Assembly (NCBI GenBank): GCA_008632985.1
Contig: QPGO01000063.1
Location: 186,001 to 250,000, forward strand
Direction of reading: 5' to 3'
Length of the DNA: 64,000 nucleotides
Source: Psammoneis japonica
Lineage: Eukaryota
Shown: in pieces, positions 1 to 64,000 of the stretch
How positions within the stretch are numbered: position 1 is the first letter of the stretch
Layout of the letters: every line of letters begins with the position of its first letter
The notes under the pieces: generated by a model
Told to the model about the DNA's origin: nothing
The model's database searches: none
The model's input: the letters and a program-made list of their open reading frames with translations, nothing else
Translations under genes and position numbers: made by a program

Positions 1-143
1 GCTCTGACAAAGGGGGTCGCTATTATTCTGATTCTGCGGCACTTTATTTGCGCGCTTGCTCCTCTGAATTCTTCTTCAACAACAAGCCCTACTACCGTAC
101 TAGAGTTCTTTAGATCACTACATCAATAACCTCGCACATCAGC

Positions 144-3100
144 CTACTTTTTCGAGGTATTGCCGGTCTTCTTTTTCTTCAGAAATGCAGCAAACATTTT
201 AGCGCCTGCGGAAGGCGCGTCCTTCCGCTTCTTGCTACTGGTCCTTGACGCCGCCTCCTTGGGTGATCCCGTCGGAGGAGTCTCTGGTTCTGCGTTTGAA
301 GCAGAGGAGGATACCTTCGTTTGCTTCGCTGGTTTGACTGGGGGTACGTCGACCTTCTTCACAGACAGTCAAAGGGGTAAGAACTAGAATTCCAGAAACT
401 ACAGCACAAGTAGAAACAACGGGTTCGCGCTTACCAATAGTTCCTCTAGTCCCAGCTCCTCAAGGACAGACTTTTTGACTTTCCAAATAACTCCACCACT
501 GGGAATTCGTTTCTTTTCCGCAATCGCATCAAGCTTCCTAGTCGCGTGTGCTCGACTAGGAATGATCTCCTGATGAAGCGTCCGCAGTTGTTCTACAATC
601 TTGTCTTTGGACGGCAAGGTACAATTGTGAACAAACTGAGCAAAAATTCTCAAATCCTCCTTGCTCATTTCCTGCGAGTTCGTCGTGCCTTTCCCGGTAG
701 CCGACACTTTTGTCGATCCATCTTTTACACAGGACGGGTCTGAGGATGACGGTGTACACTCGTCCACGAGGTGCGGCGGGAAGGCATCCCAGCACAATTC
801 CAAATTGGGAGCGCAAACCTGGCCCTCGTGAGACGCAAGCAATTCCATAGCCTCGGTAGGGCATACACCTTCGACAAATTCCTTGGCATCTTCGTCCGTA
901 ATTTGATCCTTGGAAAGCGGAAGGCCCCCCATTGCTGGAGCAATCACACAGACCGTGCTGAGCTCCGTAACCGTCTTGTCGTTCCTTTCCTCTAATTTCT
1001 TTTTGCGCAAAGCCATGGTTTCCAAATCAACCTCTTCTCCGCCAAGATCATCGTCGTGGGCCAACCACCCGTCTTGGTAGTTGTAGACGCGGGTATCGCC
1101 CTCTTCATCATCCATATTGTCCTCCTCATCATCGCCCGCGTCAGATTCACAGTCTTCTCCAGGATCGTCATCACCTTCCTCCCACTCAGCCTCGCTGTCT
1201 TCATCGTAATTCAAAAATTCCGTCTCCTTGCCAAAGGGAGTCCGGCCAGTCACGGCAGAACTACGAGGCTTGCTCCACGTTCCATGGTACGGCGGACGAT
1301 AGTCTTCGTGAAAACGGAAAAACTTGTACTTGTTTGGCACATTTATTTCTCGTTGCTCATCGTATGGCTGTTCACCAAAGGGATTGTCCGACAGGACCGT
1401 GACAAAGACAGTGACAGAGACTTTTTTCGTTTTACGGGTGCGAGACGCACGTGCCCGATCCGAAAGCTTGGCAAACACGGGAGCATCCAAATGGCGGTCC
1501 CTGGAATCAATCAACGAACGAAAGTGCTCCGTGTCAAAGGACGAGCCCGCGTTATTATGACTCTGTGCAACCTTTTTCTCGGTCGCTTTCTTCTTGGCAG
1601 GCGTCGCCTGGGACGGCGCCGTGAAGAACGATTGCATCATGGCCCGTTGCTTTTGGGTTTTTTCCTCCGTTTTTTTGGCCTTGGCTTCCTTTGCCAAACG
1701 CTCCCGTTTGCGTTCTGATTCTTTCTCCTCCTTTTGCTTGCGCTTGAGCTCGGCCGCCTCTTGCTTCTTTCGTTCCTTTTCAGCCTTTTCCTCTTGCTTC
1801 TTTCGTTCCTTCTCGGCCTTTTCCTCTCGCCTGGATTGCTCCGCTTGCTGCTTTTCCAATTGCTTTTGCGCCTTTTCCTTTTCTTTTTCCAGCTGCAGTC
1901 GCGCCTTGGCTTGTTCCTTTTGCTTCTTGGCTTCCAGTGCGAGCCGCTGTTTTTCCGCCTCGCGTTCATACTTGAGCACCTTTTCCTCTTCCGTACTGAT
2001 TCGAGCTAGGACTGTCTTGAGCTTTTCCTTTTTGGACCCGGGATCCAACAAGAGCCGGTCGGCTTCGTCCAGGGACAAAAGCAGCTTGGAAATGGCCTTG
2101 TGGTGGGTCCGAAGCTTGCGACGAGCCGTGCGGGCCTTTTTGACCTTGGAAATACATACGCTAGGAAGTAGCTCAACCGACACGAGCTCCCACCGCCACA
2201 TGCGGTCCGCATTGTCGTCTTCAAACACGTCCGTCTTGGCATTTGAGTGAGCAATGTAGGACTCTCGTGACGCCAGTACCTTGATCTTGGCCGCGACGGC
2301 GTCCGTTGCAAAGGTGGCACCCGTGCAAGTCTTCTTCAACACCTCCATAGCTCGCTCGGCAAGCTTGGCGAGTGGGAGTGAACTGAATGACAAGAGATAT
2401 AGGTGGTGGTTAGATTATAGAATTCAACAGCCATTGGTAGCTCAGGAAGCTTGATGATATACTCACCTTTCCTGAATCACAAGCGCAAGGCTCGCAATGG
2501 CATCGCTTGGAAACTCTTCCTCGTTGCTCGCCTCCAGCTCTACCGCGGCGGGTGTGGGGAGCGTAAAACCTTCTTCCGCCAATCCCTCTTTTGCTTTCTC
2601 CACCAGCTCGTGAGCCCGATGAATGTATCGGGAACGCATGTTCTCGTGCTTCTTCATACGCTCCGCCACGTCAGGCGCAAGTTTCGTGCCTTCGGTTGTA
2701 GTGGAATGCTCCTTGACAATTTCAACCTCGCCGGCAGTCTCTTTGGGTTGAGTATCGGGTGGATTCTCCAAAGGCTCTTGGTCGACGACAACAACCTCGT
2801 CTACAGCGTGAGTACAGGGCTGATTCTCCTTGGACTCGTCCTGTCGTTCCGTCTCGGATTCTCCCTTATTCTCAGTTTCTGGTACTACAGACTCTGAAAC
2901 GGGAGTCTCGTCCGGATCATCTTCTTCTGACGCAAATGTATCCATCACGCCATTGTCGTTCTCTTCAGCGTTGTTCTCAGAAGGTTCTGGAGCGTCGTTC
3001 ATTTCCACATCCTTCAATTCCGTACGTTCAGAAATCGTATTGCTCGGCGGAGTTTCTGTATTCTGCTCTGCAGACGGTTCGTTTGCAGGAGACTCAAACG

Positions 3101-3947
3101 TGACCGTCTCATCGTCTGAATCCTCATCCATGGGTTCTGGAGCGTCATTCGTAGGCTCCTGCATCTCGACGTCCTCTGTGGACTCCAAGGGAGATTCTTC
3201 CACGTCGTCCTCTGAAGAATCCTGATTTGCATCTCCCGAAATCATATTGCTCGTTGGAATTTCTGCGTTCTTGTCTTTCGCAGTCAGTTCTTGCGTGGAC
3301 TCATCTTGGCGATCTGAATCTTGCTTTTCCTTCTCTTCTGCTTGAGATTCCTCTGTACTGGATAGATCTGCCTCAGTACTCGCATTTTTCTTCTGCAGCA
3401 CGACTTCTGCAACCTCGTCGTTCGAGGAGTCGTCCGGTTTTTCCACACTCCGTTCCAGCTTTTCCAATAAATTGACCTTTTCTTGGGGTGACTTTTTGTT
3501 TTCTTCGGGTTGCTGTGCTGGTATGGGCGATGGTGTGACGCGTGACTTGAATTGAGAATGACGAATCCCTCGAATCGGCAATAAGTCGTCTGCTGTAGTA
3601 GTAGCTGTAGTTGTTGTAGCAGCGATTTCTGTAGGACGGCTTGTTGTTGCTGCTGCTGCGGCTGTAGTGGTGGTGCCCATGACGATATCAAAGAGTTGTT
3701 TCTTATCATGGCGGGGTGTGACTGTAGCATTCTTCTTGGTAGTGCTTGCCGACGGCTTTTTCGTAGTAGCAGCGGGCTTGCGAGGCGTAAAGAACGATGC
3801 CAGAGTCGGTTGCTTCTTACCATCAGTCGCTTCGTTTTTCGATGCTTTTGACTTCTTAGCACTACCCTTCTTAGAACTCGACGGCTTCTTTGCACTGCTC
3901 GTCTTGGGCTTTTTATCACTGGTTGGAACGGTTTCAAGGGTCGGCAT
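144..3947 (-). CDS. CHAF1A: Chromatin assembly factor 1 large subunit (p150/Cac1/FAS1); predicted exons 3947-2467, 2382-435, 356-144
   Basis: N-terminal PIP box QPTLASFF; K/E/R coiled coil ending in PIP-like QRAMMQSFF; CAF1A motif KFFRFHEDYRPPYHGTWSK...PFGKETEFLNYDEDSEAEWEE followed by an acidic ED tract. Introns GTGAGT..CAG (2466-2383) and GTAAGC..AAG (434-357, acceptor less certain) join the three ORFs in frame. Confidence 0.93.
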
Positions 3948-4101
3948 GGTGTTGCTGTGTTGTTGTCATGGCGTTGTGTGGTTTTTGCAGAAAAAGCATG
4001 GCCGCGTATCCTGCCGTGTCGAGATATTTCAGATTTAGTACCAGAAAACACGTACATTTCTACTTCATGTACGCACATACTAGCATTCTACGTTGACTCA
4101 A

Positions 4102-4113
4102 TTGGCGCGGGAG
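4102..4113. promoter_or_regulatory. E2F-like site TTGGCGCGGGAG in the divergent promoter
   Basis: Resembles the overlapping TTTSSCGC-type E2F element; ~155 bp upstream of the CAF-1 ATG. Confidence 0.4.
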
Positions 4114-4435
4114 AGTTTCAAACTCGCACATACGAGTAGCCGTAGATTCTACGTGAACCGCTTGTCCGTCGACCGATCGCGCTTTACCTGCGCGTCCCGC
4201 GCACGCGACTTTGCGGGCGCCAGTACCTCCGCACACCGGCAAGCGCTCGCTCATCAAGCTCGAAAGCGCCGGGGACCAACACCTGGAAGCTGGAAGGTCG
4301 TTCAGCTTTCAATCTTTCAACCAACAAACTTATTTCATCAACGTCAATAGAGAGAAGCTTGCCATACAAACAATCGGAGGTTGCTTCTAACGGTTCTCCA
4401 GGACTTATGTTAACGAGGATTGAAACATTCCGAAA

Positions 4436-6067
4436 ATGAAACGATTCACGTCGAAAAGATCGGTCGCCCCATTCTTCTTGTGTGTTTTGTTGTTTTTATT
4501 GCTTGGATGTGCCCTAGTAGTTCATAGCGAAACAAACGTTGAATGGACTCCCAATGAGCAAGACGATGGTCCACTCCCGTTATCACAGAGACAACGTGAT
4601 CAGCTGTCACAACTAGAGCAAACCATTCGCAATTCACCAGACCCGGCCGCAACAATACAACAAGTCGCTCAGGCAAACAACATGGATCCTCGAGAACTGG
4701 TAGAAATGCTAGATCGGAATCGTCGAGAAATGCAAGGCGTGGCAACCGGTGGTGGTCAATCAATGGTGGGAAATTCAATACCTAGAACTTTGTTGAAACT
4801 GGTTGGGTCGGTCGTTGCGTTGATTATGCAATCGGCAAAAAAGAATCCACGTGCCTTTGGTCTTGCTGCAACGACGGTGCTGTTGCTACTTTATGTAATG
4901 ATTGCTGCTCCCAGAACCGGTCTGGTAATGTCAACACGACGTGGTTTGCTCTCCAGGGGACATTCAACATTTTTAAATCCACCTACTCCTTATGTTGCAC
5001 GATTGTTAGAGAATTCTCCGAGACGATCCATAAGTTCGTCACTGCAAAAAAAGAATATCGTCTTGGACATTGAAGAACCTACTCGTGATGGTGTGGAATG
5101 GCTAAAGGTACGATTGAGTGAGAACTACTTTAAGGTCCTCTTTTCTGAGCTTGAAAAGCTGGATCATGTTTCACATTGCTCTGATCACTTAAACCTTTTC
5201 ATACATTCGTGCAATAGCCGAGTCGACGATCGGACGTTTCGCAGGCCGTGACGGCACGAGTAACCATTGATATTGATGATTTGATGCCCGACGAGGAAGA
5301 GGAAGATGGTGAGGAGCAAGATGATGAGAGTAACGTGTCGAAACGAGAAGAAATGTCCGAAATGCTTTTTGACGCGGCCGCGACCATCCTGTCGTCACGT
5401 CGACTATCCGAATTTGTAGACGACTCCTCCTCGTCAAGCTCGTTGCGATTTCAGAGCAGTGAGGATGGAAGGCGTCGGTACGCCTATCTCATACTTAAAA
5501 AGATGGGCAACTTCAAACGGTTTGGTCTTCAACCGTTCAAATTGACAGATCAACAAGAGACGTCGAACCAATCAAAGTTGGTGTACTCCACACTCCGCGG
5601 TAGTCATTTTGATGGTGAGATAAGTATATCGGTAAAAGTCGATCCTGCAAGTCAAAATGCGTTGGTCACTACAAGTTTGGTAGTGCCCAAAAAGGGCAAA
5701 AAGCTCAAGAAACTTACCGTGAGTCATTCTCGTTGCTCCATGATTCTGCTTGCCTTTCTTGTTGGTGATTATAACTTGCCTTTGTTTTCATTCCAAGGCG
5801 TCTGTTATTGTTTCAACTCTGGCGGACTCCATAGCTAGGTCAACAATGACACATGCACGACAGACACTGGCAAGACAATCTCAGTCATCACGATATCGGA
5901 GCAAGGTGAAGGATCGGGCTACAAAAAAGAGGCACGATCGTCTTGAAAATGAAAAGAAAATGGAAGAAATGGCTCGCGAACGCAAAAGAAAGTGGCAGCG
6001 TCAGCATCGCGATTCAGGAAGGTACCGACCCAGTGGAAGGAGAATGCAATCTCCAAACAATTGTTGA
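4436..6067 (+). CDS. Hypothetical protein with signal peptide and a further hydrophobic helix; exons 4436-5107, 5218-5718, 5798-6067
   Basis: Three ORF segments joined in phase 0 by introns GTACGA..TAG (5108-5217) and GTGAGT..AAG (5719-5797); hydrophobic N-terminus, basic C-terminus, normal CpG/TpA content. Confidence 0.8.
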
Positions 6068-6159
6068 GAAAGGAGAAGAAAAGGAATTGAGTTGCTAAAT
6101 TCATGTAGTGTAGAAACAGTCTGATTCTCCATGAATACCACCGCGTTAGCTTGACACAA

Positions 6160-7590
6160 CGGAGAATGAGCTGAGCTACAAAACTCTCTGGCCTTCTGGA
6201 GGTGGTATCTTCATGGTTGGACACAGTGTACTGTGACCAGCTCTCCCCCTGCACCACAGTGTTTGAGCTCACAAACTGCAGCCTCAGCTAAGTCCCACCA
6301 TAGACTGTGCAGAACAGTCACCCCTTGCTTGATTCTGTGCTCTTTGCAGACCTCCTTGGTTCATTCGTCCATCAACTCTGAAGTGGGAGCACCTTCAGAG
6401 AATGCCTCTTGGGGCATGCCAACATCACAGATGAGCAACATCATTGCATTGGGATGGTCCCCTTTTGACTTCCAAGGGCAGAACTTGTTTTGCATCCAGG
6501 GCAGTTGGTGAAGAGAGTGCCACCAATTTCCCCATGAATTGACTTAACCTTAAAGAACAGTGCTCATTGCACCAGAGCCAAAATCTTTTGGGGAGTTTGA
6601 GCCATGGTGCTTTCTTTTTTTCTGCACCTTGCACTCAGATGGCACCACATTTGGTCATTCGAAACATCCACTTGAGCAGTTGCCCCAAGTGCATTCTTGG
6701 GGCATCAGAGAAAATGGGAGACCTGGCATCCATCAGCAGGCCAAACTGTCCTTCTGCAGCAGACTCTAAGCAGCAAATCCTGACTTGGCTCTTGGGCTTG
6801 CATTGAACACAGACGATGAAAAGCCAGAGCTGCCAGACTTGGAGCTGGAGCAAGAAGAAACCAGGCAATGACAGGCGCACTTGTCAAGCATGAGTTGAGA
6901 ATGAAGCAGTGGCAGGACATTGGAACAAGTGTGGGTGGATGAACAGCAAACCTTGCTGCTGGTGGGGCACAGCTGAGTCTTGTCACTGGAGAGCAATGGG
7001 GATCGCCTCGTCACTGGAGCAGCGGCAGCCCTCCTCACTGGAGCATCAGCGGCAGCCCTCCTCACTGGAGCATCAGCAAAGCTCCTTGGTGGAGCATTTG
7101 CAAACCTTCTCAATGGACTGTCAGCAGATCTCCTCACTGGTGGGCCTGGCTGATGCAGCAAAAACTGCTGCCATTGCTGGAGAGCAGCACCACCACCACC
7201 AAGTCAGCTGCCATTTTCATCATGAGGAGGCAGCAGCAGCAGGCCAGGGCTCATTGCCAGAGCAGCAGTCAATGTTGTTGCAAGAGTGCTGGTCAACCCA
7301 GCACCTGGAAAACACTGGCACTTGTTGCCAAAGCAGCACACCACCCAGCCCCTCCAGAGAAGTGACTGGCTTTGCAGCCCAGTGTGGAGCAGCGGAGCCA
7401 CGAGACCATCTTTCCCGGCCGCTGGACGAGCTGTGTGGGGTTGCCCTCATTGTGGGAGCATCAGCAGGGCTCATTGCCAGAGTGGAGTCAGTGTCACTGC
7501 AAGAGCATTGGTTGACCCAGCACCTGGAGAAGCAGTGGCGCCAGTTGCCAAAGCACAGAGCTCCACCCAGTGGGGCCTGGGCACATTAAA
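6160..7590. other. Isolated CpG/TpA-depleted decayed insert (TE or gene relic) with short internal tandem repeats at ~7010-7145
   Basis: Abrupt switch to TG/CA-rich composition; repeated CTCACTGGAGCA(TCA)GCGGCAGCCCTC units; no intact ORF. Confidence 0.55.
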
Positions 7591-7846
7591 ACATCATGTC
7601 AGTCGCCTTCAGACGTACGAAGGACAGACTCGGATGACGTTATTATGAAACCATGACTGAACTTGAAAATCGACACGATTGCGGAGACAATCGTCGTTCT
7701 CCGACGCTATCGATCACTCGACTAGCTCTGACCCTCTCACAATATCTAGAAACACTCTTTTGTGCACGGCATTGCTTTGTACTGGCTTGCATAAGCTTGT
7801 CTTTCCTGTCGGTATGAGAATTTTGATCACCAAACCCTTTAGCACC

Positions 7847-8689
7847 ATGTCCTCTTCAGCCGCCACAGCTGCAGCCGGCCATGACGGCAAGGTCGCTTCT
7901 GATGAAGTGAAGAGCGCAAACGACAATAAGCGCAAAGCTGAGGAGCGAGGTGGTCCAGGTGACATGGAAGAATCCAAGCAAATCTCGGATGAAGACGAAG
8001 AGCGCTCGATCGAGCAGCTTGCATGGGAAGACTTGTGGAGTGACGACTTTGAAACGGTCGAAAAGGCGACTGAAGAACTAGAAAAACTAACTTTCGATGA
8101 AGGTGACGACCCTGATGTACAAGCAAATTGCAACAGAGTTGTCGAAACCTCCGGGCATGTCATCATACTGAAGAACGTAGAGAAGTCTATGGGAGACCAG
8201 GGACGTCATGAGTTCATTGACGCAAATCTTCGCATTCTAGCGAATCTTTGCTACAGAAGCGCTGAACGTGGAAACATTATTTGCAAGACTCCAAAGGTGA
8301 TTGACACAACTTCCAAGATCATGCATATCTTTGCGGACCACCCTGGCTGCTGTGCCACTGCTTGTTTTGTGTTGGGAAAGCTTGCGATCAATGATGATGA
8401 CATGAAGGTCAAATTGCTTGAAGGTGGGGTGATTCCGTTAGCTATTGAATGCATGAAGAGATTCGTCAACAACAAGGACATGCAACGTTTTGGCTGCTAT
8501 TTGCTTCTGACACTCTTGACGAGCGAGAAGGGAATTAAAAGCATTGTCGATGCGGCGAATGCTTGCAAGGCCTTGACGGTGCTATCTGAAGCAAAGTATA
8601 ACTTCTGTGATGATCACGATATCGTGGAGATGGCCACAGCCGGTATCATGGTATTGCTTGATTTGCATTTTGCAACGGCTTATGCCTAG
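7847..8689 (+). CDS. Armadillo-repeat-like protein (alternative ATG at 7814)
   Basis: Intact ORF with helical repeats (ANLRILANLC, ACFVLGKLA, GGVIPLAIECMKRF, QRFGCYLLLTL). Confidence 0.7.
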   Translation: MSSSAATAAAGHDGKVASDEVKSANDNKRKAEERGGPGDMEESKQISDEDEERSIEQLAWEDLWSDDFETVEKATEELEKLTFDEGDDPDVQANCNRVVETSGHVIILKNVEKSMGDQGRHEFIDANLRILANLCYRSAERGNIICKTPKVIDTTSKIMHIFADHPGCCATACFVLGKLAINDDDMKVKLLEGGVIPLAIECMKRFVNNKDMQRFGCYLLLTLLTSEKGIKSIVDAANACKALTVLSEAKYNFCDDHDIVEMATAGIMVLLDLHFATAYA

Positions 8690-9180
8690 CTCTCTTGCAT
8701 CTCTGAACAGTTGGTGTCAAGAGAAAGTTCCAAGTTACCTCGTCCTTCCTGTTTTGTGGTGATTGCTGGCTTATCTGTAGAATTATTATCAAAGTAACAA
8801 GATGTTAGCTTACCATGAACAATTCAAGTGCTCATTTAATCTTTGCTCTACCCATGTCGCCGCCTCCTTCATACTACACTCACTGCGATTTACCTTTCTT
8901 CTTGCCCTTCTTTTTACTTTTCAGTTTCTTTGGATTCTGCGACCTCTTTGGCTCCGGTGGTTTGGGTTGACCGTCCCTTTATACGAAATTCGGTCTGTTA
9001 AATGGGAGCCGTCTGCTTAGCGCAGAGAGGACTGTTTCTCGTAAGAGATTGTCCTGGGCAAATTCCATCGTAATAACGACACGTGCATAACTGAAAATAA
9101 AGTGACAAAGGCACTTGAATACAGCATGCATAAAGAGTGAGGGGTGTGAAACCCTTAAAGTTCCGTTGTTACAACTTTTC

Positions 9181-10355
9181 CTAATTCGTTTCATGAAGGA
9201 GTCCGTGTAATCGCAAGACACTATTGGCTGCGTGTTTGGTGGCTGCACCATCCGTAATGTTGTCTTCATTGATATCATGTTGAATCGAAATTGCAATTCT
9301 GGCTCTTTTCCGTGCGTTGGCTAGCGTTTCTTCCTTCCATTTCAAAAACTCGTCACTGTACACGTGTTTTGTCTTGGTGGAGCTTGCTTTCGTTGTGTTT
9401 CTTGTGTTGTTGTTGCAGAGGTGGCTTTGTGCGCTGGCTTTTGCTGTTGGAGAGTCGTCACCTTGGCCGCAAGTTGCTCCACGGTGGGTAACACGCCAAG
9501 AAAGACATGCTCCGATACGTTGGAAACTCGAATGATGTCGTTGATATCCAATTGGTTCAATTCTTCTTCCTCCTCAACATTATTCTCATCGTCATCCGTA
9601 TCTTGTTGTTGCCGTTGCTTACGATTCGTCGTGCGCTTCCTCTTGTAACTAGTGCTGGACGCCTTGGCCACAGCATAGAAACATGCTGCTTCATATGCGG
9701 GATAGTGACGGTGCAAATCCTGCAGTCCCGCTTGGCGCACAGGTGGTGGTTTGGACGCTTGAATGACTTTTGTAATATCTTGCAAGAGTTGCTTAGCACG
9801 AGTCGCATAGCCGTGACTGTCTGGGATGATGGATCCCAAGCGAATCGCCAAGTCCAGAATTGTACTACTACTCGCCTGTGGTTCTTCTGCTTCATCTTCT
9901 GGTCGATGGGATGCAGCTTTTGCTGTTTCGGTTGTATCATCAGTAGTGATTTTTTGTTGCTTTCCTGATGCTGTCCTTTGCAACGGCAGCTCTCTACTCT
10001 TTCGTTTTCGACTTGTTTTTTTTGCTTTGGTTGTCGTCGTGGAGCTATAATCCGACAAGTAGTTTTCGACTTTTCGATGCAATTGTTGAAATGCTTTCTT
10101 CTTGGATCCGGCAATCATTGCCAATACTTCAGGGGGAAACTTGTGATGCGGTCTCGCTACAAGTTCTAAAATGGCTGCGGCCCTTGCATTCTCGTTATCA
10201 CCCTTACCCAACGAACCGATACGAGCCTTTGTTGCCAAGATGCGCAACTGCTCTTGGGTCTTCTCATTGATGCGTTTGGTGAGCTTGAATTTTGCCTTTT
10301 CTTGAGGTGGCAGCTTCGAGACGAGTTGGTTGACAATGCTTGCTTTCGTACTCAT
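9181..10355 (-). CDS. ORC6: Origin recognition complex subunit 6, with an apparent frameshift at ~9365-9480
   Basis: RAAAILELVAR..LAMIAGSKKKAFQQLHRKVENYL, TILDLAIRLG and YEAACFYAVAK resemble the two TFIIB-like ORC6 domains. The conserved C-terminal helix (human DYEEWKRKILENA) appears as DEFLKWKEETLANA in the next frame (9363-9181). Confidence 0.75.
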
Positions 10356-10519
10356 ACTTCAGTGTTGTTTTCGCTATGAATCAATGTCAAACAATACAGT
10401 ACAGAAGTCCTTTGGATGGTGTATGATATGGCAGCCGCGAATAAAGATGAGGCCTTGCTGTTCTGCTGTCATTCGTCATTGCGAACTGCTTCTTCTGCGT
10501 TTTTAGATAATATCGTTTC

Positions 10520-10890
10520 GCTGTCGGGGGCAGGACAGACCGTTTTCCGTTCAATGGACCGACGCACGGACGGAAGCAAGCACGGCGGCCGGCCGCGACG
10601 CACGCATCGCGCGCGCACGCACCGGACACGTGCGGCCGGACGGATGCCGGTGGCGGGCGCATGTAGACCGATCGATCGTATCGAGCGTGTAAGCCATCGA
10701 AAAAATCAGAGAGCGAGATTGGTGCGGCAACGAGACTCCCTTTCCTGTCTTCTGCCTTGCCTTGAAGAGGCACAAATCTCACCCACTGCAATCTTGATCC
10801 CTCACCTCCACCAGCACCAGCAGCCTGTTCCGTGGCCTGGGGGAATTGTCTGAGTGGATGACAAGTCCACACGTTTGCTCTGCTCTTTCT
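10520..10890 (+). repeat. Dispersed repeat, copy 1 (copy 2 at ~36795-37050)
   Basis: Shared CTGTC(G/A)GGGGCAGGACAGACC...AAAAAATCAGAGAGC...CTGTCTTCTGCCTTGCCTTGAAGAG...CACCTCCACCAGCACCAG. Confidence 0.85.
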
Positions 10891-12912
10891 TTTCACAGAC
10901 AAGAAATGTCCAAGAAAGACACAGCCAGCTTGCTGTGGGAACAAAATCATTGTCCCAGCAGAAAAGCAGGTGGCTGAGTGGTGTCTTCTCCTCCAGCTTT
11001 GTCATCCTGGAGAGACATGTGCACTGAAATGTCTGTTTCCCGGCACTTCCACATGTGCTCCAAATGTGAAGCATGTCACAAGACAAAAAATGCAAAACAA
11101 GAAACATGAGAAGGTGCCAGAAAAGGCAGCTGAAATTGTTCCATGGGAAATGCCATCATGTCCTGGGATGTTGCTGCTGAGAAACAACATTTTGCAGATT
11201 GTGCAACATTGCTCTTGCCTGCTCAAAAACCGACAACACCATCTTGCCGACAGCAGCAAGGGCTGCAGATGGTGCGCTGACCCTGTCAAGATCCTGATCA
11301 GAGAGCGGGTCCATGTTTGTGCTCCCACCCCTCACAAGCAATGACTCGCTGCTTTGCAACAGGGAGGCAGCACTTCAAAAGCTCCCTGCTGCTGCAAACC
11401 CAAGACACAAGAATTTGTCCAGACACACAGCACACAGCACTTTTTTTGTGGCACACTGCATGACACCCAGCATCCAAACCACAGGAAAGCAGAGCTGCAC
11501 TCTCAATTCAGAGTGTGCTCTGCCAGCAACAGGAATGATGAGATGATGATGGCACGCGGGACAAGCCAGCAAGGCTCTTTTGGCTGGAGAGCTGCCACTT
11601 TCAGAAAAAGGCTCCACAAGTTGCTGGATGGCACCAGAGTGCATGACTCAGACACCCACCAAAACTGAGTCATTTGGCTGCCAGGTGGAAAAATCCATTT
11701 CTTTGCACATGGCACCTGCACACAAAAAGAGTTTCTTTGATTGTGTGCTGGTTGGCACATGTTGTCAATGAACAACACAACTTTTGCCATTGTGTTGTGC
11801 ACTGCAAAAATCAATGATGCTTTGAGTGCCATTTTTGTTTGTCAGTGATGCTGTCCCATGGTGGTCACACCCAACACCATGCTGAGTGATTGTCGCCCAA
11901 GTGCACGCCACATGCACAACTGGAATTTTGCTGCATCATCACAAGCCAGTTTTCACACAGTGCCAAAAATGTTGTGCAAATGGCGGAGGCCTCACAGGCA
12001 ACAAATTCTTGACAAATGTCTTTGAATCTTTTGATGAGCCCCACTTTTGAGAGCAGAACACTGACTTGCTTTTGAAGGCTGTTCAAAAGAACAGCACTGT
12101 GGAGGATGGCACCTTGGAGGCAATTCAAAAATTCCTGTGCACACAGCACTGCAATGTGAGAGCACTGTCTTGTTTGATTTGATGCAGACCAAAGGTTTGT
12201 CTGTCATTTGAGCAGCACATGGGGTGCCAACATGTTGGAGGTGTGCACTCCAAGTCAGCATCCTTGCGGCCTTTTGTCTTGGCCAAAAACAACCCCTGAA
12301 CAGAAACTGTGGTTTGCAACATTTGCCTTGAGATGACACAGCAAGAGCAAATGCACGAAACTTGATTTCTTTCAACCATGGCAGCACACAGCCACAGATC
12401 AATGACACAGGACAAAAGGACAAAGACAACATGTCAACGAACTGCAAGAAGTCAACAAAGACTTTTCACTTCACTTTGTCACATTTTGGGCATCTTGCCC
12501 ACATTTGTCTGACACAAGCTTCAAGCAAGAAAAAATCAAGCAAGTGTGTTGGGTGCTCCAACTGCACAGGTTGCTTCAAACAAGCCACAATTTTTCTTTG
12601 CAGCACATGCTGCAACAGCATGCTGCAATTCCAGATCTGACCAGGGCAGGTGCAGCAGTGGAAAGAAAGTGGGGCATGGCCAAGGAAAAAAGGGCTTGTC
12701 TGCTCTTTGTTTGCATGGGTTGTGTTGTTGGCACCACAGTTGCTCATCATTTTCTGCAAAACATTGACCATGCACTGGATCTTTTGGCAACAGAAAATTG
12801 AGCACCTGCTGCTGCACAAAGGATTTGAAAGAAGGGCCATGTCATCAAGGCAAACATGCTGAAGCTGTGTGTGTGTTGGCTTTGTTCCTGGAGCACTTTC
12901 TTTCCCTCCTTT

Positions 12913-14477
12913 GGGCAGGGTCGGGCAGTCGGGCAGTCAGGATGTCGGGCAGTCGGGATGTCCGGAAGTCCGCCCGAATTTGAAAATGTGTCCCTCGGAT
13001 TTTGGAACGGCATGGGTTGTTCAGTGCGAATGAATTGCTGGGATTCGCAGGATGATCATTGAGGATGTTGGAGGTTGTGGGGACATCCCAAAAAATCAAC
13101 AAATTCCCTGCGACGGGTGCATGGAACTGTTTTTCAGGAGAGCTCGAAAGTGCTGCAAAAATGGGATTGCTGGCACAGCATGTTGAAAAATGTGCTCAGC
13201 TTTGCACAATGCATCATGAACTGTGCACAAAACAACAACACTGGAAGAAACATGTTGAACAATGAGTGCGTTTGTGTGATGCGCCATTTTGGTGACAAAT
13301 TGGAAAAAAAAGAGTGTCTGCGCACCTTGCTGCAGCCCCCAAAATGGCGTGAGATGCCAAACATGACGGTCATCTGCATCGCCGGTGCGGTTGCCATGCC
13401 ACTCTGCCGCTGCAATGCTGGCCCCGGCGGCAGGGCTCCACACACATGCAGGCAATGCAGCAGGCAATGGCCCACACACAAAGAAAGAGACAAGTGGTTG
13501 GTGCTCCCCGCAGGCCTGGTCTTTTTGGGTGTGGGTCAAGCTGGGAGTGGGTGTGGGTGCATGTTGTGTGCCGTTGCATGCTCCAATGCCTGCAGGGCCC
13601 TGCTGTGCATGCAGCGCTCAAAGCCGGTGACGCAGGTGACCATTGCATTTGATGGCTCGCACCATTTTTGGGGCTGTGGCAAGGTGGCGGACACTCTTTT
13701 TTTCCAATTTGTTGCCAGAGTTAAACAGCGCATCGCACAAACGCACTTGTTGTTTGACACGCGACATGTTTTTTTCCAGTGTGACTGTTTTGTGTGCAAT
13801 TCATGATCCGTTGTCTTTGTTCCCAAAGCTGAGCAAAATTTTGAACATGCCGCGCCGGTGACCCCAATTTTTCATCACTTTCGAGCTCTCCTGAAACCGG
13901 ATGGGTTCCAGTCCCAGGTGGGACTTTTTGTGACATTTGCCCCGCAGAATTCTGCGCGCAAGCACTGCAGTTTGTACTCTGGTCAATGGACGCATTTGTC
14001 TTCGACATGAAACAAATGGCCAAGTTTGCAGTGCATGTGTCCCTGTTCGTGCTCGAGGTTTTGGACAACGCGCCTGCCCTGCGCCATTCTTAAGACACTC
14101 GAGAATGGCGTAGAAGAAAAAAATGTTAAAAGTTGTTGAATGGATCGCCTGACAATTGCACTGTGAAATGACACAAAATTTCACCAAAATCACGTAGAAA
14201 TGTGTGTGCGTGACATGCGACGCGATTCAAAAAACCATCGATGTCACAGTTCAGCAGTGCAAGGTCCCACCTAGACCTGGAACTCGTCACCATTCCACAC
14301 GCCTGTTGCAGGGAATTTGTCGATTTTTTAGGATGTCCCCACAACCTCCAATGTCCTCAATGATCATTCTGCAAATCCGAGCAATTCATTCACACCAAAC
14401 AACCCATGCCGTTCCAAAATCCGAGGGACACACTTTCAAATCTGGGCGGACAACCGGTCCGACTGCCCGACTGCCCC
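12913..14477. mobile_element. Non-autonomous foldback DNA transposon with ~470-bp inverted arms; right arm interrupted by a MITE
   Basis: 12920-13125 is the reverse complement of 14290-14477, and 13127-13385 of ~13620-13897; termini carry GGGCAGTC repeats. Confidence 0.85.
13900..14288 (+). mobile_element. MITE family A, copy 1
   Basis: TIRs GATGGGTTCCAGTCCCAGGTGGGAC / GTCCCACCTAGACCTGGAACTCGTC; 4-bp TSD ACCG/ACCA. Confidence 0.9.
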
Positions 14478-14920
14478 ACACGAAAAAGTCTGCAATCACC
14501 AACCACTGAGTGGTCAATGAAATTGCGTGTTGCAGACCTCCCAGTTGGGAGTGGGTGAAAAGATGAGGGGTGGAGAACGTCCACATGCAACATGAGCAAT
14601 GCAAGTGGTTTGACGTTGCTGTGGGGCCCACACACAACTGTTGCTCGACACATGCAAAGGTCACGACACTTTTTTTTCACCAGCAGTTCAAGGGGGGTCA
14701 TCCCTGCGTTTGTCCTGGAATCACCGTGGCATTTGAGCTGGGACATTTGCAGCTTTTGTTTTTCAATGCAAAAATTGTTCATTTTCACCTCCGATTCGCA
14801 CATGAAAACGAGAACATCAGACACCGCGATCAAAGCACGACGATGATGCAATGTCAACACAGCTCAAAAATGCAGTGGTCCATCCTCAAACATCTGATGC
14901 ATGCATGACCTTTGATGCAC

Positions 14921-15309
14921 GACGCGTTCCAGCCCCAGGTGGGACTCCGTGTGACATTTGCCCTGCAGAGTTCTGTGTGTGAGCTCTGCAGTTTGTACTC
15001 TGGTTGATGGATGTGTTTGTCTTTGACATGAAACAAATGACCAAGTTTGTGGCACATGTGTCCCTGTTCCCACTCAAAGTTTTGGACAATCTGCCTGCCT
15101 CTGCCCATTCTTAAGACATTTAAGAATGGTGCAGAAGAAAAAAATGTCAAAAGTTGTTGAATGGATCGCCCAACAATTGCACCATAAAATGACACAAAAT
15201 GTCACCAAAATCATGTAGAAATGCATGTGCACAACATGCGATGCAATTCAAAAAACTGTCAATGTCACAGTTCAGCAGTGCGAGGTCCCACCCAGACCTG
15301 GAACACGTT
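14921..15309 (+). mobile_element. MITE family A, copy 2
   Basis: Colinear with 13900-14288; perfect TSD GCAC. Confidence 0.9.
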
Positions 15310-16399
15310 GCACAACAAACACAAAACAAATGAGAGTTGACAAACAGACCACCTGTCACAGACTCATGGCTTGATGTTTTCACCATGGTGAAGCACGGTG
15401 AAAATCAGAAAAAAATGTGCAAATCATGAGCTGTTCAGCAGAATTCAAGCTAAAAAAAGCAGCAAATGACCCCCCTTGACTCTTTGTTTGCCACAGTGAC
15501 ATGCGCGCATTTTTTTGTGCGGCGCAACGCAGCCACCAACAAAAATGACAACCAGCATGGCACGTGCCATTTGGATCATTGTGTTGACAGCACCCCGACA
15601 CCATGCAGAGAGTGTTTGTCAGCACGGCAAGGTGTGTTGTGGTGGCTTGGATTGGTTTGTTGTGTTGTTGTCATCTTGTTGCCGCTTCGTGGCTCACTGG
15701 CTGCAGTGTCGGCATTTCTTGCATTGCAGCATGCATGAACAAACAACGCCAACAGAATTGGTGTTGTTGTTTTCGACATCTGCATGAAAGAATCTGGTGG
15801 AACACCAAATGAACAGGTGAGCATGCAACACCACACTGTTGTTTTGTTGCATTGGAGTGTCATTTTTCATGTGTTGTGATCCCCCAGCCAACCCTCACTT
15901 GTCGTGCCGCTTTTTCATGCTTTTCAGTGCAAATCATGGTTGTTTGTTGCATGGGCATGATGGACATGGATGATGACAAGCACGTCTCTGCACTTGCCTT
16001 CAGCTCCTTTGACACTGTCATGGAGGATGCTGGTTTGGAGCTTTGGGTGGCTCCCGCAGCCGCAGTTTTGCCTCCTGCACCGTCAGTGATTGCAGCTGTT
16101 TCGCCCATTGCTTCTTGCACTTGTTGGATGAAAGAAAATGAGGTGAGCTTCCACTGATCTTTTTTGTGTCCTTTTGCAGGAGACCATCCATTTGCCAATT
16201 GTTCTCTGAAAACCCTTTTCTCTCTTGTTCATTTGCACAAGCTCGCACACCCCGCAAAGAACACAGACCCCTCCAAGTCTGTACGTCCATCCGATGGAGC
16301 AATTTTTGTGAGTGAAGCGCAACCCTTCTCATGTTGTTGCCACGATAATTTCCATTTGAGTCTGTTGCTTGCCATTCTTGTTGCAGCTTTGTTTCTGGT

Positions 16400-18050
16400 G
16401 ATCCTTTTCAACAAATCATTCACTCCACTCCTGTTGCTGAGTTTTGGTCAAAACAATTGCCAGCAGAAAGTGTTTTTTGACAACAACAATTGTGTTCTCA
16501 ATGTCGCCGTTGACAGTTTCCAAATGGTTTTTTTTGGATTGGCGGCACATCAAACTAACATTCATTCTGTCAGAGGTGCGGAAACCACAAAAGAGTTCCA
16601 AACTGTCTCCTTTGGGAATGCCTGCCCATCAGAGAATGGCAAGTGCAAGAGACACAAGCGTGGTTGGAGCTGGGACAACTGCAACTCTTGATTTTGATTC
16701 CATGAACTCTTGATTCTAAATTGGCATCTTGGAATCATGTTTGGACAGCAATGGCAACCACCACTGCCACAGAGCAACTCCCACAGTCATGTGTTGGAAT
16801 CATGCAAATTGCAGCCATCACTCCAGCACATCCCACAGTTGCACGCAGAGAACATTCGACATGCCACTCATTGTTGATGAATGTAGAAACACTCTAGAAC
16901 TGCCGCAGCAGTGTGCATCATTGCATGTGTGTGTTTGCATCGTGCATTGAGAGCCATTGCTGCTCAAGCAACTCAGAACCTTTGTCTCTGTGTCAACATC
17001 ACTTGCTGTGTCAGCAACAAACAGGGCTGCAGTCTCAAGAACACCTTTCTGACCAAGATGATGCCATTTTCCCTCCATGCAGCACTTGACAAGTCTGCCA
17101 ATGTGCCCTTCAACATTGTTGTTGAAAAAACAAAAGCAAGGCAATCAATGTAGATGCAGTTGCATGACTTGTGATCACCTTGGCTGTCATGTCTTGAGAC
17201 CATGTGCCAAGCGACATCACTTTCCCTTGGTGGAACCACCCTTTGCTTGAGTTCCCATTCAGCAACTGAGCCACCCAACTCATCGCGGCCCGGGGTGGGT
17301 TCATGCCTCAATGTAAAGCCGCCCATGATTTCTCTGTCTGTTTGAAGCCCCTTGCAGTTGCATTCATCACAGATGCTGTGATTGCCACAGTGGTGAGGGA
17401 TGACAGATTTGATCATTGACCATGCCTTCTGTTCTTGAGCAGCAAACCTGATGCTGTCCAGTGCAGTCTTTGGTCTCTCAGATTCTGAATCACTTTGACC
17501 TGCACCTGAGCCACCAGAAGCACTGGGAGCAGCATCGCCATTCTTCTCCTTGCATGAGTGGCCTTCTTCTGACAACATGTGAACAGCCTCTCCATGACTC
17601 CTGCTGTGCCATCCATTTCTCTTGTGTTGCTGAGGAAAGAGTTGTTCCCAATCCTTTGGTGAAGAGACACCCTTTAGAATCCTTTGCTTCACAGCAATTG
17701 CACCGGAGTTCTTCACCTGCCAGGGTGACAGCACAGTGGCATTTCCAGTGGCAGTTGTCTTTCTGAAGAGCGCAGCTGAGTTGGAGGTGCCTTTGAGGGC
17801 CAACAAGACATTGGACTTGTGGAGTTCTGGAAAGCCACCATGTTGCAGCACCTTCAGCACAAGGTCACTGTCCATCCATGCGCACTGCGACACAGCCAGG
17901 AAGGCAGTGATGAGAAGCCTTGTGGCCTCTGCAATCTTCATCATTGGTTTGCTGTTTTTGTGATGGAAAAATTGCAGTGCATCTGTCATGGAGTGGAAGG
18001 AGCCCGGACAATGCACAGACTTGTGGGGGGTCCCCATCAATTGATGACTG
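16400..18050 (-). pseudogene. Possible Mutator-like transposase relic
   Basis: VIPHHCGNHSICDECNC resembles the H-x-x-G-x-H-x-x-C motif of Mutator-like transposases; heavily decayed. Confidence 0.3.
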
Positions 18051-18089
18051 ACAAAACAAAGCAGATTCTTTTGGCAGATCATTCGGTGC

Positions 18090-18300
18090 AGATCTGAGGC
18101 CAATGAGAGACAGTGGTCTGTGCCTCTCTCCTGTGCAAGTGGGGGGGGTGTCTTTGCAATCTGCTTCAATGATGCTGCCCACATCGCAGAAGCAGTGCAC
18201 AAGTCTACAAGCACCACATGAGCTGCAGCAAGCTCACTCTTTTTCTTCATCAACGTTGCGCTGCACATTGATGAGACGAGAGAGCGAGTTTTTGCTTGCA
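18090..18300 (+). repeat. Dispersed direct repeat (other copy ~26515-26705, itself between ~170-bp duplicates at 26340-26510 and 26730-26900)
   Basis: Shared CCAATGAGAGACAGTGGTCTGTGCCTC...CAATCTGCTTCAA(T/C)GATGCTGCCCACAT...GCAGAAGCAGTGCACAAGTC. Confidence 0.8.
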
Positions 18301-18745
18301 CTCGCCCTCTGTCCCCTCAGCATTGATGGCACCCGCTCAATGCCATGGTGACATCAACTCGTGGGAGTGCCACTGGCACTTCTGCTTCTGCATCGAGCAC
18401 TCTCACGCTCCTGGCTGACTGACACACTGCGGCCATCTTGGCAAAGTGCAGTCACGGTCTTCTGTCTGCTCTCGCTGAGACTCCTTCCTGCCTTCTGGAG
18501 TGACCGTTTCGAAACAGTGTGGCGGTCTTTGTTCGGACCTGCAAGCGACGACGTCGCCATCGCCTCCGGCCTCTCGGCCACTGCCGACGGTCCGCTCCTC
18601 CTCACGGACAATTGCGCGCGTCTGCGCACGCCAGTGGAATGCCACGCAAATCAGCCCTCTGTGCTTTCCGGCGGAGCTCACGCGGGTTCGAATCCCACCC
18701 GCCCGCGCGACGGTAGCCCTTTCACGTGGTCTCAACCCGTTGTTA

Positions 18746-19061
18746 CCCTGATTGTCATAGAAAATCTGTACGAAAATCAAAATCTGCACCCATTTTTGAG
18801 GGGCTTGAAAAAATCTGTGCCTGTTCTGAACGGAAATCTGGAATCTGCATCCCAGCACAAATTTACGCAGGATGTGCGTAGGACGCGCCAGGCCTGCCTG
18901 GAAGGGGGTTTTCAAATGTGAGAAAATCCAAAGCCAGTTTTAGCGAAATCAATGAAAATCCATGCTTTTTGAGAATCTGCACCTGTTTCTCCGGAAGTCT
19001 TGAAAATCTGTACCTGTTTTTAACCAAAATCTGGAGCGCAGATTTTCTGTGACAATCAGGG
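18746..19061. mobile_element. MITE with 23-bp TIRs, probable TA target (Tc1/mariner-like)
   Basis: CCCTGATTGTCATAGAAAATCTG ... CAGATTTTCTGTGACAATCAGGG; flanks TA / CA; multiple internal AAATCTG motifs. Confidence 0.85.
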
Positions 19062-19189
19062 CACTGTGGCCACGGGCCTTGCTGTTGCCACCCGGGGTGC
19101 GGCAGTCGCCGTCCCCGTGCAATGGTCGAAGGCCCCCACCCTCGGTCCGGGGCACATTCCCTGCCCCTCCGACTCCTTTCATCCCGTCA

Positions 19190-22100
19190 CCACATCCTTT
19201 TCACATGACACACGAAAGCAGTCCTGGTCCCCCAAGCCAGCAGCTGACTGCTTTGAGGCCCCCCATCCCTGGTCTGGTCCTTCGGCGGCTTTTGCATGCT
19301 CTCCTGGATTGCAGTGCCCTCCATGATGCCACCCACAGAACTGGTGGATCTCACAGCATCCACGGCAGGCACTCTTGTTGCAAGCAAGGCCGTCTTAGAA
19401 CAGCGGGCCTCAATCCCATTGGGTGCACCCGTGACGTGCTCCAGCTCCAGGTGGGACCTCGCACTGCCGGACGTTGACATCAACAGTTTTTTGGATCACA
19501 CTGCATGTTGTGCACGTGGATGGCCATGTGTGACATTCTATGAAATTTTTTCATGCTCCCTGTTTTGCAAAGCCAAAGGCTTTCCATTTTCAACATTTGT
19601 GAGAATGAAAATGCACTGGGGGTGTGTTGTTCTTCAATGTCTGTGGAACACACCCGGGCAAACTGTTGATGAGATGCACTTCAAGTGTGGAGGAGGAGGT
19701 GCATTTGTAAAATTGCTCTTTTTCTGTTGGTGATCATTTGCATGTTTTGTTTCTCACAAATTCATTGTGGAGCTCACACGCAGAATTCTGTGGGCCAAAT
19801 GTCACACGGAGCCCAACCTGGGACTGGCACCCATCCCACGAATCTCTCTGATGAGCAATTGGTGGCCAAGCTGTGGTATGCCATCCTTTGGATGTTCCAG
19901 CTGCCTTCATGCTTTGACCTTCTGGTGGGCCAGATCTGGGTCACTGACATCACCTTCAAGCAATTTCAGGAGAGTCTCGCAAGCATGTGCCAGGACACCG
20001 TCCCCTCCTCTGCCATGTGGGACAAGCAGTTGCTGCTCAAGGAGTGGTTTGCAGCCACAGCAGCCTTTCCAGCAGATGCAACAGTTGACCCAGTGCCTTG
20101 CACTCAGTTTGCCAGTTTGCTGACCATGTCCAACCCCAGCGGCTCTGGCTCCAGCACCCCAGTTTCGTCTGAGCTTGCGATGGTTGATCAAGATCTGGCA
20201 TTTCAGTTGCATCGGGAGATCAAATCCTTGCAGAGCACAACAAGTCTCTTCAAGAAACCCATCTGGACCATGAGTCAAAGGCCTTTGATGGCATGCATCC
20301 CTCAGACTGTCACCTTGGCCTTCGTCCAGTGGAGCGCTGCTTTGATCTGTGGCACCATTGTCCACTTGCTAAGAAAAAGCTGCACACCTCCAAATGCTTT
20401 GCACTCAACCTGTTCACAGTCAAATCCATTGATCCCTTGCTGGCTCAATGCTCCCCAAAACTGGTGAGCCTTGAAAAACCTGAACCCCCCTGTTTGCTCA
20501 TCACAGCGCAGGTGTTGCAAGCCCAAATGGCTGGCAGTGACATCACCAGCTGCAGCAAAGGCAAGGCCAGCAATGGCAAAGGACTCATGAGCCAATTCAC
20601 CAGATTTTAAGCCACCTCCCACCTGTCCACCCCTGCAGCACACCCCACTCAATGCTCAGTTGCAGTGGCTTGCACCCCCACTTCACCAGCCACACCGGCT
20701 GCTGGCCCATGCCAGCCACCCCCTTTGGACGTGCCCCTGTTGCCCAGCATCCTTCGCCCCACCACCTGCAACCTCACAGGTGACAACATCCCCCATTTTC
20801 AGATGGCTGCATTGGGCCAGCATCACTTGCCTGCAAGGTGGTGCAGTGCTCATAACCTGTGGTCTGGGTCCAACCACTGGGTGCCTGACAGATCCCAGCT
20901 GCACACACAGCCCCCTCTCTCCCAACGAACCACATGTTGTTTGCCAACAGCTCAGCTCCCAGCAATCAGTTTGACCTGCCAGCCCTGGCTCCACTGGCCA
21001 CCGTGCCTTGGACCACTCCAGCGCAGCCTCCAGTGGCTCAATTTGTTGTCACCCCAGCCCCAACCATGGCCACAGCCAAAGACTGGTCATTTCCGTCTGG
21101 TCAGCAGCCAGCCACACCTGGCACCAAGGGTCACAGATCCTGGCGTGCCTGCTGGCCTTCTGAACTGCTCCTTTCAGGTTGCTTGGCTGGATCGCCTGCT
21201 GCAGCAGCCCCTGGTGCCCATGAGTTGTTCCCGGCTTGCATCAACTCAGCCTTTTGTGACGCCATCTTTGGGCAATCAGCTGCTGTGGCTGCCACTTGCC
21301 TGTCTTGGATCATCTCTCAGGAGTGCCTCACAGCGCCAGCTCAGTGGGAGCATCCTTCAGCACCTCCTTCTTCCACTCTGAGCCCTTCCAGGCTTGGCAG
21401 GAGGGTCGGTGGACCTTTGCTTTGGCTCCTGCAGCCACCAAACTGGACATGACATTTATGGTCTTTGCTCTGCTCCTGACACTTCTGGAACATTCTGGTC
21501 CATCAAGGATCCCATGTTCTGGCTTGTCCATCTCTGCCAAGGAGCTCCTGCTGGCACACTTTTGGTGGCTCCTGGAGGTGGTTTTCACAGTTGACAACCT
21601 CTCTCCACTCTTCTCCGCAGAGTGCCTCCTCTTTGCTCCTCTTCAGCTCCTCAATCTTTTGCTGCACACTCACAAGGTGCACAAACAATGGGAATCAAGC
21701 AAGGTGCATCGTCTTGCCCACTCGTTTCACTTCTTGTGCTGCCTTGTGGAGCTGCTGGGCCTGTTTTTTGCTTGGTCCTCACAGGACGGGCTAGTCCATC
21801 TAGTGTCCAACTCTCATGGCAGCTGCTCTGAACTGCCTGCTCTGAAGCCAACTCTGCAGCACAGTGGAGCACGCCAAAAGATTGTGGCCATTCTGGCCCA
21901 CTGGACAGAATGCACTGTCGCCCCATTTGAGACAAATCTGAATTCCGACATGTGGTTGCACTCTGCCCCGCCCAACGTGGTGTTGGCTCCCTTGCCAACA
22001 GCAGCACGCAAGCACTCTCTGGCTGCCCCCACCAGAACTGCAGACCCACTCTCACAGAAAGGGAAGAGGCTCAAGGAAGGGTCTCTGAAGACCCGCACTG

Positions 22101-25100
22101 TCGCTGGTGAGTGCCCATTTAAATGGAAATCTGAGGCTGACACCTGCAAATTTGGGGATCTCTTTGCTCTCTCCAAGCACAGCCTGCCCTCTGTTGCCGC
22201 TGCAGGCACCAAGAAAGGAGCCAACATTTGTTTGTCCTTCATGACAGAAGGTGGACCCACCCCGGGATGCCCCAACAAGCACTGCTCCATGCTGCACATC
22301 AATTCAGCAAAGAACAAATGGACCTTGCAGCCGGTTGGTGACTTTGCAGACTTGTGTGATTGGATCCGTCATCCAGCCATTGCAGCAAAGCTGGCCCCTG
22401 CAAAGGCCTTTGCTGAATCAGTCATGTTTCAGCCTGCAGCTTCATCCAAGGCATGGATGCACGCCGCCCAGCATTGCTGTTGCCTCTCTTGCCTGTGAGA
22501 CCAGAGAGCTGTCCAACAGCAGTGACAGCCAAAGCATCTCCCTTTCTAGGCTCCTTTGAGAGAGCAGGTCTTTCATGCCTCAGCAAAGCATGTGGGCGGC
22601 CTGGCACCATGTGCACAAGCTTGCCAATTTTTCCACCAAGACCCCCTGTCCCTTGGTGCCACAAGGGCTTTGGCTTGCCCTTGGTTGGTTGGTCCATTTC
22701 ACACAATCAAGTTTCTCCATTCCTCACATTTCACCATGTCTGGGACTTTCTCACATTGGCAGAGCACAACCAGGTGATGCCGTCCATGCCCCATCCCATG
22801 GCCCCCTGCGCTCAGCCACATCAAGCAGCCCCAAGCGTCCCCATCACCACTCTTTGGCTGGACCGCCCAATGCCGTCCAATGCACCTGTTGCCTCCAAAT
22901 GCACATCCCTTGCCATGGCTGCACTGCTCCACTTTCACTTTGTGTGCAGTGATCTTGTGAAGTGGCTTGGCGGCAAACACGCCTGCAGAGACTGGGAGTC
23001 CTGCTTTGCTAAAATAGAACTGGTTCGCCCCTGTCCCTCCTGGTCTGCCACCTGTTGACATCAATCAAGTGCATTGTGCAGCAACCAAAGTCAGCCAAAG
23101 AAAAACAAAAATCCTTCCACCTCTTGCTTCCCCACTTCCCAGTCTGCTTTGTCTTTGGCCTGCACCTCAGCCCAATCACGTGGGCAGTGCAAAAAGGCAA
23201 GAGCAGTCTGTGCATTGATTGCTCTTCCACCATTCACGACAGGGATGATGGTGCACCCAACAGCTCAATCCCAAGCACCGCCAATGGCCTCGACAATCAA
23301 ACCCCTCCAGTTCACTTTGGCTCTGCCATGAAAAGGCACCTGCAACACATCTGGAACCTGTGCATTGCCCACCCAAATGATGACATCCTGTGACACAGTG
23401 ATGACATCGATGCAGCCTTCCACCACGTGCTCCATCATCCAGACCCAGCACCCACCTTCACTTGCATCTTCATGGAGCTGCTGGTCATTCCAGTGGGCCC
23501 AATCTTTGGCGGTTGCAACTCTCCATTGTGGTGGTGCCTCCTTTCTGAGATTCGTGCTCACCTTGCCTCACATGGCAACTTCGCCGGACACCCAAACCAG
23601 TTGATGACCTGCAGCTGCCACGCCCCTCACACAGGAGCAACGTGCTGCACAGGTCCCAGCAGCAGTGGGCTCCAGACACCAGGGGTGCTTGGACACCCCA
23701 GATCATCCCTTGTCCAATGCCACTTTTGTGGATGACAATGCTGCCACCCACACCAATGTGCACATCCTTGAAGCAACCAAGGCCAGTGTGGTGGTGGCTT
23801 TCATCATGTTTGGATTCTCGGTGGAGAATCCATGACGCACTCTGGCTCTGAGTCATGCAAAATGGGACAATGTGGAGAGCCACCTCCTTCACTTTCTTGG
23901 CTTTGATGTTGACATGTGGTGGATGGTTGTGATGTGGCCAATGGAGAAGCGCATTGAGTTTAAACACCTCCTGGACAAGCTCTGGATGCACAAAGGGTGC
24001 CTTCGGTGCACACCCAGGGAAATGGCCCAACTGCTTGGCATCACTTGCAATGCCTCGTTTGTCATGCCGGCAAGCAGCATCTTCCCCTCCCTGTCCATTG
24101 CTGTGGCCCTCAATGAAGCCATTGGTGCACAGGCCGCACGGGCCACATCCAAAGGCTTCTGGTGTTGCAGCTGGTGGACAACAATCCCAGCAAGAGCTTG
24201 CCGCAACCTGCAGCTGCTGCACGACCGCCTTGCTAAACCGCGCTTCAATTGCTTCTGGTCATGGCACATCAGCCATCTTGTGCCTTGTGACCACACAGAA
24301 GAGGTGCTGTACGATGCATCTTGCACAGGCCTTGGGGGCTGGAGTCCAGACTTCAACTTCATGTGGCGTCTTAGCCAAGCCAGCCTGGTGCAGTGGGGCC
24401 TGCCAATGAAGCTGATTGAGGACAACACACAGGAACCCCTGATCAATGCAGAAGGGTTGCACATCAACAATGTGCTGGAGTTCATTGCTGTCATCATCAA
24501 CACATGCATGGCCCTGGTTTCTGTCGGTGCAGTGCTGCCAGTGTTGGTGGATGGATTCTACATGCTCACTCCAACAACACAAGTGCCCTGTCGTGGTTGC
24601 ATTGTGCCAGCCACTCACACCACCCAGTTGTCCAGCGCCTTGCTCACTTCTTGAATGCTCTTCTCTTTGCCACCAATTTTCAGGGGTCCCTGACCAGCAG
24701 TCACATGGCTGGCATCTCAAATGACAAAGCAGATGCTCTCTTGCACCCAGCAGATTGTCCAACATGGGCATCTGTCATCGTGCAATGCTCCCGCCTCTCA
24801 ACAGTGCAAGCATGCCAAGTCCCCTCCAAGCTCGTTTCCATGATTTCATTGCCAATTGGATGCAATGCAGCAGAGGACATGTCTCCTCCAGGTAAATGAC
24901 TGACTTTTGAATCTTGCACTGGCCACTTTGCAAACTGGCTTGAGCGGCATGGCTTCAACAACATCTGCCTTGCAAGGCTGGCCTCTGACCAAACGTTCCC
25001 CATTCTGGGCTGCTGATTGCTCAGCCTCGCAGAAGGAGACTCCTTGTGGAACAACACCTTTTTGGCCAAGGACCCTTGTTGGCTACCTCAACGCTGCAGC

Positions 25101-26050
25101 AGCCTGGCTGAAGCATCACTTTGGTGTTGAGGCACCCACCAGTCAGCAGAAGAATGGGGACTCCCAGCTCCTGCCCTTCTGCAGTGAGATCATCTGCCAG
25201 CGGTGCTCCTGGAGGAAGAAGCATGACAAGAAACAGCCAATCTTTGGTGAGATGCATCTTCACATGAAGCAGCAATGTGACTCCAGCCTGGCAGAAGATG
25301 AAGCTGCATTCCTCAACCTGCACACTGCTGTGACCAACTGGGAGTGCCTCTCCTTGTTCACTGGCTTGTGTCCAGCTGAACATGTGCAAAGCAAGATTCT
25401 CAAAGGCCAGTTGTTTGCATTGATTCCAAACAACGTTGAAGCCAGTGAGTGGGCTGGCACGCCCCTCATCTTCATTGAATCCAACTTCACCTTTTACAAT
25501 TCTGCATTGATTGATCTGTCGTCTCATCAGAAACTCACTGAAGAGGCCATGGAGGTGCACGTCCTCTTTTGGTGCAACAAGAGCAAGAAAACTTCACTGT
25601 TCAGCGGTGCCACTGCCTGAATGGATTCCTCTGTCCAGTGAAGGCCATGCAAGCCATCATTTGCCGAGCCAAGCAGTTGGGCATTCTGCCGCACAAACCT
25701 CTGGGAGCCTTCCGTGTCTCTCCCTTTGGCCCCTGCGCAACATGTGTCAAGCAGCCCATCTGGATCCCGCACACTGTGTTTGCGGCTGCACATTGAATGC
25801 CTGGTGTTGCACTCAAACTGTGTGACAGTGGCCATCACCCTGTTCAATGCCGGTGTCTCTGTTGAAAACACAGCCCATTGCCTTTGCTGGAACTCCGATG
25901 CTGTAAAATTTTACCTGCACAATTGCTTTTGCACCATGGGCTCTCTCACCAAGCAGGCCATGACAGGCACTCCATTAGATGCTCAACACATCTGGTCACT
26001 CTGCATGTCATGCAGGCTCTGGCCAAGTCTGTCTCCCAACTTGGGCTGTC
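19190..26050 (+). mobile_element. Decayed DIRS/Ngaro-like YR retrotransposon 1 (ORF1, RT, RNase H, YR)
   Basis: ORF1 end ICLSFMTEGG..GCPNKHCSMLH; RT DDIDAAFHHVLHHPD..IPVGPIFGGCNSP (~23400); RNase H DASCTGLGGW..LHINNVLEF..NNTSALSW..HMAGISNDKADAL; YR HSNCVTVAITLFNAG..CLCWNSDAVKFYLH (~25800-25930). Confidence 0.85.
19433..19835 (-). mobile_element. MITE family A (subtype 2), copy 3
   Basis: Same TIRs in reverse orientation; interior matches 30789-31184; flanks CCGT/CCAC imperfect. Confidence 0.8.
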
Positions 26051-29000
26051 TCTTGGCTCTGCTGGAGAGCTTGCCGCCATTTCAGACACACCTTCTCATT
26101 GCCTGGGTCTAGTGTCACCTGTTTTCTTTCCCAGTGGCTGCTCTGCTCAAGCCAACTTGATGCCATCAGCACCGCTCCCAGCCCCTTGGCACTTTGTGCC
26201 ACTTTGTGGCACGTGGTGCCACTTCCCGTGCCACCCTGTGGCTTCTGCAGTTGTCGCCCACCCTCCCTTTGCTTCTCTCCCCTCTCTCTTCTCTCTCTCT
26301 CTCTCTCTGTTGTGTGGCCTCTTGTCTCCCAACAGGGCAGTGGCTCTCCAGCTGGAGCTCCAATTCCAGGTCCCCAGAATGGGAGCTCCAGTTCAAGGTC
26401 TGGTGCTCATGGCCTGCACCACAACCAACCAGAGTGCTCAACTGGGAGTGCATCAGACAGGAGAGGAAGCAGAGTTGGCAAGCAACAGAGGGCAATCGAC
26501 ACATCAATTGTTTGGCACAGATCAGAGACCAATGAGAGACAGTGGTCTGTGCCTCCTCCCTGTGCGAGTGGGGGGTTTTCTTCACAATCTGCTTCAACGA
26601 TGCTGCCCACATTGCAGAAGCAGTGCACAAGTCCACCAGTGCCTCACAAGCCACAGCAAGCTTGCGCTGCATGTTGATGAGACAAGAGAGCAAAGTTTTG
26701 CTTTCAGCCCGCACAGCCCACCCTTTGCAGCTCTCCAGCCAGAGTTCCAATTCCAGGTCCCCAGAATGGGAGTTCTGGCTTGAGGTCTGGTGCTCATGGC
26801 CTGTGCCACAACCAACCAGAGTGCTCAACTGAGAGCACATCAGACACGAGAGGAAGCAGAGTCGGCAAGCAACAGAGGGCAATCGACACATCAATTGTTG
26901 CCCATTTTAAATCAATTTGCACCATGCATGTCCCAGTGCCAAGGATGGATCCACGGGGTGAGGGCAAACATTTGTGGGCCTCAAACTTGGAACACCCCAC
27001 ACTTGCAACTCTTGTCATGGTTTTTTCCACCCACAAGTGGGCCACAATTCTTAAAACAAAGCTCATCTTATTGTCATTTTTGTGGGAAAATCAATGTTGG
27101 AAGAGCAATGTGACATCTTGTCATTTGTTGTGGAAAGGTTTTTTTTCACTGCTTCCACTTTTGTGTTGAGCATCAAGCACTGTTGACATGGACAGCAAAC
27201 GTGAGCAGAACATGTGTGATGACACATGTGAGTGTCCTGTTGTGACCACTGAATGTGGCTCTGATGTTGTCTTTGTCATTGTCACACTAATTGCAGACTG
27301 CTTTTTTTGTCTTCTGATTTCTGAAGCTGCCATTGTGGCATCATTCTGGGCTGCATTTGACAGTGGTTCCAAAGCAGCCATTCCAAGTGTGTCATTTGTC
27401 CCTGCAGACAATGGTGTCACTGTGGTTGTGGACAGTGACAAAGATGCCGACACTGTGGTGAAGGCAATGAAGGGCATCATCGTGCCCTCAGCACGTTGCC
27501 ATGATTGTGGTGAAGCTCCTGTGTCATGCCTGCCATTTGTGATTGTCTGGTTTTGATTGGAGAGGTTGGAGAAGAAATGGGTCCAACCAACAAGCAGACT
27601 CATTTCTTTCTCTGCCACGAGTCTGCTTCTCTTCTGCATGGATGCCTTTTTCACCATCAATGTGTTGAGCCACCAGACTGCATTCATTGTGAAATTCATG
27701 ATTTGTCCCCAAACCCATGAAGAGCCATGCACAGGTTTTAAACCAATGGACAGGACACAGCAAGTGGCCACTTGTCATGCAGCTCTTTTTAAAAATTTAG
27801 CCCAACAAATTGTCAACTGCCGGTGTGCCATGCATGTCTTTGCAACAGCTGTTCTTGGGTCACCCAGCACTGAAATGGATGCAACATGGCTGCAAAAATT
27901 GGTCTCCAATGGTTGTTCCTTGGCTGCTGATCTTGTTCCTCAATCATGATGATGGATTGCAGGTGCAGCATGCCAACTTTGCAAGGGGCAACCTGCAACA
28001 TTTCAGGTGCACCAGCAATGCCTGTCACCATGCCACTTCCCTGTTTGTCCAACAGTGGCTTCCAATGTGGTCATTCTCATGTGACATGCCAAAACAGATG
28101 CAACATGGCTGTGGACATTTCTTTCTAACAGTTGGTCCTCAGCTGCTGATCTCATGCCCAAATGAGTGTCATTGTTTTCAAAGCTGCAAGAGCAAAGATG
28201 CAGCCCAAAGATGTGGCAGAATTTGTGCCCTTGCCAATTCCCAAAGCCACCTGCCAGGAACAATTAGCTGCAGATCTCATGCTTCAACTGTGATTCAACA
28301 AATTACAGATGTGCCAGCTTTGCAAGGTGTGACCAGTTTCTTTTAATCTCTGCCAATGATGCCAACTTGTCTTCTCCTTCAATGCTTCCCTTGCCATGGT
28401 GCCTGACCTCCCCTTTGTCTACACCCATCATGTTTTCTTGATGCATTTCCAAATTGATCACATGGGCATGGGCAACAACCTTGGAAGATTTGGAGGGGAG
28501 GGCATGTGTGGGGGTGCAGATGGTGCTTTGGCAGTGGACTGCAATGCCGGAATTTGCGGCATGTCTTGAACAGGCAAAAAAGGCATGTCTGTTCCCACTG
28601 CAAGCAATTCTGACACACCCAACATTTCCCCAACAATGTTGTCAGGTGTCCGAGATTGTTGGAGCAAATGTCCTTCACCAGTGTGGCCAGTTGCAGGGTC
28701 CGCCATGGTGGAGGGAGAAATTGGTGAAAAATTGCGTGAAAACACAAGCATGTTTTAGAGGCCACGACAACAACCAGTGGGACTTTTTAACAGCTGAAGT
28801 GTTGATTCCCATGTTTTTGAGCATGGAGAATTTGACTGTGGGGTCCATTTGTCTGTCATCTCTTTTGTTGAAGATTTGAAAAAATTGTTGCCTGTGTGTG
28901 GGCTGCAATTTTTTTACAGCCCATGTGTGGGCTTCAAACGGGCATCTGATGCAATTGGCATTGAGGCTGTTAGACTGCTTGTGTAAATGAGCTGTGGCTT

Positions 29001-30788
29001 TCCAGGAAATACTGATGGTTGGCATTTGACTGGCCATTGACATGTCTGCAGTCAACAAGCTAAACATCATGCATGGGCACAACCATTCCCCAATCATTCT
29101 GTGCTTGATGAATTGTGACGTGTCAAACATTTGTGTGATGACACAATGAACACAGCATTAAAATGTCACAAAGTGTGCTGCACAATCTGCACAAAATTTG
29201 CCACGTGCATTTGCTCATTGTGAGCAAACCTCCACCGGTGGAGATTTGCTCCAAGGGTGTGGCATTTAGCGCTCTGCTGTGACAGTGACTCATCATAAAT
29301 TTCTTTGTTGAAGGTTGAAACTTAGTTCCTCTTTGTTCACAGATGAAGCACACAAAAATCAGTGTTGAAAGCCAACATTGAACTTTCAAAATTGCAAGAA
29401 TGGTCCCCAAGAGGCATTTGGCGAATGCCTGTTCCAAAACAAAATTGCGCAAATTGTTTGTTGTCCACATCTGAGAATGTTTTGTTCAATGCATTTATGA
29501 TGAATGCAGATGAGCAAATCTCCACCCACAGAGATGTGCTCAAGAAGGAAATGGAGCTGCCACTTTTTGCCACAATCAAGGGGCTCTGTGATCTTCAACC
29601 TGTCAAGCACAAACTGAAATTGAAATGAGAAAGTTGTGAAAACCAAGTCTGAATCACAGCAAAATCACAGGAAGGAGCTTTTGGCCAATTTTGGATTTCT
29701 CTCACCTTTCTTTTCATGGGCGCACTTGTCAGAAAGAAGTGCAGCATGTCACACAATGGCATTTCTGGCAGGAAAGGTTTAGCAGCAAAATGGAGCATCC
29801 GTTGTTGATGCACAAGTTGTGAGAATCAAGTGGGGACAGCTGCAAGATCCAGGAAGGATTTTCTGCCCATTTTGGGTTTTCTCTCACCTCTCTCTTTTCA
29901 ATGACACACTTGTCAGAGAAAAGTGTAGAATGTCATGCATTGACATTTTTTGTGGGAAAAGCTTTGTCAACAAAATTGAGCAGTGGCTGTTGCCACTGCC
30001 ATGGTTGTTTTTGAGATGTGTCAGGGGCTCAAGGTGTGACATTCATCTGGCCGTCATACGTGCTTGAACTGTTGCCCTCTTTCTCTCCCCTCCTTCTTTT
30101 CCTCTTCCTTTTTTTCACAAGCTTGGAGCCACCTGCATGATGGGACATGTGCCAAATGGATTGTCCCTTTCCTTCTTGCATGCTCTCACCATGGTTTCCA
30201 TTTTTTAACATGGCAAAGAGTGAACACACAATTTTGCACCAAGTGCTGCAGTGCGCACTGTGGTTTTGGGTGCACAGTTGCTCTTTGTTGGTCCTGTGAG
30301 TCAGAGTGGCTCACGCACTCATGTGCAAAATTGTTGGACAAGTGGATGGACAGAACCAGGCTTTTTTGTTGGTCATTCACTTGGCTGTGGATGTCATGTT
30401 TGGTGAATTCAATTTTGTGCACCGAAGCCAACTGTCATTCTCTTGATGATGTTGGATGTTGTTGACAATGCTGTGATGATCTACATTGTGTGTTGCAGCC
30501 TTGGAGGTGTGCCAGTCTTTTAAATCAACAGAGTGCCATTGTGAGGGTGTCACTCACCAACTCCTGGAAAGCACTCTTTGTGAGTCAGCAATCAAACAAG
30601 AGGACTCTGATCACAAAATTCACCACCATCAACTCCACATGAATCAGCCAAAGACTCCTCTCTTTCAATGCAACTCAAACAAGACATGTGTTCCCAGGTG
30701 CATGCCAAGCAAGAGCCCATGACCCTGTTTTTTGCTTTATCACTGCATGGAAATCGGTGGATCAAGACTGTGGCCGGGTGTGTTCCAT

Positions 30789-31184
30789 GATGCATTCCAG
30801 CCCAGGTGGGACTCCATGTGACATTTGGGCCACAGAACACTGCACGCAAGCTCTGCAGCAAAATTGTTGAGCAACAAAATGTGAGTGATCGCCAACAGAA
30901 AAAGAGGCAGTTTTGCAAACCTGTCTCCTCCTTCACACTTGCAGCACATCATTGACAGTTTGCCTGGGCACATTCTGCAGATGTTAAAGAACACACCCAG
31001 CCCCCATTTTCATTCTCACAAATGTTGAAAATGGAGAGCCTTCAGCTTTGCAAAACAGGAGTGTGAAACAATTTTGCAACAGATCACACGCGGATGCATG
31101 TGTGCATGACATGTGATGCAATCCAAAAAACTCTTGAAGTCACAGTTCAGCAGCACAAGGTCCCACCTAGACCTAGAATGCATC
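30789..31184 (+). mobile_element. MITE family A (subtype 2), copy 4
   Basis: GATGCATTCCAGCCCAGGTGGGAC ... GTCCCACCTAGACCTAGAATGCATC; perfect TSD CCAT. Confidence 0.9.
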
Positions 31185-34100
31185 CCATGCAGCCCTCATT
31201 GGTGGGGGCTCATGTGTGTGCCCCATGCAAGTGAACCCGGAAAACCATTTCAAGATCACCAAGATTGATTCTCTGACTTTGAACTGTGTCAAGAACGTCA
31301 CCTTGAAAGAAGACACAGAGAAGGCTGCTCCTCCAGCTTGGTCGGGGTCAGCAACCAAGGCCAAGCTCCATGGAGTCATTCCACTCCCTCTGTTCCTTGT
31401 CAGCAGGCGCCTCAAGGAAGATGACCAGTCAGCAACCTTGTTAATTGCAGCTTTCATGTTGGCTTTCAACAACTGCAACTGAGCACACAACAGAGACAAA
31501 AACTGCAAAAAAGTCTCCAACGAACTGTGGTGGATCATCCCATTTATTTGGGCTGCAGCCCACAAGAAGATCTGTGCTTTTGCCCAAAGCACTGTCTCCA
31601 ACAAAACAAGTCTCCAACACTTAAATGACCTGCATGACAAGCATGTTGCTTCTGCTGAGACAAATTTGAACCCCCAAGGATTGGCCTCTGATGCTGTGAT
31701 GCAAGGCATTGCCTCTGGCACCACCAAACTCATGACTCACCTGCAGTCTGATCACTCCAACCACAATGACTGACTTGAGAACAAATCAAACAGCTTTGAG
31801 AAGCTGGCCCTCCATGTCCAACAGATCATTTTATTTGGACCCTCCATTGATGGAGATGCAGTCCCAACAGAACTCACGCCTCTGGTTGGCTCAGTTCTTC
31901 AAGCAGCCCACCTCCAGCACAGCTCACAACTGGGCTCATCACGTCATCAAGAACCACTTTGGCTGCCCAACAGTCCTCAAACAAGGCATTGCAGTGGCCA
32001 TGCAATCCAGTGAATTCCTTTGGGACTGCCAAGGCCCACCCCCAATGACTTCAGTGCCTTTTTTGTTGCTCATCCCCTGATCTCGGTGAGTGCCAACAAC
32101 ACCAAAGCCGCACCCAAGTGAGAGAAGGCAAAGGCCCATCAGACAAAGATGTCAAGAAGATCATCAACAGAAGTTAGAGTGGCCCACATTGGCCAATGCT
32201 CCATTTTTCCAGCTCCAAAATTTTGTGAGTCTCCTGGCCATCATCATGGGTGAGAACTCCATGGTCACCCAGAACCTGCTCACCTGGATCTTCTAAATCA
32301 AGAAGCATCAGATCACCTCCAACAACCCACAAGCAAATGATTTGACATTCCCAACCAAGGTTCTTCTGGATGTTGATTGCCAAGTCCAACTTTGGTTGCA
32401 GTGGGTGTGCCAATGCTGAAGTGCACAGTGATGTTGACAACTCAATGGTCAGTTTCTCCAAACTCCAGAAGCAAATTGTTCTTAGATGCTCAAACTGCAC
32501 CGCTCCCACTTTCCTCACTGCAGCTCCAGCCAAAGACAAGTCGGGAAACAAACACAAAGGTGACAAACCAAAGAACCAAGGAAAGCTCATCATCAACAAA
32601 GAGATGGTGCCTGCCTGGAAACTCAAGCAAGGCAAAAGCCGCAGCAAGATCTTCCATCCCAACTTCAAAACCCTCCCAAAAGTTGATGGCACTCAATTGT
32701 GCGGCAAATGCCACATGCAAGGTCAATGCATGATGGTGTGCAAGTTCAGCCACAACAAGCCATGAGGCTCCACTGTGCAGGAGGACATGATGAAGCAGAT
32801 TGCCATGTGTTGCAGTGTTGCTGGCAACAACAACAATGAGGACCACAAATGGGATCCATGGTCATTGCTTGGTGGAGGTGGCCCATCTCATTGTGGACAA
32901 ACTTGTCCACCTCCAAACACCCCCTGCTTCACACCAACTTCAAGAGATGCCCGCATGAAAGCAAGACTCCCATCCTGGCATGAGTGACAAGAGATGAAGT
33001 GACGAGAGGATCAAGTTCCACCTTGCTCAACTTCTGTCAATGTGTCAACCTCATGCACGGCCCCAGTTGGCTCTGAAACATCCCCATCCTCACCAGATTC
33101 CATGTGGACAGTGACCCATCAAGAAAGTTTGGACAGCTCTGAGACCCGACTTGTTGGACAACACAAAGAAATCAACAAGATGCTTGGCAAGCATCCTCCC
33201 CATTTGAAACCAATGACAAGAACAAGTGCAACCAGATGCTTGCAAGAGAACAACCAAGACGCAGATCCCCAAGATGAACACTTGCACTCCTCATCACAAG
33301 ACATCTCCATCTCCTGTGAACAGTCACACTCTGGAGCCAAGCTGGTGGATCCCCATGCCTCACCTCTAAATGTGAACAGCAGCACACCACCAAAGGCACC
33401 CAAATCCAAAAAGCCACCTTTTCTGGTCCATCAGAACCTGCTTTGTCACCTCCTCAAGGAAACAATGCAATCTCACTGATGCAAAAGGACAGCTCAACAC
33501 TCACCTTGGACAAACCATCTGATGAGGAATTTATCAAGTTGATTGATGACATCACATTCCAACCAACTTGACTGCCAAGCAAGCGACTCTTCTGCTTTGA
33601 ACCAACAACTCAAGCAGCAGAGACAAATTGGCAAATCCTTGAGCAATGCTTTGACCTCAATCTGGAAGCAGCCATCCAAGCTCAGAAGTTGTCAGTTCTG
33701 GGCTGCTGTTCCAAATTTTGTCCTGTGGATCAACTGCATCCATTCCTTCATTGCCATCCTCCATGGAGTGAAGTGTCCAGTGCCCTTGCATCAGGTGGAG
33801 AATGTCCCCCAGAGCAGCCCATCAAAGAAGAGGCCCAATCACAAGACACCCAAGATGCCTTGAAATGAGGAAACCACATGTTGGCAGTGAAACACCCATC
33901 AGCACTTTGTGAAGGACTGCACAACAAAGTTTGAAAAGGATGGGAACCCCCCTTGCCAATGGACAAAATCCATTGTCTGCCAAAAGCTCTCATGGCCCCC
34001 CACTTGGAGCAGCTGACCAGGACACCATCAACAAAAGAAGCAAAGTCATTGCATCACAATGCATCACCCATGATCAATCTTTCAAGTTCAGCTCTGGTGC

Positions 34101-36361
34101 ACCCACAAACTCACAAGCTACACCTGAAGAACTCACTCCCTGCATGCATGGCATTGTGCTGTGCCATCTGATCCACTCTGTTGTCTCCATCAGGACTTGA
34201 CGTCCCCACACATGCATCCTCCTGCAGAAGATCAACTGCAAGTCAGAGCACTGCCAAGGTCATCTGAATGGCAAAGCAGCAGCTCAAGCAACAGCCACAC
34301 TTTATGACTCAGCACTGCCAGCACTTTGATTTACCTTTGGTGTCAGACCAAACCCAAACCTGTGGAGCGACACGTCTGAAACAGCTTGCAACCTTTCCAA
34401 TGACATCTTGCAATGATGTGATGCCTGGGATCCTTTTTAACTCCACAACTCCACCCAACACAAACTTCCACCTGCAAAGTTTGAAGACTCCAATGTCCCA
34501 TTTGCCACAGGCCAAGAGCTGCAAGTTGAGATCCCTGAAAATGACAGAGGCATTGTTGATGTCTGTGTCAATGACACAGTCGCTGTCATTCCAGACATCA
34601 GCAACAACTTGCCATGGGGAGAAGGCACTGCACTGTTGGCAACACATGCACTTGCAAGACCAGCCCACCCTCAAGAGGACTTTAAACAAGATGATCTAAC
34701 ATCTCTCAAAAATGCAAGCAGGAGGATGCCTTGAAGAGCTCAAGATCATCCTTGGTTGGTTGTTGGATGCCAGACACATGACCATCATGCTTGGAGACTT
34801 TGCAGCAGCCATGCGAGAAAGCTGACACTCCTCCATGTGATTTGACCAACTGGTGGCAGGGAGCATTAGAGCTGCCATGGACAATGTGGCATTGACCTTT
34901 GGGCTTGACAACTGGAAGGACCCAAAACTTGATGAAGATGGTCAATCCTTTTGCCTTTTACTCTGTCAATGCCAAGGATGCAAGAACCAAGATGGATGGA
35001 AAGCAGAAACAACAAAAAGCAATCACTGCCTCCCTCCTCCGAGCCTTGTCACAAAACCAAGCTGCCTGCAAAGACATTGTGATGGGCCAACTGACAACAG
35101 GAGCCTGGCTCTTTGCAGTGCACTCTTGCAAAAACTCTTTGATGAAAGGCGATCGATGCACTGAACTTCTTGTCTTGGAGAATCTCTGCTTCTTCCAAGA
35201 TGACAAGGAACTCTCCCATTCAGACCAACAGCTTGCATTGGCTGACACTGTTTGATCATCTTCAAGCATCAGAAGAACAATGAGTGATGCAACATGGTGA
35301 TGATGTTCAGAACAGGCCACAACATGCTCTGTCCTGTCCAAGTCTGGGCAGCAGTCATGTGTTGCATCTCCTCCTGCCCCGGTGCATCTCCTGACTCCCC
35401 AGCAAGCATGCGCCACATTTGCCAATGGCAAGCTTTGATTCCCATCCTCCTCTGTCATCCTTGCAAAGATGCAAGCAGCAGCAATGGCATTGGGCAAGGA
35501 CAAGTGGGATGCAAGGGACATGAGATTGGAACTCACTGGACTCACTCCAGAGCAGCTGTGGCAATGTGTCTGACTGATGCACCCCCTGTCTGCCATCATC
35601 ATGTTGATTGGCAGATGGTCCTCTGATTCATTTCTTTGCTGCATCCTCAAACAAGTTCAACAATTTAGCACCAATGTTTCAAGCCACATGATCAAGCACC
35701 AGCACTTCTTCACCACCCCAGATCTGGCCCCAAAGACCCAAGAACACATGGACATCATGAAGTCATTGCTGCCGGTGGGAACAATCATGGTCCTCATCAA
35801 CAAGTGTCTCTTGCTCTCTTTGCACAAGTGGCACAGGCTTGAGCATCAACTTGAAATTTTGCTTTTGAGTCATGATGGCGGTGTCAACTGTGGCACTGTT
35901 GGGTCACTGGGGAATCTTCATTTGTGGGAATGAAAATTTTCAATGTGCCAACCTTTTTGAGCCTTGACTTCATGCTGCATTGCTTGGGACTGGAGTCCGC
36001 AACCTGATGTGAGGACTTGGTTCAGCGGGTCATTGTTTGTTGGTCCTGTGAGTCAGAGTGGTTTGTGCACTTGTGCACAAAATTGTTGGACAAGTGGACA
36101 GATGGAACCAGGCTTTGTCATCATTTGGCTGCGATCGCCACACCCAGTCAACTCAATTTCATGTGCCAAAGCCAACTGTCATTCTCTTGATGATGTTAGA
36201 CATCATGCTGTGATGATCTGTGCTTGCATTGCAGCCTCAAAGTTGTTCTAGTCTTTTCAACTGGAATCTTTTGAAAATGACCCATGACGCAAAACACACA
36301 AAACAACTGCGGGCACCTGTGGAATCTGCACGTTTTTGTGCTGAAACTGTGTGTTCACACA

Positions 36362-36469
36362 ATTTGTGCAAAAACAGACTTGACTCCTGTCAGATCAGGT
36401 GCATTTTTGCAAATGTGTTGAAGAAAAATTTGCCTGATCAGACAGGAGTCAAGTCCATTTTTTCGCAAA
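36362..36469. repeat. Near-perfect hairpin, probably the core of a small palindromic MITE (~36318-36583)
   Basis: GACTTGACTCCTGTCAGATCAGG ... CCTGATCAGACAGGAGTCAAGTC. Confidence 0.8.
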
Positions 36470-36794
36470 GTTGAAGTTCATCAAGGAAGGACAGATAGAC
36501 AGACAGACAGACTTTGTGTCAATTGTCTTGGTGCGGTGCTGTTCTGCACAATTTCTGTGCAACAACTCCACAGTGCAAAAGATTGCCATTGAAACTCCCC
36601 AGACCTGCCCTGTGTCAACTGCAGCACTGTCAGGTCACTGGGAAATCTTCATTTGCAGGAATGAAAATTTCCCCTGCCAACATTTGAGTCTTGACAACTT
36701 CATGCTGCGGTGCTCAGGACTGGAGTCCATGACCTGATGTGAGGACTTGGTTTGGCAGGTCATCATGCTTTTTTCTGTGTTCATTCATGTTTCC

Positions 36795-37050
36795 CTGTCA
36801 GGGGCAGGACAGACCATTTTCCTTTCCTTGGGTTGAGCGTGGACCACGCAAGCCATTGAAAAAATCAGAGAGCAAGATTGGCAAGCAACGAGACTCCCTT
36901 CTCTGTCTTCTGCCTTGCCTTGAAGAGACACAAATCTCACCCACTGCAATCTTGTCCCCTCACCTCCACCAGCACCAGCCTGCTGTGGCCCTGGCCTGGG
37001 AATCATCTGAGTGGATGACAGTGAAGTCCAGCATGTGTGCTGCTCTTTCT
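36795..37050 (+). repeat. Dispersed repeat, copy 2 (see 10520-10890)
   Basis: Alignment by eye. Confidence 0.85.
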
Positions 37051-37631
37051 TTTTTGTGGAGGACAAATGTCTTTCTCTGGATTTGATCCATCTGGAGAAG
37101 TGTGCCTCTCCAAGCTGAGATGACCTGGTTTGGTCTTTTTGACTGTGGCTGGTCAAACTTTGGTTTTTTCACTTTCTCATTTTTTGGCTTTGTTGGAACA
37201 GGAACATTGATCACACTGTGACTGGATCATGTTGCCCCAGCTTGGAAAAGGAGCAGGAACATGGACCACTGTGACTGGATCACACTCCAGCTTGGAAAAG
37301 GTTTTTCTTTTTTGCTCTTCTCTCTCCCATCATGTGGGGCTTCTTTGCTTCCAGTGTCAATGACGAGTTTGTTGATTTGGCCTGTCAGCTAAAAGCTGAT
37401 GTGATTTTGCCATTCTCATCAAGTTCTCCCTTGTTGTCCTCTTCTCAGCTCAGGCTCACCCTCCATGGGTGGAGCTTCAGGGTGGTCATGAGGGCTTAAA
37501 TTCCACAATGGTGGGGTTGAATGTTGGCTTGGGCTGTGGCGGTCATGGTCATGGTCATGGTCATTCTCAGGCAGACACAGACCAGGTGGGCTGAGTTGGG
37601 GCAGGTTGTGACTCCCCATCAGGTCATTGAA

Positions 37632-38592
37632 GATGTGTTCCAGCCCTGGCAGGTGGGACTCTGTGTGACATTGTGCCTGCAGAATTCTGTGTGCAAGCTC
37701 CGCAGTGCAAGAACTCAACTGACAAACATGTTGGTCTTTGTTGTTGAATGAACAACCAAGTTTGTGGTGGAATTGTGCCTGTCCGTGCTCAAAGTTTTTG
37801 AACATCAATCTGCCCACACCATTCTTAAGATGTTCAATTGAGAATGACACAGAAGAAAAAATGTCAAAAGTTGTTGAGTGGGTGACAGAAGTTGAAGAGA
37901 GGCAAAAATGGGTGGAAGAAAACAACAACTCCTTGCTCTGCTGTCTAAACAGCAGATGAGTCTCCATGCAGAGACCATTGCAGGAGCCAAAAGACATGTG
38001 TTGTGATGTTGGTGCTGCTGTTGTTGTTCTTGCAAGCCCCATGTGGCTTGAGTGCAAACTGCACTCTGCACAATGTGCAGGACTGAGAGCACTCACAACT
38101 GTGCATGACAAACTGAAATCTTGTTCAAATCCTGTCACTCCCCAGTTTGCTTGAGGAGTCCACAGAGACAGACTCAAGATCAGATTGGCTAAAGGTCTTG
38201 GGATTGAAGCTCCAAAATGTGAGGGGACAAAGGAGGTTCCGGATCTGGGAGCAACCCCAGTGCTTGCTGAGAACATTGGCAGCATTGCAAGAGTCTTGAA
38301 TGAAGTGAGACTTGAGGAAACTGGAGGCAATTGCCTCATGCACACAATGGAATGAGAGGGCAGTGTGTTGTTTGTGTAAGTTGGATTGTGGGACAGTGGC
38401 ACTGTCCACAACCAACTTGTTGTCCCCAAACATGTGTCATGTGCCCAACAACTGCACTGCAAAATGACACAAAATTCCACCAAAGTCCTCATGCAGAAAT
38501 GCATGTGTGAGATGCAACATGTGGCATGATCCAAAAAACTGTTGATGTCACAGCTCAGCAGTGCAAGGTCCCACCTGGAGCTAGAGCTCATC
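37632..38592 (+). mobile_element. MITE family A, copy 5, containing a Copia fragment
   Basis: GATGTGTTCCAG..AGGTGGGAC ... GTCCCACCTGGAGCTAGAGCTCATC; perfect TSD TGAA. Confidence 0.88.
37883..38439 (-). mobile_element. Copia (CoDi-like) 3' fragment: RNase H end, PPT and 255-bp LTR
   Basis: MFGDNKLVVDSATVPQSNLHKQHTALSFHCVHEAIA..NAANVLSKHWG; PPT GGGGAG (38143-38138) abuts LTR TGACA...TGTCA (38137-37883). Confidence 0.85.
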
Positions 38593-38599
38593 TGAAGAC

Positions 38600-41500
38600 C
38601 CATTGGGAGGGGCTGAGACCACACATGACCAAGTCCATGACCTTTCCACTTGTGTGTTTTGGACCTGGAGAAAGAGGAGCAACCTGGGGTGCTTTCATGA
38701 TGGAGGAGGAAGGTGCATCTCCTTTGTCATTGCACGTGCACCTTGTTGCCACATCATCTGGCTAGAAGGCACCAATTTGTTGTGCTGCCTTGGCATCAAG
38801 GGTGGTGAGGCCACTGTCTGTTTTAAAAAGGCAGGTGAGTGCAATGTTGAGCACAAGGGAGGGGTGCTGCTGTCAGGGTCAGATGGCATGGTGTGTGGTG
38901 ATCCTCCAGGCTGTGGATGTGGGGTTCTGTCAGCTGACATTGGATTGTGGATTCTTGACGGCAGACGTCTTGGTGAAATGGGAGTCCACGACTGACACCC
39001 TGGCCAGTTGGCATCGGTTTTGAGCCGCATCAGTGGAGAGATTGTTCCAACAAAGAGGAGTTTGGTGCCTCCCTGAATGATTGCAAGAAAGTGGCTGAGT
39101 TCAAAACTCCAGGGCACAAGAAGGAGTCTGGCTTGCCTCCTCCTGGGTGGAGCGTTTGGCCAGTTTAGTCCCTGTCAGAAGATGATCACTTCAACTCCAG
39201 CTCAGTTTTTGGCCACTGACAAGAGCCCATCAGCACTTGCATGGGTTGTCCAGACAGTGGAAGATGGCTTGCATGAACCAGGCACAGTGGTCACAGAAGT
39301 GGGCAACAAGTCCTGCATCAATGCGAAGTCCATGGATGGAATGGTCCAGTGGCTCGGCCACAAGTTGGGCCAATTGGATGCTGCTTTGGGCTCCCCTCTC
39401 CTGGGGTTTGACCCAATTCTAGAGAGGCTCCTGCTGTTTGGGGCACAATGGTGAATGTGGCATCTGGTTGTCATGGTCCACCAAACCTGGACATTCCATC
39501 AGGGGAATGAAAATTCAAACTTGACAGACCAAGGTGAGCCAGACAAACAATTCTAACTGGCTTCTTGCTGCCTTTAATGTCAGGATCCAGTTGTTGCAAG
39601 ACCAATGTGGAACCTTTGCAACTCACACAGATTTGGATGCTTTGAAGAGCGGGGTGCTCCAGGTGTGCACCCAGTTGGCCACCAGACTGAGGGGATTGGA
39701 ATCAAGGGGTTCATTCTTTGCCCCAGGAATTGTGGCTCTGGGTAGAATGGTGCCCAGCAGGTTGTCAGTTGATGCTCAACTTTCTTGTCTGGACCACAGT
39801 GCCAGTGAGCTCTAATCTGTTGGCAAGTCTGACAAGGAGGCTGTCAAGTTCTTGGGAGTGGGAGTGTCAGCCTCCTGCAGTCAGTGCCAAGCCTGGGTGG
39901 TTCAGCACTTCCCTTCCCAGGCACATGGGTGCTTGACAGATGTTGTGCTGTCATTGGACAGGATTGAGGAGATTGAACAACCTGTTGCACTCACCACTTC
40001 CTGTCTCAGAGGCAAAGCACAAGAGCACAAACATCAATGTGGCAGAGGATGCTGGGACTTTGGCCAGGCTTCAATGTCAAATGCCTCAACTGCTCAACTC
40101 TGGGTCACAGCTGAGTTGGTTCAGATGCTTGGCCTTCACCCATCCTGTCTGGATAAGATCCCAATGCATGATTGTTGGTCATCTGGGAACATGGGCACCA
40201 AGCATTTTGTTGATGACAACATCATTTTGCAACGGAAACTGACATTGTGGAGATTGACCAACAGATCCCATCTGAGACCTTTGAGAGTCAAGTCATGCAT
40301 GATGCATTGTCTGAGCAGGTGGCCTTCTTGTTGGCACATCCAGCACATTGACTCAACCCATGATTCCCTGACAAAGTTGAGCAAGTTTTCAGACAAACAA
40401 GCTTGGTCTCTTGCCATGAAGCCAGTTCACTGAATCTTCAAGGACATCCACAATGCCCAGTCTAGGGCATTTGCATCAATTTTGGGTGATGACCCCCTGA
40501 CACCATGTGCAGCAAAATTTTTGGGCTGCTTTTTGAACCCAGGATGTTGTGGAGGAATGTGCCACCTTGAGATTTGCTGATCACCCATCAATGGCCTCAG
40601 AGTGTGTCAAGGTTTTGGCAACCAATTCTGGGTTCAAGATGTTGACTGCCCTTCAGACTGCTGTCTGCACACTCTCACTGAGAAGGCTGAGAATGCAAGC
40701 TTGGAAGTCAAGTTGGCCCAAGCAAGAGGTCGTGACTCAGCCCATGTGGAGACCAGCAAGCTGTGTGATGAGCTCAAGGAGGCCACTGAGTGTCCCAGGC
40801 ATTAGAAACTGAGAAAAGAAGGTCAGGGTGGTGGTTGGAGTGCAACAGCAAGTCGAGCTTGGATGCAGGTGCACCACATGTTGGCCCTTCTCACCCAAGG
40901 CATGTCATTGGGGGTCACAAACCCTTTTCCTTCCAAGGGTCCTGTCTGATTCTTGCATCTGCCCCCTGGGGTGGCGTTTTGCCCTGAGACCTCCTGAGTG
41001 GCCTCTGGTGTGCTTGTTTGCTTGGTGACAAGACATTTGACAGCCCTTGGAGCAAACCCATGCTGCAGGCTTTTGAGTTGCAACCTGCCAATGTCCACTG
41101 CTTCTCATGGACTTTGGTCTGTCAAGTGGCCTCCCAAGTTTAGCAAGTGATGGTTTTGGGTTCACCCCAGTTTCTTGAATCAGCAGCACAGATTCTCCCA
41201 TCCAGCCCCATGCCAATGGCCCCAGTGGGGATGGTTGTGTGTTGCAACCCACAGGGGTTGAGCCATGTGCCACATTGTTCTGTCTTGCATGAAGTGGCAG
41301 TGGGTGGCGTCATGTCCTTTTTGACAACTCTTTTCTGGGATCAGATCCCTTTCCCATCATGGGGTGGCAGTTTGCAGTGGTGGTCTGTTGGCCATGTTGT
41401 TGATCATAAAATGGTGGGTGCTCCTGCAGACCTGGCCTCTGCAGGCTGCAGCTGCTTCAAGAAGGATCATTTTCATCCAGGGTCTTTGACCCAACCCATT

Positions 41501-44500
41501 GTGTGCCAGCCCTTCAGGTCTGCAACAGGGTGGGTCTCCCATTCTCTTTCCCCAGATGAAAATTTTCAAGACCTGGGAATTTGATCTGCATTTCCAAACT
41601 GCACAAACATTGGACACATCATGTGCCACAAGAAGAGCATCTCAATGCCAACACCACTCAACCCACTCACAATTCCTGTGGAAGCATGTGTTTCTAGTTT
41701 CCAGGCAGGCACTTTGCCCCTGTGTCTGGCAGGATCACAGGGAGGATGTTGGGAGTGTTTTGTGTCAAAAGAGGAGCACTTGCCTTCAGCCACTTGGCTC
41801 CCAGACCTGCAGCAGTGTCTCCTGCACTCATGGATTGATGTCTCTCTGATCATGGCAAAGGTGGCAAAGGAAGACAAGGCTGCACCACCATTTGACAGAG
41901 ATCCCTGCATCCACTGGGAATGACACAATCCACTCACACACAGTCCCACACACCAGGAGAATGGTGAGCCCATGAAGAATGGGAGCCCTGTTCTGCCAGT
42001 GAAGAGTGCAGTGGTGTGTTGCCACAGCTGTCTGCAACATGTGACGGGTGGTGTCGGCAGGTCAATGCATCCAAATGTTGGTGGAACGGGATGTGCACAA
42101 GGTTTTTGGTGAGGGTGTCTCTGCAGTTTGCAGCAGCATTGATTCTGTCCAGTTGCACTAAATCTTTTTCCACCCAATCCTGCAGTGCAAAATGGCAGAT
42201 GTCAATGTGCTGAGTTTGTCAAGTGGGTTGACTTGCATTCACCATCATCTGAAGTGCATCAATGTCTTCACAAATGAGGGTGGCTTGGGTTTGAGGAACT
42301 GGCAGTTTATCCAGGATGGAGCAAAGGCACAGAGCCATGTCACCAGTGTTGAATGCAGCAACAAACTTGGCCTCAGACAAAGAAGTTAACACAGTGGGTT
42401 GCACCCCAGTTTTCCACATGGTGGGACACTTTGGACACTGTGGTGGCAGCAGTGATTTGTGTGTCATGTTCTTGGAGAGTCTTGTTGCACATGATGAACT
42501 GTGCATTGACCCCATTGAACTGGTCTCTTTGAGGGTTTCTGCAAGATCATCCTGAGCAACAAGGTGTGACACAAGTGGGTCAGGCTGTGTGAGTGAAGTG
42601 TTGGAGGTCACCATGTTCTCACAGTCATCAAGAACACCCATCATGGCATTTGCCACAGTGAGGCCATTCCAAATGGTTTGTTCAGTGTCAGTTCTTCCAT
42701 CTGAGTCTGGATGTCTCCTTTGATTTGACTTTGAAAATTCTTTCATTGCAAACCCACAACATTGCTGAGAGTGCAGATGGCATTCAATGATTTTGTTTTG
42801 ATGCAGGCAACTTTGTCTGTTGCCGTGCTGTCTAACTTGTGGAGTTCTTCTTGGGTGGCTGTTTGTTTTAAGCCATTGAAGGATGCTGGCTTCTGCTGCT
42901 TCAACAGTGTTCATGATGGTGGACAGGTGGGGAGTGATTTTTTTGTCCAGAGTCTTGAGAGAAAAGTCTTGTCATGAGCAGCTGTCACCAAATTAGCTGC
43001 ATCACCAGCTGTGGCAAGTGCTTCATCTTTTGCAGCTTCCAATTGGGTCTCAATGTCCCTGCAGAATGCAGCCAGAGCACAATCCATCATGATGTTGTCA
43101 AGATCAGAGTGGTTCTGGTTGGTGACAGTGCAAATTGTGTTCAAATCATGGCACAGTTGGTTGACCTTGTCTGCAGACTTGTCCAGTGCTTCCTTGTGAT
43201 CTTCCAACTGTTCAATGGCCTTGCTCAGTTGTGTGGTGCATTGAGAAATCAAATCTGCCAATTGAGAGGAAGTGCAGGGGGAAAGCAGGGTGGGAGTCAA
43301 GGCATGAGTGGAGGCTGTGGTGTGGCATGCACAGGTGGTGATGGCAGAGGATGGTCGTCATTGCCAGTGGCCTCAACAGCACATCCACTGCAGTTGGAGA
43401 GGGAGGGGATGGCAGAGCATTGTGGACATTGTCCAGTGCCAATGTGGCAGTGATGGTGGGTTGAGACTCTGAAATTGTTGGGGGCAGCAGTGGCAGGTGG
43501 GGATGGATTTTCTGTTGCCATGCAGGTGACAGAGCAGCCTGCAGGGATGATGGCTTTTCACATCAGGATGTTGCTGTCTTGGAGCAGGTGCTGTTGGCAG
43601 GAGCCATGGTTTGTTGTGTTTTGTGCAAGCTGGAGGATGCTGTGCTGCATGCAAAGGGCAACACAAATTGGAACATTCCACAGTCAGCCTGCAATGATCT
43701 GCTGGTGGCACATCAAATTGACACAGAATCTTGTGAGAATGGCAGTGAACAAAGCATCACTGTTGTTGTCAACAGAGCTGCAAAGTTCACATGTCAAACA
43801 CTCTCTCTGCCAGTGCTGACAAGAACAGGACCATGTTGTTTTGTTGCTGCTCATGTCGGCAGAGGGGCCCTGCTTGTGCTTGTGCATGAGCATTGCTCAC
43901 AACCGGCTGACAGAGATCCCTGCTGCATCTGCTGGGAATCACACAATCCACCAAGACCATTTCATCTGTGGGACAAGTGGGCAGCTTTGTTGTTTCCTTC
44001 TTTGGGAAATGTCTTGCCGGCACTGAGAAATTTGGCCCTGCAATGGTGGCAACAGCAAACTGCTTCCACCTTTCTGTTGCATTTGTGGTGTGAGCATGGC
44101 CAATTTTGGCTGTCTTCCCTTGCTGTCCAGTGCTGGCAGCATGAGGATGCTCAAGGGCATCTTCAAGGGGGGGTTCACCATTCTTCTCTCCCTTTGCTGC
44201 TCTTGGATGCCACACTCAGAGCCAATGTTCTCTCTTACACCCATGGGAGCTCTTGGTGGCCTTGGGACACCAGGGCTTGTCTCTTTTTTTCTGGCAATGG
44301 CCTGTTGAGGAGCAAAGATGCTGAGCACGAGACAGGGTCCCATTTTTGTGAAAGGGGAGCTCCCTTGGTGTTGTTGGCATCAATGGATCCATGGCAGTGC
44401 AGCTAAGATTTGAAGGATGGCTGAAAAAATCCAGCAGGTGTGACATCATTGGTGCATCAAATGGGGTGACATGGAGAGTCTTGCCAACTGGTTCTGGTTC

Positions 44501-45100
44501 CTGAAGATGGTTGGGGTTAAGGGAAAGCTCATTGAAATCATTGAAGACATTTGCATGGTGCACAATGGGAGTTTTATCTGGCCTCAATGATGTGCTGTGG
44601 GCCCCTTCCTTTTGCTTGCCTGTGTCAGCTTCAGTTTTGGAGTTCATGACAGCTTCAAAAAATTCCATGGACCTTGATTTGAGGGACATGTTCCCAATTT
44701 TTTTCATGGACCCTCTTGAGCAACTCATCTGCCTGAGGGTTTTGGAAGCTGAGTGCAGCTTCATGTTGCACCTTGTTCATGTCTTGGGCAGGTGTGTGAT
44801 TGCACAAGGCACTGATGGCATGTCCCAAGGAGTTCTTTCAGAGGGAGTTGTGAGCAGAGCCAGGATGCTTTTGTTCACACCCTTCACTTGGGGGGGGGCA
44901 CTGCCCAAGCCCCAAGGCTGTTCGATTGGGTCTGCTCATGGGTGGGATCACCAACCCTGGAGACAATTGCCCCTTTCAACTGGCTCCAAAAGGGCCATGA
45001 CATTGCAAGCCAGGAGCATCCAGAGCATGAAGTCATTGAAATGCCTCTTTTCAAGTCTGGGACGTGGACCCCAGTGGCAGCAAGGGCAGCAGGCATCTGG
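38600..45100 (+). mobile_element. Decayed YR-type retrotransposon 3 (ORF1 plus internally deleted RT/RNase H), interrupted at ~41.9-43.8 kb
   Basis: ORF1 EECATLRFADHPSMASECVKVLATNSG; RT start SGLNDVLWAPSFCLP..DLDLRDMF fused to RNase H end LHLVHVLGRCVIAQGTDGMSQG. The YR domain itself was not seen. Confidence 0.7.
41920..43800 (-). mobile_element. Internally deleted Copia relic (gag-like region plus RNase H at ~42420-42020)
   Basis: KTGVQPTVLTSLSEAKFVAA..MALCLCSILDKL..TLICED..HIDICHFALQDWVEKDLVQL..NCRDTLTKNL. Confidence 0.75.
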
Positions 45101-48100
45101 GGATGACATTGACATCACAAATGGATGTGGAAAAAGAAGGAGAGATTGGGCACAGCAAGGCCTGCACACAAGATGCACCAGCACTGCGCTGATGTTGATC
45201 TCCTTCTTCCTTCCTTCCTGTGCTGTGCCAAGGCCATGTGATTTGAGTTGGTTGAAGGAAATGATGTGGATCCTGACAAACTTGTGAACCTCACAGTCAA
45301 CAAGCAACAAAAAGATGGTCAAGATGGAGGAATGGAGCACACCATCCCTCAAGGAAGAGAAGGGCAGAGCAAGGAGATGAACCCAACTGTCGCTGGGGAG
45401 TCCAGGCATTGTGGTCTGCATGATGTCATTTGCTGCATGGTTTGCAACTGCATTTGTGGCTGTGCCACTGTTGCCACCACCATGCAATTTGTGTGGACAG
45501 CTGCAACCACCACACCTGGATCTCCTCCATCAAAGTCCATGAATTGTCAAGGGAAGTGATTGCAAACACTGTTCCAAATAAATTCGTCATTGGGGCTTGT
45601 GTGTTGCTGCTGACAATTGTCATTTTCTGTCTCATTGTTTTCTTTGGCAAGGACCCCAACAATCCCAGTCTGGACTGCATTCCACAATCAAAGCATTGTT
45701 GGAGGAAGTGCAGAAGATTGATGTGGCAGGCCCAGTCAAGCATGCAATGGACTGGAAAACACATTGGTTGATTGGTTGAAAGCAAGATCAATTGACTGTC
45801 CACAGCCAAGCAATCCCAAAAAGGGAGAATCAGGTGAGCCCAAAGCCATCAAGCAAAATCAACAACAAACACCTCAAAGAAGGCACTCAACTGGCATGAT
45901 GGCAGCACTGGTGATCCCAGCAGCAGTGTGCATGACAGCCCAGAATGATGCTCTCAAGCAAGAAAACATGAATCAACTTGACACGGACTCGGGACCTGCA
46001 GGCATGGACAACTGAAGCACGGGACACTTGTCCAGCACAGCAACAGACTTTGCAAGCAAGCTTGTTCCAAGCAAGCAAGCCACAAAAGGATTTGAGGGGT
46101 CAAGAACAATGGGAGTTGTGATGGGCACATTGATCTGGTGATGGTGTGATGACAATGAGACTGCTCACTTGTTCAAGATCCCAAACTTGCACTGCGTGCC
46201 TGATGGCAAGAAGGTCTGTCTGTTCAAGTCCCCAACACTGGAAAAAGACACAAAAGGATTGCAAGCCAATTGAAGGTGCAGGGGAAAGCACAGGCTCCAA
46301 ACAATGCACTTTGCACTGGAGCCAAAAGTGAAACAAACTCACTGTTCCCTTGAGCCCAGAAAACAGTGTGGCAACATTCAACCTTGCTCCCAGTTGCCAG
46401 AAGTTTGAGGCCTTCTGTGCCAAATGTGGAGTCATCAATGCCACTGAAGACAAAAATCATGTCAAAGGAAACAAAGCAAACATTGTGAGCGATGACAAGG
46501 AAGAAAATGAGGAACAAGAGTCCAATGATTCAGGGTTGGTTGAATGCACCTGGACCTTGAATTTGATCAAGACTGTCTTGTGTGGCCATGCCAGGCAAGA
46601 CAAGCACACCTCAGGGTTGAAGGACAACATTCCAGTTGCCGCTCCATTTAATTTGGATGGTCCACCTGAGGACATGAGTGGAACTGGTCTGCCCCAAATC
46701 ACAAGAGATGAGGAGGATTGGCAGAGAAAAAATGCATCGGCAGAATGGTTGAGACTTCACCAAAAATGTGGACACATCTGATTCCAAAAAAAGGCAAGCA
46801 ATGGCAGAGCAGCTCAGGGAGTCATTCCAAAGCATCTGGCAAAATGCAATGTTTCTGCATGCTCCTCATGCATGTTTGCAAAAGCAACCAAATGGAAGTG
46901 GTGACACTGCAACAAGAAAGTGCGCGATTCACAGAAGCCAACATGACTGGGTCAAGTGGTGTCAGTGGATCAAATGGTGTCACCAACTCTGGGGCTGATT
47001 GTGCATGTGGCAGGGTTTCTAACAACCAAGCTGTGACACAAGTGTGCAACAGCATGTGTCATTCAATGTTCTTGCTTCAGCTGTGTTCACCTGCAAAAGA
47101 CAGCAAGCATGGAAGAGATGTTAGAAGGAAAGAAAGCTTTTGAACTTGTGGCAAGAAATTACAGAGTCAAGGTGCTAACCTGCCATGTGGATGACGGGAC
47201 ATTCAAGGTGAATCAATGGGTGCAAGCATGTCATGACCAAGGGGAAGGTCTCACATTTGCAGGTGTTGATGCACACCATGTAAATGGAGTCACCAAGCAC
47301 CACACACACGAACTGCAAGAACATGCATGAAGCATGCTCACACATGCAAAGGATGATGGCCTTCAAGCATCACCACCAAGAACTTGTGGCCATGCCATGT
47401 CCAAATGGCAAACAATGCAATCAATGAAACACCCAGCTTCCAAAACCCCAAATGCCAGACTCTGACTCAAATGCACATGCAAACAGATGTCTCCAGCAAT
47501 TCCAAGCACTGGACCCCATTTGGATGCCCAGCACATGTGCCAGATGACCAGCTCCAAACAAACCGCCCATTTCACAAGTGGAGGCAACACTCAAGGATCA
47601 GACTTGGGGACAAGCCTGGTGCATGGCAGGAATGTCACCTTGGTGCCAAACAGAGCAACAGTGCATGCAATTCCCCAGTTCCATGTGCAGTGTGACCCCA
47701 GTTTCCATGTGACAAAACAGGATGACCAGATTTGTGAGTCAGAAGGAGATCACCAAAACATCCAACGGCAAGAACAAGATGCCACTTGTGCCCAAACCTG
47801 CTGAGAAGTGGAGTGTTCTCAGCAAGAGAGAGCACCCTCCATCAGAGGGAGCATCAAGGAAGAGGAGGTTCAATGTGATGAACCATTTGCAAAATCTCAA
47901 ACAAAAAACCAGGGTCACCCAAAGCCAACTGGCAAGGTGATGATGCTGCAGCAGCCAGATCACCACTGGCACAGCCAATCCAACAGGCAGAATCTCTAAA
48001 AGGACCTCCACAGCAGGAGAGGAGCAAGTCTGATCTGTCCAGTGTGCCAAGGACACTGGGGGTGACAACAAGATCAGGGTGACACAGAGCCAACCAGTTG

Positions 48101-48341
48101 AGCAGCTGGCACTGGCAATGACAGCCAAACTCAGTGCCCGTGCCAAGGGGGTGTTGAGGGAGAGATGTCTTCACTGGCAGTCATGTCTCCATGCAACAAA
48201 TTATCCATCACAGATGACCCTCTTCCAGCATGCAAAGCTTGAACAGACCCCAATGTCATGTGCGTGCACCAAGCAATGAAACAACAAGATCACAAGGAAT
48301 TTGTCAAGGCAACGTGCAAAGAGGTCAAGGGCCAAATGAAG

Positions 48342-49346
48342 AACAGAAACTTCACCACAGTTCCAAGATCAACATTGACTGACAAAAGGAAGACACTTCC
48401 AGCTGTGTGGCACCCAGTCTGCTGTTCCACAGAGGGTGGGTTATAGAAACAAATGATCTTCAGCCACACCAGTGGTGCCACAATCAAAAACACTGAACAC
48501 TCAACTGCTTTTGTTTTTCTCTCTCCCACCATTCTTCAGCTGGTCATGTGGTGAGTCAGTTTCCAACTGATGTGCACATGCATCTGACAGTCAATGGGGC
48601 AGATTCTTCACTGCACCTGTTCCATGCAGACCTTGGTGGCCACCAGTCTGCTGTTCCACAGTCACCTGTGGGTGGAGCAGAGAATGCCAGGCTGAGTGTG
48701 ATGGGCTGGGACAGTTTGCCAGTTGTTCCAACCCTTGTTGCATCCCAGGCCAACAAAAGTCCACAGCATCTGCAAGGACTTGATTGGGGTGGGACGGGCA
48801 AAGCCTGCTGAAAGTTGCCCTGCTGCAGGCACTTGGTTCAGGATTGGAACAGAAACTTACCACAGTTCCAAGATCAACATTGACTCACAAAAGAAAGACA
48901 CTTCCAGCTGTGTGGCACTTGGTCTGCTGTTCCACAGAGGGTGGGTTGCAAAACCAAGAAATGATTTCAACTGCAGCAGTGGCGCCACAACAAAAACAAT
49001 GAACACTCAACTGCTTTTGTTTTTCTCTCTCATGCCATTCTTTAGCTGGCCATGTGGTGAGTCAGTCTCCAACTGACACGCACATGCATCTGACAGTTGA
49101 CGGCAAATTCTTCACTGCACCTGTTCTATGTAGACCTTGGTGGCCACCAGTCTGCTGTTCCACAGTCCCCTCTGGGTGCAGCAGAGAATGCCAGGCTGAG
49201 TGTGATGGGCTGGGACAGTTTGCCAGTTGTTCCAATCCTTGCATCCCAGGCCAACAAAAGCCCACAGCATCTGCAAGGAGTTGATTGGGGTGGGACAAGC
49301 AAAGCCTGCTGGGAGTTGCCCTGCCACAGGCACTTGGTTCAGGATT
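48342..49346 (+). repeat. ~505-bp tandem duplication (48342-48847 / 48848-49346) spanning the Copia/YR-element junction
   Basis: Both copies run AACAGAAACTT..CCACAGTTCCAAGATCAACATTGAC ... CACTTGGTTCAGGATTGG. Confidence 0.92.
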
Positions 49347-52300
49347 GGAGTCTGGGGTGGGTGTGGCAGAACCTGGGTTGAGAGAAAATTCCCCATGCAT
49401 GAGCACAGCAGAGGCAAAGGTGTGCATGAGGGGGGGTGCTTGGGCATGGAGGCACCTGAGCAATTTGTCAGAGTGCCAGCAACCAACCACGCAGATGACA
49501 CTGGTGTCAATGCAAGTGCAGAGCAAGGCCATGGTGCCACCAGCCTGGAGACTGTGGGCCGAGATGTCACTGGGGACAAACCACATGTGTGGTTGGTGGC
49601 AATGGCAGGTGAGTAAAGCACAGAGAGGGGTCCCTGGTGGTGACATCAGCCCACTGGCTGTTGATGAAAACAGAGTGCAATGGCATGTCCGGCGGGGCGT
49701 TGTGGAGTCGCAAGTGCTCCATGCAGTGACAAAGTGCCCCATTGGGGCAAACTGTTGGGTCTGGCACATGGTGGTGACTGACCTTTTTGCCAGGGACAGC
49801 ACATTCTTCTGCTTTGTGTGGGCAAGTGTGGCAAAAGTGGCAGTGTGCAGGTGTTTGAGAGGCGCTGTCAAGGTGCACAGCAGGTGCTGCAGCGCCTGAC
49901 AGAAGGAGACATTTCAAAGTCAAAATGGGTCTTGTCACAAGCCTGGTGCCAAAGCCGCATGCTCACCAGGATGACGGAGATGGAAGAAACCTTTCTCTGG
50001 CATGTCAGCAACTGCTTGCTCCATGGCCAAGCATGTTGAGGTGGCAATGGCTTGCTGGTGCCAAACTGGTGTGAGTGGCACTGGCTTGACTCATGCGGGC
50101 CTGCGTTGCACCAACCTTTTGATTGCTGTGAGAGGTGTGACAACTTGAGTTGCATGGGTCAGTCAGGTGGTGATCTTTGGCCCCCACACTGGCCATTGTC
50201 TGACCCACCACTCAGAGGACATCCTCCACTGTACAAGATCAGACAGAGCCACCGCTGGGTGCAATGCATCCTTTGCAACACCAAACCATGACTTCCACAA
50301 GGAACTGGGTGGGATCCTCAATGTCAAGGAGGAGGGGGTCAACCCCCAAGGAGTTGCAAAATTCTTGCCAAAGGTCCCAGGCAGAGTCACAGCATGCAGC
50401 ACATTGAGGAACAACACCGGTGTGGGCTGCTGCTTGTGCAGTGCTGAGATCACAAAGGAAAACATCGCAGTCTCAGGTGGCAGAGCCACCATGGCCACGT
50501 CTGGGGACATTGATGGTTAAAATGAAGCAGAGACAAGGGGTCAGCCAGGTGCCAAAAGTGTGATGCATTGTTGGTCATGCCATTGGAAGGGCCCAGAATG
50601 CAGCCATGGGCAGCAAGGTGTCAAAAGTGGAGCTGGTGCAGAGCAAGAGGCACCATGGGCCGTGGGCAAGCGGCTGGGTCATGCATGGTTGCGGAGCCAT
50701 GGCGCAAGCATGACAAGGATGGGTGTTGTCCCTGACAGTGCCCACGGTGTGCACTCATGCATGTCAACATTCTGTGCAAGCACTTCTTGGTGGGAGATGA
50801 TGCCCATGTGCTCAAGATTGCTGTTGGTGCGATCACCGTGTGGGTTTTCTCCTGGGACACAAGCTGATCCTGCATGTCCTTTGGAAATTTCTCATGCCAC
50901 ACTGCGGGATCCCTGTTTGGGGTGAACCAGACCCTGCCCATGCCAGGACCAGCTGCATCCATGGAGCCTGCAATGGCAAGCTGGTTGGGCACATTTTTGG
51001 CACGCCGAGTTGGGCGGGCAATCACGTCATGCATGAGAGTCTCAAGATCATCAAGTTGGGCTTGCATGGATGCATTGATGTGCACATGCAAGTGGTTGCT
51101 TCAGAAAAAACTGGTCTGCAACAAACCAAAGAGACTGTGCCCCCCTGGGATTGCTGTGATCATGCTGCGCAGCTCTCTGAGTGCTTTGTGCCAAGTCTTG
51201 ACAGAGACACAGCAGACGTGATGGAGATTCTCAAAGATCTCCAGGAGTTGCACCACTTGGTGTGGTGGGAGCATGATGGTCTGGTGAAGGGTGTCAATCA
51301 CCCAACCAAGGACTGTTGTGATGGTGCTCTGTGCTGCGTCCCCCCTGTCAAAGCTTCTTGACCAAGATGGGCTCCTTGTGGCACCATGCATCAGCAGGAG
51401 CAAGCAAGCTAAAGATCTTGTTGACAGCTTGCATGAGGACGTGCCATGCCGTGTGGCACCACCAATGTGAGCCCTGCACAAGGCCAACAAAATCATCAAC
51501 ACAGACATCCATGCAGTTGACGGGCTTGTGCAGCTGCACATGTGTGATGTGTGGAGGTGGTGGCAAGAAATCATCATGGCATTGCAGCTGCTGTGTAGCC
51601 CCACAATCATGAGGAGGTGCTGCAGTCTCAGAATTGTGCTCCAGCCAGTGTGGTCATCTTTGACAGGCCTGGGGTGCAGTGGTGTGTTGCTTGTCAACCA
51701 GATCAGCAGTGTTGGTCTCAGTGGCTGGGCAGAAGGTTGGCAGAAACTCCACCCAGCACATTGGCAGGCTGAGTGGGATTGCTGCAAGTGGTGATCCCAC
51801 CTGGATTGGGGACAAGTGCTGCCAGTGCAAGAGCATTGTCAGGTCAAAGTTGGGTGTGACAAAACCCATTGAAGATGTCAATCTTGTTGATGTGGATGGA
51901 CCATGCCTGGGGTTTGCATGATGGATGCGATGCAAAGGTGTTGCAAGGCCTGGTCAAACTGCATGGCCTCTGGTGGTGCCAATCTAATGGTGTCCTTGTT
52001 GACACCCCAGAAGCTGAGGTTGACAACAAGCTGAAGGCATTGTTTGTGCTGGGGGACATTGTCCAAGGGTGAGAAGCAGAGTCCCAACAGATCCTTGACT
52101 GGCTCATGCAGCAGAACTTGCCAAAAACTGTTGTCACAGAAATTGGCCATTTTGCCCAGACAAATTCTCTGTGCTCATGTGTGGACTTGTGGGGACCCCA
52201 CACCGCTCACATGTCAAGGAGGGTGGCAGACCAGGGATCACTCACTGTGCTGGGGACCTGATGTGGTGGAGCTGGTTGAGGTGCGGTGTGACTTGTGGTG

Positions 52301-54224
52301 GAATGCAGCAGATGGCCTTGGAGACATGGGATTGTCCTCAGGACCTGCACGCAAGCTGGGCACAAGTGTGCAACTGCTTGAAATGCTGGATGTTCTCTAG
52401 AATGTGCTTGCCAAAACAACCATTCCCCAAAGGTCCAAAGGCCATTGCTTTGGTTGATCTGTGTGGCACTTTCTTCCATGGTGGTGGTGACATGGGTTTG
52501 TCTGTAACTGGAATGGCTGCCAATCCACAGATTCCCACATCACTGGTGCTGCCTCTTCCAATGTGGAGTGCAAGGTGCAAGTTGGACAGAGCCAAGTCTT
52601 TGGTTTTGGTGAATGCAGCAGCAAACATTCCAAGACAGTGCTTGATTGATGCCACCCTCCCCATCAGAGAGCCGCCACCCCATGCGCATTCAGGCAGTCA
52701 TGCACATGTTTGGTCTTTGCTGTGGTGAGCACACTGCCATGCGTGGAGCTCTGCATGCACTGAGGAAATGCACAGGTCCCACGCAGATGCCAAGAAAGAC
52801 AGATCTCCATAACCCCATTGTCCATGAGAGGCAAGGTGACAGCCAACCTGTTGGTGAACTTGCACAGAGTGCCCCTGTGAACCACCCAGCAGCGCTGCAA
52901 CTTGGTCTGTGGCTTGAGCAGATCCTGTGGAGGCAGAGTGGATTTTGGTGAGGCACACAGGAAGCAGACAGAAACTGGTGGCAGAAGAGTTGCATGTCTT
53001 TCCACATGCATGACAGAGACAAGCCCCTTGAGGTCTGGTGGCATGGTGGTGGCTCCCTGGCATGCAGTGCTTGGATGACAGCCAGACATGGACTCTCCTT
53101 TCTCAGCACTGGCCAGCATGTGCCACATCTTAAGAAGGACAGCTTCAGAGGCAACTTTGCACATGCAGTGGATGCTTGAGACAGTCTGCAGGAATTTCTG
53201 TGTCAGCATCTTGGGCAGTGGCATTGGTGTGCTGTTGAGCAAACTTGCCCTGCATGATGGCCTGAAGTGTCTGCATGAGCATGAGGTTGGCAGTTCCTGC
53301 ACAATTTGCCAGAGGCAGCATGTCTTTGGTGATCCATGACCAGATGTGGCAGTTGAGTGTGCCATCTGCCACAGGTGCTGCTGGTGTGTCCATGGACAAT
53401 GCTGGTGGTTTGGGGTCACCACCGGCTGCTCCAACTGGATGGCATGTGGCAGCTGTGCATGCCCAGTTGAGCATGCAGCAGTGCACACCATGGCCATTGA
53501 AGATGATGGCTTGAAATGTGTTGGTGCAGAACTCTTGGGGAGTGAAGTGCTGCCAGGCAAGTGCGCGGGAAGCACAAGCCAGTGGAATGGGTGCAGTGAA
53601 GTGGGGGCAGACTTCCTTGGGCCAATGTTGGCAGCACCGGCTCCCCAAGGGCCAATGCAGTCCATGCTCACAGCAGCAATCCACTGGTTGTCTGTGTCAC
53701 CCAGCACAGGTGCTCAAGCCACCTGTGTGTGGGTGAAGGCATTGGCCAGCCATGCAACCAGAGTGACCTGGTTCCCCGGACCAATGTTGGATGCAAATGT
53801 GTGTGCTGTGTTGTCCCAGGCAGTTGTGAGACCCAGCATCGGGGCATGGCAGGTGGTGTGATGGAGCACCCAGACCTGCAGGGGATCAGAGCTGGCAAGG
53901 TGGACAAAGACCTTGGGAACATTGTTGTCTGTGGCAAGTGCCCCATCTCATGGTGCAGCTGGGGCAGCGGTGCTCTGAGCTGAAAAAGGAGCTGAGCAAG
54001 CTTGGCAGTCTCCTTGGAGGGCATCAGGCAGTGTGCCATGCAAGGCCTCACAGGTGACATGATGGGGTGCAGCCATGATGGTGGAGACACAACACTCTCT
54101 CACAAAAACAAATTGTCTTTGACCACAGCAGTTGTGCTGCAATCAAAAACAATGAACATTCAACTGCTTTTGTTTCTCTCTCTCCTGTTCTTCAGCCAGC
54201 CACATGGTGAGTCAGTTTCCAACT

Positions 54225-54261
<37 letters not shown>

Positions 54262-54342
54262 ACCCAACTGTCAATGGCAGATTCTTCACTGCACCTGACT
54301 GTCAATGGCAAATTCTGTGCTGCACCTGTTCCACGCAGACCT
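48918..54342 (-). mobile_element. Decayed Ngaro-like YR retrotransposon 4 with split direct repeats
   Basis: A repeat ~54120-54342 = ~48965-49137; short B repeat GTCTGCTGTTCCACAG at ~48922 and ~49150. RT KIDIFNGF, PLSLPMCWVE, DVCVDDFVG, TVLGWVIDT; RH MDAAGPGMG; YR ISAHSLQAGGTMALL..VGCWHSDKLLRCLH. Confidence 0.9.
54227..54260. repeat. (TG)n microsatellite
   Basis: About 17 TG units inside the A1 repeat. Confidence 0.95.
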
Positions 54343-56774
54343 CTGTGGCAGATGAAATCAAAGCGGGGCATCCCGACCCATGCTGTCAAGAAGGAAATGG
54401 AAGGCAAGATTGAACACAGACAGATCAAGGATGAGAGAAGGGATCTGCTGCAGCAAAACACATGCCCCAGTGGCATCCCGGAACTCAACACACATGCCAC
54501 TCACCTCAGCAGCAGTGCAATTGGCACACTGAGCAACTGGATCATGCTTTGGCTTTCCCACAGGCTCCAGCAGAGTGCAAGATTTACATGCAAATGCTGA
54601 AAGGATTTGAAATCAACAAAGGAAATTGGATTTTGTGCTGCACCTCAATCGGACTGACAAGCCAGGTGAGCATGAAACAAGCACCTGGTCTCAACAAGTT
54701 GACAAAAGAGCCAAGTTTCACACAGTCCAAGGTTGATGAGTGTGCATTCCATCGAGGCAAGATGATGCACTCACTGCACTCTGATGACAGCTTGCCAGCA
54801 GGACCTGACAAGAAGAAGACAGATCAAATCTACAAGGACCCAAAGGCTGCTGAGCTGAACATTGCAGCAGAGGGAGACATGGAAGATTTCCTTGGTGTCA
54901 ACAATGAAAAGAAAAGTGATGGTGCAGCACATCTTGCACAGCCACACCTCATTGATCAAATGCCAAATGACCTGAAGCTTGATGGTGATGACGCAAAGCC
55001 CAAGGATGCTCCAGCCTCATCTTCAAAATTGTCATCCAGGCACTCTGACTCAGAACCCTTTGATGGACACTGCAATTGCAGATCCATTGTCAGCAAACAA
55101 AACCATCTAGAGAAGGCCACAAGGAGCAACATTGCTTGTGTCATGCACCAGTGTGCACGATTTGCAGCAAATCCTGGGGTGGAACATGGTCAAGCACTCA
55201 AATGGTTTGGACAACATCTCAAAGATGCAAGAGATGACAAAGGCACCATGCTGAAACTTCAAGAAGACAAAGACTTGAAAGCACACATCAATGCCAACTT
55301 CAGCGGCACCAACTGGGGCCCTGAAGAGGCAGCTGCTGATCATGACACTGCCATGGTTCATCAAGACATGGACAAATTGTCATGTGTGCAAGATGTCCAA
55401 TCCTTTGGAAATCTTGGCTGCAAACAGAGATTGCATTGGGTTCAACCAAGAGTGAGCACACCAGCTCATCATGTGTGTTGAGAAGTGCAATGCCTCTTGT
55501 GGAGCTGCTCAAGGAAATGAAGCACAGCAGCTTCCCAGTGCACACCTGCAAGCCAACAGTTCATTGTCGCGTGTTTGAGGACAACAACAGAGCTCTGGAA
55601 ACTGCAAAAATCTGTGGGTGCTGTCCAAGAACCAAACACCTGAATGCAAAGCTGCACCACTTCAGAGACTGTGTGTCCAGCAGGGGAGAAACTTCCGCCC
55701 ATCCTGTCGACACCAAGGAGCAACTCACCAATTGTCTTGCAAAGCCAGTGGGTGCAAACACCCTGCTCTTGTTGAGTCCACCGGTGATGGGGTTGCAGGG
55801 CTTGAACAAAGTCCGCTGGTGTTTGGCTGAAGCATGTTCAGAGGGCAATTGCCCAATGTCCCAAATGAGAGGGAGTGTCAAACAAACAACCTCACACTCG
55901 AGTTTGCATCATGTGAATGCATCCAGTCATGAAGACATTGCAAACATTGAGCAATGACCCCTGTTGATTGATCTCATTGACTGCAATTCAAAAGGAGCTT
56001 AAAATGTTCAGAATTCCTCCATTGAGTGTTGAAACTGATCTGCCCAATGCTCTGTGCAAATGCAGAATTGCTCTGCCACACTCACAATTTGTGAACTTGC
56101 TTCGCCACAACAGCCGAGCTCTTTGTCAGCCCAAATGCCTTGGTGAGTGCCAATGGTTGGCAGCTGGGCACTTTGGCAGAAGACCAGACTGAGTTGAAAA
56201 TTGCAAAAGTGTTGGTCAGCACACTGGCAAGTCCTTTGTGTCTGAGTCATTGGAGCCATCTGCGGTGCGCCAATCATGGCTCTGCTGCAGCGCAATCAAC
56301 TTTGCAAAGACTTGGAAAAAAGACAGGGTTCAAGTTTTGTGAAGAGTGTTTGCAGAGCCACGTGTGCACTCAACATTTGATTGGCTGCAGTGGCAGTGGC
56401 AAGTGAGCACATTTGTGTGTTTGTGGCTTGCAGGGCGACAACACTGAGAGCCCCGAAGCAAGCGGCAGTGACGCCAAGAGTCCTTGGCAGACTGGCGAGC
56501 TGCAAGACCATGATGAGCCCAATTTTGAGCTAAAAAGTGATGAGTTGGTGGCAGGAGCAAAGTGGCTTGTGGCTGAGAGGAGAGTGGGCAGTGCAGCGGC
56601 TGTTGGTTGTTGTGTTTGTCGATTTCTCTTTTTTTGGCATGCAACGACTGTTGATGGCTGACGTCAAAGTTTGTGGTGCGGATTTGTCACGGAAACAAAT
56701 CCATCCATTGTGTGGAATTGGCGGGTGGCGAAAACCCTCATTTCTTCAATTCCGTCGATTCTTCTCATTCCCTG

Positions 56775-57570
56775 CGCATCCGACACGATGAATGTGCCGA
56801 TGACGTTACATACAACCGAAGGCTTGGTGCAACACACAGCCACTGATAAGAGTCAATGTGTCACGGCGATGTGTTACAGCCTTTAAATGTCACAAATTGC
56901 GTGACAAAAATAACCTTTTGTCTGCATGCATGCTGCATTATGAATTCATAGCGGAGTGGTTCATCTCGCAACCATTAGGCAGGAGGCCAGGGGTTCGAAA
57001 CCCGAGTGGGAGTTGTCTGCAGCAACGTTGATCACTGTCGAACGCGTAAAACTCTGTGCAGTTCTGTATGTTCCTTCGTACGTACCCACACTGTTCCGCC
57101 AAAACCGTGCAGTGTCAGTACACGTTAGTAAAGAGCCGTATGGACGCGTGATACATGGGGAGGAGTGCAATATACAGCTACTAATAAGAGTTTTAATGTA
57201 TCACGGCGACGTGTTACAGCCTTTAAATGTCACAAAGGGCGTGACAAAAATAACCTTTTGTCTGCATGCATACTGCATTGGTGACATTCGATGTGAAGCT
57301 GTAGCCTGCCCGCCTGCCGGTGCAATGTGTGCGTGCATCCGACACGAATGAATGTTCGATGACACGTCATCCCGAAGGCTGGGTGAGTGACGGACATTGA
57401 AAGCTGTACAGTACTGTAGCCCATGCCTGCCGGGCAATGTGCATCCGACACATGTGAATGTCCGATGACGCGTCATCCCGAAGGCTTGGTGACATTGAAA
57501 GCTGCTGCTGTATCCTACTCAATGTATATGTGATTCTATCCGACACGTATGAATGTTCCGATGACACGTG
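56775..57570 (+). repeat. Degenerate ~105-bp tandem repeat, about 4 units, first unit interrupted by the TRIM
   Basis: ATCCGACAC..TGAATGT..CGATGAC core at ~56778, ~57337, ~57443, ~57538, followed by CCGAAGGCT in the first three units. Confidence 0.8.
56828..57277 (+). mobile_element. TRIM (miniature LTR element) carrying a tRNA-like Pol III promoter
   Basis: LTRs 56828-56937 and 57166-57277 (TGCA...TGCA); PPT GGGGAGGAG at 57157-57165; 4-bp TSD TTGG; empty site GGCTTGGTGACATT at ~57483; internal A box TAGCGGAGTGG (56949) and B box GGTTCGAAACC (56992). Confidence 0.85.
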
Positions 57571-57769
57571 TTCTCTACTACTCTCTACGCATCATAGCTA
57601 CTAGAGTAGTAGAGCGAGAGGGCCTTATTGTCACGTCTATCTATGAATATATTATTATGTACTCGTGCGCAATAATAAATAGTAAGCACTCTACCACCAG
57701 CATACACTCTCTACTCTACTCTACTAGCTACTGTAGAGAGCTTATAGTAGCTAGATCGGTGACACTGTT

Positions 57770-58235
57770 TCGAGAAGCTTCTCCAGTCCGGCACTTTAGT
57801 AGAACCTTGTATGATTTCTACCTACTGCGTCAGCTCAAAAAAAGTTGAAAGCTTTCCCTGTCCGGCACTGGGTGGAACCTGGTATGATTTCTGTCAATGC
57901 TGCTCCCAGCTGCGAACGTCTGCGATCAGAAGAGGTTGTCAAATCTCACAAATCTAGACTCGAAGCTTAACAACATGATCTCATTCATGTGGGTTTCTTC
58001 AGATGACGTCCAAACCGAAGGTGACGTCAAAAGCTGCATTGAGAAGGTTTGTTCTGTTGACGTCAAACCGAAGGTGACGCTGAAGGCTGCATTGAAAAGC
58101 TTTCCCAAACCGGCACTGGGTAGAGCTTGGCATGATTTCTGTTGGTGCCTGCTACGAATTTTTACGATTTAAAATCGAGGGGTTGTCAAAGCTCACAAAA
58201 TCGAGATTCGAAACTCAACAACATGATCTCATTCA
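57770..58235 (+). repeat. Duplicated upstream segment, including a duplicated AACAACATGATCTCATTCA start context and a TGACGT cluster
   Basis: 57846-57987 matches ~58092-58235; partial third copy at 57775-57820. Confidence 0.75.
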
Positions 58236-61200
58236 AACCCATCGCTCTTTTAGTGATTGCTGGCACTTGTGGGTGCTCTGAGGTCCATGCCGAGCTCTTG
58301 GTGAGTCACAAAAAACGAGTTGTTTTCGCATTGTTGTCGGTTCTGGCTTCGTTCTCCCGCTCTCCGACAAGATTTCCCTCCACCGATGAGATCCTCCACC
58401 CTCGACCCTAGTTCGCAAGTTGGCTCTTTCCACCACAGCACGCTCTTTCAAGATCATCCTTGTCTTCCAACCAAGCCTTCATTTCGACAGCAGCACCTCG
58501 GTTGGCAATGTTGATCGCTCTGTGATGTCAAAGGAAGCGTCCGTAATCCTTTTTTCATGGTCTCGTGCGTGGCCTCCTTGTGGCGTCGATTGTTGTCTGT
58601 TGTCCCTTCGCATTCGTTCTGTTTGCTTCACGCGCCGGCTGGTTTCGCGCTCGCCCTTTCCATGGACCCATTTCGAATCAATCTGCGCAGCTTCTAATCC
58701 TCCTACCCCTTTGTCGCTCTGCCACATGGCAACAGGCCCGTCTCCACTCTCCTGTGGTTGCCGGATTGGTGGGTCTTTCCATGATTGGTGTGGCGGAGGC
58801 GGCGGTACGTAAAAAATGACCCTACTGTGACTGTCGTGCCGGTGTCTATGACTGGACATTATCGTCATCTCACCTCACCACCCACAATCGCGCTCTCATC
58901 TCTCATCCATCCATTACATCTAATAAAACACAGGCCACTGCCGATGACGAAGGTGCCGAGGAAGCTGGTGGAAGCTTCTCTCAACGTCAGGAAGCCGTAA
59001 TCAGGAACCGTGAGCTGCTTCGCCACGAACATGTGGAGGCGGCCGGGACGAAGCGTCGTCTGCGACACGATGACGGCGTCAAGGAGGCAAGCTACTATCG
59101 CCGTCTCGTCAGTTGGTTTAACTCGGATGACGTTGGAGCCACCCAGGAGATGGATGGCAACCGTAGCGTCAAAACGGTGAGTGATCATACCTGCTCGTAT
59201 GATAGATTGTGATGTTTGATTGCGGGAACTCTCGCTGACGTTTGTCCATTAAACAAATGAACGCTTGCTTCAGACTCGCAAGTTGGATGCCGCGGGGAAT
59301 GCGGAGGTGTTGCCTGGCCAGGTCTGCATGCAAGAGGCAGCTGGGTTCAATCTGGGATGTACGGCTGGCGATGTCAGATTGGCCAGTGTCTCCAACATTG
59401 TCATCGAGGATGATGGTTGTGCCTTCGCTGGCGATACTGTCACCTTTACGGCAGACTTTGAAGTTCTCCTAACGGCCCAAGCCCGCCATGACATTGGCAT
59501 TTGGTTCTCGGAAGATGGCGACCCTAACGGTGATGCTTCTCTTACAGGAACATGCACTGCGGTCACGCCCGCCTATGGTCCGGACCCTCCCTTTTTGGAT
59601 CTGGATGGAACCAACGATCCATTTCCTGGTGATAACACAGCCTCTGGTATTCAAGACACTTGCGGTGATATCGACGGTGATCACAACCCACTCTATCCGA
59701 AAATTACCCTGACTGTCACATGCATTGATCCCGATGGAGATCTGTTTCTCAATTTGCCCTACTGCACAAGCTGGAGGCAGCCAGGTGGCAACGATCTTTG
59801 CACCAGTCCTCTAGACGCTTTCCCTGGTGCACCCTCCAAGTGTCTGTGCGATGAAAACTTTAACATCCCAATTCAAGTGCCTGCATGTGACCCCGAAGAG
59901 TGTGCTGATCAGTGCAACGACGGGGACTGCTCGACGGGTACTTGTGTCCCAGTCCCCAAGCCCGCCTCTACGCCTTGTGAGGATGGTCTGTATTGTACGT
60001 CGTTTGGAGGCGTCCCAGGAGATGCTGACCACTGCGATGGAGCCGGAACTTGCGTGGGCACTCCTGTGGATTGCGGCATGGGCGACCAGTGCAATGACAA
60101 GAGTTGTGATGAAGTTGCGGACATGTGCGTCGATGTTCCCAAGGCCGCTTCTACGCCCTGTCAGGACGGCGACCGTTGCACTTCGTTTGGAGGTGGCGAG
60201 GGCGATATGGACCACTGCGATGGAAACGGATCTTGCGTGGGCGATCCTGTGGATTGCTCCTCGTTGGATGATCAGTGCAACGATGGTGTTTGTAATGCCA
60301 GTACTGGTGCTTGCGAGGCTGTCCCCAAGGCCGCCTCTACGCCCTGTCAGGACGGCGACCGTTGCACTTCGTTTGGAGGTGGCGAGGGCGATATGGACCA
60401 CTGCGATGGAGCCGGAACTTGCGTGGGCACTTCTGTGGATTGCTCCTCGTTAGATGATCAGTGCAACGATGGTGTTTGTAACGCCAGTACTGGTGCTTGC
60501 GAGGCTGTTCCCAAGGCCGCCTCTACGTCCTGTCAGGACGGCGACCGTTGCACTTCGTTTGGAGGTGGCGAGGGCGATATGGACCACTGCGATGGAGCCG
60601 GAACTTGCGTGGGCACTTCTGTGGATTGCTCCTCGTTGGATGATCAGTGCAACGATGGTGTTTGTAATGCCAGTACTGGTGCTTGCGAGGCTGTTCCCAA
60701 GGCCGCCTCTACGCCCTGTCAGGACGGCGACCGTTGCACTTCGTTTGGAGGTGGCGAGGGCGATGTGGACCACTGCGATGGAGCCGGAACTTGCGTGGGC
60801 ACTTCTGTGGATTGCTCCTCGTTAGATGATCAGTGCAACGATGGTGTTTGTAATGCCAGTACTGGTGCTTGCGAGGCTGTCCCCAAGGCCGCCTCTACGC
60901 CCTGTCAGGACGGCGACCGTTGCACTTCGTTTGGAGGTGGCGAGGGCGATATGGACCACTGCGATGGAGCCGGAACTTGCGTGGGCACTTCTGTGGATTG
61001 CTCCTCGTTAGATGATCAGTGCAACGATGGTGTTTGTAATGCCAGTACTGGTGCTTGCGAGGCTGTCCCCAAGGCCGCCTCTACGCCCTGTCAGGACGGC
61101 GACCGTTGCACTTCGTTTGGAGGTGGCGAGGGCGATATGGACCACTGCGATGGAGCCGGAACTTGCGTGGGCACTTCTGTGGATTGCTCCTCGTTGGATG

Positions 61201-62635
61201 ATCAGTGCAACGATGGTGTTTGTAACGCCAGTACTGGTGCTTGCGAGGCTGTTCCCAAGGCCGCCTCTACGCCCTGTCAGGACGGCGACCGTTGCACTTC
61301 GTTTGGAGGTGGCGAGGGCGATATGGACCACTGCGATGGAGCCGGAACTTGCGTGGGCACTTCTGTGGATTGCTCCTCGTTGGATGATCAGTGCAACGAT
61401 GGTGTTTGTAATGCCAGTACTGGTGCTTGCGAGGCTGTCCCCAAGGCCGCCTCTACGCCCTGTCAGGACGGCGACCGTTGCACTTCGTTTGGAGGTGGCG
61501 AGGGCGATATGGACCACTGCGATGGAGCCGGAACTTGCGTGGGCACTTCTGTGGATTGCTCCTCGATAGATGATCAGTGCAACGATGGTGTTTGTAATGC
61601 CAGTACTGGTGCTTGCGAGGCTGTCCCCAAGGCCGCCTCTACGCCCTGTCAGGACGGCGACCGTTGCACTTCGTTTGGAGGTGGCGAGGGCGATATGGAC
61701 CACTGCGATGGAGCCGGATCTTGCGTGGGCGATCCTGTGGATTGCTCCTCGTTGGATGATCAGTGCAACGATGGTGTTTGTAACGCCAGTGCTGGTGCTT
61801 GCGAGGCTGTTCCCAAGGCCGCCTCTACGCCCTGTCAGGACGGCGACAGTTGCACTTCGTTTGGAGGTGGCGAGGGCGATATGGACCACTGCGATGGAAA
61901 CGGATCTTGCGTGGGCACTCCTGTGGATTGCTCCTCGTTGGATGATCAGTGCAATGATGGTGTTTGTAACGCCAGTACTGGTGCTTGCGAGGCTGTCCCA
62001 AGGCCGCCTCTACGCCCTGTCAGGACGGCGACCGTTGCACTTCGTTTGGAGGTGGCGAGGGCGATGCGGACCACTGCGATGGAGCCGGATCTTGCGTGGG
62101 CACTCCTGTGGATTGCTCCTCGTTGGATGATCAGTGCAACGTTGGTGTTTGTAACGCCAGTACTGGTGCTTGCGAGGCTGATCCAAAACCCGACTCCACT
62201 CCATGTGAAGATGGCAATAAATGCACCTCTGAGACTGGAGCCGAGGCCTCCAGTGACCATTGCTTCGATGGTGTCTGCACAGGCGTCCCCGTGGACTGCT
62301 CTGGGTTCGAGCCTTGTACGGATGGCTGCGACCCTAACACAGGCTCTTGCATTGTGCGAGACAATGGCTACACCTACAAGTGCGGCACTACCATCTACCT
62401 TTGTGGGGTGAAGGAGGACGAGTTGACTGTATCTGGAAAAGGAAAGAAGAAGTCATATCAACTTGGTAACTGCGGTATCGGAAGTGCCAGACGCTTTGAA
62501 GAATTGGACGATACCTGTCTCGGGGCCGCCCTGCCCGACATTTGTGATAATGGAGCTGACCGCTCAAACACTGTTGTTGCCGAATGTGTTCCTGGTGTAG
62601 GCTGGCACAATTGTGACATTCTACTTGGCGATTAG
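58223..62635 (+). CDS. Probably secreted Cys/Asp/Gly-rich protein with 62-aa tandem repeats; exons ~58223-58300 (tentative), 58736-58804, 58934-59176, 59274-62635; 1-bp frameshift at ~61996
   Basis: Long ORF 59265-62411 continues in frame 61985-62635; phase-0 introns GTACGT..CAG and GTGAGT..CAG; signal-peptide-like MISFKPIALLVIAGTCGC; repeats of the CxDGxxCT..DxC..GxC type. Confidence 0.8.
60138..62182 (+). repeat. 11 near-identical 186-bp coding tandem repeats plus divergent flanking units
   Basis: CCCAAGGCCGC(C/T)TCTACG recurs every 186 bp. Confidence 0.97.
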
Positions 62636-63436
62636 AGTACCTTCTTATCACAACGAGTGGTGCTGGTGCTGATTGGTAAGAATGGCATATATGTTGAGCG
62701 TGCCTGAAGCGCACGTTGAGTGTTGATCTAGCGACGCGACTCACATGAAGTTTCTCTTCCGTCTTTTGCGTAGTGCGGTAAGTGGCTGGATGGACGAAGT
62801 GGTATTAGGCGTAGCGTAGAGATGGAGGTGAGGGATCGATGGAATTTGGCAGGAGTGGAGAGTGGTGGATGCATTTACATGATATATTACAGAAGGAAAA
62901 GGAGAGACGAAGGAAAGGTGTCGTCAAGAGAAATACATATTATCGTCGATTTGTTTGCATATTTTAAATTTGAAGATATCGGTAAAGCCTTGGTCAATGG
63001 GACGAGAAAAATAAACGTTGTTTACGAGACAACGAAAAATCCTCATTGATGCAAGAGAAAAAACCTTTTAACTATACGTGAAACGACAGTGGTAGTCTAA
63101 TAACTGGCTTATAGAGCTCGGTATGGTTGAATGATGGCGTTGAGTTTCGTAGCATACAATTGTCGTTCGTGTGATGCATCAATGGAGCGACGAAAGATGC
63201 AAACCGGCGGCATGGTCAATGGTCGATCGACCGGTGTGGTGGCAGTCGGCCTATGCACACACCCTTCGTCGCTATTCAAGGCCTCACGGAAGAGGAGCTG
63301 TCGCACGGTTGTTGCAATCGTCGTGACAACTAATTTCTGTCATCTACTAACTTGTTATCAATCCCAGCTTTCCGAAGCTTGCCAAGAAGCAGAAAAGTGC
63401 AGTGGTTGCAACCGATAAATGATGCCAACTGCGTTC

Positions 63437-64000
63437 TCATTGCGTGGATTTGCGCCTTCTCCATGCATCCTCGCAGATACGAGGTGCCGGAATCCAAGTT
63501 CCAAAGCATGCAAAATCAGGGCGATACAGGTTGCATATATCGACAAGAGTAGCATTAGCGTCAGGCTCTGCATACATAACATGCTGTATTGTCTTTTTGG
63601 CAAGATCATTCTTGTTGATGTTGCGCGAGTGATCTGGCTGTTTGGATGTATCACGTAGAAAGGCATGTGCATCTCTCGCAACGTCCTCAGGAATGCCCAA
63701 ATATGCCACCATGGCATCCCAATCATCCAACAGCGTCTCCAGCCTTCCAATAAAAGTCAAATTGGGAGCAAGGTTAGGTGAATCTGCAAGAAACCAGAGC
63801 TGCGGAAGCAAATGTTCGTTGTAGAATCGCCGTTTCACAGAAGCAAAAAAGGCTCTTGCGCGATCGGGTCCTTCTGGCATTCCAAGCCAATCTCCATCAC
63901 CCTCTCCATACCAGTGATATTTGCGGTTTGAGAATTGCAGCATCTGAGAATACATAGACTTGAATCTTGAGATGGGATCACGGAGAAAAGCAACTGCTCG
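63437..64000 (-). CDS. Sulfotransferase family 2 (Sulfotransfer_2-like), 5' partial
   Basis: AFLRDPISRFKSMY (3'-PB motif), EHLLPQLWFL, FIGRLETLLDDW, LYRPDFACFG. Confidence 0.85.
   Translation of the reverse strand, partial: RAVAFLRDPISRFKSMYSQMLQFSNRKYHWYGEGDGDWLGMPEGPDRARAFFASVKRRFYNEHLLPQLWFLADSPNLAPNLTFIGRLETLLDDWDAMVAYLGIPEDVARDAHAFLRDTSKQPDHSRNINKNDLAKKTIQHVMYAEPDANATLVDICNLYRPDFACFGTWIPAPRICEDAWRRRKSTQ

Follow-up and report, generated by a model that had tools for sequence, protein, structure and literature searches.

A TpA-poor block between ordinary genes

The window, a 64,000 nt stretch of a Psammoneis japonica chromosome, contains a main hypermutated block of degraded repeats (10691–56530; 45,840 nt) flanked by genes that are unaffected. 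On the left lies a minus-strand gene for CAF-1 subunit A (402–2414, with a GT..AG intron at 357–434) whose best named relatives are from diatoms, and on the right is a minus-strand gene fragment of the sulfotransferase family (63440–64000). Within the block TA occurs 174 times against the 2855 expected from base composition (observed/expected ratio, O/E, 0.061), and the lowest count among 200 mononucleotide shuffles of the same sequence was 2762. CG is also scarce (566; O/E 0.197), while TG (5189; O/E 1.83) and CA (5175; O/E 1.79) are nearly equal in number and roughly doubled. In three flanks the TA ratio is 0.50–0.60 and the CG ratio 0.91–1.04. Relative to these flanks, each kilobase of the block has lost 29.8 TA and 49.1 CG and has gained 26.1 TG and 51.1 CA, such that the combined deficit (78.9) is close to the combined surplus (77.2). 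No shift is seen for AA (1.18 in the block, 1.23 in the flanks) or AT (0.88 and 0.92).

The edges of the block are sharp. The final TA of the left flank is at 10690, and a repeat terminus (family D12; 10691–10893, plus strand) that is 86% identical to 36850–37053 begins at the next nucleotide. The longest run lacking TA follows from there (3032 nt, 10690–13722). At the right edge TA reappears at 56531/56807. The left edge of the TpA deficit falls on a repeat start, and the neighbouring genes retain their TA. These measurements agree with an earlier note, made from the sequence alone, that described near-absent TpA and scarce CpG over ~46 kb with sharp edges; its hand counts (2 TA and 7 CG in 20041–20640; 9 TA and 19 CG in 4441–4740) proved exact.

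Two features of the window were absent from that note. Loss of TA is uniform over sub-blocks of the main block, whereas loss of CG is patchy (O/E 0.04–0.67 by sub-block). Furthermore, an isolated second island at 6302–7586, located between two ordinary gene regions, has 3 TA where 68 are expected, with none in its core (6768–7586) and a CG ratio of 0.15. This island is single copy by depth in the contigs of sequencing run X1 (60–70), and both it and the stretch at 10.7–12.7 kb are single copy at a likeness of at least 80%.

A recognizable transposon protein is missing from most of the block. When 77 intact polyproteins, all with PF13976 and PF07727, were used as tblastn queries, the matches covered residues 1–1233 and 763–1713 in Copia order, and this gag-pre-integrase plus RVT_2 arrangement identifies the affected element as a predicted Ty1/Copia LTR retrotransposon. 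A plus-strand remnant of the N-terminal to middle part (45662–48500) matches residues ~1–900 of the intact relatives and has TGY or CAY in place of Tyr codons. It is collinear with a plus-strand remnant of the RT/RNase H part (54265–55792), which was found by tblastn and by a weak Pfam RVT_2 match at 54435–55478 (27.5 bits on the mutated ORF, under the 31.6 cut-off). The two remnants are either one element split by ~5.8 kb or two truncated copies. A short C-terminal Copia fragment is present on the minus strand at 42051–42431 (tblastn, best E 5e-7). We sought an LTR pair for the Copia element in the window and found none. A tandem duplication on the plus strand (48341–49349; ~505 nt, 89.6% identity) has copies that differ in part at TA/TG, TA/CA and TG/CA sites.

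The region 12944–15308 belongs to a very high-copy repeat family, with direct repeats at 13905–14287 and 14926–15308, inverted arms at 12944–13126 and 14293–14471, and a summed contig depth of 2,500–44,000 against ~60 in the flanks. Here the TA ratio is 0.085 while the CG ratio is 0.65. The label 'transposon' rests on repeat depth for 12.7–20 kb and is assumed elsewhere; the parts shown to be foreign are those of Copia and of the high-copy families. The earlier description of the depletion as restricted to transposable elements is borne out in part, by one Copia element and several repeat families, and it goes beyond the evidence for the larger part of the block, where no such protein is recognizable.

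Direction and sequence context of the change

To read the direction of change at the protein level, the 77 intact Copia polyproteins served as a reference, which provided 532 sites with conservation in 80% or more of the sequences. The 26 conserved Tyr sites are represented in the window by TGY (12), CAY (10), TAC (1) and other codons (3). Replacement of Tyr by Cys or His at 22 of 26 sites, as the earlier note had seen, is accompanied by other A:T>G:C transitions: Ile to Thr or Met (ACA 4 and ATG 4 of 23 sites), Leu to Pro or Ser (CCA 5 and TCA 2 of 47) and Val to Ala (GCA 4 of 25). Conserved Arg sites display CG-type loss at 15 of 35 positions, with His (5), Gln (4), stop (3), Cys (2) and Trp (1) as the outcomes.

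The change is specific for TpA rather than for any A, again as first noted. At second codon positions, A>G is found at 12 of 26 TpA sites but at only 5 of 139 CpA, GpA and ApA sites (Fisher p = 7e-8); the latter comprise Gln or His to Arg (0/46), Glu or Asp to Gly (3/53) and Lys or Asn to Arg or Ser (2/40). At first positions, T>C is frequent before A (Tyr to His, 10/26) and rare before T or G (2/56; Phe to Leu 1/26, Cys or Trp to Arg 1/30). Both outcomes, TpG and CpA, are present in similar numbers among the Tyr codons and over the block. The data support a second, region-confined process acting on both strands beside CpG decay.

The same signature occurs elsewhere. In a metagenome Copia protein (P0175), 26 positions that are Tyr in an intact relative 80% identical to it are occupied by Cys (13), His (11), Arg (1) and Tyr (1). 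The intact Copia relatives, in contrast, are neither as TpA-poor nor Tyr-free, with TA ratios of 0.59–0.80 and ordinary Tyr content.

The surviving TAs carry additional information on context. YTAR accounts for 99 of the 174 TAs left in the block and RTAY for 10, compared with 20.6% and 30.2%, respectively, of 1121 TAs in intact Copia loci. This pattern implies a putative preference, on each strand, for T-A-Y, and the mixed flank classes are intermediate, as such a rule predicts. The outcome at a site, predicted to depend on its 5′ neighbour, shows only a trend in that respect (after R, CA 15 and TG 12; after Y, CA 7 and TG 13; p = 0.24).

Change in place and support from reads

Comparison of DNA copies points in the same direction. 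Among 40 of the 1060 differences from other genomic copies, which provide small samples for direction at the DNA level, TA or CG is found in other copies where the window has TG or CA, and at one place two neighbouring TAs of other copies are TG and CA in the window. In the four-copy family D6, TA, CA and TG all occur at one site. Copies within the window form TG/CA doublets at 89 of 710 aligned YR pairs, compared with 12 of 699 for an AC/GT control, and differ 75 times as CG/TG or CG/CA. The adjacent direct repeats at 13905 and 14926 are 44 events apart, 30 of them at YR sites.

A same-locus X1 contig differs from the window at 16 positions in 2326 nt of block and at 2 in 10,370 nt of flank, making differences 36-fold commoner inside the block. 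Six of the 16 are CG versus TG or CA, three have TA in the contig and TG or CA in the window, two make up one TG/CA doublet, and five are of other kinds. Differences at TA/TG/CA sites, both between neighbouring duplicates and between the window and its same-locus contig, show that mutation continued after integration. TpA conversion therefore acted in place, after integration and duplication.

The substitutions are backed by reads. The X1 k-mer contigs (1.5–7.2 kb) have no differences from the window over 1–8581, and those over 10691–13016 carry the TA-free sequence with only 3 extra TAs at a depth of ~60–66, equal to that of the flanks. Since X1 may be the sample behind the window assembly, this support is read-level and non-independent. 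An artefact, in which modified bases (5mC at CpG and something at TpA) were miscalled as TG or CA in a long-read assembly, could account for the positions at which the window has CA or TG and the X1 contig has CG (5 sites) or TA (3 sites), and these mismatches could include residual consensus errors or another haplotype. Read contigs at single-copy depth nevertheless carry the TA-free sequence, the unrelated metagenome protein has the identical Tyr pattern, and miscalls on mixed strands would be expected to generate CG as well, yet CG is scarce. We regard an artefact as very improbable. A reading without any mutator, by which ancestral transposon composition, selection against TA or GC-biased gene conversion shaped the block, gains from the mild scarcity of TA everywhere, including the flanks. 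It is opposed by the TA and Tyr content of the intact relatives and by the destruction of codons for conserved Tyr, Ile, Leu and Val residues; biased gene conversion, moreover, would strike AA and AT, both of which are unchanged. Almost no weight is left for it.

Candidate agents and known systems

The block probably consists of the remains of silenced transposons, on a nuclear chromosome of the diatom, that were rewritten in place by two context-specific transition processes. One would be ordinary decay of methylated CpG to TpG and CpA. The other, faster than CpG decay and close to saturation, would turn TpA into TpG or CpA, strike both strands equally, halt where the repeat begins and leave A and T alone in all other contexts. 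On the attacked strand it would favour TpA followed by a pyrimidine, such that R-T-A-Y is lost most and Y-T-A-R least. Its agent may be a DNA base modifier directed by chromatin or by foreignness, which would act in genome defence by ruining Tyr, Ile and other codons. Among the candidates we tentatively put first, at somewhat less than even chances, a TadA/ADAT2-type adenine deaminase, whose product I (from A) is read as G.

Because TpA reads the same on both strands, a change of A to G after T looks identical to one of T to C before A on the opposite strand. This symmetry would hide an attack on the thymine instead, for example TET/JBP-type oxidation to 5-hydroxymethyl- or 5-formyluracil that mispairs with G, with the same targeting and footprint; the survivor pattern is equally readable as an R-T-A preference. 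The 5-hydroxymethyluracil of dinoflagellates has been reported to favour TpA and TpC, although a literature search on this preference found no paper. We know of no thymine-modifying enzyme or 5-hydroxymethyluracil in diatoms, and 5-hydroxymethyluracil is itself only weakly mutagenic. Authors studying a comparable process in Bigelowiella natans prefer adenine deamination, without a test, in the available text of their preprint (bioRxiv 10.64898/2026.01.13.699255). Thymine attack is judged unlikely, while retaining more weight than any other rival to the main reading.

Far less probable is ADAR-like A-to-I editing of retrotransposon transcripts or dsRNA that is fixed by reverse transcription, in which case copies would arrive already mutated. 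To our knowledge, ADARs are confined to animals. A Copia retrotransposon is among the affected elements, the left edge falls on a repeat terminus, and ADARs prefer a U immediately 5′ of the A that they edit (bioRxiv 10.64898/2026.01.13.699255). However, editing of sense RNA would leave its trace on a single strand of the retro-copy and yield only TA>TG, whereas the sense strand has TG and CA outcomes at 12:10, TG equals CA over the block, and duplicates that differ at TA sites show change continuing after integration. On these grounds this route is judged very unlikely. Error-prone patch repair of the Pol-eta type, set off by T:G mismatches from 5mC deamination, had been among the candidates of the earlier note, and it would explain why TA loss and CG loss share one block. 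The Pol-eta mutational motif is WA; its ApA half is spared (2/40, versus 12/26 for TpA), and TA loss is complete in the high-copy family where 65% of CG is retained, so the extent of TA loss does not follow the number of CpG deaminations. Pol-eta is disfavoured as well and is given a very small probability.

Several known systems resemble parts of this pattern. RIP likewise produces in-place, near-saturating, dinucleotide-specific transitions that wreck the coding capacity of repeated or foreign DNA. It converts C to T, chiefly at CpA, and thereby creates TpA (as given in part of PMC2621366). The diatom block loses TpA and gains CpA and TpG, the opposite direction, which excludes RIP and upholds the earlier characterization of the process as its reverse. 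Decay of methyl-CpG accounts for the CG>TG/CA component, for which both the CG ratio of the block and the Arg losses are those expected. CpG methylation in diatoms is by DNMT5 (cf. parts of PMC9998398). Such decay cannot remove TA. In metagenome Copia loci L008 and L009, where CpG decay appears alone, CG ratios are 0.20–0.39 and TA ratios 0.95–0.97. TA loss in the high-copy family, where most CG remains, is separate from CpG decay, and 5mCpG deamination was rejected as the whole explanation, as the earlier note had argued. In animals, APOBEC and ADAR similarly represent host-driven deamination that hypermutates selfish elements, but APOBEC yields C>T/G>A rather than A:T>G:C, and ADAR acts on RNA. 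Deaminases of the TadA/ADAT2 type, like the DNA base editors engineered out of them, fit in their A>I chemistry and 5′-T preference. The natural TadA site, U-A-C-G, agrees with the putative T-A-Y preference of the block. A natural DNA-directed, chromatin-targeted activity is unproven for this type.

The closest match is found in B. natans, for which Mettrop et al. describe, in the available text of a 2026 preprint (bioRxiv 10.64898/2026.01.13.699255), how foreign (viral) DNA, once integrated, undergoes de novo hypermutation of TpA to TpG and CpA. The process is therefore already described, contrary to what the earlier note had supposed. In that text, the changes appear during vegetative growth in a subset of mutation-accumulation lines, at ~1e-7 to 1e-6 per site and generation; reverse transcriptase and DDE domains are over-represented in clusters poor in TpA and rich in CpA and TpG; and ADAT2 is named as a candidate only. 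As far as the available text allows comparison, both systems convert TpA exclusively to TpG and CpA, with no other context affected and on both strands, are limited to foreign or silent DNA in sharp contrast with the remaining genome, and show raised local polymorphism (27-fold in B. natans; 36-fold between contig and window here). Judged by its footprint, the second process in the diatom block appears to be the same kind of targeted hypermutation.

The two cases differ, within the same portion of the preprint, in substrate (transposon debris here, giant-virus and virophage inserts in B. natans) and in saturation (TA O/E 0.06 versus 0.45 for the B. natans NCLDV region). Strong CpG decay accompanies the diatom pattern and is unmentioned in that text, and the RTAY>>YTAR preference is unreported in its main text. 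De novo change was observed in the B. natans lines, whereas in the diatom block the one hint of it is the 36-fold excess of same-locus differences over the flanks. The hosts are also distant, a stramenopile here and a rhizarian there. A literature search for TpA hypermutation in diatoms found none, and the footprint of a TpA mutator has so far been reported once, in that unrelated alga. It is conceivable, at somewhat less than even chances, that diatoms own a DNA editor, guided by chromatin or foreignness and with a per-strand T-A-Y preference, that removes TpA from silenced transposons in place, outpaces methyl-CpG decay and is homologous to the B. natans system. If so, genome defence by TpA editing would be of ancient origin in the SAR supergroup (which unites stramenopiles, alveolates and rhizarians); it would mirror RIP and amount to adenine base editing of DNA by a natural enzyme.

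A bounded block stripped of TA

Between positions 10691 and 56530 of the window, the dinucleotide TA is nearly absent and CG is scarce. Specifically, this block contains 174 TA where 2855 are expected (observed/expected ratio, O/E, 0.061) and 566 CG (O/E 0.197), together with 5189 TG (O/E 1.83) and 5175 CA (O/E 1.79). The lowest TA count in 200 shuffles of the block was 2762, and the longest run without a TA spans 3032 nt. When measured in sliding 2-kb windows, TA O/E is 0.00-0.13, CG O/E is 0.04-0.67 and TG and CA are each 1.5-2.4 across ~11-56 kb, whereas the flanks exhibit TA values of 0.36-0.68 and CG values of ~0.9-1.2. The dinucleotides AA, AT, GA, TT and TC are the same in the block as in the flanks. 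Per kb, the block differs from the flanks by -29.8 TA, -49.1 CG, +26.1 TG and +51.1 CA. The combined shortfall of TA and CG is thus close to the combined surplus of TG and CA, indicating that the lost dinucleotides reappear as TG and CA. An earlier note had described near-absent TA and scarce CG over ~46 kb; these values confirm that description, and its hand counts of both dinucleotides were exact on recount.

A second TA-free patch, an island of 1.3 kb at 6302-7586, carries 3 TA where 68 are expected. It is CpG-poor, is flanked on both sides by ordinary gene regions, has no Pfam match and is single copy by contig depth. The process is therefore able to hit a very small target while sparing sequence a few bases away.

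The outer flanks carry ordinary eukaryotic genes, namely one for CAF-1 subunit A (402-2414, minus strand) and a sulfotransferase fragment (63440-64000, minus strand). The named relatives of the CAF-1 subunit A ORF are diatoms (Cylindrotheca, Nitzschia, Seminavis and Skeletonema) at ~40% identity, and its best match is at 59%; the window therefore belongs to a diatom whose own proteins that database lacks. Directly beyond the right edge of the block, at 56855-57279, an 85-nt repeat recurs at a spacing of 340 nt with 94% identity, and the 500-nt bin at 57501-58000 is unusually rich in TA (46), in stark contrast to the stripped block nearby. Further right, a 1052-aa open frame (59253-62408, plus strand) is mostly a tandem array in which a 186-nt (62-aa) unit recurs 11-12 times with 95-97% identity. 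This frame matches no Pfam family, and the array gives rise, as by-products, to many overlapping ORFs on either strand. On the plus strand of 57000-64000, TG (O/E 1.35-1.47) exceeds CA (O/E 1.0-1.18), an asymmetry that probably derives from the composition of the repeat gene and is unrelated to the block.

For a tblastn search of the window, we took as queries 77 intact Copia polyproteins no shorter than 1250 aa, drawn from the 120 homologues listed. These queries revealed two collinear Copia segments on the plus strand (45662-48500 and 54265-55792) and a Copia fragment on the minus strand (42051-42431). No LTR pair around the Copia sequence was found on comparison of 43500-45800 with 55600-57000. 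A Pfam scan covered 350 stop-to-stop ORFs, of which 200 were 110 aa or longer and 150 came from the 197 with 75-109 aa in 6-57 kb; for the block it yielded only a weak RVT_2 match (54435-55478) and one zinc-finger match at chance level. Two long minus-strand ORFs, one with zero homologues at E<=0.001 (37422-38726) and one with two weak matches among 1.84 billion representatives (16976-18316), are probably by-products of absent TAA and TAG stops, since TA-free DNA lacking these stops will carry many spurious long ORFs.

Repeat families are present inside the block. When the depth of read contigs is added up across pieces that share at least 80% likeness, it reaches 2,500-44,000 at 12.7-15.3 kb and 19.3-20 kb, compared with ~60 in the flanks; at the same likeness, the island is single copy, as is the stretch at 10.7-12.7 kb. 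The proposal that the mutation is restricted to transposable elements therefore holds for the Copia segments and high-copy repeats, and the remainder of the block offered neither a Pfam domain nor a useful homologue. The term 'transposon block' is accordingly established for part of this DNA and presumptive for the rest.

The TA-free sequence is real DNA and not an artefact. One public sample, run X1, contains the stretch (0.82 of sampled words), and its read-derived contigs match the window at depth 60-67 with 0 differences over 1-7049, 0 over 7048-8581 and 18 over 8902-13016, the last of which includes 2.3 kb of TA-free block. Over those 2.3 kb, the contig regains just 3 TA. The length, depth and accuracy of the X1 contigs are unlike noisy long-read output, which argues that TA loss is not a sequencing artefact; the assembly may itself derive from X1, whose library type is not on record, so this support is read-level rather than independent. 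All 18 differences lie within 10549-13016, in or just before the block, and none occurs across 8.6 kb of left flank. At the same locus, 16 positions separate the contig from the window within 2326 nt of block, compared with 2 within 10,370 nt of flank. The 16 comprise 6 of CG versus TG or CA, 3 where the contig has TA and the window TG or CA, 2 that form a single site with TG in one sequence and CA in the other (a TG/CA doublet), and 5 others. The 18 differences represent haplotypes that the mutator has driven apart or else consensus errors left in the assembly.

A second run, X2, is entered as 'DNA?' on record. One of its contigs skips a 78-nt GT..AG intron (357-434, minus strand) near the 3' end of the CAF-1 subunit A gene, from which we infer that X2 is RNA-derived. 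X2 gives zero cover at 10673-14007 and 6671-7337, and its contigs at 14.7-16.7 kb differ from the window.

Direction and sequence context of the changes

To read the direction of change, we used 532 window codons, each aligned to a residue for which 25 or more intact homologues were available and at least 80% of them agreed. At 26 conserved Tyr sites, the window now has TGY at 12, CAY at 10, TAC at 1 and other codons at 3, in agreement with the earlier claim that Tyr codons have become Cys or His through changes on both strands. Other residue classes are kept at 64-92%, except Arg (0.43) and Ile (0.22). Ile sites have become ACA (4) and ATG (4), Leu sites CCA (5) and TCA (2), Val sites GCA (4), and Arg sites His (5), Gln (4), stop (3), Cys (2) and Trp (1). 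These are the losses predicted if TA or CG is lost.

The codon table itself allows the neighbouring base to be controlled for. Second-position A>G change is found after T (Tyr) at 12/26 sites, compared with 0/46 after C (Q, H), 3/53 after G (E, D) and 2/40 after A (K, N), a contrast with p = 7e-8. Likewise, first-position T>C change is found at 10/26 sites before A (Tyr) and 2/56 before T or G (F, C, W). TpA is the target; its two outcomes are equally common on one coding strand, and ApA is spared. The suggestion that TA rather than any A is attacked is thereby upheld, as it is by the unchanged frequency of AA. Furthermore, other genomic copies, recovered as read contigs, have TA or CG at sites where the window has TG or CA. 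At one spot, two neighbouring TAs in the other copies are TG and CA in the window, and in a four-copy repeat family (D6) TA, CA and TG are all found at a single site.

The 174 surviving TAs in the block reveal an extended motif. YTAR accounts for 99 (57%), compared with 16% of flank TAs (n=555) and 20.6% of those in intact Copia loci (n=1121). In contrast, RTAY accounts for 10 (5.7%; ATAT 0, GTAT 1, ATAC 2), compared with 31% and 30.2%, respectively. Relative survival is 0.19 for RTAY, 0.63 for YTAY, 0.97 for RTAR and 2.76 for YTAR. These values are near multiplicative, as expected if the two strands are attacked independently at T-A-Y (R-T-A on the other strand). In family D6, surviving TAs in CTAG context are ancestral by parsimony, indicating that survivors are resistant sites and not new ones. 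The corresponding prediction for the choice between TG and CA at Tyr codons gave only a non-significant trend with the 5' neighbour (p = 0.24).

The same footprint exists outside this genome, as indicated by the Tyr>Cys/His pattern of a 701-aa metagenome Copia protein (P0175), which is also independent evidence that the footprint is no artefact. This protein has 1 Tyr in 701 residues and is the one such case among the 120 Copia homologues listed; nine loci are related to it, none of which is its own contig. Relative to an intact locus with 80% identity (L002), its 26 Tyr positions have become Cys (13), His (11) and Arg (1), with 1 Tyr kept, and 55/136 differences can be reached from the intact codon by a single TA>TG/CA change. 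P0175 is also an apparently intact, Cys- and His-rich frame called on a hypermutated Copia element; in TA-free debris without TAA or TAG stops, gene callers will emit long false proteins.

Mutation in place and its separation from CpG decay

Editing of an RNA intermediate might have produced the TpA changes before integration. Such editing would mark the sense strand only and be finished at integration, and this is argued against by copies that differ in place. Among copies within the window, 89/710 aligned YR-YR pairs are TG/CA doublets, compared with 12/699 for the AC/GT control, an excess expected if ancestral TA or CG was resolved independently in each copy. Of the 44 events that separate the adjacent direct repeats at 13905-14287 and 14926-15308, 30 are at YR sites (11 doublets, 4 TA versus TG/CA, 14 CG versus TG/CA and 1 CG/TA), and a 505-nt tandem repeat (48341-49349) has 36 differing events with 15 at YR sites. 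The mutations arose in place. Together with the same-locus differences from the X1 contig, these data speak for a locally raised mutation rate, possibly still active, in line with what was reported for the corresponding region of Bigelowiella natans.

TA loss is separate from CG loss and faster, outpacing 5mC decay. Among sub-blocks, TA O/E is uniform (0.03-0.09), and CG O/E ranges from 0.065 (37-45.6 kb) to 0.65 (the high-copy family, 12944-15308). Intact Copia loci have TA O/E of 0.6-0.8 and CG of ~1.0; if its ancestors resembled these, the high-copy family would have lost ~90% of its TA but ~35% of its CG. Two metagenome Copia loci (L008 and L009) have CpG O/E of 0.20-0.39 with normal TA (0.95-0.97), indicating that the two processes can occur apart. 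They exemplify CpG decay by itself in a different organism, a useful contrast to the block.

Candidate agents and comparison with known systems

The data establish a TpA-specific, strand-symmetric A:T>G:C process on chromosomal DNA, separate from CpG decay and restricted to silent repeat DNA, even when that is as short as the 1.3-kb island. This supports the earlier reading of the block as TpA>TpG/CpA mutation. We rejected GC-biased gene conversion as an explanation, and likewise selection against TA and an inherited composition. The specificity and saturation of the process, together with its abrupt stop at the repeat boundary, point to a targeted enzyme rather than passive chemistry. Pol-eta, one candidate of the earlier note, has the motif WA, which does not fit because ApA is spared. 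The leading candidate would be a DNA adenine deaminase with a T-A-Y preference, which agrees with the natural TadA site, U-A-C-G. Alternatively, the thymine of TpA could be modified instead of the adenine. Whether by an adenine deaminase or otherwise, the block might be recognized through heterochromatin marks, methylation, small RNAs or repetitiveness.

The T-A-Y preference is a constraint that every candidate enzyme has to satisfy, and a natural DNA adenine deaminase, if that is the agent, would be of interest to the base-editing field. The effect ends at the element boundary and leaves neighbouring genes untouched. Tyr-free, Cys/His-rich transposon proteins and TA-free islands provide a cheap diagnostic for genomes and metagenomes.

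Among known systems, fungal RIP makes TpA, and the process acting on the block destroys it, so that 'the reverse of RIP' is an apt description. The block is not APOBEC-like, as the wrong base is changed, nor ADAR-like, as both strands are hit after integration. The closest system is that of the chlorarachniophyte Bigelowiella natans (Mettrop et al. 2026, bioRxiv 10.64898/2026.01.13.699255), which overtakes the earlier claim that such a system was undescribed. According to the preprint, 231/302 new mutations in B. natans mutation-accumulation lines fell in an integrated NCLDV and a virophage; with a single exception these were A>G or T>C, always at TpA, and they arose in a subset of the lines at a rate of ~6e-7 per site per generation. 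The preprint also reports 27-fold SNP density in the region and 124 TpA-depleted, CpA- and TpG-enriched clusters enriched for reverse transcriptase and DDE domains, and it proposes an ADAT2-like protein as a candidate; its main text names neither diatoms nor CpG.

In the literature outside subscription journals, this preprint was the only account of TpA-directed hypermutation that our search returned, and none concerned diatoms or stramenopiles. Such a mutator, acting on foreign DNA, had been reported once, in a single chlorarachniophyte. The block adds motif and rate information and a second major lineage, the diatoms, a group that matters greatly in ecology and has members amenable to genetics. 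The block shows every sequence-level feature of B. natans TpA hypermutation, but differs in host lineage, saturation, accompanying CpG decay and extended motif. The B. natans footprint is mild, whereas the diatom block is an end state with nearly all TA gone over 46 kb; as far as our searches reach, it is the first diatom case and the most extreme footprint seen.

Follow-up and report, generated by a model that had tools for sequence, protein, structure and literature searches.

The window, by which we mean the whole stretch of 64,000 nucleotides that was analysed, belongs to a diatom genome and contains a transposon-derived block of ~46 kb that is poor in both TpA and CpG and lies beside gene-bearing DNA. 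A short LTR element straddles the right edge of this block, with its inner terminal repeat facing the block. Composition was determined as observed over expected dinucleotide counts and was also profiled in 2-kb and 250-base bins. From the block outwards, the composition of the successive zones is as follows (observed/expected, ratio in brackets where given):

10700..56806, no strand: TA-poor, CpG-poor transposon-derived block (~46 kb); TA 175/2873, CG 580/2890, CA 5190/2903, TG 5225/2860
20001-56249: core of the block; TA 137/2242 (0.06), CG 310/2289 (0.14), CA 4143/2293, TG 4134/2238
56250..56827: edge zone of 578 bases, TA already lost, CpG near normal; TA 3/35.0 (0.09), CG 25/35.9 (0.70), CA 47/27.8, TG 71/45.2
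56828-56937: inner repeat of the element; TA 4/9.0 (0.44), CG 3/5.0 (0.60), CA 14/7.7, TG 14/5.8
56938-57165: internal part of the element; TA 12/13.5 (0.89), CG 16/14.8 (1.08), CA 17/12.8, TG 17/15.7
57166-57277: outer repeat of the element; TA 11/10.6 (1.04), CG 4/4.1 (0.98), CA 10/7.3, TG 9/6.0

To the right of the element (57278-59000) the counts are TA 68/109.8, CA 114/102.5 and TG 149/111.2, and the gene-bearing DNA beside the block has TA ratios of 0.50 (1-6000) and 0.57 (59001-64000) with CG ratios of 0.9-1.07. On the right side of the block, the TA edge lies ~550 bases further out than the CG edge; on the left side, the two edges coincide within ~40 bases, the last TA being at 10690 and dense CG extending up to 10731. 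A BLAST search with 55950-56827, which includes the edge zone, returned the self-match only.

Several other features of the window were recorded. The segment abutting the left edge of the block (10501-10750) is CpG-dense, with 38 CpG in 250 bases. Further to the left, a separate TA-poor patch of ~1.3 kb (6301-7587) has only 3 TpA amid otherwise normal DNA, and the bin 6001-8000 has a TA ratio of 0.23 and a CG ratio of 0.34. Inside the TA-free block, a unit of ~505 bases is present as two tandem copies at 48354-49363 and as a partial third copy ~5.15 kb downstream (54106-54349), with many differences between the copies at CA/TG/TA sites. Tandem repeats of 106 and ~248 bases occupy 57278-58235, to the right of the element, and a TA-rich tract at ~57500-57760 holds 37 TpA in 250 bases. 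CAF-1 subunit A is also found in the window, with homologues in Nitzschia, Cylindrotheca, Skeletonema, Seminavis and a Bacillariaceae MAG, besides three transcriptome or gene-model entries (best identity 59% among the matches listed).

The inserted element

The element is 450 bases long (56828-57277) and consists of a pair of terminal repeats, 89% alike and each bounded by TG..CA, on either side of a core of 228 bases. Its parts, all given on the forward strand, are:

56824..56827, +: left copy of the target-site duplication, TTGG (4 bases), read from the sequence; a contig of the set X1, described below, joins 56823 to 57278 and skips 454 bases
56828..56937, +: inner (5') terminal repeat, 110 bases, TG..CA, 4 TpA, 3 CpG
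56938..57165, +: internal region, 228 bases, non-coding, 12 TpA kept; TA 12/13.5, CG 16/14.8
56939..56950, +: perfect palindrome of 12 bases at the position of a primer-binding site
56949..57002, +: A-box and B-box pair of the tRNA-gene type, with starts 43 bases apart
57157..57165, +: polypurine tract GGGGAGGAG, 9 purines, adjoining the 3' repeat, read from the sequence
57166..57277, +: outer (3') terminal repeat, 112 bases, TG..CA, 11 TpA, 4 CpG
57278..57281, +: right copy of the target-site duplication, TTGG, from the sequence and the X1 contigs
57480..57504, +: paralogous insertion site without the element, in the next-but-one unit of the 106-base tandem repeat (repeat families D2 and D3)

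The polypurine tract lies against the right repeat, and the left repeat is therefore the 5' one. The element splits one unit of the 106-base tandem repeat, and its two flanks together rebuild that unit. No ORF of at least 40 aa was found inside the element. To judge from these sequence features, it is a TRIM-like non-autonomous LTR insertion, as the first-pass annotation had proposed: the TG..CA repeats, the TTGG duplication, the polypurine tract, the lack of coding capacity and the existence of many copies whose flanks differ all agree with that call. The primer-site position, however, is taken by the 12-base palindrome, apparently in place of a tRNA-type site. This palindrome is the sole match in the window to the TA-tolerant pattern, and at least one match arose in 12 of 100 shuffles. 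Its two TpA differ in the majority of the family copies (56940 A>G, 56949 T>C), and the resulting variant is again a perfect palindrome. In addition, a 10-base inverted repeat (57147-57156 and 57196-57205) links the end of the core to the start of the outer repeat.

The A-box and B-box pair is an exact match to the tRNA-gene-type consensus; the window contains it once, and 300 shuffles did not produce it. With ARAGORN, the window yielded 0 tRNA genes; relaxing the threshold for 56701-57400 did not change this, and lowering it still further brought up only poor candidates, the first of them well downstream of the pair. Rfam gave nothing at the gathering score and no tRNA match up to E = 10. After these negative results, a tRNA identity of the core was dropped, and the A/B-box pair alone stands. 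A further A box was matched at 10971, close to where the block begins on the left, but it was set aside as a chance match, as it lacks a following B box and a window of this kind should give 0.9 such matches. A second sequence that exactly fits the B box, at 18685-18695, lies in a GC-rich stretch within the block and may be a remnant of tRNA-related sequence.

The element has in common with plant TRIMs the short TG..CA repeats, a short non-coding core, a polypurine tract, a target duplication and a high copy number. Cassandra is a TRIM with a Pol III promoter, and the element shares with it an apparent, putative Pol III promoter; however, the promoter-like motif of the element is of the tRNA type and lies in the core, whereas that of Cassandra is of the 5S type and lies in the repeats. 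Unlike plant TRIMs and Cassandra, the element has a 12-base palindrome, apparently in place of a tRNA-complementary primer site, and its target duplication is 4 bases long. No paper on diatom TRIM elements was found in the literature searched (subscription journals outside its coverage).

Contigs were used as a further source of information on this locus. The set X1 was fitted to a 3-kb stretch at 80% likeness, which gave 1073 fitted contigs (contigs, not reads), and it may be the source sample of the window itself and hence not independent. One X1 contig (depth 40.7) joins 56823 to 57278 and represents an exact empty site, with a single TTGG and six letters that fit either side. At 57555-57778, two X1 contigs are present, one identical to the window (depth 24.2) and one with 16 differences and 12 gaps (depth 25.6), each with roughly half of the 61.2 found for the left flank, and these are two haplotypes. 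The empty-site contig and the half-depth haplotypes together indicate that the insertion is probably hemizygous, or at least not fixed.

The repeat pair and the edge of TpA loss

The two repeats were presumably identical at insertion, and the differences between them are few and of one main kind. They consist of four TA/CA, three TA/TG and one CG/TG differences, an adjacent TT/GG pair and one 2-base gap. At all seven TA differences, the TA stands on the outer repeat and CA or TG on the inner one (4 C/T and 3 G/A differences); at the CpG difference, the inner repeat reads TG and the outer CG. Counted along the repeat, the seven sites are at positions 6, 8, 14, 17/18, 29, 34/35 and 106/107. The alignment thus reproduces exactly what the first-pass annotation had read by hand, including the totals of 4 against 11 TpA and 3 against 4 CpG. 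Transitions that destroy a TA account for 7 of the 10 substitutions. When 10 random substitutions were placed on the outer repeat, with transitions twice as likely as transversions, seven or more of this kind occurred in 25 of 1,000,000 runs (P = 2.5e-5). The 7:0 direction of the TA differences is also unlikely by chance (sign test, p = 0.016).

It had further been claimed that TA loss is faster than CpG decay and partly uncoupled from it. Within the pair alone, the loss of 7 of 11 TpA against 1 of 4 CpG is not significant (Fisher, p = 0.28), but the claim is supported by the adjoining edge zone (56250-56827; TA 3/35.0, CG 25/35.9).

Sequence context gives a finer view of where the loss ends. 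Among the TpA that survive in the block (n=175), TTAA is enriched 6.25x and CTAA/TTAG 4.1x; ATAT accounts for 0 of the 175, against 44 of 515 TpA in normal DNA, and ATAC/GTAT is at 0.13x. These survivor contexts are the context preference of the mutator, although the survivors alone do not show which flank matters. The inner repeat follows the same pattern: TpA without a TAA side were lost in 5 of 5 cases and those with one in 2 of 6, so that all 4 kept TpA have a TAA side, a context that also survives in the block. The 215 bases that follow the inner repeat keep 7 TpA of the sensitive kind, i.e. without a TAA side. Since sensitive TpA are lost in the inner repeat and kept immediately beyond it, the mutated field ends between 56932 and 56949. 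A stop within ~340 bp had been proposed; the stop exists, but that figure was too generous.

Two additional patterns were considered and rejected. Within the inner repeat, the loss depends only weakly on distance (Mann-Whitney p = 0.08), and sequence context accounts equally well for the four survivors. A flank rule that would decide between the exits CA and TG was given up as well, since four family sites contradict what the inner repeat and the reverse transcriptase frame described below (9 His : 2 Cys) agree on. Nor does the process stop absolutely at this edge: in the flanks that are single-copy (56362-58028), all 10 listed differences between the window and X1 are transitions at TA or CG steps, of which six set TA against CA/TG (3 in each direction) and four involve CG.

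Direction of change and the family copies

A pair of repeats cannot by itself tell loss from gain, and the first-pass annotation had accordingly rested the direction on the tyrosine evidence. This evidence comes from a reading frame that lies within the block, ~1.3 kb from the element:

54435..55481, +: dead copia-type reverse transcriptase frame; Pfam RVT_2, E = 2.9e-6, 27.5 bits (curated cut-off 31.6)

The frame has 166 homologues at E <= 1e-5 and was aligned with the first 60 of 120 listed homologues. In the 14 columns where the consensus is Tyr, it has 9 His (CAY), 2 Cys (TGY), 1 Trp, 1 Ser and a single remaining Tyr, whereas other consensus residues are kept (Trp 4/4, Cys 3/3, Phe 8/9). 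His or Cys has thus replaced Tyr in 11 of the 14 conserved columns, which means that a local process removes TpA, turning TA into CA or TG. Loss of TpA is thus the direction of change in the block, and the tyrosine argument is upheld. For the repeat pair we infer the same direction, the seven TA differences being losses in the inner repeat. The only non-TA difference that can be polarised agrees with this: every one of the 7 contigs that cover 56897-8 reads GG there, so that the TT of the inner repeat is derived as well. The 2-base gap is common to only 906 of 3056 depth units.

Within the window, BLAST with the element revealed no second copy, but only chance matches of up to 26 bases, and scans of metagenome contigs with two patterns for more family copies gave no matches. 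In X1, by comparison, the summed contig depth is 21,101-142,999 in the bins of the element against 40.7-70.7 in the adjoining bins, and loose contig ends with unlike continuations occur exactly at 56828 and 57277 (agreement 0.46). This suggests a family of hundreds to thousands of copies, the summed depth itself not being a copy number.

The first-pass annotation had proposed to polarise the pair with the consensus of other family copies. Twelve transitions are listed inside the element, and all of them fall at a TpA of the window copy where other copies read CA or TG; the comparison rests on the rows listed, 125 further rows of the X1 table lying outside it. The CA/TG share of depth is 35% at one of the 12 sites and 69-87% at the other eleven. 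The family majority is thus TA-poor at 12 of 12 listed TpA sites and cannot polarise the pair as a whole. Three of the seven sites that differ between the repeats are informative:

57173: outer TA, inner CA, family majority CA (as in the inner repeat)
57179/80: outer TA, inner CA, family majority TG
57199/200: outer TA, inner TG, family majority CA

The majority therefore equals the inner repeat at 57173, but at the other two of the three informative sites the family left TA by the exit that the inner repeat had not used. There, the inner repeat and the majority are each one step from TA and two steps from one another, so that TA is the simplest shared origin. We read the TA-poor family majority as a product of the same mutator, and the presence of one dominant exit per site (mostly 69-87%) suggests that part of it was inherited from source copies that were already mutated.

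Mechanism, alternatives and known systems

We consider it very probable that the inner repeat records a TpA hypermutation that acted after insertion, was guided by position, spread from the block and ended between 56932 and 56949. In this model, the TRIM-like element of 450 bases entered the 106-base tandem repeat at a point directly next to the transposon block. A regional mutator in the block would turn TpA into CpA or TpG, i.e. A:T into G:C, on either strand, and a slower decay of CpG to TpG/CpA would act on the same DNA. After the insertion, the mutated field would have crossed the flank and run the full length of the inner repeat, where 7 of 11 TpA were lost, and would have ended at the junction of that repeat with the internal part, leaving the internal part and the outer repeat intact. 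The spared part belongs to the same high-copy family, which argues for targeting by position near a marked block and not by repeat homology alone. The guide would be a chromatin or methylation domain, and the chemistry, by analogy with the system described at the end of this section, would be a deamination of adenines that stand in a T-A context, whichever strand carries them. Against the model it must be said that no outgroup shows TA as the original state of the family.

A further point against it is that the mutated field and the repeat end at one and the same place, which would also fit gene conversion or a recombination between cDNA and a solo repeat. The inner repeat would then have a separate history, either converted from a mutated copy or left as an old solo repeat, already mutated when a new cDNA recombined with it, and the pair would be no record of the mutations that followed one insertion. 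The mutated tract does stop no more than 17 bases from the repeat end, and the family offers very many mutated donor copies. Yet the inner repeat is unlike both the majority and the outer repeat at 2 of the 3 informative sites, and its TT at 56897-8 is present in none of the 7 contigs there. Moreover, TTGG stands at both ends of the element and the flanks rebuild one 106-base unit, the empty-site contig lacks both repeats, and the left flank outside the element is TA-depleted as well (3/35.0), so that we regard a separate history as distinctly improbable. We judge it very unlikely that the direction is reversed, with both repeats TA-poor at insertion and the outer one gaining 7 TpA by C-to-T changes at CpA/TpG in the manner of RIP. 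The pair alone could be read in this way, and the majority is TA-poor and shares the inner state at 57173; but 57278-59000 bears no RIP mark (TA 68/109.8, CA 114/102.5, TG 149/111.2), the change of Tyr to His/Cys reveals local TA loss, the inner repeat and the majority are two steps apart at 57179/80 and 57199/200, by way of TA or CG, and the polarised non-TA change also sits on the inner repeat.

Editing of the RNA or single-stranded cDNA before or during integration would mean that the repeats were never identical in the genome. APOBEC3 deaminases edit the cDNA of retroviruses, which gives a precedent for deaminases acting on retroelement cDNA, and the two repeats are completed at different steps of reverse transcription. 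Against this, the 4 T-to-C and 3 A-to-G changes, as counted on the + strand, bring the two exits to within 30 bases of each other, which means that neither strand was spared; in addition, the flank at 56250-56827 is equally depleted although it is not part of the element, and the repeat that was hit is the one that faces the block; such editing appears extremely unlikely. The chance of an assembly or base-calling artefact is negligible in our view. X1, as possible source sample of the window, does not count as independent here, but X2, a sediment metagenome from another study, contributes two contigs of 151 bases with 0 differences to the window in TA-free DNA (55839-55989 and 56037-56187), and the codon-level change of Tyr to His/Cys is unlike a calling error.

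Post-insertion hypermutation guided by position may be taken one step further. tRNA genes act as heterochromatin barriers in yeasts, and the mutator might follow a spreading chromatin state, and not sequence homology, acting quickly enough to convert two thirds of a repeat's TpA before the insertion has ceased to be hemizygous; here it would be halted by a TFIIIC-binding A/B-box pair that serves as a heterochromatin barrier. We hold this extension to be rather unlikely. If it were true, a miniature retrotransposon would set the border of a hypermutated domain, and gene-less elements would be the one class of repeats that the defence cannot kill.

For the more general model, the repeat pair constitutes a before-and-after control, as its members were presumably identical at insertion, and the locus measures how sharply the process ends, to less than 20 bases. 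Because part of a very high-copy repeat is spared and the end that faces the block is hit, position would count and homology alone would be insufficient. The probable hemizygosity of the insertion suggests that the process is recent or ongoing.

Methylated transposons undergo CpG decay by deamination of 5-methylcytosine. The block shares with this process its low CpG (CG 580/2890) with an excess of CA/TG, and 1 of the 10 substitutions of the pair is CG/TG; however, CpG decay cannot account for the TA loss, and the right CpG edge lies ~550 bases further in than the TA edge. RIP, known from Neurospora and other ascomycetes, changes CpA to TpA, enriches TpA and is triggered by duplication. RIP and the process at this locus have in common a regional transition hypermutation that kills transposons and is able to leak into neighbouring DNA, but the chemistry and the dinucleotide shift are the opposite ones, as the block loses TpA and has an excess of CpA/TpG. 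Whereas RIP responds to duplication, here most of a high-copy element is untouched and its block-facing end is hit. With the internal part and the outer repeat spared in spite of the high copy number, homology would not be a sufficient trigger, unlike in RIP, yet most other copies of the family are TA-poor.

To our knowledge, directed hypermutation of foreign DNA from A:T to G:C is in print once only, for a rhizarian alga in which neither the enzyme nor the rule of targeting is known. TpA loss in diatom repeats was the subject of no paper found in the literature searched (subscription journals outside its coverage). A preprint on the alga in question, the chlorarachniophyte Bigelowiella natans, describes how integrated NCLDV and virophage DNA is hypermutated at TpA (Mettrop et al., bioRxiv 10.64898/2026.01.13.699255). 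In mutation-accumulation lines, A->G or T->C changes made up 230 of the 231 mutations that arose in a pair of integrated viral regions; they occurred at TpA, gave TpG or CpA, amounted to ~6e-7 per site per generation and were confined to some lines, and adenine deamination in a T-A context was proposed (10.64898/2026.01.13.699255). The block of the window has in common with what is described there the change of TpA to TpG/CpA, its regional extent, its occurrence on integrated foreign DNA and the excess of CpA and TpG. With regard to foreign DNA, the block holds the dead copia reverse transcriptase, and the TA ratios outside it are 0.50 (1-6000) and 0.57 (59001-64000). RT and DDE domains are enriched among the TpA-poor genes of B. 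natans, a likeness to our transposon-derived block. Besides the host, a diatom in our case, the two differ in degree, with a Rho(TpA) of 0.45 in the viral region of B. natans against 0.06 in the block core. The block is also unlike B. natans in its strong CpG loss and in having an edge that is resolved to less than 20 bases inside a high-copy element. The signature of the block is that of the B. natans process, here in a diatom and far more complete.
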